A DNA stretch of 64,000 nt from Mizuhopecten yessoensis (lineage: Eukaryota), in NCBI RefSeq assembly GCF_002113885.1, contig NW_018405300.1:413913-477912 (forward strand), in the 5' to 3' direction. The position numbers were made by a program, and so were the translations under genes. The notes under the pieces were generated by a model, which worked only from the letters and a program-made list of their open reading frames with translations, was not told where the DNA came from and searched no databases. Below, in pieces: positions 1-64,000 of this stretch (position 1 is its first letter; the number at the start of each line of letters is the position of its first letter).

Positions 1-793
1 TCATAAATGCACCATTCTTACACAACAGCAGAATCTTGGTGTTTATAAAGGGATTCACCCAGAGGTTAAGCTTACTTACGTTCTACAGATCGTAAATGAG
101 CGTAACCCCCAGATTTCGGTGATGTGGTAGGTTGTGGAAGACAGTTATCATTGTAGAAATTGAAATTAATTAATTCTAGAGTAAATAATTTCATGAAATA
201 CGAGATTTAAAGGGTACCGCTAATCCATAGTTGAGCGAATAAATCATTTTTATAGCGCTAATACAGTTATACCGTACAAATGTATATACTTACGAACCAT
301 TTTGTGATTTTTGTATGATAGATTTCGTTGGGTACAGTATGATAACAGTTTATTAAAATTAATGTATAACATACTTGATTTGAAGATTTTAACTCCTTAA
401 AAATCACTCTTGCACGAAAAGATAATTTTTAATTCTATGTACCACTAACTTTGCAATTGCATTTAAAAATCGACATTTTCATCAATCGTAGGGAGATCCA
501 AATCTACATATTATATATATTATGAATGAATCAATCTGAGTAATTTTTGTTTTTGTATTTTACCATTGAAATAAAATCCGCCACTTGCGTAAGATAATGG
601 AATAAATTGTAACACTGAACGATACAAATTTTAAAGCAGATATTTTTCGTAGACGCCTATGTTATTTCCAGATACAAAGTAAGAAACTTAACGAAATCAA
701 TACTGTTTTAAACTGAATGAATTTAAAATATTTTTTGACCGTAATGAAAGTATGCGTTACGTTCAGTATCATTTGCCATTACAGATTTTCGCC

Positions 794-3700
794 ATGTCCG
801 CCGTTTTGTGGGTGTGTATGTGTGGTGCCCTCTGGGTCCTGGTCACGACTTTGCCGGTACAACAGCAGTCTGTTCAGGACTGGGTGGATCCAGGTAAGGG
901 ACAGTCAGGCCTCATAAAACGGTTTCTCGGTGTTGACAAAGTAAACACAACGCACATTCTAGTTAATTGATAAAGACAGTTTTACATGATGTTACATTGA
1001 TTTATAAATTAGATATGCATATTGAAATTACTAGTTCATATTTCATAAACAAGCAAATTTATCTTTTCGAAAACTATTGAAAGAAGAACGTATATTAATA
1101 AACAGTTAAAACAACAACGACCGAAATAGGGATATACACTTTTAAATTAATTAAAACCGAAACGGTGTATACCAGAATATGTATTAATTAAACAATTTAA
1201 ACGATAACGGCCTTAAGATGGACATATATTGGTAAATAATTAAAACAAAAACGGTTTATACCAGAATATGTATTAATTAAACAATTTAAACGACAACGGC
1301 CTTAACATGGACATATATTGGTAAATAATTAAAACAAAAACGGTTTATAACAGAATATGTATTAATTAAACAATTCAAACGATAACGGCCTTAAGATGGA
1401 CATATATTGGTAAATAATTGAAATCAAAACGGTTTATACCAGCTAAAGTATTCATAAAACAATGAAAACCTAAACGGCCTTAACAGGGACATAATTTATT
1501 AAAATAATTAAAACCAAAACGGTTTATACCAGAATATGTATTAATTAAACAATTTAAACGACAACGACCTTAAGATGGACATATATTGGTAAATAATCAA
1601 AATCAAAACGGTTTATACCAGAACATGTATTAATTATACAATTCGCTTGACAACGGTCAACATTTTTAAAACAATCAAAACTACAACGGTCTAAGCAGGA
1701 CTTGTATTAATCAAATGATTAAAACGACACCAGTCTGCACCAGAATGAATCCACGCTCAGACTCAAATTATGTGCTCGAACTGTCTTTCCTGTAAGTCGC
1801 CGAACCTTGCAATGAGATCAAAAGTATATAGTAAGGCTTATGCTAAATTCATAGGACATTTTATATAATATGATATTTTAAAGGACGTTTTCTCATTTTG
1901 ATAAGGTCCACTTTCGTGGGACGTCAAGGTCAGAAACACGGATGTTTGGCCACATCCTAGTCTGATGTAGAATTCAAGTTTTATTCGAACTTTAGGCCAT
2001 TGGCCCATCAGTATACAATACATATTATACACAAATCATGGACTTAATGTACAGATAATGAAGGCAATCATATTCCATTTTGATACCCTTAATTTGTTTG
2101 CCTCATAGATGAATTTTTCCTAGTATACACAATTCTTTAATATTATGGACACTCAATAACTGAACGGCTTTAACACAGATGTTTTTTTCCAATAATAGCT
2201 TTTTGATAAAACGTGATCTGAGATTTTGGAATTTAGAACAGAGTAATAAAAAATGAAATTCGTCCTCTACTTCAGAGGGGGAGTTACACTGTTTACAATA
2301 TCTACGTTCTCTAGGTATATTTTTATACCTTCCAATTTCTACAGCCAAAGACNCATATTCCATTTTGATACCCTTAATTTGTTTGCCTCATAGATGAATT
2401 TTTCCTAGTATACACAATTCTTTAATATTATGGACACTCAATAACTGAACGGCTTTAACACAGATGTTTTTTTCCAATAATAGCTTTTTGATAAAACGTG
2501 ATCTGAGATTTTGGAATTTAGAACAGAGTAATAAAAAATGAAATTCGTCCTCTACTTCAGAGGGGGAGTTACACTGTTTACAATATCTACGTTCTCTAGG
2601 TATATTTTTATACCTTCCAATTTCTACAGCCAAAGACTGTGTAGATGTACGGATTCGAGTTAAACAAATGCGATATTTCATTGGTATATATTTTGTGAGG
2701 TAAAATTGTAATGATTCTCCGAAATTAATGATATTTTTATATAATAAACATTTTGGAGAGTTTTCCATTGAGGCCCTAAGGGATTGTATGCCTTGATCAA
2801 AAATTCTTTGTTTTATCAATGGTAATAACACATTTTGCTGAGAAATACATGCATGGATTTAACCAAACATCCTTAAGACCTAGATTATTCAGTTCATCTT
2901 TAGTCCAGTTGAAATCATTTTTACTACAACATTTTAATAAAAAAAATCTATAGGAAGTGGAAATGATACAATTTTAAGATTTTAAGATCTTAAACCAATA
3001 TTTTATCATTCTAATTTTTCTCATACAAACTAGAGGTAATCGTCCCAATTCAAGATATACCATGTTGTTATTGGCCGATTTCTTCACTTTTAGTAATTTT
3101 TACAAAAATGTAAATGTACATGTTCTATCTCTGGAGCTTTGTGCATACACCAAATTTCACTTGCATAAAAAAGGATACTGCTTACATATGTATCGAAAAG
3201 GTGTAGCATAGTTTTTACATTTAAGTTTAATGATGAACACTTTGAAAATAGTGCAAACATAGCTTTTCGTCCTTGGATAGCTAATTGTTTTTGGATAGAA
3301 GTGAATTTATTATTGTAATTTAGAATAACACCTAGGTAAGGAAATTGATCCACACATTCGACTTTACTTCCTTTGTAATACCATTTTTCATCATTATGTA
3401 ATTTTTTCACATTTTCTAAAAACTACAATTTTTGTTTTTCCGTATTTACAGTTAAACTCATTTTTGTAGAGTATTCAAAAAGGCTATCAAGAAGAGTCTG
3501 CAGACCNTCGACGTCATAATATGTTGCATCTTTTTCAATAAAGGACATTTCAAAATCATTAATAAAAAGTGAAAACAGCAATGGTGACAAAATTTCCCCT
3601 TGCAATAAACCGACATTGTTTTCAAAAAAGTTAGAGCATTTCCCATTAATTGAAACACAGGATTTGACTGATATATAAAGCGACTTAATAACAGACAACA

Positions 3701-6700
3701 TTTTCCCTCGAATACCAAGCCTAGTCAACTTGCGCCATGAGCTTAACCTGTCGACAAAATCAAACGCTTTGCGAAAATCTACAAAATAACAGTACAATCT
3801 TTTCTTAGATGGCAATGTTTTTGTTATAATAGTATGTAATGCAAATATAGCATCTATCGTACTCACTTCCGGACGAAATCCGAATTGAGCATCTGTTAAA
3901 ATATCATATTTTGTACAAACATCTAAAATACGTTTATTAAGTATAGAAGTAAAAAGTTTACTAAGACAGCTTATTAAACTGATGCCTCGAAAGTTATTAG
4001 GGTCATTACGTGTACCTTTTTTATGAACAGGAATAATAATAGCCGGTGTGGTTATCGTTTTCGTGTTTTTTGAGTCGAGACATTTTGATGTACATAACAT
4101 GAGCAAAACAAACACTTTTACGAACAGAGGAATAAAGCAATCTGAAACATTTCCCAGTGGATTTATTTCATAAACTATCCCGTGTTGTTTCCGTATAAAT
4201 CGATGACCTGTCATTTGACCGTTTATTACCTCATTAGCAGTACAAGGACACACACGGAAGCGTACATAATTGATTACCTCATCACTCATTAAGTCAGACT
4301 GACATTTGGTAATAGTATAATCTTAGTCGTTTTAATATTTATATAAAAATGAGATTGTGGACAGCTACTCAAGTTGAAGTATCGATTTTTAAATTTTAAT
4401 GGGACGAGACGAAAGTTTTTTTATCAGTTAAGTTGATATCCTCCAAAGCATGTCTGGACCAAATGGTTTTCGTCACACTCGTTGATAATGTCCGAAATCA
4501 ATGTCAGCAAAGTGTTGCATGATACTGGAGATTAAAGCTTGCTCTTTAACCACGGCATTATCTGTTGAATACGAACAATTATACTTGCGATAAGGAACCT
4601 AAACAAATAGACATAAACAAACAAACCTGATCTGAGATAATAAGTGAAGCCTCCCAACAAAACACATGCTTTCGTCCACCGCACCTTACGGTGCCTTCGG
4701 CCCTATGGATGTAAAGGGTGGTAAAACAATGTGATACCCTGTCACTCGATTTAGGTATATGACCGAAGGTAGAACATATCATGATACAAACTATGATATA
4801 AATATATATATATTTATATATTATAACGCGTTTAGGTAAGCTATAATATGTTAGATCAATTTCGTCATAATATGTTTGACATTCGTAATTTCTAGCTTCC
4901 CATTTTTTCTTTTGGCATTAAAATACTTCTTTTTAATATAAACTTTATTTCATTCCACATTAAGTTGCATGACACCACATAACATACAAAGTACAGAGGA
5001 ATGGGATCCGGAAACAAGTTGAAATAACCTTCACGAGAATTTATTTCATCAAATTATAGGCATGATGACAAAGTTACTGAATTCTATGGAAATTAAAGTA
5101 GAAAATTGAAATTTTGTGAGCGGGCTTGCGTAGATAGGTTTTTAAGTTTATAATTTGAAGGGTAGTTCTTAATATAGTCAGGCAAGGAGTTCCAGATACT
5201 GATGACAGATGGCAACACAGATCTAGTGGACGAAAATGATTACCCGTGCGAGTATCATGGTTGTGATAATTTCGGTTACGCTGAGGTATAATATTAAGAA
5301 GGTATTGAGGTGCCAGACCGCGAACCATTTTGTGGAAAAGAATAAGCTTGTGCTGTTTACGTCTTTCCACGAGGGGAAGCCAACCTGTTTCGGTATACAG
5401 TTTAACTCTACTTGTGAGTCTAGTGCCGCCAGTGATTATGCGTGCTGCTTCTAATTGAAGATTTTCTAATAACTCAGATTGAGCTTTAGTAAGGCAGTCC
5501 CATAAGATATAGGTCGAATAAGAGTGTAGACTAGTATAAGTTTGGAGACTATACCTGTCCAAAGCGAATTTGAATTTACGTAACATATTTATTTTAGGTG
5601 AAATTCTAGATATTAAATAATTGATGTGCTCATTCCAATGACCATTTCCAGAGAGAAAAATACCTAAATGCTTGTGTGTAATAACTTCAGAGGTGTTAGT
5701 ATTGTTCATATTTAAGGGAGGGTGAAAAGGTTTAATGTTTTTTCTACTAATGAGCAGGGTTTCTGTTTTGGAAGGGTTAAAATGTACTAACCATCTTTGC
5801 GACCAGTTATGAATGTTATTAAGGTCACTATTAAGAATTTCTGCGCTGACTCTAGGAATATCAACAGTGATGTAAAGAGAGGTGTCATCAGTGAATAATT
5901 TATTTTAGCTTGTATATCTTTAACAATGTCATTTATATATATCAGAAATAAAAGAGGCCCAATAATTGAGCCCTGTGGAACATCAGTCTTAACATGTAAC
6001 CAATTTGATTTTTTACCATTGATGACAACTGTCGGCTTTTGATTGGAGAGATAATTTTCAAACCAAACTGATAGCGAATTTCGAATCCCATAGCTGGATA
6101 ATTTACAAAGAAGGCTTTTATGCCAAACACGATCTNATTCAGATGGGAATACCCCAGATCTAATTGATCTGTTAAAGAGATTAATTAAGGGGACACATAT
6201 GATATTTACTGATTCTTTAAAAAGACGAGGATTTACCAGGTCAGAACCAATGGCCTTAGAACTGTTAGTGGTAAGAATAGCATCTGTGACATCATTAGCT
6301 GTGATGTTGATATCAGATTCATTTTAATATCACATAAGGAATTATTACATTCACTTTTTTTAGTGACACATTCCCAATTTATCAACAATCAGTCAACAGA
6401 TTTCTCATGTTAAACGTTGTTTTGTTTTCGATACATTTTTAGATTTTGTTGAAGTTGTCAATTGGAGGCGTACCTTGAAATCAGCACGATATGATTTTTT
6501 TCATTGCAGTAAATGAGCCAGTAGACCAGCAGAAGAGCTTCATTCTACAACCAAATGGGCTCCAAAACCAAAGGAAACAACAAAGTAGCTTGCCAAAAGC
6601 AAATCCATTTGCACACAAAAACAATCTGAGACGCATTGGTTTCCACAACAAAAATAATTTCGTTTTTCGTGATCAACCAATATCTGTAATTGGACCAGAC

Positions 6701-8434
6701 GGGCAGGTATACTACGTAGGTAACCAGCTCAGCCCAGCTAAAAACGTCCCAAAGACACCATCTGTTGTACCACAGGCTCCCGTCACAGACAACACGGTTC
6801 CACTACCGTCTCTCGGTTTCGGAACTCAGCCAGAAATGATGCTCTCTCATCCAGAACAGCCGAGTCAGGAAGCGCTCATGTTGGACAACACTGAGACAAG
6901 TCCAGCCCAGTCTATTTTAGAAGCCGAAATACAGTCGTTACAGAGAAAGCTTCCGTTAGAACCAGCAATTCCAGATATTTTGCAAACAGCTACAGTCATG
7001 ACAACGAATAACGATAACACAGGTAGTGATGACGATGATGATATTAAGGATGATGACATTAATGATGATGACTCAAATGATGACGACGATGACGATTTAA
7101 ATGATGAACACGATGATAATGTAAATAATGACGACGATGACGACATTAATAACGAAGACGATGACGACGTCAACAATGAAGACGATGACGGCGTAAATGC
7201 TGAAGACGATGACGAGACAAATAATGAAGATGATGATACAAATAATGAAGGTGTTGATAACGTAAATGCTGAAAACGATGACGATACAAATAATGAAGAT
7301 GATGATAACGAAAATGCTGAAAACGATGACGATACAAATAATGAAGATGATGATAACGAAAATGCTGAAAACGATGACGATACAAATAATGAAGATGATA
7401 ACAACGTTTATACTGAAGACGATGACGATACAAATAATGAAGATGAGGATAACGTAAATGCTGAAAACGATGACGATACAAATAATGAAGATGATAACAA
7501 CGTTAATACTGAAGACGATGACGATACAAATAATGAAGGGGATGATAACGTAAATGCTGAAGACGATGACGATACAAATAATGAAGATGATAACAACGTT
7601 TATACTGAAGACGATGACGATACAAATAATGAAGATGATGTTAACGTAAATGCTGAAAACGATGACGATACAAATAATGAAGATGATAACAACGCTAATA
7701 CTGAAGACGATGACGATACAAATAATGAAGATTATGATATAAATAATGAAGACGATGATACAAATAATGAAGACGATGATAACGTTAATGCTGATGGCAA
7801 TGACGATACGAATAATGAAGATGATGACGTAAATACTGACACAAATAATGAGGATGATGACAACAATGTCGAAGAAGGTGATGATACAAATATTGAAAAC
7901 GATGACGACGTAAATAATAATACTGATGATATAAATGATGACACTAATACCGATGATGATAACGACATAAATGATGACAATGGTGATGTTATGAACGATG
8001 ATATAGATAATGAAGACATACACACAGATAATGAAGACAACGATGATGTAAATGATCAAAACGAAAACGACAATGAAGATGAAAACGATACAACTGAGGA
8101 TGATGCAAATGATTCAAACAACGAGCAGACAAATGCTATCACAGAAGCTGACGATGACATCGATAACGACAACGAAGTTGATGATGTAACTGACGCGAAT
8201 ATAAACGAAAATGACGGTGATGACAATAATGAAGATGAAGAGGAAATTTTCCAGGGCGATTTCAATGAAAACACAGTTCCTTCTATAGAAGATATAGAAG
8301 ATATAGTAGACGTCGAATCAATAGAAAATGACATTGACGAAGAAAAAGACGCTTTTGATGATAACAGTATTGATGATAATGACGAGGACGACAATGACGA
8401 GGATGACAATGATGATGATGTTGATGTAGGTGGC

Positions 8435-8477
<43 letters not shown>

Positions 8478-9958
8478 CAATAAATCACTTTAATGAATTA
8501 ATCAATTCAGCAGATACAGACAACGACGAAACAATTGAAAATACTGATAATGTACAATCAAACGAAATCGGTATAAACGACGACGACAATGATGATGATA
8601 ACGACGATGATGNNNNNNNNNNNNNNNNNNNNNNNNNNNNNNNNNNNNNNNNNNNNNNNNNNNNNNNNNNNNNNNNNNNNNNNNNNNNNNNNNNNNNNNN
8701 NNNNNNNNNNNNNNNNNNNNNNNNNNNNNNNNNNNNNNNNNNNNNNNNNNNNNTGAACGAATCTGAGAAGGAGATGGATACGGACGTTGACGATAATGAC
8801 GAGGGTATTCCAAGTGTAGAATTATCATCAGGGGAAGCAGTTGGCAGCAACGACGACAATGTTAATGATTTAATATCAAACGATTTTAATGTATCTGATG
8901 AGAAGGAGGACGAGGAGGACGAGGAGGATGGCAACAAAGACGATGCTGATGTAGAAGGCGATACTCCAAGTGCAGAATTACTACCAGAGCAAACACCAGA
9001 TAACATCAACAATGATGATGTACAATCAAACGAGTTAAATGGGTCTGAAGGGGAGGAGGAGGACAATGACGATAAAGAAGACGACGACACTCCAAGTGCG
9101 GAATTATTATCAGGAGAACAAGTGGTCGACGACGAACATGAAGACGCCGATGATATAAACTCAACCACGTTAAATGAATCTAAGGAGGACATGGACGGGG
9201 ATGATGAAGACGATGACGATGAAAAAGACGGAGCGTCAACTGCAGCATTACTANNNNNNNNNNNNNNNNNNNNNNNNNNNNNNNNNNNNNNNNNNNNNNN
9301 NNNNNNNNNNNNNNNNNNNNNNNNNNNNNNNNNNNNNNNNNNNNNNNNNNNNNNNNNNNNNNNNNNNNNNNNNNNNNNNNNNNNNNNNNNNNNNNNTCAT
9401 GATGCCGATTATGATAACAAATATGAAGAGGAGGTGGAGGAGGAGGAAGATGATGATGAGGAGGAGGAGGAGGAGGAAGACGACGGTTTAATTAAGGCTT
9501 TTAAAAATCACATCGCTACTAAATTTGGTATCGACCTGACCGGTATTAATGATCCTGATCAGCTGCTTGATCATTTGAGTGAGGTCATGGAAGATACCTC
9601 AAATAGCGAGAGCAATGAGAACAGTGAAGTCAACTATGAATTACTGGGCAAATTGGGATTTAAACAATCAGGCGATGAGAGTTCGGACGAATTCCTTGAG
9701 AAAGTGCTTGATGAAATTGAGGGTCATTCTGGAAGCGAGGAAAGTAGAGAAAGTTCAAATGAAACCGAGGAAGACTCAGAAGAGGATGTTTCTGAATCAG
9801 ATTCTAGCATTCAGCCGATTGTGATGGATTCCCCGTATGCTTTACCTAACGAAGGATATGCCATCAGTCCGGACATGGTGTTTGACGACGTGGTGGGAGC
9901 ATCTCTCCAAGGTGTAGATAACACAGAAGTTGTATCATTACCTGTCGGAGCCCTCTGA
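794..9958 (+). CDS. Secreted, highly acidic Asp/Asn/Glu-rich repetitive protein (~1182 aa incl. N gaps); candidate shell/biomineralization matrix protein; 2 coding exons
   Basis: Exon 794-893 (acceptor cag at 782-784, GCCATG start, MSAVLWVCMCGALWVLVTT-LP hydrophobic signal-like N-terminus, donor CAG|GTAAGG) joins in phase 1 to exon 6510-9958 (acceptor ttttcattgcag|, G+TA=Val). Long D/N/E tracts with a 16-aa repeat. N gaps at 8613-8753 and 9254-9396. AATAAA at ~10380. Confidence 0.85.
1095..1740. repeat. Intronic tandem repeat, ~89-bp unit (dimer of ~45-bp subunits), ~6-7 copies
   Basis: Motif ccagaatatgtattaattaaacaatttaaacg...aacggtttata recurs at 1172, 1261, 1350, 1439, 1529 and 1618. Confidence 0.9.
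1970..4045 (-). mobile_element. 5'-truncated, decayed non-LTR retrotransposon (LINE; RTE-X-like ORF2: RT plus C-terminal CCHC zinc knuckle)
   Basis: ORF pieces 3423-4045 (PNNFRGISLISCLSKLFT, QFGFR, FVDFRKAFD, GLLQGEILSPLLF), 3090-3410 (YLGVIL) and 2388-2831 (RYCKQC..VEDEFHFLLLC), with stops and frameshifts. Minus-strand AATAAA tail near 1980. The clade call is tentative. Confidence 0.85.
5000..6320 (-). mobile_element. Decayed CR1/L2-group LINE fragment (RT and C-terminus)
   Basis: Minus-strand translations VPQGSIIGPLLFL (~5945-5985), LFTDDT (~5881-5898), HKHLGIFLS..W..HIN and LENLQLEAARIITG..GWLPLVERR (ORF 5074-5709), with frameshifts. Confidence 0.85.
7190..7790 (+). repeat. Coding tandem repeat, 48 bp / 16 aa (NAENDDDTNNEDDDNV-type), ~12 copies with alternating NAEN/(Y,N)TED variants
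   Basis: Visible directly in the DNA (aaatgctgaaaacgatgacgatacaaataatgaagatgatgataacg) and in the 6491-9958 translation. Confidence 0.9.
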
Positions 9959-10409
9959 TCTCATCACATGGTGGGTCCATGGCCCTATGAACAATTAATC
10001 ACATCCTAAGTGCCATTTTAGGGTCACTGGTAAAAGGTATTTAGGCTTTGTAACTTCACGAACAATTCTTTAAGCTTGTTTTTTCTATGGAAGTGTGACA
10101 GAAAAGCTTTATTGAGATCGAGAACTTTTATGAAATTAAAAGAAATCGAATGGTAATATTCAAGTACATTATCGTCATTTTAAACAGCTGTTATATTTTC
10201 TACGGTTGAATTGATAGGCAAATCAACGTGCATACAGAGTAACAGCTATGTAACGTAATCGTCGTTCAATTTTTATTGAGAATTGTAACGCATATAATTT
10301 ATTTGACAGTTTTGCTGATAACATGTTGATGGTAATACTCTACAGTTTAGACTTAAGGTGTACAAGATTGTATACAAACAATAAAGAAAACTTCTATTAA
10401 TTAAACAAG

Positions 10410-10728
10410 ACAAAAGAACTCGAGGGCATTCATTCTACATGGACAAATCAAGAAGTAGATTAGACGTTCGTAAATACTCGTTTACTCAGCGTTTAGTCAG
10501 CAGCTAGAACTCCTTACCCGAGTACGTGGTCCAAGCACCGAATATCATAACATTTAAAAATCGCCTTGATAAGTTTTGGGACACTGGCGACAGGATGTTT
10601 ACAATAACACCCGAGTGATGTCACATACACTATATTACATGTATATAATTATTATTTGAAGGACTGTGATCTGAATATAGAGGCAAATGTATATGCCTGC
10701 GTTCAGAATAATCTAAGTAAATCTAAGT
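10410..10728 (+). mobile_element. 3' end remnant of a CR1 LINE
   Basis: Broken translation RTRGHS..RSRLDVRKYSFTQR..VVQAPNIITFKNRLDKFW, followed by a 3' stem-loop (tctgaatatagaggc...gcctgcgttcaga) and a short aatctaagt tandem tail. Confidence 0.75.
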
Positions 10729-10858
10729 TAAAAAAACAAACAAAAAAAACACCCACGTATGACATTGATACATATATTTCATGAAAATCAGTTATTGTTC
10801 ATGACATGATATGACAATGATAATTATGGAAGGAGAAATCAATATCTTAACAATTATA

Positions 10859-11020
10859 TTACAAACGTAAGCACTTCGATCGTCTTAAAGCTACAATAAA
10901 GCATGGCAAGGTTACAAACGTAAGCACTTCAATCGTCTTAAAGCTACAATAAAGCATGGCAAGGTTACAAACGTAAGCACTTCGATCGTGTTAAAGCTAC
11001 AATAAAGCATGGCATGGTTA
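10859..11020. repeat. 53-bp tandem repeat x3
   Basis: acaaacgtaagcacttcgatcgtcttaaagctacaataaagcatggcaaggtt at 10861, 10914 and 10967. Confidence 0.9.
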
Positions 11021-11968
11021 AGAAATACGACATTAATAAATGTATGAACAGACATATTTACAAATATATTGAGAATAATTGTCGCTGTACATGGTATTCC
11101 AATGCAAAAGAGTTGGAATACAATGATTTCAAGAGTTCTAATTTATATGTACATATATAAAAACGCACTCGTAGGTTTATATATGGAAAGATACAGTTAT
11201 TTTCATATACTGTATGTTCGCGTACTTGTTCGACGAGCTGAAATTTTCGCTTTCCTAAAATCTCTTAAGTTTATATATTATATTTATCTACCTTATAAAT
11301 ATAAGCGTGTGAAGGCTCTCTCGTTAGTTAACTCCACGCGGAAAAAAATGCGAACATGGCCACACCGCGAAAATCTGCACCTTTAGAGTATAATTAAAGA
11401 AAACATCTAAATCAAAGATACTTTATACAATTCCTAAATAATATTTCATCCACAATAAAGTTTGGTGCCTTAAAGGTGATTTATGAAAACCCATTAAGCA
11501 GAATTACGCGACTTCACATATCGCAGGTAGTGGCAGCCTCTGTAAACATTACGACATCATACACTTTACAGTGCTGTAAATACTGAAAGGTAACGAAGGT
11601 CAATTTCTAAAGGTCAATTTCTAAATGTCAATTTCTATGCCTTTTTCTTGGCTTGCGATACTCGTTTCGTTTCAGTTATCTTTAAAGTACTATATTACAT
11701 TATGCATCAGAATAATTACACTGCGTCGAAGATAAAATCTAAAGATAAGCGTATCATCTACTAAGTCGGGAATGGTGCGTCGAAAATAAACCAATATACA
11801 TTAAACCCAAATATAAGGGCATTATCAACTACGTCAGTATTAAGGGAATGGTGATTCAACAAGACCAATAAGTGCAGACTCTTACACGTTTACACTCTGT
11901 TTTCACAAAATGATAAGCAGACATTACATAAACGTCATTATCGCGTTACGACATGGGCGCAGTATTAT

Positions 11969-13913
11969 TTAATCAACACTCATACTCTCTTCACTCTCGA
12001 TGTCATCAAAAAGAACGTTGAATCTTGTCTCGAGCAGGCTGTTCTTTCCTACCGGTGACAAGGGGTTACCACAGAGATCAACTTCCTGTAGAGATTGCAT
12101 CTTCACTAGCTTATCGACGTCAATTTCTGAAGAAGAAGAAAAAAGAAAAATAAATCCAATTCAACTACATGATTTTCACAACCAGGTTTCATTCATACGT
12201 AGAACCAAATACTTAATGACCCCTACGTTAGTTTCTGCGAAGACGAAAAACAAACAAACCGACATAGTACATAATATGGTGTTCAGAAATAAATTAAATC
12301 CACAGTACCAGATAAGTACATACCAGAGATTGCATTCCTGCTCATCTTCAGTACCAGTAGATTACCACACTGGTAAACCACTGGTGGTACTACACTAAGG
12401 CGGTTCATAGAAAGGTCCAACACCTTCAGCTCTGACATCCCTGCCATTTTTTCTGGTAACTCAGATATCGAGTTTTTACTGAGATTAAGTTCTGAAACAT
12501 ATGTCATGACATGTTGTAGGAAAATGTATGTGAAAAGGTAATTTGATACAAATCAGACCCGTCATGTACCATTTATCGCAGCCTTTCGTAGAGAATCGGA
12601 GTGAAGGTTCTGATTTTAATCTGATTTGTGAAGAAGGGCATGATGGTCTACAAATGATCTACAAGCAATTGAAGAATAACATATTTGCCAACATTCCAAA
12701 TTTATGACCTCTATTTGACAAAATAATCGCGTTAAACCCACTTATTTAAGCTTGAACCTCGGTTTTACTCACATTGAGCTAGACTATCCATCCTTCAAAA
12801 TATCAACAGTTTGTGAAAAATCATGTTTTTATTTGGAATTTCAATTTACGGGTATTGAATATTATCGTATTAAAAAGGGCGGGTTCCATCCCATACGGTT
12901 GACAACACGTTAGAGGAAACATAAGAATATGTTAAAGAATTATCACAACAACACAACTTGTCAAATATGCTCTACCATCCTCGATACGCCAAAGGTTTCG
13001 CAGCGAGCAGAATCCTTGTATTATCGAGGATGACGTTCTACATGAGAGAAAACGTACGTAGCGTTGCAAAGTCAGACAACTACAATGCTTTGTGTAATTA
13101 TATATTATATACTTTGTGGGAATACCTTGGAGCTGGTTCAAGTTAACTGGCAACTTTGGTGGGACTTTCTGTAGCTGGTTCTGTGATAAGTTACATGTCT
13201 GTATAGTTGTCCCCCTCAGTACCATGTAAACGGCATCAGGCACCTTCATCAGACCACAGCCAGACAGATCTACAACGATACAGTGTAACTGTAGACTGTG
13301 TTACGTTCGGACACATACGCCCATCTTTTTTTTGTTTGTTAAAGGGAATCTTTTTATTGACAAACATCAGAATTAAGACAGAGAAGATTTTAAGTAATGT
13401 GTCAAGGAGATAGCAATACGTACATTGTTATAACGCGGCCAGCGCCTTCTATATATGAATAAATGTTCCTTGTTCGATTATTATGTCTATAAACTCGGGT
13501 TACTTTCTTTTAAAATCAACTATCGAGAGAGGATAAATATAAGAAAACCAATCATCACGAGTTAAGGGAGTCTGTGTGTGAGATAGACTAGACTATATAC
13601 ACCACTCTAGTGTATCCTAGGGTTAGTTTGTTTTGTGTAGAAGCACGTGTGTACGCGATGGTGGTGTATGCACATCACGTGTAGCTCAGCTGTGTCTATA
13701 TTTATCTACATGAACAAACTTTTCGTACCTCACAAGTGTATACATATTACGCTGTTTACAAATCTCCGTACTTTAGGTCTACTCTCCATATTACAGTTGC
13801 GTATGGTAACGGATATGTAACTTACCTAAAGCACCATTTTCCTTAGCTGTTTGAAGACGTCTAGAAATTTCAGCAACTTCCGATGCTGCTTTCCTCTGCA
13901 CCTCTGTCGCCAT
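11969..13913 (-). CDS. LRRC20: Leucine-rich repeat-containing protein 20-like, paralog A (185 aa, 4 coding exons)
   Basis: Exons 13913-13826, 13269-13126, 12491-12324 and 12126-11969; all GT-AG with phase-1 introns. MATEVQRKAASEVAEISRRLQTAKENGALDLSGCGLMKVPDAVYMVLR...LDLSMNRLSVVP..VDLCGNPLS matches the LRRC20 architecture. Confidence 0.85.
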
Positions 13914-14269
13914 ACCTCCTTTTCTAAATATAGCTCACTAGTTCATGCCGATACCAAGGTTACCATGATGCTGCACCGATTCTGATGTCTGATGTAAGCT
14001 ACGTTACAGATAAACATGGAAGATTTATAATAAACAATAAACATTAATGAATGGGTTTCAATCAAAGATGGTGTACCACCAATGTACTTGTGTTGTATAC
14101 TCGGTTTCCTTTTCTTATTTATTATATTTAATCTATAATTAACATAATACCGATAAATAAGTACACACGACACCATTCTTCAAATGAAAGCCGACAACTC
14201 TATTACAACCAATTCTCTATATATACTTGTAAATATAATTTTCCTCGATCTTTACTTATGAGATGAGCA

Positions 14270-14450
14270 ACTGGAACGCCTTACTACTAATATGTACGAT
14301 AAGCGGACGATTACGATTTTCCTGAACTTCACTTTCTTGATAAGAACACCCCTACTACGGTGTTAACATATCGCAGTTGATCGAAATATCATGATTTCTG
14401 TGATAACATGCTGGCTGAGGAAGACTAGGGACATGTTTTATGGTCGCCAT
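14270..14450 (+). mobile_element. Highly decayed Penelope-like element RT fragment
   Basis: Frameshifted YDKRDD.DF..NF.FLD.N.P..YGV.ISQLI motif characteristic of Penelope/Poseidon RT C-terminal regions. Confidence 0.5.
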
Positions 14451-14927
14451 CATGGTCTTATCTGTCCTCGAATTCCCAGGGATTCCACTAACTTACATTC
14501 TCCGTTCTCTACATCCCCGGAATGTGTAATGTCGAAATTGGAGGCTCGCTGTTAGCTTTTTGATTGGTTTCAGATAAAAGAACACGGACATATCGCTAGG
14601 TTAATACCTGTTCTTTGATGGTTACAGAAGAGACACCCAGCTTCTAAGTCGGTTAATTTTATCGTTACACTCCAGGAGTGCAGAAAACGTAAGTGGGCGT
14701 AAACTCTGGAAATTCGAGGATGGATCCCATAGGGAAATATGCTATTTCTTTGTTTGAAACAAAGGTCGATGTTTTTGTTTATGCCCATTAGTGTCCTTAC
14801 CGTTTTGTTGTTTTCACTACCCAAGTTCTAGCTATGAGGACGTGGCATTATTTTTATTTGACACGAATTTACATGACGGGTGACGTAGATGAAGCATAAT
14901 TAAGACACCGACCCTTTTGGAACACCT

Positions 14928-15193
14928 GGGCCCGTATTCATGAAACCGTTCTCATGCTCAAGCATGGATTCTGTGCTCAAACCAGTATTATTGTAACTGG
15001 CTTAAATCATGCAAAACAATCAAATACTTAGATGTAAACATTGAAAACAGTATTCGGCTCTAAGGCTCTTTCAATGTTTTCCAAATCTTTTACAAAATAA
15101 TAATTTTGTATAAATTTATAACCAGAACAAGAAAGTAGGCATGAGAACAAAATCCATGAATAAGCATGAGAACGGTTCCATGAATACGGCCCC
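14928..15193. mobile_element. MITE with ~43-bp terminal inverted repeats (possibly PIF/Harbinger-type)
   Basis: Left gggcccgtattcatgaaaccgttctcatgct..catggatt is the reverse complement of right aatccatg..agcatgagaacggttccatgaatacggcccc. AT-rich noncoding interior; TSD not clear. Confidence 0.8.
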
Positions 15194-17320
15194 ACATCTT
15201 GCATAGCACTTTTTCACATGTCTCGATGTAACGTTTTCCTTTGTTCATATTTGTCTCCAGTTTCATCAATTCTGAGTTGGAGTTGCCTTTTTGTTGACAC
15301 TTTGGTATTCTTTATTTTAGTGAAAAGCTAGCCCGAATTGAATAGCTAACCTAAATTTCCAAAAACCTAAGGATGATATTTAGTTTTGTAAGTGGGTGTT
15401 TCTATTGTACTATATTATATAGTAACGTCGAGCGACTTGTTAATGTAGAAAACGCTTAACATACAAACATACAGTAATATCATCACCATAATAAGTATTA
15501 TCTGTAAAGTTCTTTTTGAATCAATAGTAGTATCTAATATATACAAGGGCCTGATGTTCCCAGGCTGAAATTTAACACTAGCGTTTAGATCATATAATGA
15601 TACTAAATTATAACAATAGTTAATGTTGCAAAAACGTAAACTGTTTTTAAATATAAAGCTTTACATAATATTATCATTAGCATTAGAACCCTTTATCTAA
15701 AACATAGTTTTATACATTTCTTGTGCTAATGTTGATGATAGGTAAATCGTGCAACTACTCTTTTTATCTATAGCGGTAAAATCACTGGTGCTTGCATAGA
15801 TAAAACAGTTGTAAGGGATATACTTCTTTATATATTTATAACGGGCTGTGTAATATTGTCACCACATGTGACATCATAACATAAATACTTCTCGTTTTAA
15901 CGACAGGAGCCAGTGGTTAAATTGACAAGAATTCAGCTGTATAGACATTAACTTTGTGTGGTGAACAGTCCTTCCTGTATGGTATCACTTCCCTAGTTTT
16001 TATTCCAAATTGTACATCCCTGTACATCAGTGACTATATTTATACTAACAATAAGGAACTGAACAGATAATACAATGTTATAGTTGTTTATTCTATTTTA
16101 TAAATACATGACATGTACAATCATCAAAGGGGGTCATAACATTTAACGATTTTCTAGTTTTTTAGTATACATTCTTAGTAGAACGACATAACAAACAATG
16201 AAACAAATGTTTTAAACAGTAAGAACCAAAAGTATACCAATAGTCAGTATGTGCAGATATAGACAACATTTATATATCACATTGTAATGTTTTGAAAAAC
16301 GCAACACTCGGTAATGTATATAATTGGTGAAACTAGCAATCCATGCTTATACATAGGGGTATTGATAATGGCACTTCATAATCTATCACTCCAACACACA
16401 AGGTTGTGTTCATGATCTATATAAACAGCATTATTGAATTAAGTTTATAATTTACAACTACATTAATTGTAAGTTACAGATATAACTTCGAAATACAAAA
16501 AACTTGGTTATGTATATAATTCATAAGAAACAGCAATATCTAATTAACTATACAACTCATGAATACAGAGAGATTTAGTTTACTATATAACTTATAAATA
16601 TAAAACACTCAGTGATATATCTATATAAAAAACAGCAATATTTAGTTATGTATATAATTCATGAATACAAAACATTTCAGTTATGAATATAATTAAAGAA
16701 TACAGATTGAAATAAGTTTAATAACTTGTTTCTGGATCATATTTCATGTATGTAAAAATTAAATGTCCTGTATATTGTAATTGCAAATTTACGAAATAAG
16801 ATATGGTTTATAATAAAGAATACAGAAATATTCAGTTAGGTATATCATTACACGAAAACATCACCAAATAAAATGTCAATCTTCCAAGATAACGGAAGTA
16901 ACCATAAATGTATACTAGTCGTCAACACAAGTGTGCTACTTAATTATAAAAGGGTATAAAAAAAAAAGTAAAAATGTTTCTCATTCCTAGATATTCCTTT
17001 AATACAGACACTTGCTGTACTGCTGGTACTCTGGCTCAGACAAATTAATTGTGTCCGTTTAAACTAGTTAATCAAAATTGATCACATTTGTTAAGATTTT
17101 AACCACTCACTCTTTAGAATAATCTGATAAACCAGTACTCCTTAGTATCAGTGATGGTCTTCAAAAGCATTTTCAGAAGCTTATTTTTGTTGGGTTTTTT
17201 TTGTGATGGAACTAAGGAAGTCAATCATATGCTTCTGACAGACTTCTATGTTAAATCTGACAAATATGTTTGGTTATTTGTTGTTTAAATGTACTATACA
17301 GCAGATTATCCAACAAAACA

Positions 17321-20300
17321 TCAGCTGTCTCCCTCCTCTGGTCTGTCCAGCAGAACTTTGATGCTTGACTCTTGCAGACGACATTTCGCTTCTGGTGACA
17401 GTGGGTTACCGCGTAAATCAACTTCTTGGAGGGAAGACATTTGTATCAACCTTTCAACGTCAATGTCTGAAACAACATGTTCATTTTTATTGTTTGTCTT
17501 CAATAAGTTATTTATTTGGAGCTTTATTGGTTACCATTTAAGATACATCATTGAAATGACATATAAAGGAATGGGTTGTTCCTCATACCATTTTGGACAT
17601 TCACTCTGCACACAGGTAAAGGCCTCATCTGTCAATACACCTATAATATATATGGTGTGTTGACAGATGAGGCCAGTACCTGTGCTCTGCTAGCCTGCTG
17701 TTTCCACTGATTGGATCATTCAAATACAACAGATAAACAAATGCAGTGTTATACACTCGAGAATTTCCTCAATTTGTTTGGTTGCTGTCAAAACCCATAA
17801 AACCCTAACTACATTGAACATGTTAGATATATACCAGAGATGTGATTGTGGTCCAGCTTAAGTCGGTGGAGTTTCGAGTATTGGTACACAACATCAGGTA
17901 GACAGGTGAACTGGTTCTTGGAGATGTCTAGTGTCTGTATGTCAGTCATTTCACTCATTTCCTCTGGGAACTCGGACAGTTTGTTATCACTCATGTTCAG
18001 CTCTGAAACAAAAAGACAAACATATTGAGAGTTAGTCTTGAAGAGAAATAGAGCTTCTTATGGTAAGGAAGAGCACAGACCTGTTTTCTTTCATTACAAA
18101 AGACTTTATCTTTGATAAAGCCCATTGAAAATGTGTGGAACACTCAATATCAAATGACATACATCACATAGTAAATAATGGGTAAGTTTAAAAATATTTT
18201 GAGTTAATTTTAAAGTAGAAAGTCAGATTGACTTTGTCCTCCGAGATATTGCTTGTTTTGTATGTAGGGATTTGAGAAGGAATCTTGTTAGTCTAATCAA
18301 CTACACTGTTCAAATTAGGCTTACTAAGCCTTAGTGTTGTTAGCAATCTTCTCCCATCGACATTGGACAAAGATACAATAAATGTATGTATACATATAGT
18401 TTATTATCATATTTCTGCATCTTACTAAGAACATAATTTTAACATGTCTTAGGAAATGACTTGAGTGATACAAGCAATGGTTGAACAATCTGCAGCAAAC
18501 TGACAAATATGAAATTGACAAAATTCCTTTTTAAACAGGTTTGGTTTGTTTTAATTTTGTTTAACGTCCTATTAACAGCTAAGGTCATTTAATGACGTGC
18601 CTCCATGTGTGAAGTGTATGCGTTCTTGCGTGTGTGTATGCAGGAGACAGGGTATGTTAGTGTGCCTGCCTCCTTGTGATAGCCCGGATCTGATGCCAAC
18701 TTTATAGTGCTATTCCACTGAAATGCCATGCTCAAGAAACCCAGCACAGCATTCCGCCCGGTCACATTATATACTGACAACGGGTGAACCAGTTGTTGCC
18801 ATTTTCCTTAATGCCGAACGTTAGGTAGGAAATAACAACCACCATTTTTAAGGATCTTGGTATGTTCCGGCCTTCCTCACCTGGACGAACACTCAACAGT
18901 CATGCCAAAAGTGAGGTGTTGCCAAGCAAGACGCTAGGAAATAAAAGGTAGTTAGAAAAAGATTGATTTTGGTCGCTTTTGTGTCCCCAAATAGAGGACA
19001 CCAAAGCAAATCCCCAATTCTGCAGGGGGTTCCCTCATTAGTCGCAGGGGTGTTTTTAAACAGGAATTCACAGACTTTCGAAAAAAATACCTATTAATTA
19101 GTATTTTTAGGCAGAAGTTTTTGGTTAACTTTCTTTGAGTAGGACACCAGTATTTGATGAACCTTGTTGATGGCTTGCAATGCGCAATGATAGCTTTAAA
19201 TGATCTGTATCGTATGAGAGGATTTTTTTTTTCGATGTTTTGTTGATGTTTTTATTTGGTATCATATGAAAGAGAAGAAGCAATGCTTTACACTTCATAT
19301 CAAATACGCTCATATTCCATGCAGTCTAAACGATCAATAATCAATATTAACAGAAATCACCTTGGATTGTTTTGAAGGTCATGGGAAACCGGGGAGGGAT
19401 TCTCTTTAATTGATTGTTCGAAAAGGAACATGACTGTACAGGTGTGTGTTTCAGGAATATGTAGATTGCATTAGGAAATTTCATCAGACCACAGCTCGTC
19501 AAATCTATAACAGACAAACAAAAGAAATCAACATATACTTCATATTCTATCATTTCATAAAACTTTTAATATATGGTATCTCAACACTATACTTGTTACC
19601 TGTGTGTGTGTTAGATTTATCTTTCAACAGAGCACAGTCAATAATGTTACTGTCTTTTAAACTTTAACAGAGCACAGTCTACATAATGTTAGTCTTTTAA
19701 ACTTCAACAGAGCACAGTCTACATAATGTGTTTTAATTTGTTTTACATTATGTTACTATCCTTCAAACTTCAGCACAACATTCTTAACATCCATCTCATT
19801 GCTAACAAGAACAAGAATATTAAACTTATTGAAAAATATGTCACACAATTAGACCTAATTAAATAGCTCTGTGTTTCTGCTCTTCACCTTGAAAGAGGAT
19901 TTGTCAAGCTGTTTATTAGATTAAAACATTGAGCAATGTACTGTAGTTGGCCCTTTAATGTCACGCTACCACAATTAGAACACTACCCAAATCGGTACAC
20001 GTCCAGAAAAGGGTTTGAATAGTATAGCATTTTCCTTTGACAGTAAAACAAAATAGATATTTATCAGCATTTCCACTGAATAGTTTTGTTTTCATGAACA
20101 TTTTAAGAGTACACAATGATTTCAAAGTAAACATATCAGAAAACCAGTAAAAATGAAGTACATCGAAGAAATTTTGGAGGATTTTGAAGGGGTTAAATAT
20201 AAGCATGTTTAAATGTTGATTTCTGGTCCTTATAACTGGATATTATAAAAATGTATGTAAACAAATGTAGTTCAGTATAGTATTTATAAAAGCAATACAT

Positions 20301-22438
20301 TTTGTTGCAATCGGCGTCAACTAGTAAAATTAAAAACAAGTTTCATAGCCTGTGATATGGTGTACCAATTTGGGTACTAATCAAGGCCGAAAAACGGACG
20401 AAATCACTGGGAGTTTAGCGTTCTATTTTCAAAAACAAATTACTTAGAATTAAAACTTTTTCTGAAAATGAACCACCATAGGTTGTCTTTGTCAAAAATT
20501 AAGAAACATTCCAGATACAAGATCTGAATTTTCAAATATCACTGAAAAACTATCAAAATTGTACCAGTGTGACGTTTTCTTGTTTACTTTCTACTGTTTA
20601 TTTCAAATAAAGTCTTTATCAGCCTGTCATCATCAGAATTTCATCTTGGGTCAGTCCCTAAACAATTTTTGTGATGTATATTCCTCATAAAGTCATGGAC
20701 ACATTTTTCTAAAATTTTGTATACAGGTTATCGTGTCAAATGAGGCTGAATTTATCATCTGGTCTGGTAATAAAAACCGATAATATATTGACATAATCGA
20801 TCTGATAAATCCTCCTAAGCAAGAAATAAAGGACACTACAGAGTCCTCTACATCAGCCGCTTTCCTCAATCTTAACTTAAATTACAACATGACCAACAGT
20901 CACTTTATGACAGCTTACTACTAACTTAGCCTGAGTTTAGACATTTTGACAGATAGATGTCTGGTGTACATCGATCTGTAAAAATATCCAAGTCTGGTTT
21001 CAGGGCCAGAGGAAACTCGGCTGTATGATGAGCAGGACGATTTTGAGTGAACTTTCTCCTTCTTAACAGTAAAATCATGCCTTCCCCTACCTATGGTGTT
21101 TATATATGTCACAGATGATTCGGTATTCAAGAGCTTCGATTTGAATACCATGAATTTTGTGATGGATGTTGACTGCTAACAGACAAACAACACAGATGCA
21201 GGTTGTTGAAGACTATGGGCAGGTTTTATGGTCGTCGCCTTTCTCTCTTAGGGAAATATATTATTTCTTTGTGAATATATTGGCTGAAGAGGGATTATGA
21301 TGGTCGCCCTTTTTGACGATTTGGGTCACATTATCTACCTATGAATAATTTCTTACAAATGTTAAGTTTGTTTTGAACAAACATTAAATGAAAGCTTATT
21401 TTGAAAGTTTTGTTGCTGGAGCAGCCAAAGGTCAGCTCCTGTCCAAGTAGATGATGATGATGATGAAAACGTGTTTAATTTCTTATGTCCAGTAATTAAG
21501 AGTGCAAATGACAGGTCTACCCACTCTAACCACTGAAAACAACTCACTAGGCCATTAATGTACCGGCCGAGTCACTAAATGAAAATGTCAGAAAATATAG
21601 AGACATTTCGCCATAGAGCACTCTACTACATACAATCACCTCAGTCACAGGTTATATGTTTACCCAGCAGGTGTAGGGTCGNTATTGGGTCATAGTCACG
21701 GCAATTCGGTGATGTTTTCGGCACCAAATCGCATATTTCCCGATAAAATATGGCAGATGGAAGTAAATAACGTCTACAAAGGTGATATTTCACAGTAATA
21801 AAGAAGTATTTGGTTCATAACTGGATCGTATGGGGTAGTATTGGGTAGTATTGGGTGGTTTTGGGTAGTATTGGGTGGTATTGGGTAGTATTGGGTAATT
21901 AGACGCGCCCACAGGTTATATGTTTACCCAGCAGGTGTAGGGTCGTTTTGCCCCCAATACCGACCGCCATGGATCGGTCTAATTTGAAGCTTTTCTATGT
22001 CTCCCTTAGTCTTTTTTTTTTGTCATTACATTCGTTAGATTTTTATGTGGTCGACCAGATATGTACATACAGTGTCCTGAATGTAGCTACACCTGTATCA
22101 ACACAATTGTTCGTGAAAAATTAATATAGCAAGAGTTTTGAATCATTAAAAAACATTTCGACAGATATTCATAACTTAAAAATGAATAATAATATTGGAG
22201 AGAAACAAAGACAAAAAAAACATTGGGTGAACTGGATAAAGGGCGAAACGACTAGTGGAGCTAACTGGATTAGGGCGAAACGACCCGTATCCGTTTTTAT
22301 CTGTTTATGGTCACAGATTCATACCAAACTGTACAATTTCTTAGATTTCTGTTACAAATGGACAAATTGTATACCAATCTTATTGTTTTCCTGTGCTTCT
22401 TGAAGACGTTGTGCTACTAAAGCAGCTTCTGCAGCCAT
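17321..22438 (-). CDS. LRRC20: Leucine-rich repeat-containing protein 20-like, paralog B (173 aa, 4 coding exons)
   Basis: Exons 22438-22375 (MAAEAALVAQRLQEAQENNKI), 19504-19361, 18002-17835 and 17466-17321. Internal exon lengths (144/168 nt) and phases are identical to paralog A. Motifs DLTSCGLMKFPNAIYIFLK, LDISKNQFTCLP and VDLRGNPLS. Confidence 0.88.
18540..18900 (-). mobile_element. Mollusc SINE-like interspersed repeat (decayed)
   Basis: tttgtttaacgtcctattaacagc..tttatagtgct..cactgaaa..ggtcacattatatactgacaacggg..aaccagt..cttggtatg resembles bivalve tRNA-derived SINE bodies. This is recognised from memory; the head is degraded. Confidence 0.55.
20720..21250 (+). mobile_element. Decayed Penelope-like element RT fragment
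   Basis: Broken translation EIKDTTESSTSAAFLNL ... LYDEQDDF..NFLLL..P.YGVY..SQMIRYSRA. Confidence 0.65.
21940..22290. mobile_element. Small MITE-like element with gggtcgttttgccc / gggcgaaacgaccc termini
   Basis: Inverted termini at ~21940 and ~22273-22286, plus an internal second gggcgaaacgac copy. Related gcgaaacaacc repeats occur at 28340-28400. Confidence 0.55.
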
Positions 22439-22439
22439 T

Positions 22440-22703
22440 ATGACAAGCTTGTGTCAACACCACACCACATGATAACGTTTCCGTTTTGTTTACAACTAGC
22501 ACGTGGCTCTTCGGCGTCGAAGATAGAAAATGTACTAAAATCACAATCAGATATACGCTTATGTTTTTAGCGACGACTTTGAAGAACCGTTTAAAACATT
22601 TCTGCGACCACAGAAGAATAGCAACAAAAAAGTTTCAAAATGGCGGCATGAAAGGAAAACTGTCGCAGTGACATAACATTTTAGAACATTTTGCAAGAGC
22701 CAG
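22440..22703. promoter_or_regulatory. Putative bidirectional promoter LRRC20-B / LRRC45 with YY1 site and non-coding first exon of LRRC45
   Basis: The LRRC20-B ATG at 22438 (-) faces away from a strong + strand donor CAG|GTAAGA at 22703/22704. YY1 consensus CAAAATGGCGGC at 22636-22647; locally CpG-enriched. The next + strand acceptor considered is 28488, 10 nt before the LRRC45 ATG. Confidence 0.6.
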
Positions 22704-22914
22704 GTAAGAGAATTTGATACAGATGTATGCAAAGAGTAGTTTAAATGTTTGTTTACAAGTGGGATAGATATCATGGTGTTATTGGTATAGGTTTTAGTGT
22801 AGAACAAACTTTGATTTAGAAAGGCAAGTCTGAACACGGTACTGTCAAAATGACAGTAGCTACATTACATTGGAAATTGTCGTAGTACAGAATAGATGAC
22901 AGTGGCCTACTTAC

Positions 22915-25336
22915 AGTATGAGTTTTTGATTATTACGATCGACGGCTTGGCACACGTGTGTGAATAGAACTCGACAGATTGTGAAGCGTCTTCAAACTAT
23001 ATCTCTTAAAATAATTGATTAAGTAAGCGACATCATGAGATATGTTATTCATATGACTATGATACAACTATATACCAAATTTTAATTTGATTTGTTGAAA
23101 AATGATTGAGTTATCGTGAATTTAATTCATACGATGTACAGATATTAAGCGATACGCCGTGTCACATATGTGTACGTAGGGTAGGGCTTCGCATAGGCAG
23201 AGACGTGTATGTGTTATACGTCTCTGGCATAGTTAGAATATATTGCTATATAAACATTGATACACCTTTAATCAGCTGTGTCAAGAAAAACATTATTGTA
23301 TATATTGAACAATTTAGATTTTAACTGTAACCGATTAAGAATACATTTAACAATGTGTTTAATTATCTTTTTTTATTATTATAACTAATATAGTGGGAGG
23401 GGGATGGGTATCAGCGCGCAACTCTCGCTACAAAGGAGGCGATACACGATAGATTAATTAACAAACAGCCTCCGAAAGTCATTCTAGATGACATTAAGTC
23501 ACTGGACAATTCTATGAATGAACCCAGAGACCTTAGGCAAATTCACAATGCCAAGTATCTTTTGCAGAAAAAAAAACGTGACGACAAACAACTGATAAAG
23601 ACAAGGCCCCGATCATGTCATCAATCTTTGGTGAAGATGGTTTATTGAATTGTGATTCAATAAAAGAATTCAATACCATTGCACAAACGATTGACGAGTC
23701 GTATGGAACACTAAATCGTCAATCGAAGATATTGGTCAGTAAAGATTTTACCAACGATTAAGCGCAGGGTGATTGAATCGAGATTGCGCAATGCTGCAAT
23801 TCCAAAAGTTTGGAAAAACAACAATTGCGAATCGATGAATCACATCAAACTTCTAGGGGACTGGGAAATATCAAAGGTTCCCGAGCTGATTCAGCGTTTG
23901 GATAGCATTCAACAATCGCTGTACTCTGACGTACGTAGATCGTTGCATGGTGTTGGAGACTATGAATTGGCCGCGCACGCGCAGCATTTCAAGTTGAGCA
24001 CAGTTGTGTGGCGCGAATTGTCAACGTTTGATAAAGCGCGCAAAGTTGACAAGTTCCTAAAGTATATGTGGACGAAAACAGACTTTTTAACATCTACGAA
24101 TGGTATGTGAACAATACCTAAAACCGCAGCAATCGCAAAAAAAACAGGGACGCGAAAACGTGTTCGCGCGAATCGCACCGAAACGCACGGTCCTGTTAAA
24201 CAACAAAAGTTGTAACTTAGTTACCTGATGACAATGACGCTAAATGAAGAAGTTTTTTACGCTTTCACAACACCTGTGTACCCGCAGGACGGGATTCAAG
24301 ATGTGAAAATTACTGACATTTGGTTTTTTTACTTAGAGTTTGAACAGAGAAACAGTTATTCTTACGTATACAGACAAAATGTATTTGATTATATGAAATA
24401 CCGATATTTACACCTGTGTGCCAGTTATTTCAAAAGAAGTTTAAAACGATTGTATTTTTCAGCTGTACCTTTACAACAATTACCATTAAATTTTAGTGTA
24501 GCCTTCATTTAAACTTATAGGTACTTAGGGGATTTTTTTAAACACTAACATTAAATCGATCAGTCACACGAACATATAACGGACCCTGAGTAGAACCACG
24601 TCCACGTCCGTAGGGTCTCGTAACATGCTCGTTTCAAGAGTGTGGCTGAGAGTTCTACAATATAATCCGGTCCAACTGTGTTCACATATGCGAAGCCCTA
24701 CCCAACGTACACATATGTGACACGGCGTATAGCTTCGTAAAATCGTAAAATTAAATTCACGATAGCTCAATCATTTTTTTAACAAATCTACCTGAAGTTT
24801 GGTATAAAGGTGTATCATAGTTATATGAATAACATATCTTCTGATGTCGCTTACATTATAGGTTAATATTCGAGATATTGTCTGAAGACGCTTTACGATC
24901 TGTAGTGTTCTATTCACACACGTAACTGCCACGCCGCCGATCGTAATAACAAATTAATCATAACTCGATCATTTTTTCAAATATCGAGCTGAAATTTGGA
25001 ATATAAATCAATAAAAGTCTAACTAATAACATATCTTCTGATGTCGCTTACTTTAGCGGGTAATTGTAACGATATTATCTGGCGACGCTTTCTACTCTTT
25101 TCAAGCTAATACACACATGTGCCACGCCGCGATCGTAAAAATTCAATTCATCATAACTCGGTCAATTTTTCAAGTATAAAATTGAAATTTGGTACAGAGG
25201 TGTATTATTGTCATATTAACAACATATCTTCTGATGTCGCTTACTTAATTTAGTATTTTTGAAGATTTTGTCTGGTGACGCTTGTTGTCACTTGAAGACG
25301 CTTGTTGTCGGTTGAAGACGCTTTTAAGTGAGACCC
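22915..25336 (+). mobile_element. Decayed Mutator/MULE (Foldback/Rehavkus-like) DNA transposon with long, internally repeated inverted termini
   Basis: 22918-23194 is the inverted copy of 24686-24966, and the right arm has two more ~190-bp sub-repeats ending in gtgagaccc. Interior fragments (WKNNNCESMNH..W..VPELIQRL..DVRRSLHGVGDYEL) resemble MULE transposase C-termini and contain stops and frameshifts. Confidence 0.6.
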
Positions 25337-25672
25337 TTAATTTGTATTGGTCGGTACTATCAAAACTTCTCAAAACGATCTCCTCCAATTAGCAAAAAAC
25401 AACACGGACGTGCTCAGAAATCAAGTAACGAAAACATTATCACACGGCGACGATTATGTGTACACTAGACTAAATATGTTAACATGGAAAAATGATATTG
25501 TTGTATACACCGCAATGTCATTAAAATTACACCATTTTTGTTTCATTTCACTATTCTTATTTATTTCCAAAATTGAATTCAATATATGTTATAATGTGTG
25601 TTGGCGTGAAGAAAATAACGTAATCCGTTTTTTTTGCTTTACAATGTACATAACAACAACACAAACACATTT

Positions 25673-27204
25673 TTAGCTCACCTGGCCCGAAGGGCCAAGT
25701 GAGCTTATCCCATGGTGCAGCGTCCGGCGTCCGGCGTCCGTCAACTTTTTCCTTTAAAATGCTACTTGTCCTGAATGGCTCAGAGGATTTTGACCAAATT
25801 TGGTCAGGAGCATCATTGGCCAAAGGGTTCTCAGTTTTGTATAAACGGAGGGTATAACCCCCCTGGGGGCAGAGGGGCGGGGCCAAATAGGGGGAAAATA
25901 GGTAAATCTTTAAAAATCTTCTTCTTCTCAACCAATAGAAGGATTTTGACCAAATTTGTCCTAGAGCATCTTTGGACAAAGGAGACTCAAGTTTGTATAA
26001 ACGGAGGGTGTGGCCTCTTTGGGGGCAGAGGGGCGGGGCCAAATAGGGGAAGTAGAGGATTTTTTCTCTCCTACTATACAAGTGAAGGGATTTAAACCAA
26101 ATGCAGTCTGAAGCTTGGTCAGGAGCATCATTGGCCAAAGGGTTCTCAGTTTTGTATAAACGGACGGTATAGCCCCCCCTCGGGGCAGAGGGGCGGGGCT
26201 AAATAAGGGGAAAAAAGGTAAATCTTTAAAAATGTTCTTCTTCTCAACCAATTGAAGGATTTTGACCAAATTTGTCCTAGAGCATCTTTGGACAAAGAAG
26301 ACTCAAGTTTGTATAAACGGAGGGTGTGGCCCCTCTGGGGGCGGAGGGGCGGGGCCCAATAGGGGAAATAGAGGATTTTTTTTCTCCTGCTATACAAGTG
26401 AAGGGATTTTAACCAAATGCAGTCTGAAGCATGATTAGGGACAAAAGAATCAATTTTGTATAAACTGAGGTGTGTGGGCCTCCTTCTAAGGGCAGATGGG
26501 TGGGGCCCATTAGGGGAAATAGAGGAAAACATCAAATATCCTTCTCCTTTTGTACCGATGAAGGGATTTTGACCAAATTTGGTCTGGAGCATCATTGGCC
26601 AAAGGGTTCTCAGTTTTGTATGAACGGAGGGTATGGTCCCCCTGGGGGCAGAGGGACGGGGCCAAATAGGGGAAAATAGGTAAATCTTTAAAAATCTTCT
26701 CCTCAACCAATTGAAGGATTTTGACCAAATTTGTCCTAGAGCATCTTTGGACAAAGGAGACTCAAGTTTGTATAAACGGAGGGTGTGGGCCTTCTGGCGG
26801 CATAGGAGCGGGGCCCAATAGGGGAAATAGAGGATTTTTTTTCTCCTACTATACAAGTGAAGGGATTTAAACCAAATGCAGTCTGAAGCATGCTTAGGGA
26901 GAAAAGAATCAATTTTGTTTAAACTGAGGTGTGTGGATTCCCCTTCTTTGGGGCAGATTAGTGGGGCCCATTAGGGGAAATAGAGGAAAACATTAAAGAT
27001 CCTTCTCCTTCTGTACCGTTGAAGGGATTTTAACCTAACCAAACTTGTTTTAGAGAATCTTTGGGCAAAGGGAATTGAATATTTATAAATGGAAGATGCA
27101 ACTTTGTTACTTGTACTCCTTTGATAAACCTGAATGGTACTCAGCAGGTTTTAAATTGAAAAATAAAATACCAGGTGAGCTATTAAGGCCCCTGGGCCTC
27201 TTGT
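25673..27204 (+). mobile_element. Non-autonomous Helentron-associated element (HINE; DINE-1/pearl-CvA type)
   Basis: TT insertion context, sub-TIR agctcacctg...caggtgagct, (cgtccgg)n microsatellite, internal ~176-bp tandem cores, and 3' palindrome aggcccctgggcct followed by cttgtt. Confidence 0.8.
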
Positions 27205-28219
27205 TTAGCTTATGCCGTGGTGCGGCGTTCGTCCGGCGTCAACATTTTACTTTAAACGACTTCTTCTTAATAACCGAAAGGCCTAGGGTGATGATATTTG
27301 GCCAGAAGCAAACTAGGATGAAGGGCTACCAAGTTTGTTCAAATAAATGACCTTCATCTATTTTTAAGGTCACATGGGGTCAAATATGTTTAAAAACTTT
27401 AAACAACTTCTTCTCAATAACCAAAAGGCCTTGGATAATGATATTTGGCCAGTAACATGCTGGGATGAAGGGCTACCAAGTTTGTTCAAATAAATGACCT
27501 TCACCCATTTTCAAGGCCACATGGGTCAAATATGTTTAAAAACTTTACACAACTTCTCCTGAATACCCAAGAGGCCTAGAACAATGATATTTGACCAGTA
27601 TCATGCTCAGATGAAGGGCTACCAAGTTTGTTCAAAAAAACGACCTTCACCTATTTTCAAGGTCACAGGGGTCAAATATGTTTAAAACCTTCAAATAACT
27701 TCTCCTGAATATCCAAGAGGCATAGGCTAATGAAATTTGGCCAGTAACATGCTGGGATGAAGGGCTACCAAGTTTATTCAAATGAATTACCTTCATCTAT
27801 TTTCATAGTCACAGGGTCAAATATGTCTAAAAACTATAAACAACTTCTTCTCAATAACCAAAAGGCCTTGGATGATGATATTTGGCCATTAACATGCTGG
27901 GATGAAGGGCTACCAAGTTTATTCAAACAAATGACCTTTACTCATATTCAAGGTCACAGGGATCAAATATGTTTAAATCTTTAAATGACTTGTTCTGAAT
28001 ATTCAAAAGGTCCAGGGTAATGATATTTAGCCAGAAATATGCCGGAACGGAAGGCTATAAACTTTCAAGATCGCAGGCGTCATATGTTTAAATCATTTAA
28101 TAGATTCAAATGGATCGAACACAGATATTTTGCCTGTAGCTGTATATTAGTCCACTTTTAAGATTACAAGTGTGAGATTAATACCAGGTGAGCGATTCAG
28201 GCCAATTGGGCCTCTTGTT
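27205..28219 (+). mobile_element. Second HINE directly abutting the first, ~146-bp core x5-6
   Basis: gatgaagggctaccaag at 27317, 27464, 27610, 27756 and 27901; ends caggtgagcgattcaggccaattgggcctcttgtt. Confidence 0.8.
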
Positions 28220-28498
28220 TTTAAATAAAACTGATTTTTATGATATGGAAGATTAAGAATACTGAATTTGTGACTTAAAACAAGTAAAAATGAAAAGAAA
28301 ATACCAAACAATGTTTCGCCCTAAAAAAAATGTTTTAGGACGAAACAACCTAGCGCGAAACAACCTAGGGCGAACGGGATTTGGGGCAAAATAACCCGGA
28401 ACCGATTATCACTGGTATATTACAATGAGACGAGTGATGTTGACAGAAACCTAATCTATTGATACATCAACGTGTGTTTATATTCTAGGTTACAAACC

Positions 28499-31400
28499 AT
28501 GGAAGGCTTTAAGCATGTATTCATGCGTCTTTGTAAAGAAAACCACATTGAACCCCAGGATTGTGTTTTAGTCCAATTAAAAAGGTGAGGAAAGAATTAA
28601 TTCTCATTTATAATGTATACATGCAATTGCAACATTCTTGACTATTGAGTGTTCATAATGATAATGGTGTGAGTGAACTTACAATTAAAGAGTCTCTTTT
28701 CATTTAAATTTAAACATATCAGTGTTTCATTGTCATATGACCTCTATCCATAAAAAATACCAGTATGATAGTTTCAATTGTTAATTGTAAACTGTATCAA
28801 CTGTAAGATTCATAATTAAGGAAGGTACAGTTAGAAAATCTTTCAACCATTATTTAGATATGAAATATTTGCTGTATGTATTATTTAATACTTGTACAAA
28901 CATTTTACTTGGTATTGTCTATCATATAATGTTAACATTGAGATAATGATTTAATATGAGGTGATTACAAAAGTTACATTTCTATTGCAGTCTTGATAGC
29001 AGTAAAGGGAAACATGTGTTAGATCTATCTACAAACAGTTTATCAGCTAAGACATGCCATGCCCTCGGGAAAGCAATAGCCACAGACAAGAACTTCAGAG
29101 AAATCAAGTTTGCTGATTGCATGCTTAGTGAAGATGGTATGACAATAAAAAACAAGTTTCCACTTTAATTCTTGATGTATATAAATCCTAGAAGAAAAAA
29201 GTTATCAATATGTTTGATGTTCAGAAATAATTTGTTATAAGTATGCTTGGAAATTCAGGATTAAAACATGTACAAATAGAGTTATATCAACATTATTGTT
29301 TAAATTTACAGGTGTAAAAGGACTAGCCTATGGATTTTCCACAAATAACTATTGTAAAAAGCTTGACATGAAGGTGAGAATTTTTTAACTTATCATGCCT
29401 TAAGTTATAGATATTATGTATCACACAGAAATGTTTTAAACGGTACTTCAAAGTCGTCGCTAAAAACATGAAATAATGAAAAATATAGCCAAGTAATAAA
29501 TATGTAATATAATTGTATATATTTATTTAAACACCTTTTACTTTTCTTGATAAATTAACAACTGCTAGGATATACATGTATGATATATGATAAATGAACG
29601 TCATGATATTTAATGAATGTCATGTTTTTTTGTTACTTTATAAATATGCACAGTAGTCATCATATCAAGTGATAATTATTGAGATTTAGTTAACTTGTTC
29701 ACCATCTGGCATATATACACTGTACAGTGAATGTACTGTAGTTACCAGTATGATCCACTTATCTCATCTGCCATCATTTTTGCAGAACTCTCAAATATCC
29801 AGATATTTTCCTGTGAGAGAAATAATATGAAAGTTTCTTCAGTAGTCCATAGACTAAAACATGAAGAGAAGTTGCTAAGACATTAATACATAACCTCCTC
29901 CTCTACATTCTAGGGAAACAACATTCGAGGAACAGGTGTGGACTTCCTGGGTAAAATGCTGCGACACAACCACACCCTCCTTAGGTACAAGGCTTACATA
30001 TATCCACACATTTGAATGATTCCTTTGTCATAAAATAGACTAAATACTAATGATAATTTTGTTGTATACGATACTGTCAAAACAGAGTTATGTAACTAAG
30101 CAAAATTAGTATTTTTTTGTAATAATAATAACAGACATATTTGTTTTGGTATTAAACATTTTAAATATTTTGTGTACATGTCAGGTGGTTCCCCTTCAGA
30201 GTGTTTGCTGAATACAGTACAAAGTGTATTTTATTAATATTGATTGACATTCTAACTCGTCACATTTTTTCCTGTACAAAGTTTGTGTCTGGAGTGGAAT
30301 GCCCTGGGGATGCTGGATAACTCGTTTGCTCTGTTCTGTGAGGGAGTAGGCTCCAATGATACTCTCCAGGCTCTAGACATCAGAAACAACCAAATCAACC
30401 ATGACGGAGCAGTCGAGCTTGCCGCGGGGCTCAAGAGGAACAGCACACTGAGGTCTCTAGGTAAGGAACCATACAGGATCAAAGTCATTTACAGCAGCAT
30501 GTAACACTGTTTACTTTAAGCTCTTTAAATGGTATTTAACTACTTACTATACACTCAATTTAAATATTATCAAATAAACTATCACGACTTTATAAATTTT
30601 TAGCATAATTTTTATTTAAAAGCTATTTCAACGAATGTAATACAAACAAGGTTTTAGTTTCTAAACATTAATGTTCTTCATCAACAGATTGCTGAATTTT
30701 AAAATGTGTTAATTAAAATGGAATTCTATTTATGCATAGTAGTACTTGTAATTACTTTTGTATATGACCTTGTGAGATTTTGATACAATGTTTATAAAAG
30801 GATACACCTACATGATATAACTAAACCTGCTGTACATTCCACTTGTGTTATTTTGGATACATTTATAAGTCGGTGCATAATTGTTTTGTTTTTCAGATCT
30901 ACGATGGAACAATGTTGGGCTGCTGGGAGGGCGTGCTCTGCTAGAAATGTTACAGATCAATAAAACACTGTGTAGGATGGAGCTGGCTGGAAACAACATT
31001 CCTGTAGACATCTTAAAGTCCATAGGTAAATCACTGCTCTGGGTCCTTTCTCTTAGTGCCATGATAAGGTTGTTGTCTGCAGGTGAAAGGTTATAAGCAT
31101 GGGACTGAGAATAGGACTAGGACACAGTAAAGGTAGAAGTAAAAGTGCTTCTAGAGACAAATTCAAAATACTTGGATTGTGCTACAATTTTTCTTTTTTC
31201 ATCTGATTTGTTTAACCTGATTTGACATGTTTGTATAATCAAATAATATAATGTAAATTATATTTTGATTATCATTTCATTATTATATCAAATTATCCAG
31301 GTTATCACTTCAGTTTAAAATGACATGCTTTGTGTTACAGAGACAGCCATCAGTCAGAACGAGGACCGTGCCCTAGTGACAGGAGAGTACAGTAAAAAGA

Positions 31401-34400
31401 TCACATTAATGACCAAGCATGTGAAACAGATTGAGCATGACAAGTCATTACAGGTAGGGACATGACAAGTCATTACAGGTAGGGACATGACAAGTCATTA
31501 CAGGTATGAACATGACAAGTCATTACAGGTAGGGACATGACAAGTCATTACAGGTAGGAACATGACAAGTCATTACAGGTAGGGACATGACAAGTCATTA
31601 CAGGTAGGGACATGACAAGTCATTACAGGTAGGAACATGACAAGTCATTACAGGTAGGGACATGACAAGTCATTATAGGTAGGGACATGACAAGTCATTA
31701 CAGGTAGGGACATGACTAGTCATTACAGGTAGGGACATGACAAGTCATTACAGGTTGGTACATGAGAAGTCACTACAGGTAGGGACATGACAAGTCATTA
31801 CAAGTAAGAACATGACAAGTCACTACAGGTAGGGACATGACAAGTCATTACAAGTAAGAACATGACAAGTCATTACAGGTAGGGACATGACAGATCTCTA
31901 TAAGTAAGTAACAGGAGAAGTATTTACTGGAAGGAACATGAAATTAAAGGTCAAAATAGGTTAGAATGTGACAAGACTCTAGAGGCAAAAAAGCATGACT
32001 GCACCTTTCCTTCAATGACTCATTGGTGATGCTAGGGGCTAACAAGTTGGTCTTAACTACTGCTGAAATAGAAAGGGAAGTGCATAAAACCCCTTAATTT
32101 TATCAATTTAAAATTTAAAAGTATTCCTTCTTTTAAAATAAATACTGAGTAAATGTTTACATAAAATGAACTGTGCCACTACTCTAAAGATATAGCTGTA
32201 GCTATCATGGTTATGGCAAACCTAGGGGACAAAGACATCCACTTTTCTGTTAAATGTAGAAATATTCTTATTTTGTAAGACTGTTTGGGATGAGAACATA
32301 TATTATGATATGCAGAAAATGAATGTGTGGTGTAATGTTTTCAGTTTTTACCTAGACTATTGACCTACTTGTTACTACTATTTTAGATGAATGACCTGAT
32401 GGATACTATAGACAAACAAGAAGAACTACTACGCCGATCTAAAAGGTAAAATGTCAAAAATGATAATGTTATAGAAGCATTTTGCTCAGTGGTACCAAGT
32501 GAACTATTTATGTTAATGAGGTGACTTGATCAAGTGCAAGTTAACTATTTATGTTAATGAGGTGATTCGATCAAGTGTACACTTGCTATTGAAGTGACTT
32601 AAACAAGTTTACTATTTATGTTATTGAGGTGATTCATGCTAATGAGGTGACTGAAACAAAAGAAACAAGCTTGATGAGTAGACATGAACAAGGTTACTTT
32701 TGATATTAAAATTTTAAAGGAATCTGTGTTTTAAGTGTTTGATCGGTCTAAATATTGACTTGATTTTGTTTAACAGGTCTTCTTCTGATAAAATCACTAA
32801 TCTACACGAAGCACTAGAAGAGAGGAAAGCTTCTTTTAACTCTGTTGCTTCCAAGTAAGTAATAAGATATACTATACTTACACTTATATACTGGAATAAG
32901 CTAAATAAAACGGATCAAAATGCTGCAAAAAACAAGAGTAATAACTCTTTCAAAAATTACTGAATTTAACTTAAGAATGTGAAAGCACAACTACATGTCA
33001 CGCTAATAAATCATGCCTACTTATGTTGAATCCTGTCGTATGATGTGTGACATTGCCATTTATGCTGAATAGTGTTCCTTGTTATGTCTCCCCTTCGAAT
33101 GAAGGGAGATATATTGTATTAGTACTAGTTCTTCTTCTTCTGGTTCTTCTAATCGCATCTTGTCCAGGCCATAACTTTTAAACCGTTAAAGACATCTTGA
33201 TCAAACTTGAACTATACCTGCATCACCCACAGAAGATGTGCAATGCACTAGAATCGGGTCGTGTGCCCCCACTATATACAGAGTTATTGCCCTTTGTTTA
33301 TTTTTAATAACGAAGATTGTCCGTAGCATAAGTTCAATGTTATTTCACCTACGTTGACCAAACTTACCATATTTATGTATCTTGGGAAGGCAGAATCTGT
33401 CACACTAAAATCAGGTCTTGGCCTCACTTGGCCCTTTGTTTATTTTTTATATCGAAGTTTGTCAACGGTATACATTTTTAACCGTTAAAGATATCTTGAT
33501 CAAACTTGAAGTATACCTGTAACACCCACAGAAAGTGTTGGTGCACTGAAATTAGGTCTGGTGCCCCACTATATACAGAGTTATGGGCCTTTGTTCTTAA
33601 ACAAATTGTTCAAACAATATGAACCAGAATAATTTAAAAGTTGAATGGTTTTAAAGTTTACACACCTTAATCTTGATGTGACCTTTCTATTCTTCCAAAA
33701 AAAGTTCTAGTTGTTCAACATTTTACATTTTCTAATATTAGTACCATTAGGATGGAGGGTAAATTTACAGGTTAAAGATAATTTGCAATAAAGTTCGTTA
33801 TAAAATGATTTTTCATGTAACTAGTTGTAATATAAATAAATAAATAAATATAGAACGTTTGATATAGCACCCTATCTAGCTAGAATAAGCAACTCTCAGG
33901 CGCTTTACAGTACATATATATACAATTTATACAATCAATACAACTTATATATACATTAATCAATACAAGTTGAGGATTTTGCAGGAGCTGCCTTATCAGG
34001 CGCTAACTATTAGTCCTATGCCACCTGGCTAATATCTCCCTATGTGTGTATGCCTGGGGGTTTGCTGGAGATGTATAGTTATGTGCACTATTTACGTGTA
34101 ATTAAAGACGGTATTTAAAAGTGAAAGCAGATCTCTATTTGTTTTTTTGTGACAAATATCCAATCAGGAGGTGCTGAACATCAGTGTAGGGGGCTCACAG
34201 TCTCATTTGTGGTCTAGCCGAGGTAAAATTGCTGGGGTTTCTGTCCGTCCGTCCGTCTGCACTTAGGTTAAGAAGAATGGTTTAGGTCCGTTTCCAAATT
34301 ATTAATTATCCCACATCAACTAAACTTGGCTTATGTATCTAAGGATGCTTATCAAATGTGATGCATTGGATGCTTCTGAGCTACATTTTCTGCTTCAGTG

Positions 34401-37400
34401 ACCAGGTTAAGAAGTTTGGTTAAGGTCAGTTACTAAGTAACTACTTGTCCTACATCAACTAAACTTGCATTGCTTTTGTATCTAAGGATGTTTATCACAT
34501 GCGATGCTTTGGATGCTGGTTCTGACCTACATTTTCAGCTTCAGTGACCAGGTTAATAAGATTGGTTAAGGTCAGTTAACTACTTGTGGTACATCACATG
34601 TGATGCTTTATGTACTGTAGGAATCGGGCCATATCGCCATTGGTGGTTTCTTGTTTAAGTATTTTATTTTACTAATTGATTTACGCTTGAAAGTATCAAA
34701 TTTATCATAGGCTGATTTTCACTGTCTATGAAACACCTCCATTGTCAGAAAGTTGTCTTATAAACTAGGTACAATGTCTCATTGTGTCTGTATCACGCTC
34801 TGTTGAATCCAGACTTGCCATGACAGAGTCGGAGCTTGCCCTCACAGAGCAGAAATGTAATGATTACTCCATGCTCATGAACAAACTAAAACAGGAGTTG
34901 TCGGAGAAGATGGGCGGGCACCAGGAGGATCTACGCAGATACCAGGAGGTGAGCTGGAGTTCCTCCTGTAAAATTCTGATATCTGATACTTTTCATAAGT
35001 CACGAAAGTTGAATTGTTTTTGTGAAATGGCATTTTTTCTGCACATTTGTAAAAGTTGTACTTTCATTGAAAACTTTGTAATGCAACTGTTTATCAGGAC
35101 TTGAAGTGTAACAGCATAGGAAGTTAATTGGTTTTAATGTTTTCTGTTTTCTTATGATGTGAGATCGGTATGAAAAAAACAACCAGAGCTAAAATTAGGA
35201 ACAGATACAAAAAGTGATTCTTGTATTTGAGTTCAATGTCTCCCCTTTGAGTACAGGAATACACATTGTATTAGCAATGGTTTTGCTGGTTCAGGGTTTC
35301 AAAAAGTCTTGTCTGAGCCAATTGTTGTTATACAATTAAATACTTCTTGATGAAAGTTTAAACGTACCAGCATTACACACAGAAAGTGTGCAGTCTATAT
35401 TGTAGTAAGGTTAATCTGGCAGATCAAGGCCTGGGGCCACATAGTAATTTTAACAAAATTTGTTGTGGCCATAAGTTTTGGACCATTAAAGATATTTTGA
35501 TGAAATTTGAAATGTACCAACATCATACAGAGGTGTGTAGTATACTGTAAATATGTCATTCTTGGCTTCATTTCAGCATCAGTAGTCAAACAGTTCTTAA
35601 TTTTTAATCAAGTTTATCTGGTCCACCCATTTTAAACAATGAACATTACAATATTTGGATGTAACATACATTTTAAACAATACATTTTAATTGTTTTAGG
35701 ATCGTTCTGTAACAGAGGCTAAACTATACAAGGAGGTGTCAGTGGCACACGACAAGAACATCCAGCTAGAGACCAAGGTATGTATACATTTATAGGGACT
35801 TGTATCTCATCAGTTTACTCGAAAAACAAGTCATGATTTACACAGGAAATAGAAATACAATTAATATGCTTGTTCAGAGAGTGAGATTGTTTCCATATAT
35901 AAAGAATATCCCATGTTTTTTTCTTTTCTTCCCAGTTGGAGGATGCAGAAAGGAAATGTCGGCTACAGCAGGACCAAATCTTTGAGCTGAAGGAACAGAT
36001 CACACACTTAACAGCTGAACTCAAACTTAAAGGGACACATTTTGATGGTAACTATACGAAAACAAAGTAAATATTTTCAGACACATCAAGTTGATTTCTA
36101 TTTTGTTCAGATTACTTGTTCTAAATTAATTTATTTTGATAAATAAATGAGCTCAGGTTTGAAGACAAAGTAATTGTTCATAGAAGCAGTAGGCATTTCC
36201 TCAACTCTGAGTGGTTTTTATGTACCATATTTGGTAAATCTAGACAAGAGGCCCAAGGGCCTTAGTGGTCACCTGAGTACTGGTAGCTTTATTTTATGGT
36301 TTAGATGTGATGTGGAAATCAGCATGTAAACTAAGTGAAATGCGATACTTGTCATGTAATCAAAGGATAATGATTTTAAAATATTGGTGAATGTTCCCTT
36401 TCCCTTTGGAGCCCCGCCCTAGCCCCTGGGGATGGGGTAGGAATTCCAATTTTACAATTTAATACCTTCATCCACCAAAGATGATTTTGACTAAGTTTGA
36501 ATAATTTTCTGCTGAAAATGGATAAAATATACCCAAAAGTGTTGTTTCCCTATATAAACTATAGTAAACTTTACCCCCTCCCCAAGGGAGAACGGATAGC
36601 TCGGGGGTCCTGAAATTTACAATTTAAATAAAGCCCCTATGATCTTTCCATCCATGCTGAGAAAATGACTGTTATTCCTCTGAGTCAGGAGAAGAAGATT
36701 TTTGAAATATTGGTTAATTTTCCCTTTGGGGCCCCACCTTGGCCCCTAGGGTTGGGGTAGGAATCCTAATTTTACAATTTAAAACCCTCATCCACCAAAG
36801 ATGATTCTGACTAAGTTTGAATACTTTCCTACAGAAAATTGTCAAAATATACTCAAAAGTGTTGTTTCCCAATATAAACTATAGTAAACTTTACCCCCTC
36901 CCCAAGGGAGAACGGATAGCTCGGGGGTCCTGAAATTTACAATTTAAATAAAGCCCCTGATGATCTTTCTATCCATGCAGAGAAAATGACTAGTACCTCT
37001 GAGTCAGGAGAAGAAGATTTTTGAAATATTGGTTAATTTTTCCTTTGGGGCCCTGCCTTGGCCCCAGGGGTTGGTGTAGGAATCCCAATTTTACAATTTT
37101 GAAGCCTCATCTACCAAAGAATGATTCTGACCAAGTTTGAAAAAATTCCATCCACTGGTTCTTGAGAAGAAGTTGAAAATGTAAATATTTATGCACGACG
37201 GTCGACGAAGGACGGAAAGTGATCAGAAAAAGTCACTTGAGCAAAGCTCCGGTGACCTAAAAATACTGTTTGATATCATGAATTATAAACATCAAAGTGA
37301 CAAATACCTTGAAATATCTTACAGAACGACTCCAACAAGAGCGAATAAGACATAAGGATGACTTGAGGGACGCAGAGCAGATCAGACAGAAAGAGGTACC

Positions 37401-39822
37401 AAACACTTATCATAGATGTGTGACTGGCCAGCATGGTTTAAGGTCTGCAGAACCAGCATGGGGGAGTACATAGTGTACTACTAGCATCCTAGCTTCTTGG
37501 AGGAATTTTCTTAAGATAAAAACTGGTTCCATGTGTCTCTAGAGGCTCAGTCTTTGCAGTTACTTTTTTCTCAATTACAGGCGATAGACCAAACGCATTG
37601 ATTATTAATGGTTAATTTTCCCGAGTTGAACATTTCATTAAAATATTCAGATTTCATCATAGATTTTGATTTATGTTTTGTTTCCATAACATTGAATAAA
37701 GATGTGTAGGTATATATGTCAGTACTAAAGTAGAAGATGTTTCCTTGTACAGGTGGCACGAGTTAGACAGGATGCCGAGGAGACGGAGAGTGCCATGCGT
37801 GAGAGGATTCAGAAGCTGGAGATGACAAGACTAGCCTTAGAGGAGGAGATCAGTAAACACAAAAACGCAAACATAAACAACAAACTTCACCACGAGGAAC
37901 AGCTCAGTCTCGCCAAACAGAAACTCCTATCTGAGGAGGTAATATATCCTCATCTAATCATATAAACACACACCATTGCTCAAAAGTATGCTGTACAAAT
38001 AGGTATAATCCAATACACATTTGAAATGGGATTATAATGAAGAGTGGGAGTGCTTATTGTCACAAATTAAAAGAACATCGATATTACTCCTGGTCATCTT
38101 TTGATATCACGGATAAGTGGCCAATTGTTGAATGTTCCTAAAAAACAATAATGTATGCCTGTATGAATATAAAACTGAACAAGATTAATTCAAGCTATAT
38201 ATCATGGGGTTCTTATTATAGCTCAAGTCAGATTGTCTTCAGGAAGGGATACTCTGTATGAAATAAACTGTTATCGAAAGCTTGTATTGACATATTCTGT
38301 GATTGTAGGAACTGCGTCAGCAACATGTGGGGGAGAAGCTGAAGCTTGAGATGCACTTGAAGGATGAGCTGCAGTCTCGGTGTAACCAGCAGTCATCTGT
38401 GGTGTCAGAGCTACAGTCCAAAAACAGCTCACTCACCATGGAACTCGAACTGATGAAAAGGCGGGTCGAAGAGCTCCACCAGGTCAGCCAGTACATATTA
38501 TTGTATCGTCACTTAGGGACTTCCAAGTCCTAAATATGAGTGTCCTGAAGGCAATTTTCTCACTAATTAAATCAAGATCAATGAAACTTCACTGTATGTA
38601 CATACACATTATATACCTATAAACATACACTGTTCTTCTGCATACACAATTACACACCCGTGTCTCCTACACTATTAACATGCAGTGCTCCATTTTGTAC
38701 ACTGTAACATTATATAACTGAATAAGAAATGTATCTCATTCCCTAGCTGGTACCCTCCCCCTTCTCATGGATCTCTAACATTGTACAGCAAAGGAAGAGA
38801 TTATAATTACAGTCAAGTTGAAATCATGATAATAATGTTAACAATGAGAAGCTGAAGATAATTAGAAGTGATTTGTTCACCAATCCACAGGAGCTATCAG
38901 AGAAGAACAGTATGACTCTGTCTGAGGTTGGCAAGGTGAAGATTGACCTGAATCAGACACTCACAAAGCTTGACGGGGAGAGGAAAATACAAGCTGAACT
39001 TAGGGAACAGCTTGGGGAGGCTGACAGAAAGATGTCTGGTAGGTGTAACTATGCTGGTCAAATATGTCTCCAGAAAGCCACACCAAGAATATGTAGTATA
39101 TAGATTGAAAACAATATTGTTTTGGTCCTAGATATACATGCAAGGTTGAAGAAAGAACAGAAATCAATCAAACTAGTCTGGTTATTTTCATGCTAGTCAG
39201 AATTTCGACGAGACATATTGTGGTGCGGGAAATAAGGCCTATAAACTAATTAATTCATGATTGATTTAATTCGGAATATTTGAGTGTAGAAATGATGGAG
39301 TTTTTAATAAAGATACTTCATGATTTCAAGTCTATCTCCTTGCTAGACACTAACAAGAGGTAAACAACCGAAATATCCTGATATTTATTTCCAGCTGTTG
39401 TGTTGCTATTGTTGCCAACTTGCTTTTAATTTCAATCCTGGCTGCCTATGACTAGGATTTACAGATATCATTGTTTGAAGGAAGGTAGTTTATACATGGT
39501 TTTGTTTTATATTTACCTACGTGACTTGCAACAACAGCATTCATGATATATTTGTTAAAACTATTATTAAATGATCATCGGTTAGTCAATAAAAAAATGA
39601 GTATTCAGATTCCTGATTTAACTATTTACTACTATATTTCCAGAACAACTTCTCAGACATCGACAATTACTAGAGGACAAAGATTTAGAGACAGAAGATT
39701 TGAAAAGGCGATTAAAATCGAGGGAGGCAGAACTTAATGGTATAAGAGAGGAGGAGGGCCAACGAGCACAGGTGTTACAAAATGCTATAATGAACTATGT
39801 CAACAAAGTACCTGCTCACTGA
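28499..39822 (+). CDS. LRRC45: Leucine-rich repeat-containing protein 45 (centrosome linker / distal appendage protein), 668 aa, 17 coding exons
   Basis: Exons 28499-28584, 28991-29136, 29312-29373, 29914-29984, 30282-30460, 30897-31025, 31341-31453, 32387-32445, 32777-32854, 34813-34948, 35700-35777, 35936-36047, 37325-37395, 37753-37938, 38309-38482, 38891-39038 and 39644-39822 (2007 nt, phases consistent). MEGFKHVFMRLCKE..EPQD, LEWNALG, DLRWNNVGLLGGRALL..LAGNNIP match LRRC45, followed by a long coiled coil. Confidence 0.93.
31436..31892 (+). repeat. 25-bp tandem array (x~18) made of the LRRC45 exon 7 donor junction
   Basis: Unit catgacaagtcattacag|gtaggga = last 18 nt of the exon + first 7 nt of the intron. 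Confidence 0.95.
33080..33620 (+). mobile_element. Decayed HINE-like element with ~300-bp internal duplication
   Basis: Head ttatgtctccccttcgaatgaagggagatatattg with a (ttc)n microsatellite. aaccgttaaagacatcttgatcaaacttgaa..gtgcccccactatata is repeated at ~33180 and ~33480. Confidence 0.55.
34225..34655 (+). mobile_element. Short HINE-like element
   Basis: (gtcc)n microsatellite, ~140-bp internal repeats (ggttaagaag..ggttaaggtc), and 3' hairpin ccattggtgg plus cttgttt end. Confidence 0.55.
36244..37262 (-). mobile_element. HINE on minus strand with ~303-bp internal tandem core
   Basis: acaagaggcccaagggcct..ggtcacctgag at left and ccggtgacctaaaa at right. Core cctcatccaccaaagatgattctgactaagtttga is repeated at ~36470, 36790 and 37105. 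Confidence 0.75.
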
Positions 39823-41457
39823 TTGGTTCTCACTCCAGTAAACACTACATTGTCAAAGAGATCTTTTAAATTCAACTCTGTGAACTAGAAAGTAGGCCCC
39901 TACCGACAGAATGTTTCAGTGACCAGTTAGAAGATATCTTACTTAACATGCTATCTATGGCTTCAGTACATTCCTGGTAGATAGATTAGAACAATGGGCC
40001 ACCACATACAGATTAACTGCACTGTATCATCACCTCACAAATGATGGAAATTTGAATCGCTGATGTATGGATAATACTTTGGTAACAAGTTGCTTTTCAT
40101 CATAAAATACTCATGTGATGTATGTATTGAAAGAATTATAAGGTGCTTTCTTATCTAATTCGGGAAAAAATACTACACCTCTGTTGAACAGAATGACTTT
40201 TTGTTCTGTCATGAGGTCAAATGAATAAGAGACAGAAATGAACTTGATCCTGTATGACTGCTAAGTAACAACAAAACAACGAAGTAATGTATTTATATGA
40301 ATGTGTAGGTGTTGTGCTGCATGTGAATATCTTGACCGTCCATGTGTAGTTCTGTCTGGGACAGCTGTGATATATATATATATTGAATTATTATGATTGT
40401 TGAGTAATGATTAGAGAGAGCTTACCTGTTTGTATTTAATGATACAGTGTCCTTAGTCAGAGTAGTGATATTTATACAATTTGTACAAACTTCATATTTC
40501 TACTATACATTCATAACTCCTTATCATTCTTGAACATTTCCCCAGTACTTCTATACAGAATAACTTTCTACACACCAGCACACAGCATTTATACAGGGCT
40601 TATTATAAATATTGTTTGATATACAGTACAAGTAAGCTTTAATGTTTCTTAATGCATACTTCATCATGAACCTTGTCATGTATTTTCTCTAGTAGGTGAT
40701 TCTATAATTTATTCCAATATTTGATTAAAAACATTATATGCAATGTACATTTATGACAGTTCATACAACATGCTTCTCTGCATTTATTTTCACTGTGAAT
40801 GTTTTTAACTACCTGTTAAAATTCTAGAGTAGTAAATATTAATATTGTGATTTATTTTTGTTAAAATGTTGTACATTTTGAGGACTTTGTTATACATTGA
40901 TGTAGTTATATCTAGTGTGATAAGTATATGATACATACATGCAGAAATGCAGGTGCACACACAAAATTTTCATGTAAATTCCAATTGTGTCATATACTTC
41001 TTGTAGTATCCATGAATTATCAAATCAGGTTCTGTGTAACTGAAAAGGTTTGTTGTGTATAACCATTCGTAGAAATTAAACCCAACAAACTTTGTTTAGC
41101 TTACAACAAATTTATTTCCATAAGTTTTCCGCGAAAGTTTGTACCACAACACAATCTAAATAGCTTCAAACCACTTAAAAATACTGTTACTCACTAGCAT
41201 TGCACGTGGTACGGTAACGTTTTCTATACTTTGTCCAGTAGTTTTACACACCTGTTAGCTTTTTTTCTCACCAACTGCCAACTAAGTAGGAATGATATAC
41301 TAGAATTGTAACACGAAACGTATCAACTTCACCTTACATTGTTCAACATTACTTTTAACTTTCGTTCATGCAGGAAACAAAAGAGGTAAATGACAATACT
41401 ACAGCTTTGGTTAGTGGTATACTTGTGATGTAAATAAAGATTCCGCAATGAGTGATA

Positions 41458-41590
41458 AGTTGTTTATTGTATTTATATAATTCAAGTTATTTAATTTTCA
41501 AATTTCAAAAAGACACGAGGTTTACCCAGTGTCTTTTTGAAATTTTAATGTTAAATAATTTAGGTTATATAGACATTATAACAACTGTAA
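41458..41590. repeat. ~130-bp imperfect palindrome between the convergent LRRC45 and SGSH 3' ends
   Basis: aaatttcaaaaagacac gaggtttaccca gtgtctttttgaaattt core with extended AT-rich arms. Confidence 0.75.
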
Positions 41591-42487
41591 TAGGTTATGG
41601 AATTTCTTTTCTACCATAACCAATCAACATTAGTTTATTTATTCATTTTTTAAGGTCATGAGGTCAAAATACTAGGAAACATGTTCTGTAATAGCCACTG
41701 AAACTGCTCAATATGTTGACACATGTGCTTACAAAAAATCAATAGTTACACTTCGTAACACAATGGCCTAAGCATGATATACGTCTTAGGTTATGGTAGA
41801 ATTCAGAAATACTATGTGTTTATCTAACATCACAGATAAACAAGTTAATTGTCAGAATACATCCAGGAGTGTGTGTAGGTCTAGAGTGGATGTGTCTGCA
41901 CTATACACAAGTCCTGACATCAGATACGATGTGTGGTATTACTTTTATTACGTATTAAAATTTGTAGATTATAACTGTTGATCCTCCTGGAATAACGTGA
42001 CGTTTGATTCCCATCACTATAACCATAAGTGATAACGACTGCAAATAATGTCAATAATGGTTTCTAAATACAGTGTATAATGGGGAAAACATCTTTATTA
42101 CATTCATGTTCTGTTACACATGCTGGAAATGATATTTTCATGGGATGGAATATTCATAATACTGGTAAAGTTATAATGTAAATGGATTTGAACTTTGACA
42201 ATTCGTAATGCACAGAGAGGTATGAAAGTGTTCAAATAAAACAAGGTTGATTGTCAGTGTCTTGCGTATGTTTACATTTTACTTGTATATTTAGTTTTAG
42301 TTTAAAATGATTAAGTAGGTAAGCTTCTTGAATATATTTGTAAATTATATATAAAATGTATAAATATGTACATAAACATTGATACATATAAGCAGGTGTC
42401 CATTTGTATGTAAAATGTATAAAAATGTACATAAAATTTTGGTAAAACTATGACAATTGTGTTATAATTTTGGCACTGAAATGTACT

Positions 42488-43040
42488 AGATCTGTAGGTA
42501 AAATAATGTCTACAGTAACAGATTCCAGATCTGTAGTTAAAATAATGTCTACAGTTGCAAACAGATTCCAGATCTGTAGTTAAAATAATGTCTACAATAA
42601 CAGAGTCCAGATCTGTAGGTAAAATAATATCTACAGTAGCAAACAGATTCCAGATCTGTAGTTAAAATAATGTCTACAGTAACAGATTCCAGATCTGTAG
42701 TTAAAATCATGGCTACAGTAACGAACAGATTCCAGATCTGTAGTTAAAATAATGTCTACAGTAACAGAGTCCAGATCTGTAGTTAAAATAATGTCTACAG
42801 TAGCAAACAGAGTCCAGATCTGTAGTTAAAATAATGTCTACAGTAGCAAACAGATTCCAGATCTGTAGTTAAAATAATATCTACTCTAGCGGACAAATGC
42901 AAGATCTGGAGTTGAAATAATATCGACAGTAGCTGAGACCAAATCTGTAGGTAAAATGATATCAATAGTACCAGTCTGAGTCCAGATCTGAAGGAAATAT
43001 AATGTTTGTTGTAACAGATTCCAGATCTGTAGGTAAAACA
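42488..43040. repeat. 39/43-bp tandem array (x~13) immediately 3' of the SGSH stop codon
   Basis: Unit cagattccagatctgtagttaaaataatgtctacagta(gca)a; degenerates toward the stop codon. Confidence 0.9.
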
Positions 43041-43068
43041 ACCCTGTACTACACAATTAGTCACACCC

Positions 43069-46000
43069 TCATAGTCCGTTGTACATACTATAACACTGTG
43101 GGTGATACTTATGTGGCCCTACATCCTGCAAAACACCCGAGGGTGAACAAATCCAGGGGTCAAAGGTTATATTCTGCCACATATTCAATTGGTTCTGCAG
43201 CTGATGATAAACCTTTGAGTGACTTGGATCACGAGCTAAATTGTGGAGTTCCTGTGGGTCAGTAACTATGTTGAAGAGTTCCCACTGGTCCCTGTAGTAG
43301 TAGTTGTGGAGAGTTTTGTACCAGTGTGTTTCCTTTCCCTGCTGTGTTCTGTTCAGCAGATCTTGGAATGTCCTTGAAACAAAAAAATCCTGATCTATCA
43401 TGAATGGCATTTGAAAGTTAATATTTTGAATGAGCTTGTATTGTTTGTTTCTTACCACCCTCATAGGGTAGTACATTGTCACCTCGTGGAGGCTGTGACT
43501 GGCATATACAGTATCCCAAGATTCCTTTGGTTCCTCCTTAAGCAAAGGGAGTAAAGACTTGCCGGTCAAGGTCACAGCATTTTTGAGGATCTTGTAGTGA
43601 GGATATTTGACACCAAACCAGTCCAGTACTGTAGGGAGAATGTCCACATGGCTCAACATAGCATCACTTTTCTGAAATTTCAAAGGTATTCTTAAACACC
43701 AGTACTGCCTTCCCAATATTCTAAATCACCAGTACTGCCTTCCCAATATTCTAATCACCAGTACTGCCTTCCCAATATTCTTAAACACCAGTACTGCCTT
43801 CCCAATATTCTAAAACACCAGTACTGCCTTCCCAATATTCTAAAACACCAGTACTGCCTTCCCAATATTCTAAAACACCAGTACTGCCTTCCCAATATTC
43901 TAAATCACCAGTACTGCCTTCCCAATATTCTAAATCACCAGTACTGCCTTCCCAATATTCTAAATCACCAGTACTGCCTTCCCAATATTCTAAATCACCA
44001 GTACTGCCTTCCCAATATTCTAAATCACCAGTACTGCCTTCCCAATATTCTAAATCACCAGTACTGCCTTCCCAATATTCTAAATCACCAGTACTGCCTT
44101 CCCAATATTCTTATCACCAGTACTGCCTTCCCAATATTCTAAAACACCAGTACTGCCTTCCCAATATTCTAAAACACCAGTACTACCTTCCCAATATTCT
44201 AAAACACCAGTACTGCCTTCCCAATGTTCTAAAATACCAGTACTGCCTTCCCAAGACACATGTATGTATTACAAGTTTAGTGAATACAGCTGAAGTAGCA
44301 ACAAAGTTATGCTGTCGAAAATCTTTGGCATAAAAATAAACAAAGGGCCATAACTCTGTATGGGACGAGCACAAGACCAAAATTCAGCATGTGACATTTC
44401 ACCTTCTCAACCTACATAATTATAGAAAGTTCAGTGAATGTAGGCGAAAGAACAAAGAAGTAATGTTAAAGACAAACTTTGTTAAAAGACAAACTTTGGT
44501 GTAAAAAACAGAACAAAGGGCAATAACTGCATATGATGGGACAGGAGACCTGATTTTGGTATGCATAACTCTGTCTTACCACAACACATAAGTAGAGCAA
44601 GTTCAGTGAATATGGGTGTAATAGCAAGGAAAAAAATAGCTTTTTGTTTTTAAACAAACCATTTTCCTCAGGTTGAAATTATATTTATCCACCATTACAA
44701 TTGGGAAAATACAGTTCAAATTTATATTTCAGGGAAAAAGCCTGCATTACGTCATAAGTACTACAAAATCACTATTCAGGAATATTTTTTGTGCCACTTG
44801 AATGTTGAAGAGGAATATTGTGAAAGCAACCAAGGATATGAACGACAGAACTTTATCTGTTATTATACTGGATTAAATTTGCCAAGACTCCCCATTTTAT
44901 GTTTCCGTGTCATTACTTTCTGTTATCATATTTGTTTATAAATAAAATAATTTAAATGACAATCTCAACCTGGTAAAACTTTATGTGTTCATGAGAAATA
45001 TTTAGTTCATTAATACTACCCACCTGTCCCAAGCGCTTCCTATGGTATGGTGAGGACATAATGAATGGTTCAGCCAAACCTGAGTCATACAAATTGGTGC
45101 GGCCATTGGGGAAAGGTATGCCATTGTCGGAGGAGTACATGACGAGAGTGTCATCTGCATGGCCTGCCAACTCTAGCTCCTTCAGTATAAGACCTATACC
45201 TTGAGGCACAAAAAAGATACAATGATGTTTATGCTCCAGGGAAGATACATCGTTTACTACAATGCTCTCTTCATGGCCTGCTGCCTCTACGTCGTTCAGT
45301 ACAACTTTCTCTCACAAAGCACTGTAAACCACTTTATTTTTATGAGGACTTTAATTTGCAAACTAAGCCTGTAGCTTTTATCTGCAAATGCTTGAATTTT
45401 TGATTGGGATGAAGCTATCATAATATTGATATTACTTATCTATAGAACTAATATGTGTTGAATATTTAAATCAAAAGAGTTGTATTGCCATTTTGATGCA
45501 AAAATAATCTCTCATAGAAAAAAGTGATTCATAGTATGTGTGTAGGAGAGCAAGTAATTTGTTAGATTGTTGTCTACAAATCCTGCTCTTATTAATTCAG
45601 TACTAGGCCTGGACATTTCAGTATAAAGTGACTTAGCATTAAATGTTTAGAAGGTTAACAGTGTGATGAAAACAAATTTCTGAAGTCTCTTTTTGTCATA
45701 TTTGAAGATGTAAAGACATACAAATCTGATGAGAATTTTCAAATAAAACTTTAAAATCAAAGAGGACCTTGATCTGAACGTCTCTCAATTCTTCTAAACC
45801 CTAACTGGGACGTCGGTTAGATAGAGATTTCCCATTGAGTAATGACTGGTTATCATGTTTATCTAACTTGAGATAGTTAATTTTCAAATTGTATGAAGAC
45901 ATGAGGTTTATAAAGAGTCTTTTACAATTTGAGAATTAACTTACACGTTTCTGTTGGAAAATACACTTAGATGAATTTGCAAAGAACTGTTGCACGACGT

Positions 46001-49000
46001 TATAATGAAAAGATTGACCAATGAAATGATGTACAGGGTGTCACCCACTAGTAGGTAACCAAAAATGTTTACAAACTACTAGCCGGTTTATTCAATGAGT
46101 CATTAGTGAGCTGTGGGTAAATTTTTTGATACTTTAGAGCACAAAGTCTATCTTGCTTAACATGCCGAATTAATGCTGTGCGTACCCCACATTGTATACA
46201 TATGGTATGCATGGAGTCCTAATAAATTCTGCTCAAGGCTGTATACAAAGACATAAGAATCCTAATAGTTTACCTTGGTCCATACGGTTTATGGTGGTGT
46301 ACTGGGCAGCAATGTCCAGTCTGGCAGCAGGAGTGTCCTGGACAAAATAGGGAACAACCACAGATGCAGGATCAAAAAAGACTGGATTCCAATCAGGCAT
46401 GGTCCCATCAGCACCGAACTTCTCACAGAACTGTCCGTACTGGGGATGGGTGTGACCACATCGATGGGGGTCGTGGAATGCCACATACAGAAAGAAAGGA
46501 CTGGAATATAGATTAGAAAATACAGCAAACTAAATGCGATGAAATTCAATAATGTAGAGGTGGAGCTGGGTTGGTGGGTGGAGGTGGGAGAGGGAACTGA
46601 TTTTGTGGGTGGAGGTGGGAGAGGGATCTGATTTTGTGGATGGAGGTGGGAGAGGGAACTGATTTTGTAGGTGGAGGGGGGAGAGGGGACTGATTTTGTG
46701 GGTGGAGGTGGGGGAGGGAACTGATTTTGTGGGTGGGGGTGGGAGAGGGAACTGATTTTGTGGGTGAAGGTGGGAGTGGGAACTGATTTTGTGGGTGGAG
46801 GAGGGAGAGGGAACTGATTTTGTCGGTGGAGGTGGGAGAGGGAACTGATTTTGTAGGTGGGGGTGGGAGAGGGAACTGATTTTGTGGGTGAAGGGGGGAG
46901 GGGGAACTGATTTTGTGGGTGGAGGTGGGAGAGGGAACTGGTTTTGTGGGTGGAGGTGGGGGAGGGAACTGATTTTGTAGGTGGAGGTGGGAGAGGGAAC
47001 TGATTTTGTGGGTGGAGGTTGGGAATGGGACTGACTTTGTGGGTGGAGGTTGGGAATGGGACTGACTTCGTGGGAGGGCCTGGGGGTGGAACTGGCACAG
47101 TGGGTGAAGGTGGGAGATGGAACTTGCTTAGTGGGTGGAGGTGGGAGATGGGACTGATTTTGTGGGTGGAGATGGGGGATGGGTTTGGCCTGGTGGGAGG
47201 GGCTGTGGGACAGAAGTGGCTTGGTCAGTATGGGTAGGGGATGGGGGGAGATTTTTGGGACTGGTTTGGTGGGTGCAAAGTTACGTTTGAACTAGTGGAG
47301 TTTTCTAATTGTTTTTCTAACTTCAATATTAACAAAATATTTCAATGTCCATGTATATGCTTTAATTGGGCACATAATATAAACGAAGCTCATTTCCATT
47401 CTATCGCACTATTGTGAAACTAATGCTTGTTTTGCAAAAATCATATCTAATAGAATCTTGTTTGACATCCTCTATATGGTGCAAAAGTGGTAAATAGTGT
47501 GATAACATTTAGAGTGCAAAAGTTGTAATTACAAAATGAGACACATTTTAAACTATACCAGTTACTGGTATATTAATATATCCTGCCTAACATCCTTCAA
47601 CTGAAGGCATATAGATTGTTGTTGTGTGCGGTCACATGTTTTAACAATACATGTGATCTATATCAATGGACACACAAATTGTATTACACCATAAATTTTA
47701 CCATTAATTTATGGTGACACCAGTTTCTTTAATTATCTCCCTTGATATATCACCAAACAGCCAAAATGTGAATTAATAAATTGATAACTTTACATTTGGT
47801 GGTCATGTGGGGAAGCTCTCACCTGGAAGAATTTTGACGCAGAAACTCACGCACATGTTGACGAATGAAGGTGATGTTTCTTCCTGTTTGCAGAATACTG
47901 TGGCCATCAAGTTCAGTTACGGAATAATCAAATGGGTATACTGACTCAGGACCCAGATTCTTCTTACCAATTATACCTGGTAAAGGGTAACAAAGTGAAG
48001 TTAAACATATAAAGCTAATAACCTTCTTAAAGTTTAAACATGCAAGTGGCCTCCATACCTCACCCCAACAACCTGTCAACCAGTATTCACACCTGTCCAG
48101 TCTCTGCTCCTTGTTTTACCTGTCCCGACCCTCTCTCCTGTTCTACCTGTTCTGACCCCTCTCTCCTGTCTAACCTGTTCCGACCCTCTCTCCTGTCTTA
48201 CCTGTTCCGACCCTCTCTCCTGTCTTACCTGTCCTGACCCTCTCTCCTGTCTAACCTGTTCCGACCCTCTCTCCTGTCTTACCTGTTCCGACCCTCTCTC
48301 CTGTCTTACCTGTCCTGACCCTCTCTTCTGTCTAACCTGTACTGACCCTCTCTTCTGTCTTACCTGTCCTGGCCCTCTCTTCTGTCTTACCTGTCCTGAC
48401 CCTCTCTTCTGTCTTACCTGTCCTGACCCTCTCTCCTGTCTTACCTCTCCTCACTCGCTCTTCTGTCTAACCTGCCCCAATCCTCTCTTCTGTCTAACCT
48501 GTCCTGACCCTCTCTCCTGTCTTACCTGTCCCCACCCTCTCTTCCGTCTAACCTGACCTGACTCTCTCTCCTGTCTAACCTGTCCTGACCCTCGCTTCTG
48601 TCTTACCTGTCCTGACCCTCTCTTCTGTCTAACCTGTCCTGACCCTCTCTCCTGTCTAACCTGTCCTGACCCTCTCTCCTGGCTAACCTGTCCTGACCCT
48701 CTCTCCTGTCTAACCTGTCCTGACCCTCGCTTCTGTCTTACCTGTCCTGACCCTCGCTTCTGTCTTACCTGTCCTGACCCTCTCTTCTGTCTTACCTGTC
48801 CTGACCCTCTCTTCTGTCTTACCTGTTTTGACCCTCTCTCTTGTCTTACCTGTTCGGACACCTGCCCCTTTTAATAGTGATGGCAGGCTTCTGACGTCCT
48901 CAAACGACTGAAAGTGGTGGTAGCCATTGAACAGCCCGTACATTCCATTCTGGTGCTGTGGTAATCCTGACAACACCACTGACCTGTAAACATTTTCCCA

Positions 49001-52000
49001 TTATCAACTGTATTTTATAAAACAAGTACACTCCCCTACCCCAGTATGTTATTTATTGTTAATTAGATTTATTGTTTACCTAATATTTCTTAATAATGAA
49101 GTCATCTAGTGCTGATTCTTCCATCTATCGCCCTATTATGGAATGCTGATAAAAATCAAGAAATGTTTTTTTGGCAATATGTTAAATGCTTACAGGTATA
49201 TTAGAAAGCTGTCCTACATCCTACATCACTATTTACAATATACCTAGAATATGCTTTTCTCATATGTCTATCATATCATAAAAATGTATGTTACAAATCT
49301 AGAGAATGTTGATTGAATGACTTACATTGGAAATTGATATGTGCATGTCAATACTGATTTCAGATCCAATAACAAAACAATAACAGGTTTTTCACTTGCT
49401 CAGTATGCTTCCATATTTTCCATCTACTGCTTTAATTATATATGTATACCTGCTTGGTGAACAACTGCTGACAGATGTAAAAGCGTTGTTAAAAACCAAA
49501 CTCCTCTCTGCTAACTTGTTCAGGTTTGGTGTCTTACATATTTCATTGTTGTACACCTGTGTCTCAAATCCAGCATCATCCCCTAAAAAAGAAATATACA
49601 AATCTAGGGGATGATCCTGGATTTGTATAATTCTGTTTAAGAGGATGAAAATCCATCATCATCCCCTGTACAGATTTATACAAATCCAGCATCATCCCCT
49701 AAACCAGATTTATACGAATTCAGCATCATCCCCTGTACAGATTATACAAATCCAGCATCATCCCCTGTACAGATTTATACAAATCCGGCATCATCCCCTG
49801 TACAGATTTATACAAATCAATCATCATGCCCTGTACAGATTTATACAAATCCAGCATCATCCCCCGGTCAAATTTATACAAATCCAGCATCATCCCCTGT
49901 AAAGATTTATACAAATCCAGCATCATCCCCTAAACCAGATTTATACGAATTCAGGATCATCCCCTGTACAGATTATACAAATCCAGCATCATCCCCTGTA
50001 CAGCTTTATACAAATCCAGCATCATCCCCTGTACAAATTTATACAAATCCAGCATCATCCCCTGTAAAGATTTATACAAATCCAGCATCATCCCCTAAAC
50101 CAGATTTATACAAATCTATCATCATCCCCTGTACAGATTTATACAAATCTATCATCATCCCCTTTACAGATTTATACAAATCCAGCATCATCCCCTAAAC
50201 CAGATTTATATGAATTCAGCATCATCCCCTGTACAGATTATACAAATACAGCATCATCCCCTGTACAGATTTATACAAATCTATCATCATCCCCTGTACA
50301 GATTTATACAAATCTATCATCATCCCCTAAAACAGATTTATACAAATCTATCATCATCCCCTTTACAGATTTATACAAATCCAGCATCATCCCCCGGTCA
50401 AATTTATACAAATCCAGCATCATCCCCTGTAAAGATTTATACAAATCCAGCATCATCCCCTAAACCAGATTTATACAAATCTATCATCATCCCCTGTACA
50501 GATTTATACAAATCAATCATCATTCCCTGTACAGATTTATACAAATCCAGCATCATCCTCTAAACCAGATTTATACAAATCCAGCATCATCCCCTGCACA
50601 GATTTATACAAATCCAGCATCATCCCCTGTACAGATTGATACCAATCAATCATCATCCCCTAAAACAGATTTATACAAATGCAGCATCATCCCCTGTACA
50701 GATTTATACAAATCAATCATCATTCCCTGTACAGATTTATACAAATCCAGCATCATCCCCTGTACAGCTTTATACAAATCCAGCATCATCCCCTGTACAA
50801 ATTTATACAAATCCAGCATCATCCCCTGTACAGAATGATACCAATCAATCATCATCCCCTAAAACAGATTTATACAAATCCGGCATCATCCCCTGTACAG
50901 ATTTATACAAATCTATCATCATCCCCTGTACAGATTTATACAAATCTATCATCATCCCCTAAACCAGATTTATACAAATCTAGCATCATCCCCTAAAACA
51001 GATTTATACAAATCCAGCATCATCCCCTGTACTGATTGATGCAAATCCAGCATCATCTCCTGTACAGATTTATACAAATCCAGCATCATACCCTAAAACA
51101 GATTTATACAAATCTATCATCATCCCCTGTACAGATTTATACAAATCCAGCATCATCCCCTGTACAGATTTATACAAATCCAGCATCATCCCCTGTACAG
51201 ATTTATACAAATCCATCATCATCCCCTGTACAGATTTATACAAATCCAGCATCATCCCCTGTACAGATTTATACAAATCCAGCATCATCCCCTGTACAGA
51301 TTTATACAAATCCAGCATCATCCCCTGTACAGATTTATACAAATCCAGCATCATCCCCTGTACAGATTTATACAAATCCAGCATCATCCCCTGTACAGAT
51401 TTATACAAATCCAGCATCATCCCCTGTACAGATTTATACAAATCCAGCATCATCCCCTGTACAGATTTATACAAATCCAGCATCATCCCCTGTACAGATT
51501 TATACAAATCCAGCATCATCCCCTGTACAGATTTATACAAATCCAGCATCATCCCCTGTACAGATTTATACAAATCCAGCATCATCCCCTGTACAGATTT
51601 ATACAAATCCAGCATCATCCCCTGTACAGATTTATACAAATCCAGCATCATCCCCTGTACAGATTTATACAAATCCAGCATCATCCCCTGTACAGATTTA
51701 TACAAATCCAGCATCATCCCCTGTACAGATTTATACAAATCCAGCATCATCCCCTGTACAGATTTATACAAATCCAGCATCATCCCCTGTACAGATTTAT
51801 ACAAATCCAGCATCATCCCCTGTACAGATTTATACAAATCCAGCATCATCCCCTGTACAGATTTATACAAATCCAGCATCATCCCCTGTACAGATTTATA
51901 CAAATCCAGCATCATCCCCTGTACAGATTTATACAAATCCAGCATCATCCCCTGTACAGATTTATACAAATCCAGCATCATCCCCTGTACAGATTTATAC

Positions 52001-55000
52001 AAATCCAGCATCATCCCCTGTACAGATTTATACAAATCCAGCATCATCCCCTGTACAGATTTATACAAATCCAGCATCATCCCCTGTACAGATTTATACA
52101 AATCCAGCATCATCCCCTGTACAGATTTATACAAATCCAGCATCATCCCCTGTACAGATTTATACAAATCCAGCATCATCCCCTGTACAGATTTATACAA
52201 ATCCAGCATCATCCCCTGTACAGATTTATACAAATCCAGCATCATCCCCTGTACAGATTTATACAAATCCAGCATCATCCCCTGTACAGATTTATACAAA
52301 TCCAGCATCATCCCCTGTACAGATTTATACAAATCCAGCATCATCCCCTGTACAGATTTATACAAATCCAGCATCATCCCCTGTACAGATTTATACAAAT
52401 CCAGCATCATCCCCTGTACAGATTTATACAAATCCAGCATCATCCCCTGTACAGATTTATACAAATCCAGCATCATCCCCTGTACAGATTTATACAAATC
52501 CAGCATCATCCCCTGTACAGATTTATACAAATCCAGCATCATCCCCTGTACAGATTTATACAAATCCAGCATCATCCCCTGTACAGATTTATACAAATCC
52601 AGCATCATCCCCTGTACAGATTTATACAAATCCAGCATCATCCCCTGTACAGATTTATACAAATCCAGCATCATCCCCTGTACAGATTTATACAAATCCA
52701 GCATCATCCCCTGTACAGATTTATACAAATCCAGCATCATCCCCTGTACAGATTTATACAAATCCAGCATCATCCCCTGTACAGATTTATACAAATCCAG
52801 CATCATCCCCTGTACAGATTTATACAAATCCAGCATCATCCCCTGTACAGATTTATACAAATCCAGCATCATCCCCTGTACAGATTTATACAAATCCAGC
52901 ATCATCCCCTGTACAGATTTATACAAATCCAGCATCATCCCCTGTACAGATTTATACAAATCCAGCATCATCCCCTGTACAGATTTATACAAATCCAGCA
53001 TCATCCCCTGTACAGATTTATACAAATCCAGCATCATCCCCTGTACAGATTTATACAAATCCAGCATCATCCCCTGTACAGATTTATACAAATCCAGCAT
53101 CATCCCCTGTACAGATTTATACAAATCCAGCATCATCCCCTGTACAGATTTATACAAATCCAGCATCATCCCCTGTACAGATTTATACAAATCCAGCATC
53201 ATCCCCTGTACAGATTTATACAAATCCAGCATCATCCCCTGTACAGATTTATACAAATCCAGCATCATCCCCTGTACAGATTTATACAAATCCAGCATCA
53301 TCCCCTGTACAGATTTATACAAATCCAGCATCATCCCCTGTACAGATTTATACAAATCCAGCATCATCCCCTGTACAGATTTATACAAATCCAGCATCAT
53401 CCCCTGTACAGATTTATACAAATCCAGCATCATCCCCTGTACAGATTTATACAAATCCAGCATCATCCCCTGTACAGATTTATACAAATCCAGCATCATC
53501 CCCTGTACAGATTTATACAAATCCAGCATCATCCCCTGTACAGATTTATACAAATCCAGCATCATCCCCTGTACAGATTTATACAAATCCAGCATCATCC
53601 CCTGTACAGATTTATACAAATCCAGCATCATCCCCTGTACAGATTTATACAAATCCAGCATCATCCCCTGTACAGATTTATACAAATCCAGCATCATCCC
53701 CTGTACAGATTTATACAAATCCAGCATCATCCCCTGTACAGATTTATACAAATCCAGCATCATCCCCTGTACAGATTTATACAAATCCAGCATCATCCCC
53801 TGTACAGATTTATACAAATCCAGCATCATCCCCTGTACAGATTTATACAAATCCAGCATCATCCCCTGTACAGATTTATACAAATCCAGCATCATCCCCT
53901 GTACAGATTTATACAAATCCAGCATCATCCCCTGTACAGATTTATACAAATCCAGCATCATCCCCTGTACAGATTTATACAAATCCAGCATCATCCCCTG
54001 TACAGATTTATACAAATCCAGCATCATCCCCTGTACAGATTTATACAAATCCAGCATCATCCCCTGTACAGATTTATACAAATCCAGCATCATCCCCTGT
54101 ACAGATTTATACAAATCCAGCATCATCCCCTGTACAGATTTATACAAATCCAGCATCATCCCCTGTACAGATTTATACAAATCCAGCATCATCCCCTGTA
54201 CAGATTTATACAAATCTATCATCATCCCCTGTACAGATTTATACAAATCCATCATCATCCCCTAAAACAGATTCNNNNNNNNNNNNNNNNNNNNNNNNNN
54301 NNNNNNNNNNNNNNNNNNNNNNNNNNNNNNNNNNNNNNNNNNNNNNNNNNNNNNNNNNNNNNNNNNNNNNNAACAGATTTATACAAATCTATCATCATCC
54401 CCTGTACAGATTTATACAATTCATCAGCATCCCCTGTACAGATTTATACAAATCCAGCATCATTCCCTGTACAGCTTTATACAAATCTATCATCATCTCC
54501 TGTACAGATTTATACAAATCCAGCATCATTCCCTGTACAGATTTATACAAATCCAGCATCATCCCCTGTACAGATTTATACAAATCTATCATCATCCCCT
54601 GTACAGATTTATACAAATCCAGCATTATCCCCTAAAACAGATTTATACAAATGCAGCATCATCCTTCAAAACAGATTTATACAAATCCAGCATCATCTCC
54701 TGTACAGATTGATACAAATCCAGCATCATCTCCTGTACAGATTTATACAAATCCAGCATCATACCCTAAAACAGATTTATACGAATCCAGCATCATCCCC
54801 TGTACAGATTTATACAAATCCAGCATCATACCCTGTACAAATTTATACAAATCCAGCATCATCCCCTGTACAGATTTATACAAATACTGCATCATCCCCT
54901 AAACCAGATTTATACAAATCTATCATCATCCCCTGTACAGATTTATACAAATCTATCATCATCCCCTAAAACAGATTTATACAAATGCAGCATCATCCCC

Positions 55001-58000
55001 TGTACAGAATTATATACAGTTTTCATTCACTTATACCACATCATCTACATTGCAAATTGGAAAAAAACAATGCTAGCATAACCATACTTATTATATAGTA
55101 CGTCACATTATAAACTGAACCTCGAAAAAAGTACTTCACTGGGGGGAAAATGTTGTTGAAATCTGTCTTGTTGAAGCCTCGTACAAAGAGGTGAAACTAG
55201 TCGGCCAATAAAGATATGTACCAACTTACTGGTGACATTTGAGCATGTTGTGAATTATTCTTCCTGTTAAAAATCATGTAAATGTTTGATGTACATTGTC
55301 CCTTGATGAGCCCTCGATTTGGTCAATAAAATCTCGTATCTTTTACCTTTAATTGTACCTAAAATTGAAAGTAAATTCCCAGCAGGCACACAATGTTTAT
55401 TCAACGTTATGCTGGATTGTTATTTGGTTGTGACGTTGATAAACGCTATTTTTTCAACGTTGAAATGTTGTTGTAATATGACTTTTAAACAACGTTGATT
55501 AATTGGATTTTTTTCAACCTTATTGACATTGTTGAATCTCAGCATTGAATCAACATTGATTCAACGACCTGTTTTCAATTGTTAATGATATCTTGTATTT
55601 CATATTTGGTTATTTTATATAGAAACATCACGATTATCATTGTCATTGGTTAAAAAAAATTGAAAGTATCGGAACTTTGCACGCATTATCTACTGGGGGA
55701 TTTAAAATCACTATGTTGAATGTTTATTTCATAGGGAGTTTAATTTAACTTATTACTCTTACATGTACCTTATAATGTTACATGATTTACAATTTTGTGA
55801 TTTATTTCATGTCTGCCTATGTGGACTAATTAGCTCCCTTGCTCTATGTGATTCGCCGCCTGGTGGAACTATTGTTGCTTATGCATCATTTACTCTATAT
55901 ATATCTTTTTGAAAACATAAGCCATCGCGGGCCATACAAAATTGGAAGTAGAACATAAACCCATATAAACCTAACATGCAACTGCAGATGATTGCAATGA
56001 AGCGCTGCATTACAGTAAAAGGTACCGGTAAGTGAAATAGGATGTCTTGATTATTCAATTATGTGATATAGAAGTGCATGTGTTCTATCTGTAAGAATAT
56101 ATTAATGTAAGATGATCTCCCGATCCCGGACTTTCAGAGTTTAAAGTAATTTCAAATGTGATGCAAATTTAAAACCTGAAGGTCCCGACATTGAAAGGCT
56201 GATTCACACTTGCATAACCAATATGAATCAGCATTTAAATGCAGTTTAAGGATGTACACCTCTGAGAAGTCAAAAAATTCCTGTATTAAACTTTTTTTCT
56301 TATATTGATTTTTGGAAAAAGGAGAGAATGGCATAGTAAAAAATGCAAAAACATATATATGTCTGTGTGTTCATTTTTGTACTATGATCGGTCAAAGATA
56401 CCAATTTAACACAATAGGTGCATGATTTTAGGTGAATTTTCGGGTTTTGACCATTTGCAGAACAAATTCATACAATTTCTTCCAAGTGTGTTATCAGATA
56501 TGTATGAATGTTTGTAGAATTGATAAAAATATTATTTTCTTTAAAAATATAGAAGTAAAATTACTCAATCTTATTCATTTTACTCCGAAATGCGATTTTA
56601 GTTACCCCTACCCCTTATTTTTTAATGAAAAATGCACTTTTTTTCACCATTTTTTGCAGATTAAACGCTTGATATAAAAAAATCCTGTATTAACTTTTTT
56701 TGGTATTCAATGAATCAAAAGAAAATGTGTTTCTCTTTCTAAAACCGCCACAAAAATGGGGGGTCGGTGTGCTTCTTTTTTTGTCCCATTATTATTTGTG
56801 TTATTTTTCACCTTTTTCAGTGTCAAAAATCAAAAGTGCTTCAGTTACCCTAATATGTAAAAAAAATACCAATAATATATAACTTTCCACTTTTTTGCAT
56901 ATTATTTTAATCATATTGAACATTATAAAGTTGTACAACAAAATTGAACCTGCTACATTTAAAAATGGTGACACAATGACAATTTAAGTGATTAACATAG
57001 TGTCAAATAAGGTGAAATTTTACCCTTTGTGAAGCGCAAGAAATTCACATACCAGTAAATACACTTTTTCAAAATGGCTGCCAAATTGGTCATTTTTTTC
57101 AAATTTTAGTAAAAAAAAATGTACACACAACAGACATCTAGTTTTTTGACATGTTTTTCAGATGTGTGTTTGCTATTAAACCTATCATAATTTGATAAAT
57201 AGTACAAAAACCCATTACACCAGATCAAAACGAGACTTGAACATGACTGAAACCTCAGAAGAGTACATCCTTAATATGTCATATATTTGAAGCACAATGT
57301 GTATAAAGTTGCTAAGGCAAACGGAGAGTGAAACTCCTTTGCACATGTGTATAAAAACTCGCTGTTATCTCTGCAATCCTAAACTGGGTCGTGCAACTGT
57401 TAGCAAGATACACGTCAGTGTGTAGCAACTGTTAGCAAGATACACGTCAGTGTGTAGCAACTGTTAGCAAGATACACGTCAGTGTGTAGCAACTGTTAGC
57501 AAGATACACGTCAGTGTGTAGCAACTGTTAGCAAGATACACGTCAGTGTGTAGCAACTGTTAGCAAGATACACGTCAGTGTGTAGCAACTGTTAGCAAGA
57601 TACACGTCAGTGTGTAGCAACTGTTAGCAAGATACACGTCAGTGTGTAGCAACTGTTAGCAAGATACACGTCAGTGTGTAGCAACTGTTAGCAAGATACA
57701 CGTCAGTGTGTAGCAACTGTTAGCAAGATACACGTCAGTGTGTAGCAACTGTTAGCAAGATACACGTCAGTGTGTAGCAACTGTTAGCAAGATACACGTC
57801 AGTGTGTAGTAACTGTTAGTAAGATACACGTCAGTGTGTAGCAACTGCGTTTGCAACCACGTGTTTAAATGCACACAAAGAAGACCTAGTCTTGGTCACT
57901 TTCTTTCCGTGTTCTTATTTATGAAAGACCTTATAGAAAGGAGTTGGAGGTACCTCTATAAGGTCATTTTATTGCTATAATATTTTTCTTATTAATGTAT

Positions 58001-59041
58001 ATTTTTCTATTTATCTATTCTAAATTGGCCATTTTAAATACGTTTTTATAAGAACAAATGATGTGGAAAATGTTTTACCAGTTATCATTGTAATTAATTT
58101 ATATAATAATAATAATGATATAATTTATATCTTTTGCAGAAGCTGTCCAACTGCCACTTGTATGTAGGTGCTGCATTCCAAGACTTAGATATCCCAAACC
58201 TGATATATAACCCGGATAAACATGATGAAGATGGGTCACAAGCTGCTGATTAGGTTGTTTAGAGAAATAAAATGTTACTCACAAAACAGTGTACTGTTGT
58301 CTATTTCTTTGTTATTTTATGTTACCAGTTGCCGGAATTTCCTCTTACTCTGACATCGGACTAAGACGGTTTGACAGACAGATGTCCCTTACCAGGCATC
58401 TGCTTGTCTAAGTCTGGTGTATAGAAACCTTGGGCTATGCTACCAGTTGAGTTGTCAGAAAGAAGGTTGAATGGTTATGTACAATTCAATGTTAAATCGA
58501 TGAATAAAATAGACGCTTATTCAATGTTTATTCAACGTCGAGCTTCAACGTTGCATTTTTGTACGTTGTTTCAGCTCTCATAATCAAATATAAATAAATG
58601 TTTAAACAACGTTGAGCTTCAACGTTGAAGTACTGGCAAATAATAGGGAGTTTATGGGGCATCCCAGTTAGCAGTGATGGTTTGATTATAACAGCCTAAG
58701 GGGAAGGCGTCCCATTGCACTATTGTTAGGGGGAGTACAAGCTAATAAACACACTTTTGAATGATGTGTGGATAAATCCCACTTATACAAACAATCAATC
58801 GTACTGTAATAGTATATTCAGGAAGGAGACAAAGTGAAACTAAAAGTTGACATGTGACTTGAGACGCACCTACATGTATGTATGTGAGGTCACTTTTGAG
58901 GATAATCAACAAGCCTGCTATGTATGTTATTTGTATAAATTACATCTTACCAAGTATGAGGAGAACATTCCTCGACTGTACCTGCAATATTAATGTACAT
59001 AACACAAGGAAAACAATGAACTTCACATCTGCTGGCACCAT
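43069..59041 (-). CDS. SGSH: N-sulfoglucosamine sulfohydrolase (sulfamidase, heparan N-sulfatase), 505 aa, 7 coding exons
   Basis: Exons 59041-58951 (signal [31 protein letters not shown]), 49582-49450 ([17 protein letters not shown] sulfatase FGly motif), 48983-48850, 47976-47823, 46500-46274 ([16 protein letters not shown]), 45199-45024 ([15 protein letters not shown]) and 43671-43069 ([21 protein letters not shown]); 1518 nt, phases consistent. Confidence 0.95.
43688..44232. repeat. 30-bp tandem array (x~18) abutting the acceptor of the last SGSH exon
   Basis: Unit ttctaaa(t/a)caccagtactgccttcccaata; begins ~15 nt from the acceptor at 43672. Confidence 0.95.
46555..47280. repeat. 31-bp G-rich tandem array (x~17 plus degenerate tail) near the SGSH exon 5 acceptor
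   Basis: Unit gggtggaggtgggagagggaactgattttgt with multiple GGG runs. Confidence 0.93.
48090..48860 (-). repeat. 27-bp tandem array (x~28) made of the SGSH exon 3 donor junction
   Basis: Minus-strand unit gtcaggacag|gtaagacagaagagagg; genuine junction gtccgaacag|gtaagacaagagagagg at 48850/48849. Confidence 0.95.
49566..55017 (-). repeat. 33-bp tandem array (~160 units, 5.4 kb) made of the SGSH exon 2 acceptor junction
   Basis: Minus-strand unit gtataaatctgtacag|GGGATGATGCTGGATTT; genuine junction tttctttttag|GGGATGATGCTGGATTTGAG at 49583/49582. Invariant core ~51245-54215, divergent flanks, 97-N gap at 54275-54371. Confidence 0.97.
56250..57270. mobile_element. Non-autonomous TIR transposon with TTAA target-site duplication (Kolobok-like)
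   Basis: TTAA|GGATGTACACCTCTGAG ... CTCAGAAGAGTACATCC|TTAA (15/17 TIR match). A 5'-GG terminus with TTAA TSD fits Kolobok rather than piggyBac (CC). Confidence 0.8.
57393..57846. repeat. 32-bp near-perfect tandem array x14 in SGSH intron 1
   Basis: Unit gcaactgttagcaagatacacgtcagtgtgta. Confidence 0.97.
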
Positions 59042-59113
59042 CTTGGTCTAATCTTCCCAGATGGAAAAACCTCGAGGAGTCCAAAACAACATTTTCGAGA
59101 CCCTTCTTACTTA

Positions 59114-59170
59114 ACTTCCTGTTTACATCACGTGACGGTATATTGTGGCATCGCCTCTCACCGCATGTGA
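59114..59170 (-). promoter_or_regulatory. SGSH proximal promoter with CLEAR-like E-box (GTCACGTGAT), second CATGTGA box and ETS-like site
   Basis: TCACGTGAC at 59128-59136 (9/10 match to CLEAR consensus GTCACGTGAC), ~87 bp upstream of the ATG. CATGTGA at 59164-59170; ACTTCCTG at 59114-59121. Confidence 0.6.
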
Positions 59171-60039
59171 TGCGTGTAAGTAGGCTTCTTGCTACGTATA
59201 CCTGCATCTCTCAGCTGTGACTGATGACCGTGTCATCAGTACAAAACAGGTAAATATTCGTACTGATGATAGGATGAGGGTTTCCACTACCTTCAAGGTT
59301 AAAGAGCTATTATCACACCGTAATTGAATTGCCTGACATAAACCTCAATAAGTCATCTTTGATCAGTGGTGACAAGGGTCACTCAGGATTAAATGACTTA
59401 ATGTAGATCACATGGTTTTGGATATATATCTTTATTTACTTAGTAGTAAATGACAAGCTCCCCATTAGATGTCCATATTTGCTTAAAGTGGTATACAAAT
59501 ACACAGTCGTTACAGTGTTGGTCTTAAATGTCACTGATAATCCTTGTTAAACTCGGGGAAATTGAAAACTGGAAACTATATGTGTACCAGTTGAATCAGG
59601 GGTCGGTCCTTTAACTGAGTTTGTTCCTACCAGGTATATTAAATCAACAACATGCCCCTCCGTCCAACATTTCAGTTTGGTTAGTTAGGTTGTTTGCTGC
59701 ATGAAGAAACTATTGTGTTACATTTATGATTGCTTTCTCTTCAAATGAAACATCGATCTAGCATTGATCTTGCAAAATTATCTTGATAAACTATATAAAT
59801 AAGCTAGCAGATTGAAAAATAAAGGTGGAAATTGGAATTACAACCCCAAAAAGTTATTATTCTTTTCATCACCAAAAACAATTAAACTCCTGTCAAAAAT
59901 AATTATGCATATAAGTCACTAAACCTTTAAAAGTCAGACCATTTAGCCACATACATGTATTGGTGTGTAACAATTCAACAAGATCTTAAATGACATTTCT
60001 ACATTACCATGTACATACATTTATAACTAATTACTATAT

Positions 60040-60370
60040 ACAAAGCAAATAAAACATCGGCTTTGTTCAGCGTAATTTAAAAATAAGTTCCAAATGATCA
60101 AAGAACATCAGCAATAAATCCCTAGTGCATCCATCTCTAGTAATAAGAATATGCTAGTTCTGTGTGGGATCCATATCAAAAAGTTAATATGCATAAAGTT
60201 GATATGATACAGCATAGAGCTGCAAGATAATTTTGTCACTAAAATCACTTTAAAACACCTTACGGGTTATAGTGACATGTCACATTAACATCTTAACTGG
60301 CCACCGCCCCTGATAGACTGAAAGGACACCCATCTCCTTTTGATGTACAAAATAGCATACCACAAAGTTT
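60040..60370 (+). mobile_element. Decayed CR1/L2-type LINE C-terminal remnant
   Basis: Translation EYASSVWDPYQKVNMHKVDMIQHRAAR ... LNWP ... LLLMYKI. Confidence 0.7.
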
Positions 60371-60864
60371 CCAGAAATAAAAACCTCTTCAAATGTACTT
60401 TACACCACAGTTAATTTATTACTGTACTAAACCTATATTGATATATGGTGTATATATGATCATTACACCTGTACAGGTAACAATCCCATATTAAACATTA
60501 TCATGTATGTGGCTAACCTACATTTTCTGTAGGGATACTATATTTGTTTATAAATCCCTGGACAAATATAAGTTTTTCGAGTCATTTATATTTGTTGCAC
60601 TGGTAAGGCATTAATACTTTTGAGGCTTCAGTTGCAGCTAATAGAAAACTTAGACTGAGAACTTAGAAGTAAGCTCAATTTCAAAATGTCCTCTACAGTT
60701 TAAGTATACTTTGAATGTATCTAGTGTAAACATACATGTTATTGTCACTGAAGCATGAAAATTGATGTCAACAATCTGGTCGGATAAAAAACTTTTTCAC
60801 AAACCATAAAGAAATGTTATATACAGTTTCACATACTTATTTAAGGGTTGAGTTGTCGACATTG

Positions 60865-61648
60865 CTTTTTATACCCCTGCCACTTTATGGGGGCATATTT
60901 AGTGTTACCAATGTCCATCCTGTCCTGTTCTGTCCTGTCCCATACTATTCCATCAATTTAAGTTGCGTTCCCTCCCGCTCAACCCCTAGTTCAGACTTGT
61001 CATCACTCTAGTAGCCTCTTCTGAATAACCAAAATGCCTAGAGCAATGATATTTGGCCAGTAGGTACCTAGGGCAAAGTGCTATGAAGTTACCTCAAATA
61101 AATGACCTTGGTCTACTTTCAAGGTCACAGGGATCAAATGTGTGAAAACCTTTAAACAACTTCTTCAGAATAACCAGGAGGCCCAGAGTAATGATATTTG
61201 GCCAGTAGGTACCTGGGGCAGAGTGCTATAAAGTAACTCAAATAAATGACCTTGGTCTACTTTCAAGGTCACAGGGATCAAATATGTGAAAACCTTTAAA
61301 CAGCTTCTTCAGAACAACCAGGAGGCCCAGAGTAATGATACTTGGCAAGTAGATAACTTGGACAGAGTGATATGAAGTTTCCTAAAATAAATGACCTTGA
61401 CCTACCTTCACAGTAACAGGGGTTAAATATGTGAATACTTCTTCCACAATACCAGGAGGCCCTGGGTGATGATATTTGACCATTAGCATGCTGGGATAGA
61501 GAGGTATAAAGTTTCATTTAGTCAGGAACATTCTTAAGCCAAGGAGACTCAATGTATTGAAATATTTGCAAAAGTGTTTTTATTGAGAATATTTCCCCAT
61601 GAAAGCTCAAATATCTATGTGAGCAATACAGGCCCTCTGGGCCTCTTG
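60865..61648 (+). mobile_element. HINE with ~147-bp core related to the 27205-28219 element
   Basis: (ctgtc)n microsatellite; cores atgatatttggccagta..aaatgaccttg..ttcaaggtcacagggatcaaat; end gtgagcaatacaggccctctgggcctcttg. Confidence 0.75.
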
Positions 61649-61959
61649 CTTCAGTCACACCTCCACTGACAGTAGTCTGGCATGTTTGTAAACAAAAGCA
61701 AATGTGGTGTATGAATACATCGCTATTCACTTTTTATGATGTCACAATCACCACTCACTTTCTATGTTGTCACAATTTAGTGTGTGCTATTCTGTGCAGG
61801 ATATCACCCTAAAAAGTGAATAGCGATTGTGATGTCATAAATAATGAATGGCGAATATTCATAGGCAAAGGTTTTTGTTTACAAATATGACTAGTGCCGG
61901 TAGAGTTATGACTGAAATAATCAGATGGGAGAAAATAATCATCCCCTACCTTGAATGTG

Positions 61960-62070
61960 AAACAGAGAAATCTCCAACCCTCAGGATGATAATTTGGTTG
62001 TCTAACCCTTGGCAGAGCCTCGGGTTGGACAACCAAATAAATTACCTCTTTGGTCAGGAATTTCCCCATC
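61960..62070. repeat. Imperfect palindrome, probable centre of a non-autonomous palindromic element
   Basis: atttggttgtctaaccc-ttggcagagcctc-gggttggacaaccaaat. Confidence 0.6.
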
Positions 62071-63034
62071 ACGCTTCGAGGTTTGGAATGATTCTATTAG
62101 TCTTTCCTGGCTAAAACCGGAAGCACACCTGTGAAGGATGGGAGATGCATACAATACACCAATGAATAGCCACAGATACAATGTAGTTTGTTAAGGCATA
62201 CACTTCCAGGTCACCACCTGTAAATATTTGTGGTTAATAGGAATCCCCAGGAAATGTTATTTAATGATTGTATAAAGAGATACTGGCAAGTTGTAGAAAC
62301 TGATTTGAATGCAAAACCTCAACATCGTGTCAAATTGGGGGTTAAAAATATCTTTGAGGGATTGTACAAGTGCTAACTTCAAGGAAGTGATATCCGACCC
62401 AAATGTATTATGACATGTGGTCCAGATAGGTGAAAATTATCAATACTAAATGTTTCTGCCACTTTTATATATTTATAACTACGTCTGGCATCTAGCTGTC
62501 TTACACGAGGAAATTCAAAGGATATAATCTTATTTATTAACAACATGTGCAGGTGTAGACAGAAGTTACTGAACTGTTCACACATTGGATGATACAGCTA
62601 CACTGCATAACAGTAACAAAAAAACTACAAATTTGGAGGACCAGGAAACCTTGTTATTTAAAGCATTGCTGTGAAGCATGATAGGTCATTTTCTGACCAA
62701 AGGGGAGATATTTAGAACTGCTAATCTGAATTCTATTTCACATCAAGGTTCTGTTAAAAACTGTATTTAGGGTATTTTCTGGCATTTTGGTATAGTAAAT
62801 TATCCAGATTAAGAAAAAAGCTAGATTTTGAAATAATTAAAATAAAGAACTTTTTAAGGTAATTTACAACTTTAGAAATTTCCAGAAAAAGTAAATTAGC
62901 AGAAAATGAAAGAAAAATATGAAGAATTATATATACATTAACTTTGTTTTACAGCAATTATGAAACAAGTCATGTCAACTTATATTAATCACTGTTGTTG
63001 GCCCGGATATCAGCGCGCGCGGGTCTTAATATGA

Positions 63035-63173
63035 TGGGAAACTGGAGTACCCAGAGAAAACCCAAGTGGTCGGGCAGGTGACCTCATACCTTTTCACATC
63101 TGATCAGGGAATCAAACCCCGGCCAACTTGGTGAAAGACAAGAGCTTTATCCACTGTGCCACCCGACCACCCA
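63035..63173 (-). mobile_element. tRNA-derived SINE with V-domain-like core (5' part)
   Basis: Minus strand: A box TGGCACAGTGG, B box GGTTTGATTCC, then gggttttctctgggtactccagtttccc resembling the V-SINE central domain. Confidence 0.7.
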
Positions 63174-63489
63174 TGAAGAATTGTTTCTAAAGGTTATAGC
63201 TAGGTGGCACATTGGAAGGTTGTTTGGCTGGTAGGAACTCATAGCTGATCATATTCAATATACTGACTGGCAGTGTTTCAGCAATAAATTATGTAACTAC
63301 GCTTTGAAGTATGTGGGTCATTTCTGATAGCACAACATGTGACAGTTGATATCTTGCTCCTCTTCGTCAGATTATATGCTGTTACTCCGAGTCATGTGAT
63401 GACCAATCATCATCTGATGATGAATATTAAAGGTTTGATTGAAACTTTATAAATTGTTGAACTGTTAAGACGAAGATACACAGAACGTT

Positions 63490-63960
63490 TTTAGCTCACC
63501 TTGCCCAAAGGGCCAAGCGATCCAACGCTGTAGTGTGGTTTCTGCTTCTGTCCAGCGTCAACGTTTTACTTTAAACAACTTCTTCTGAATAACCAAGAGG
63601 CCTAAGGTGATGATATTTGGCCAGTAGTGGGATGAAGGACTACCAAGTTTGTTCAAATGAATGACCTTTGCCCATTTACAAGGTCACAGGGGTTAAATAT
63701 GATAAAATCTTTAAACAACTTCTTCTGAATAACAAGAAGGCCAGGGATGATGATATTTGGCCAATAACATACAGGGATGAATGGCTTCCAAATTTGTTCA
63801 AATAAGTGACCTTGAATTATGTTCAAGGTCACAGAGGGCCCAGGGTGATGAAATTTGGCCAGTAACAAGGTGGCATAAAGGGTTACCAAATTTGTTCAAA
63901 TTAATGACCTTGACCTATACTCAAGGTCACATGGGTCAATTATGTTTAAAACCTTTCAGG
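63490..63960 (+). mobile_element. HINE of the same family as 25673/27205 elements
   Basis: Head tttttagctcaccttgcccaaagggccaag and ~140-bp cores gatgatatttggcca..gatgaag..taccaagtttgttcaaat. Confidence 0.75.
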
Positions 63961-64000
63961 TGGCTCCACACATCGTCATCAGCGTCCATTTTCGTGACGT

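What the first reader, a model, noticed from the sequence alone, without database searches (positions are those of the whole stretch)
794..9958. Large secreted poly-acidic protein with modular design: candidate undescribed biomineralization protein
Seen: a signal-peptide exon (the ORF track does not join it to the large ORF) splices in phase to a 3.4-kb exon. The protein runs: basic/aromatic N-terminal segment (KNNLRRIGFHNKNNFVFR, possible dibasic site), Pro/Gln linker, ~550 aa of D/N/E with a 16-aa repeat, poly-Asp, 3-4 copies of a PS(A/V)ELL..E..DD.QSNELN module, and poly-Glu. It ends in a short amphipathic domain (GLIKAFKNHIATKFGIDL..LLDHLSEVM) and Ser-x-Glu clusters. No Cys is visible after the signal peptide. 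Known: Asp-rich secreted proteins (Aspein, Asprich, MSP-1) control calcite formation in bivalve shells, and S-x-E is the Fam20C kinase motif. Inference: a distinct Asn-rich family lacking the Ser-Gly-Asp repeats of Aspein/MSP-1.
Basis: partly seen in the sequence, partly recalled or inferred. Interest (0 to 1): 0.75.

Follow-up and report, generated by a model that had tools for sequence, protein, structure and literature searches.

The report
Scallop secreted poly-acidic orphan protein gene
The Yesso scallop genome holds a single-copy gene, listed in GenBank only as a 194-residue fragment, that encodes a roughly 1,200-residue exported, structureless, extremely negatively charged protein with no detectable relatives; a role in shell mineral formation is plausible, but I could not test it.

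Summary
Exon 1 (794-893: start codon, hydrophobic leader, consensus donor) joins in phase to a strong acceptor at 6509/6510. A 3.4-kb frame then stays open to 9958. That exon is 26% Asp, 16% Asn and 13% Glu, with net charge about -380 and no Cys. It contains a 48-bp repeat of 16.5 copies, a run of 14 Asp, 3-4 acidic modules, a poly-Glu stretch and a short helical tail.

Each of the three sequence blocks around the two N gaps has one open frame, nominally the same frame. True continuity across the gaps cannot be known.

The organism is Mizuhopecten yessoensis. GenBank model OWF52091.1 (194 aa, "hypothetical protein") uses the same exon 1-exon 2 junction but cuts out the acidic region around both gaps, which is probably a gap artefact.

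The gene is single-copy. I found no Pfam family, no solved-structure relative and no homologue: a HMMER search of 1.84 billion representatives with the C-terminus gave nothing. S-x-E motifs are no more frequent than composition predicts. There are no Ser-Gly-Asp, EF-hand or TSP3 motifs.

The biomineralization reading is plausible by analogy with Aspein, Asprich and MSP-1 but unproven. My verdict is a new member of a known kind, of moderate interest.

The parts
794..893 (+). Exon 1: start codon and 33 codons plus 1 base. An uncharged MSA start is followed by a 17-residue hydrophobic core (the only hydrophobic segment in the protein) and a polar Gln-rich end. The donor is CCAG|GTAAGG.
   Evidence: Kyte-Doolittle 19-residue maximum 2.09 here; at most 0.84 elsewhere. 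GenBank model OWF52091.1 uses the same exon. Single copy in the genome. An in-frame ATG at 752 and a possible acceptor at about 784 leave the true 5' end open.
894..6509 (+). Intron of 5.6 kb, phase 1. It is filled with decayed non-LTR retrotransposon pieces on the minus strand and ends in a T-rich tract plus CAG.
   Evidence: RVT_1 Pfam hit, E 1.9e-22, on 3426-4289 minus strand.
6510..7000 (+). Start of exon 2: a basic head (11 K/R against 5 D/E in 95 residues; dibasic RK, RR, RK) followed by a Pro/Gln/Ser-rich linker. GC is 45% against about 32% background.
   Evidence: The AF2 single-sequence model is mostly disordered (mean pLDDT 55.6), with one hairpin at residues 57-69 and one helix at 131-145. 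No Pfam or PDB relatives.
7001..8612 (+). Asp/Asn/Glu tract of 537 residues: 50% D+E, 23.5% N, 0.4% K+R. It contains the repeat array and the poly-Asp run.
   Evidence: Only one frame is open. Both synonymous codons are used at about 2:1, so it is not a pure GAT microsatellite.
7062..7839 (+). Tandem array of a 48-bp (16-aa) unit, 16.5 copies, organised as an alternating 96-bp pair. The 3' half of each unit is nearly identical between copies, which points to a young expansion.
8371..8477 (+). Triplet (GAT/GAC) run that encodes the poly-Asp block; the longest uninterrupted Asp run is 14.
8613..8753 (.). Assembly gap 1 (141 N) inside the acidic exon. Not filled.
8754..9253 (+). Acidic modules of 42-52 residues. 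Each has a short Thr-Pro-Ser-Ala-Glu-Leu-Leu-type hydrophobic patch followed by a D/E-rich stretch. There are 3 full copies, and a fourth is cut by gap 2. A related piece lies just before gap 1.
   Evidence: families D7 and D8, 65-76% identity, spacings 126-156 nt, all multiples of 3. No paralogue elsewhere in the genome.
9254..9396 (.). Assembly gap 2 (143 N). Not filled.
9397..9481 (+). Glu/Asp-rich block (poly-Glu, longest run 7).
9482..9958 (+). C-terminal 158 residues and the stop codon. Four short predicted helices form two similar helix-loop-helix halves. A Ser/Glu/Asp-rich stretch and a non-acidic tail follow. There is no membrane segment and no ER-retention motif.
   Evidence: mean pLDDT 52.8; helices 2-15, 25-40, 48-57, 68-81; similarity of the two halves scores 34 against 20.2 +/- 4.1 shuffled, p about 0.014. 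No relatives. Single copy.
10135..10385 (+). Candidate polyadenylation signals: ATTAAA at about 10135 and AATAAA at 10380. They would give a 3' UTR of about 0.2-0.45 kb. This is inference only.
   Evidence: Sequence read.

Best explanation
This is a real, single-copy, lineage-restricted gene of the Yesso scallop, mis-modelled in GenBank as the 194-aa protein OWF52091.1. It has at least two exons. Its product is at least about 1,085 known residues, or about 1,180 counting the gaps at their nominal size.

The product is exported, Cys-free and intrinsically disordered. In order it has a leader peptide, a short basic head, a Pro/Gln linker, about 540 residues of Asp/Asn/Glu that include a young, probably length-variable 16-residue repeat, acidic 45-50-residue modules, a poly-Glu stretch, and a small helical C-terminus.

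The most likely mode of action is inferred from composition and from known unusually acidic mollusc shell proteins. The dense carboxylate array would bind Ca2+ with high capacity and low affinity and adsorb to calcium carbonate surfaces or amorphous precursors. It would thereby control nucleation, polymorph or growth of the scallop's calcite. The basic head and C-terminal helices would dock it to other matrix components.

Shown here: the gene structure in sequence terms, the composition, and the absence of relatives. Inferred: secretion, Ca2+/mineral binding, and shell as the site of action.
For: - A long frame is open in only one of three frames in every block.
- GC is exon-like at both ends.
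- All internal repeat spacings are multiples of 3.
- Synonymous codons are mixed.
- The donor and acceptor are consensus and in phase, and the independent GenBank model uses the same junction.
- The only hydrophobic segment is at the N-terminus.
- D+E is 39% and net charge about -382.
- The models are disordered.
- The organism is a calcite-shelled scallop.
- The few known highly acidic pteriomorph shell proteins (MSP-1/2, Aspein, Asprich) are likewise lineage-specific, and new ones typically lack database relatives (PMC8217771 read; PMC6003135 read).
- The 433-residue stretch without K/R would hide most of the protein from trypsin-based shell proteomics.
Against: - No expression, tissue or junction evidence could be obtained.
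- No paper or supplement that I searched names the locus.
- No annotated protein anywhere contains the C-terminus. That may mean weak transcript support, or only that the gaps broke the models.
- The leader has no charged n-region and no clear cleavage site, so it could be a signal anchor.
- S-x-E motifs are not enriched.
- No defined Ca2+-binding motif is present.
- The neighbours are housekeeping genes (LRRC45, SGSH) and satellites, not a cluster of matrix genes.
Confidence: 0.42

Rival explanations
1. A luminal or granule polyanion, not a shell protein. It would be a high-capacity Ca2+ or metal buffer of the secretory pathway, of secretory granules, or of the calcium-phosphate concretions of the scallop kidney. 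It would work like calsequestrin, HRC or the granins without being related to them.
For: The same leader and extreme acidity. Dibasic sites occur only in the N-terminal head. The neighbourhood has no matrix genes. That scallop kidneys hold mineral concretions is my own knowledge and was not tested here.
Against: There is no ER-retention motif and no calsequestrin or granin family match. There is no Cys for a granin-type loop. Nothing positive points to these tissues.
Confidence: 0.18
2. A secreted polyanion with a non-mineral job, such as a component of mucus, egg or sperm coat, juvenile byssus or adhesive, or a hydration or lubrication polymer.
For: The architecture says only 'exported, disordered, acidic'. 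The gene is an orphan and rapidly evolving, as many reproductive and adhesive proteins are.
Against: There are few N-glycosylation sequons (9 in 1052 residues) and no mucin-like Ser/Thr/Pro tract. No family match was found.
Confidence: 0.15
3. The full-length reading is wrong. The acidic tract would be an expanded triplet or minisatellite inside an intron, the real product would be short as in OWF52091.1, or the locus would be silent or decaying.
For: The only deposited model removes 6797-8905. This genome makes long spurious ORFs from satellites; for example, locus L006 is open in three frames. The 48-bp array is young, with many non-synonymous differences between copies. No annotated protein holds the C-terminus.
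Against: Only one frame is open here, in contrast to L006. The repeat array covers only 780 of 3,450 nt. Non-repetitive, GC-richer coding-like sequence flanks the tract on both sides in the same frame. The deposited model's internal splice sites are weak (G|GTTCCA, A|GTGCGG) and sit so as to avoid both N gaps, which is typical of a gene predictor that cannot place N inside an exon.
Confidence: 0.15
4. The protein is not exported. Either exon 1 does not belong to it and translation starts at the in-frame ATG at 6491, giving a cytosolic or nuclear acidic protein, or the leader is an uncleaved anchor that tethers the polyanion to a membrane.
For: An ATG at 6491 opens the ORF. The leader lacks a charged n-region and has a rather long 17-residue core.
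Against: 6491-6509 reads as a textbook polypyrimidine tract plus CAG acceptor. Exon 1 joins in phase with a consensus donor, and the GenBank model uses the same junction.
Confidence: 0.08

Closest known systems
MSP-1 / MSP-2, acidic shell glycoproteins of the same scallop (Sarashina & Endo 1998, 2001; Hasegawa & Uchiyama 2005, as cited in PMC8217771)
   Same: Same species. Both have a signal peptide, a basic segment near the N-terminus, a long modular acidic body and very low pI, and both are built from tandem modules. The MSP-1 architecture is from my own knowledge and the citation.
   Different: MSP-1 is dominated by Ser-Gly and Asp domains. This protein has only 5.4% Ser and 3.9% Gly and no Ser-Gly-Asp repeats. 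It is rich in Asn and Glu instead. I made no direct alignment because no MSP-1 sequence was available from a tool.
Aspein (Pinctada) and the Asprich family (Atrina), unusually Asp-rich prismatic-calcite proteins
   Same: These are exported, Cys-poor, disordered polyanions with poly-Asp blocks. They are lineage-restricted with no relatives outside a narrow clade, and they are associated with calcite (PMC8217771; PMC6003135).
   Different: Aspein and Asprich reach up to about 75% Asp (PMC6003135) and, from my own knowledge, are only a few hundred residues long. This protein has 26% Asp plus 16% Asn and 13% Glu, is at least 1,085 residues long, and has distinct non-acidic ends. Shell localisation is proven for them and unknown here.
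Clade-specific D-rich shell proteins found by proteomics (Tridacna Tcr_654638; Haliotis idb_22086 / Tri_57798)
   Same: They are acidic low-complexity proteins with D-rich repeats and no significant similarity to anything in databases, and are interpreted as independent recruitments.
   Different: Those were identified in the shell itself. This one is known only from genome sequence.
Calsequestrin / histidine-rich Ca-binding protein / granins (functional analogues only)
   Same: A signal peptide and long acidic tracts that bind Ca2+ with high capacity and low affinity (my own knowledge).
   Different: No family match, no folded thioredoxin-like domains, no retention signal, no Cys and no His-rich repeats.

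Membership tests
Unusually acidic mollusc shell matrix proteins (functional class: MSP-1, Aspein, Asprich) | N-terminal secretion signal | tested here: inconclusive
   The only hydrophobic segment is residues 4-20 of exon 1. It has no charged n-region and no clear -3/-1 cleavage site. No signal-peptide predictor was available.
Unusually acidic mollusc shell matrix proteins (functional class: MSP-1, Aspein, Asprich) | Asp+Glu above 20% and very low pI (criterion quoted in PMC8217771) | tested here: met
   D+E is 39.1% and K+R 2.8%, with net charge about -382 over 1052 residues. The pI calculation hit the script's lower bound of 4.05, so the true value is lower.
Unusually acidic mollusc shell matrix proteins (functional class: MSP-1, Aspein, Asprich) | Presence in the shell matrix or expression in shell-secreting mantle | not testable with these tools
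No paper or supplement names the locus.
MSP-1 family (sequence membership) | Repeated Ser-Gly-rich and Asp-rich domain units | tested here: not met
   No SGD/DSG/SGS motifs in the acidic body and only 2 in the C-terminal tail. Ser is 5.4% and Gly 3.9%.
Fam20C-type secretory phosphoprotein (SIBLING/SCPP-like) | Enrichment of Ser-x-Glu/pSer motifs | tested here: not met
   The C-terminal block has 6 S-x-E against 4.2 +/- 1.7 in shuffles (p = 0.21). The whole exon has 18 sites, with only 4 in the first 700-residue block (6512-8611) and just 3 in its acidic tract. Individual sites may still be phosphorylated.
Calsequestrin / EF-hand / thrombospondin type-3 Ca2+-binding proteins | Family domain or Ca2+-binding loop motif | tested here: not met
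   No Pfam hit at E <= 1 apart from two chance-level matches. There are no EF-hand-loop or TSP3 pattern matches, and even a loose pattern gave 0 against 2.3 expected.
Granins / neuropeptide precursors | Multiple dibasic cleavage sites along the chain; N-terminal disulfide loop (CgA/CgB) | tested here: not met
   There are only three dibasic pairs, all within the first 145 residues of exon 2, and no Cys after the leader.

The most novel reading that the evidence does not exclude
The gene encodes a scallop-specific major Asx-rich soluble shell-matrix protein of foliated calcite. It would represent a class rich in Asn as well as Asp. Standard shell proteomics would have missed it because its acidic core has no tryptic sites, and annotation would have missed it because assembly gaps broke the model. 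Its young 16-residue repeat would make it length-polymorphic between individuals, which could tune shell properties.
Probability: 0.25. Interest if true: 0.6.

Novelty: new member of a known kind. Interest (0 to 1): 0.36.

Why it matters
Very few extremely acidic shell proteins are known from pteriomorph bivalves: MSP-1/2, Aspein and Asprich (PMC8217771). Classic amino-acid analyses nonetheless show Asx-rich soluble matrix to be central to calcite control. If mantle expression and shell presence are confirmed, this would be a second, unrelated polyanion type in the species where MSP-1 was discovered. It would also show that assembly gaps and trypsin-based proteomics systematically hide this class. 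If the gene proves to be expressed elsewhere, it remains a clean example of an orphan secreted polyanion built by recent in-frame minisatellite expansion. In either case GenBank model OWF52091.1 is probably wrong and should be revised once transcripts are mapped.

Tried and rejected
I then stopped, so read laying could not be used.

2. Word-based protein searches. The N-terminal region within whole-length candidates gave none. The C-terminal region within whole-length candidates was swamped by poly-Glu words and none scored. The N-terminal piece alone found only the species' own truncated model.

3. Full HMMER scan of 1.84 billion representatives with the C-terminal 158 residues: zero hits. 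The N-terminus was not searched this way because only one job is allowed.

4. ESM Atlas, both ends: no usable hit.

5. Pfam and PDB sequence searches: only chance-level matches.

6. AF2 single-sequence models of both ends had mean pLDDT of 52.8-55.6. That is too low for a meaningful fold search, so I ran none.

7. Paralogue search in the own genome: none for exon 1, the head, the modules or the tail. The acidic tract hits only compositionally similar ORFs and satellites.

8. Literature: the locus tag, GenBank accession and UniProt accession are absent from searchable full texts and from the supplements of two scallop mantle papers.

9. The look-up of encoding contigs for OWF52091.1: nothing on record.

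10. EF-hand, TSP3, S-x-E-enrichment and Ser-Gly-Asp ideas were tested and rejected.

The spliced (joined) protein was never assembled or searched by me. The exons were searched apart by reference, and the only joined sequence used was the database's own P0001. The N gaps were not filled.
Full report
**What is in the sequence**

The window is from the Yesso scallop, Mizuhopecten yessoensis. The only database protein matching the locus is 100% identical and carries that name. The genome holding the window has 988 Mb in 82,659 contigs, and the window is C1973:413913-477912.

A single + strand frame is open from 6491 to the stop at 9956-9958, 1155 codons counting N as X. Positions 6497-6509 read as a T-rich tract ending in CAG, so the coding exon most likely begins at 6510.

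At 794 an ATG opens 33 codons plus one base that end at a consensus donor, CCAG|GTAAGG after 893. The last G of exon 1 plus TA at 6510-6511 makes a Val codon, in frame with the long ORF.

The 5.6-kb intron holds decayed retrotransposon pieces on the opposite strand (RVT_1, E 1.9e-22).

**The gaps (tested first, as asked)**

The N runs are 8613-8753 (141 N) and 9254-9396 (143 N). Each of the three sequenced blocks has exactly one frame free of stops, and nominally it is the same frame. The other frames carry 35/208, 7/24 and 32/5 stops.

The acidic style continues up to each gap edge, and the fourth copy of a 46-nt module repeat runs into gap 2. This makes one continuous exon the simplest reading. 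Gap sizes are only estimates, however, so frame continuity and true protein length cannot be established.

**Is it coding or a satellite artefact?**

This genome does produce long spurious ORFs from satellites. Locus L006 is open in three frames at once, and the 20 kb upstream of the window is mostly minisatellite. The present ORF differs in five ways:

- Only one frame is open.
- The 48-bp array (7062-7839, 16.5 copies, 81% matches) covers only about 780 of 3,450 nt.
- Both ends are non-repetitive and GC-richer (45% and 43% against about 32%).
- Both synonymous codons of Asp, Asn and Glu are used at roughly 2:1.
- Every start-to-start spacing in eight internal repeat families is a multiple of three.

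The array itself is young. It is an alternating 32-residue pair whose second half is almost invariant between copies, and most differences between copies are non-synonymous. It is therefore probably length-variable, and it says nothing about purifying selection.

**The product**

The leader is the only hydrophobic segment. Its Kyte-Doolittle 19-residue mean is 2.09, against at most 0.84 anywhere else. There is no other membrane segment and no ER-retention ending.

After the leader the parts run in this order:

- A basic head, with 11 K/R against 5 D/E in 95 residues. The only three dibasic pairs of the protein are in the head and the linker after it, within the first 145 residues.
- A Pro/Gln/Ser linker.
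- 537 residues with 50% D+E, 23.5% N and 0.4% K+R.
- A run of 14 Asp.
- Acidic modules of 42-52 residues, each with a small hydrophobic patch: 3 full copies and a fourth cut by gap 2.
- A Glu-rich block.
- A 158-residue tail.

Overall the known 1052 residues of exon 2 are 26.0% D, 15.7% N and 13.0% E. They contain no Cys or Trp, and net charge is about -382.

Single-sequence AlphaFold models of both ends have low confidence (mean pLDDT 55.6 and 52.8). They show only a hairpin and a helix in the head and four short helices in the tail. The two helix-loop-helix halves of the tail resemble each other modestly (score 34 against 20.2 +/- 4.1 shuffled, p about 0.014). I ran no fold search because models this weak give meaningless matches.

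**What did not hold**

- S-x-E motifs in the tail are at the level composition predicts (6 against 4.2 +/- 1.7).
- There are no EF-hand loops, no thrombospondin type-3 motifs and no Ser-Gly-Asp repeats.
- N-glycosylation sequons are few: 9.

**Relatives**

- Pfam gave nothing above chance.
- PDB sequence searches gave nothing above chance.
- The ESM Atlas gave no usable hit.
- Word-based searches of 5.8 billion proteins found only the species' own model.
- A full HMMER pass over 1.84 billion cluster representatives with the tail found nothing at E <= 0.001.
- In its own genome, exon 1, the head, the modules and the tail are each single-copy. The acidic tract matches only compositionally similar ORFs.

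Two limits apply. The head was not searched with the exhaustive tool, because only one job is allowed. Unannotated orthologues in other scallop genomes cannot be seen with the tools at hand.

**The existing annotation**

P0001 is OWF52091.1 / A0A210QTL9, "hypothetical protein KP79_PYT06239", 194 aa. When I mapped it back, it uses exon 1 (794-893) and the same acceptor (6510). It then leaves the ORF at 6796 through a weak donor (G|GTTCCA), re-enters at 8906, and leaves again near 9095 (A|GTGCGG) for a two-residue terminal piece.

Both excursions skip an N gap. This is what a predictor does when it cannot place N inside an exon, so I take the short model to be an artefact. The shared first junction is independent but still computational support.

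No searchable paper, and neither of the two supplements I checked, mentions the locus.

**What could not be done**

I stopped there, so no reads could be laid.

The joined spliced protein was not built or searched. Exons were queried separately by reference.

**Interpretation**

The sequence establishes an orphan gene for an exported, disordered polyanion. Function is inferred.

The closest known things by mode of action are the unusually acidic shell proteins of pteriomorph bivalves: MSP-1/2 of this very species, Aspein and Asprich. These are few and lineage-specific, and newly found ones likewise lack database relatives (PMC8217771; PMC6003135).

By that analogy the carboxylate array would sequester Ca2+ and adsorb to calcite or its amorphous precursor, with the basic head and helical tail docking to other matrix parts. 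Acid hydrolysis converts Asn to Asp (my own knowledge), so an Asn/Asp protein would have counted as "Asx-rich" in the classic analyses. Its 433-residue K/R-free core would escape tryptic proteomics.

Several facts count against committing strongly:

- There are no expression data.
- The neighbourhood holds housekeeping genes (LRRC45, SGSH) and satellites, not matrix genes.
- The leader is atypical.
- No annotated protein anywhere contains the tail.

The rivals are:

- A luminal, granule or kidney-concretion Ca2+ buffer.
- A non-mineral secreted polyanion.
- A wrong or silent full-length model.
- A non-exported or anchored product.

**Verdict**

- Observation: confirmed.
- Interpretation: partly supported.
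- Kind: a new member of the known kind "lineage-specific, highly acidic secreted mollusc protein".
- Sequence membership: none of MSP-1, Aspein/Asprich, calsequestrin, the granins or the SIBLING-type phosphoproteins.
- Interest: moderate. It would rise if mantle expression and shell presence are shown.

Noticed in passing
window 2103-2831 (minus strand): Two adjacent ORFs (2103-2363 and 2388-2831) end in the same 82-residue sequence. This is either a local tandem duplication inside the retroelement debris of the intron or an assembly duplication next to the single N at 2353.
   Followed up: no
window 3426-4289 (minus strand), 5077-5709 (minus strand): Decayed non-LTR retrotransposon within the intron. 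The first ORF has a reverse-transcriptase domain (RVT_1, E 1.9e-22). The second ORF has no Pfam match.
   Followed up: partly
L010 4800-9800 and L011 2689-3585 (G000:C1973:393913-413912, the 20 kb upstream of the window): The 20 kb upstream of the gene is dominated by minisatellite arrays that are open in several frames. I saw no obvious gene, so the acidic gene is not part of a visible matrix-gene cluster.
   Followed up: partly
L006 832-2552 (G000:C875): A satellite array gives ORFs of 497-570 codons in three frames at once. It is a useful negative control showing that long ORFs in this genome can be repeat artefacts.
   Followed up: partly
window 752-793: An in-frame ATG at 752 would add 14 residues, including Arg and His, ahead of the leader. 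A possible acceptor (…ccattacag) at about 784 suggests an untranslated upstream exon instead. The true 5' end is unknown.
   Followed up: no
window 43072-43716 (minus strand): Last exon of a sulfamidase (SGSH) gene (SGSH_C, E 1.1e-17). Its introns hold very large tandem arrays, for example 51036-54635, and Pro-rich and Gly/Gln/Arg-rich repeat ORFs at 46289-47098 and 48451-48861.
   Followed up: partly

Follow-up and report, generated by a model that had tools for sequence, protein, structure and literature searches.

The window, i.e., the whole stretch of 64,000 nt of Mizuhopecten yessoensis DNA that was analysed, carries intact LRRC45 on the plus strand and intact SGSH on the minus strand. 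Both genes could be modelled as one open frame with canonical splice sites, LRRC45 with 17 coding exons (668 aa) and SGSH with seven exons (505 aa), and exon by exon the Pfam assignments were LRR_6 for LRRC45 and Sulfatase/SGSH_C for SGSH. Database searches were made with one exon at a time or with database-derived proteins, and SGSH exons 2–7 were 470/470 identical to M. yessoensis SGSH. The exons of concern are LRRC45 coding exon 7 (31341–31453, plus strand; donor 31453/31454) and three SGSH exons on the minus strand that are placed by gene model and RNA: the coding part of exon 1 (58951–59041), exon 2 (49450–49582; acceptor 49583/49582) and exon 3 (48850–48983; donor 48850/48849). The catalytic CSPSR motif is encoded by exon 2 plus the next base, which is contributed by exon 3.

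As originally predicted, tandem units of 25 and 27 bp straddle the donors of LRRC45 exon 7 and SGSH exon 3, respectively, and one of 33 bp straddles the acceptor of SGSH exon 2, which is supported by gene models and unit matches and, for SGSH, by RNA. Array A (31436–31892, plus strand) consists of 18 copies of 25 bp, each with 18 exon nt and 7 intron nt, and its exon part is identical to the last 18 nt of LRRC45 exon 7 (18/18). The genuine donor lies in copy 1, as judged from the open frame and from orthology with the exon and donor of Pecten maximus, where a degenerate remnant of the array is found at the same donor; array A is probably older than the split of the scallop genera compared. Array B (48102–48866, minus strand) has about 28 copies of 27 bp. 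In the copy at the genuine donor the exon part has drifted from the consensus (8/11) and the intron part matches at 15/16 positions. A unit with just 11 exon nt was considered and dropped after comparison of orthologues, which gave an ancestral unit of ~28 bp with ~17 exon nt and ~11 intron nt.

Homologues of array B are present in Argopecten, Pecten and Ylistrum (loci L001, L004, and L005; unit similarity P ≤ 0.003), and by this similarity array B predates the scallop genera compared. The consensus is species-specific, variant blocks occur within array B, unit length varies among the orthologous arrays (26, 27, 28, and 32/47), and in Argopecten 15 nt now separate the array from the donor. In Pecten a young 32/47-bp array (96–100% matches) sits at the same donor atop the old one, and in Ostrea the SGSH exon 3 donor was also seeded independently. 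This one donor has been seeded three times, the re-seeding in Pecten and the independent event in Ostrea included.

Array C (49649–55014, minus strand) is by far the longest, with ~160 copies of 33 bp (34- and 32-bp variants occur) and ~140 acceptor-like sites. Its unit holds 17 exon nt, 17/17 identical to SGSH exon 2, and 16 intron nt, and 95 identical copies form the core with variant copies at the edges. The genuine acceptor lies in a separate copy of the unit (49566–49599, minus strand), the pyrimidine tract of which scores 8.0 bits compared to a median of 5.2 bits for the decoys. Between this copy and the array lies an inverted copy of ~53 nt, i.e., ~1.6 units (49597–49649, plus strand), and the main array therefore does not adjoin exon 2 directly. 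The inversion resembles the outcome of template switching, and is predicted to form a hairpin with the decoys or with the start of exon 2 (z −5.7 to −8.4). An assembly gap at 54275–54371 inside the array is flanked on both sides by the 33-bp unit in unchanged orientation. As the anchor span of 140 equals 4 × 33 + 8, the number of Ns in the gap is a mere estimate, which leaves the continuity and total length of array C unproven; the genuine junction copy lies to the left of the gap, 4.7 kb away, and the junction finding is thus unaffected. Among the four scallops array C was found only in M. yessoensis. With B, and probably A, older than the genera compared, a recent origin does not hold for all three arrays.

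Reads and contigs of four RNA runs joined exon 1 to 49582, across array C, and 48850 to exon 4. Mapping covered 48769–49740, beside the array bodies, which takes in the two SGSH sites. At both SGSH sites the exon-proximal copy was used and the dominant mRNA was correct in all four runs, as judged from 13 raw reads and from contigs, in which rare forms are lost. No decoy splicing of SGSH was seen in this span at the low depth of these runs, and the first site was taken even with decoys that were in frame, stop-free and equally strong, a comparison of low power.

It is conceivable that selection keeps the arrays because splicing or expression is regulated by the decoys or by the repeat as such, be it as a rheostat, as backup sites, through an in-frame ladder of 9 aa at SGSH exon 3 or through the hairpin at the exon 2 acceptor. 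Consistent with this, decoys 2–6 of array B are in frame and free of stops, an array has been retained in the intron of the SGSH exon 3 donor in four genera, a stable hairpin is predicted at the array C acceptor, one NCBI model of SGSH omits exon 2, and human CBS and IFI6 use their nearest pseudo-sites. On the other hand, every decoy of arrays A and C would lead into a stop codon, array A has decayed in Pecten, array C is missing from three scallops, and a stable hairpin is the automatic outcome of an inverted copy. The number of strong decoy donors in the B-homologous arrays (13 in Mizuhopecten, 14 in Pecten, two in Ylistrum and one in Argopecten) is not conserved, which argues against tuning of splicing, and neither is unit length and hence reading frame. 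The exon 2-skipping model is not attributable to array C, as a Pecten model also omits the exon 2 peptide although no array is present there. Selective maintenance is accordingly improbable, and the suggestion that array length tunes correct splicing found no support, given that the few reads obtained use the first site only.

Other arrays in the window span no splice junction. Three of them had been placed ~15–55 bp from SGSH exon ends, which is correct for array D (43687–44254; 19 copies of 30 bp), which ends at 15 nt from the acceptor of exon 7, but not for array E (46574–47188; ~19 copies of 31 bp), which lies in intron 4 at 66–73 nt from the exon 5 acceptor and has a homologue in Ylistrum intron 4. 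Array G (42488–43038; 43/82 bp) starts 31 nt past the SGSH stop codon, probably within the 3′ UTR, and was rejected as an array near an exon end because it lies inside the last exon and not at a splice site. Array F (57393–57847; 14 copies of 32 bp), absent from the original prediction, is located in the middle of SGSH intron 1, 1.1 kb from the donor, and served as a non-junction control. An exon origin of arrays D, E, F, and G was rejected for lack of significant likeness to exons; D, E, and G showed no resemblance to the neighbouring exon (shuffle P 0.06–0.96).

Three of the six intronic arrays in the window span a junction, compared to 0.4 expected (P ~ 0.005, post hoc). Of 22 arrays in the LRRC45 and SGSH orthologues of other species, the former compared in the parts that flank SGSH, four overlap a junction, against an expectation of 1.3 (P ~ 0.03), and nine lie within 25 nt of one, against an expectation of 2.4 (P ~ 0.0002); all these statistics concern two genes, the discovery loci themselves, under a simple uniform null. 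A 38-bp array upstream in L001 and two in L005 (42 and 36 bp) were excluded because no exon could be assigned. An absence of any real excess, with overlaps arising by chance, or an assembly artefact, might be suspected since the numbers are small, the window was chosen post hoc, array C contains a gap and tandem repeats outrank every other repeat class in scallop genomes, at a content of 11–22% (PMC5700196; PMC10225492). Chance, which had been named as the outcome that would undo the original prediction, is at odds with the P values above. Fragments of the arrays were found in three further samples and the arrays are hence no assembly artefact; homologous arrays occur in independent assemblies of other species and the diverged variant copies are unlike the output of a collapsed or looping assembler. 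The artefact is already refuted, and this explanation as a whole is very improbable.

The interpretation preferred here, with a probability of roughly 0.55, is that the arrays are junction-spanning minisatellites, or mirages, which arise by neutral duplication at the DNA level and are tolerated because the exon-proximal site is chosen, with a bias toward exon edges that is real but unexplained. First, a piece of 20–60 bp spanning a splice site by chance would be duplicated by slippage or template switching, of which the inverted insert at array C may be a trace. Second, the spliceosome would pick the site nearest the exon, as at both SGSH sites and in human F7, so that the mRNA is unchanged and every extra copy is intronic by definition. 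Third, a genome rich in tandem repeats may expand the doublet, giving tens or hundreds of homogenised copies, a process suggested by the observed anatomy. Fourth, as the orthologous arrays of four species show at the donor of SGSH exon 3, the array drifts from the exon, loses its decoys and ends up looking merely nearby, while the conserved exon end remains available as the template for a further array. The predicted expansion into the intron only, with the functional site at the exon-proximal edge, was indeed observed; it follows from geometry whenever a piece across a junction is duplicated and the exon-proximal site is used, and does not discriminate between mutation and selection. The exon share of the units ranges from 4 to 24 nt, as random breakpoints would give, and no unit in any array contained an exon-exon junction, for which reason a cDNA-mediated origin was rejected.

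The weakest step of this neutral cycle is the 3–7-fold excess at exon edges, which may be due to arrays being kept for long, to re-seeding and to G+C-richer seeds being favoured, and not to a process directed by splicing. Scallop arrays, junction-spanning or free, have a G+C content of 0.36–0.56, compared to 0.32–0.33 in the intron background and 0.43–0.45 in exons. Against the neutral cycle it may be held that retention and G+C bias may not suffice for the excess, the junction arrays of Ostrea not being G+C-rich (0.29–0.48 compared to 0.34), and that array B has outlasted the radiation of the scallops, a long time for minisatellite DNA that is neutral. Arrays near junctions are also confined to some lineages, 9 of 13 arrays in Ostrea, Haliotis, and Ylistrum being no more than 25 nt from a junction, compared to 0 of 9 in Sinanodonta, Dreissena, and Mytilus; this split and the independent seeding in Ostrea resemble a lineage-specific mutational bias.

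A mutational process that acts mainly at exon edges, and in some lineages only, is a tentative alternative. Where alleles diverge strongly, repair or recombination between them might start in the conserved exon and switch template where intron homology ends, or lesions might be coupled to transcription or splicing, through polymerase pausing, R-loops or a chromatin or methylation boundary. Amphioxus, oysters, scallops, and abalone are highly polymorphic broadcast spawners (0.81% in C. farreri), which would suit such a process, as would the excess in the orthologues of other species, the three seedings at the SGSH exon 3 donor, the further junction arrays at the Argopecten LRRC45 exon 13 donor and the Ostrea LRRC45 exon 15 donor, the preponderance of donors over acceptors (8 to 2) and the template-switch-like inversion at array C. 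However, the excess comes from two discovery loci under a uniform null, the class of arrays near junctions is inflated by aged junction arrays, and Mytilus and Branchiostoma belcheri, although also polymorphic, have no junction arrays at these loci. Of the mutation-or-selection choice in the original prediction, the excess over a uniform null, in other molluscs too, has held up, but selection against exonic expansion by itself would give the null rate only.

It is possible, though doubtful, that exon edges are preferred targets of a mutational process that duplicates DNA throughout the genomes of scallops, oysters, and abalone, for instance by template switching at the end of allelic homology, so that junction-derived minisatellites form a major, continually re-seeded part of introns that can persist for the age of a family. 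Molluscan genomes would then be a test system at scale for the origin of mirages, so far seen gene by gene, and for splice-site choice among hundreds of identical decoys. If the excess holds genome-wide, scallops would supply natural replicates by the thousand with which targeted mutation and retention could be told apart, exon-proximal choice could be tested against up to 140 decoys, and the dominance of tandem repeats in scallop genomes would be partly explained. In practice, junction arrays interfere with read mapping, gene modelling and the use of exon-primed intron markers in bivalve farming.

The anatomy of junction-spanning repeats is already known, contrary to the claim that it is not a standard described feature, and is unusually common here; no genome-wide or molluscan account of junction-derived minisatellites was found in a literature search that missed most subscription journals. 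In the Rogers model introns are gained by tandem duplication of AG|GT segments (PMC3087553; PMC2812944). The scallop duplications likewise bear AG|GT-like signals, but they straddle existing introns, and no new intron or exon has formed in the four scallops, in which exon lengths are equal and SGSH intron positions unchanged. In humans, junction-spanning VNTRs are found in F7 IVS7 (37 bp), CBS IVS13, IFI6 intron 2, LMNB2, and PDGF intron 4; splicing occurs at the most upstream site in F7, LMNB2, and PDGF, while the nearest pseudo-sites are also used in CBS and IFI6 (PMC1557585). As in the scallop, the first monomer spans the boundary and identical intronic pseudo-sites follow, and the most upstream site is used as in F7, LMNB2, and PDGF; pseudo-site use of the CBS and IFI6 kind was not seen in scallop SGSH at low RNA depth. 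In that account the human cases are isolated loci and always donors, whereas scallop genes carry several, acceptors included.

The closest counterparts are the mirages of amphioxus, described at Adh3, the globins BflGb6 and BflGb9, TnC, and PGBD5 (Canestro et al., 2002, as cited in PMC3087553 and PMC3902484). Mirages are minisatellite-like copies of exon-intron boundaries, at donors or acceptors and with units of 10–72 bp at Adh3, that evolve in concert, leave splicing normal and are of unclear origin (PMC3087553; PMC3902484). By definition a mirage unit of roughly 10–160 bp comprises exon, splice dinucleotide and intron, as do the units of arrays A (18 + 7 nt), B (~17 + 11 nt), and C (17 + 16 nt). 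The authentic junction is exon-proximal in each, by frame and RNA for B and C and by frame and Pecten orthology for A, and arrays B and C show concerted evolution with divergent edges. The scallop arrays are thus like mirages in forming tandem boundary copies at donors and acceptors that evolve in concert, and differ in their mollusc host, in reaching ~160 copies, in orthology over four genera, in re-seeding and in a measured excess. What is new is the presence of array B homologues in three more genera, the re-seeding of a donor and the excess in the orthologues of other species.

The two genes concerned lie tail to tail, with LRRC45 (28489–39822) on the plus strand comprising 17 coding exons (668 aa open) and SGSH (59041–43069) on the minus strand comprising 7 exons (505 aa open), and all their introns are GT-AG. 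Exons were concatenated for stop counts, and database searches were done per exon; these single-exon queries matched Sulfatase, SGSH_C and LRR_6 (Pfam). SGSH exons 2–7 are identical to Mizuhopecten yessoensis SGSH (470/470), which assigns the window to the Yesso scallop, and share 90–94% identity with Argopecten, Ylistrum and Pecten. The tail-to-tail pairing is an old microsynteny and is also seen in eight loci from scallops, oyster, other bivalves and amphioxus (L001, L004, L005, L007, L008, L009, L011, L012). In the NCBI model XP_021350033.1, exon 1 (59207–58951), read in another frame, is spliced straight to exon 3 at 48983, which leaves out both exon 2 and the catalytic motif. Pecten isoform X2 likewise begins in exon 3, and Pecten has no array in intron 1.

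Three arrays copy splice junctions as originally noted, and all three were confirmed in the sequence. Array A (31436–31892) has 18 copies of a 25-bp unit of 18 exon and 7 intron nt, with the donor in copy 1; this LRRC45 exon 7 donor is placed, probably correctly, by the open frame and the Pecten orthologue. Array B (48102–48853, ~28 copies of 27 bp) derives from the SGSH exon 3 donor, and array C (49649–55014, ~160 copies of 33 bp) from the SGSH exon 2 acceptor, with 17/17 exon nt identical. Three more arrays had been placed 15–55 bp from SGSH exon ends, which holds for D (15 nt from an acceptor) and fails for E (66–73 nt from an acceptor) and G (3' of the stop codon); in none of D, E and G did the unit resemble the neighbouring exon. 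Array F is mid-intron. A homologue of array E (46574–47188), whose G-rich plus strand carries GGG runs and is hence quadruplex-prone, occurs in intron 4 of Ylistrum. Dispersed 144–160-bp and related satellite arrays within short mobile elements (24742–28130, 34265–34578, 36399–37149, 61017–61435), which other scallop loci also carry, were left out of the junction tests. A very long Asp/Asn/Glu-rich coding exon (6511–9958), with 24/48-bp repeats and two gaps, has a predicted product that looks like an acidic shell-matrix-type protein.

A run of N (54275–54371) falls within array C, with the 33-bp unit in one orientation on either side. Its flanking anchors lie 140 apart (4 × 33 + 8), which makes the stated N length no more than an estimate and the phase uninformative. 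Array C is likely continuous through the gap, and the junction finding is independent of it, since the junction copy lies 4.7 kb to its left with 137 units between. Between the genuine acceptor and array C is an inverted 53-nt copy of the unit (49597–49649), which is the kind of pattern that a template switch leaves and which may have cut the acceptor off from array homogenisation. Its predicted folding (z −8.4 on the decoys, i.e., splice-site-like copies inside the array; z −5.7 over the acceptor) is nothing special, as any inverted copy would fold so. The insertion puts most array C decoys out of frame.

At SGSH, RNA from a single run of raw reads and from three sets of contigs shows joints between exon 1 and 49582, between exons 2 and 3, and between 48850 and exon 4, i.e., the exon-proximal site is used. 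No joints or loose ends at decoys were listed in this RNA, at low power (13 raw reads, of which 4 cover the donor); short contigs of array sequence are present in three other samples. Array B decoys 2–6 are stop-free, in frame and equal to the real donor in strength, which means that NMD does not explain their absence from the RNA. Stops follow every array A decoy and every scored array C decoy, and the genuine array C acceptor scores 8.0 bits versus a decoy median of 5.2. In human F7 the most upstream donor is chosen among identical pseudo-sites (PMC1557585). That the arrays have a function is considered improbable.

Syntenic loci were compared from three other scallops (Argopecten, Pecten and Ylistrum) and from eight less closely related animals. 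The proposed look at orthologous introns showed an array B homologue in SGSH intron 3 of all four scallops (4/4, Mizuhopecten included). Some datings of the Pecten–Amusium split may be younger than the one cited here. One paper places it at ~130 million years (PMC10225492). Strong decoys number 13 in Mizuhopecten, 14 in Pecten, 2 in Ylistrum and 1 in Argopecten, where the old array has drifted and its first copy is 15 nt from the donor. In Pecten maximus (L004 11627–12976) a second, young 32/47-bp higher-order array, copying the present exon 3 end, sits atop the older 28-bp array. Across the scallops, this one donor shows persistence, drift, decoy decay and re-seeding. A decayed remnant of array A was found in Pecten, and array C was absent from all three other scallops. 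Independent junction arrays occur in Argopecten at the donor of LRRC45 exon 13 (>52 copies of 41 bp), in Ostrea at the donors of SGSH exons 3 and 4, and in Haliotis at two SGSH sites, the donor of exon 5 and the acceptor of exon 6. A further one, in Ostrea edulis LRRC45 intron 15 (L007 26414–27445), is built in two steps: the exon 15 end and donor are duplicated; within the intronic copy an exon-internal, in-frame 45-bp piece is amplified 23 times, and a second intact donor closes it 1,056 nt downstream. In Ylistrum (L005 24682–26260) and Pecten (L004 21386–21535), related 41/43-bp arrays end 12 and 38 nt, respectively, from the acceptor of LRRC45 exon 12, with no counterpart at that acceptor in the window. 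Intron 9 of Ylistrum LRRC45 holds an array of 28-bp units (L005 27086–28646) that extends past the locus end, and its unit may bear a faint likeness to the exon 9 donor.

Arrays of period 10–100 and at least 3 copies, each reduced to one unit, were tested against uniform placement. In the window 3/6 cross a junction where 0.4 would be expected (P~0.005, a post hoc value). In held-out species, with homologues of the window arrays removed, 4/22 do so (1.3 expected, P~0.03) and 9/22 lie within 25 nt of a junction (2.4 expected, P~0.0002). Ostrea, Haliotis and Ylistrum account for all nine; in Sinanodonta, Dreissena and Mytilus 0/9 arrays lay that close, and Solemya, Branchiostoma belcheri and Ptychodera had no arrays at these loci. 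A chance-level frequency, which would have counted against the original reading, is not what these two genes gave, and the excess under this simple null is no more than suggestive; chance alone is very unlikely. Expansion only into the intron was indeed seen, yet it is not evidence of a special process, as geometry alone explains one-sided growth. Nor does selection against exon-ward expansion account for the excess: purging exonic expansions yields the null rate only, so that an excess needs retention, seed composition or targeted mutation. Scallop arrays are G+C-rich, as are exons. Targeted mutation, i.e., a process aimed at exon edges, is a possible but less likely explanation. Neutral retention with re-seeding is favoured, at a probability of roughly 0.55. 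Arrays would be born via slippage or template switching, and amplification would follow in a tandem-repeat-rich genome (tandem repeats make up 11.3% and 21.7% of the genome in two scallops).

In a literature search covering few subscription journals, no molluscan or genome-wide account of such arrays was found, and their scale and age in molluscs are possibly new. Intron gain by tandem duplication was considered and does not fit the window arrays. The junction arrays are real, and the view that they are not a described feature has to be abandoned, as their anatomy is already known from other animals: they have the defining structure of a mirage or junction-spanning minisatellite, which they share with the amphioxus 'mirages', tandem copies of an exon-intron boundary (PMC3087553, PMC3902484), and with the human F7, CBS, IFI6, LMNB2 and PDGF minisatellites (PMC1557585).
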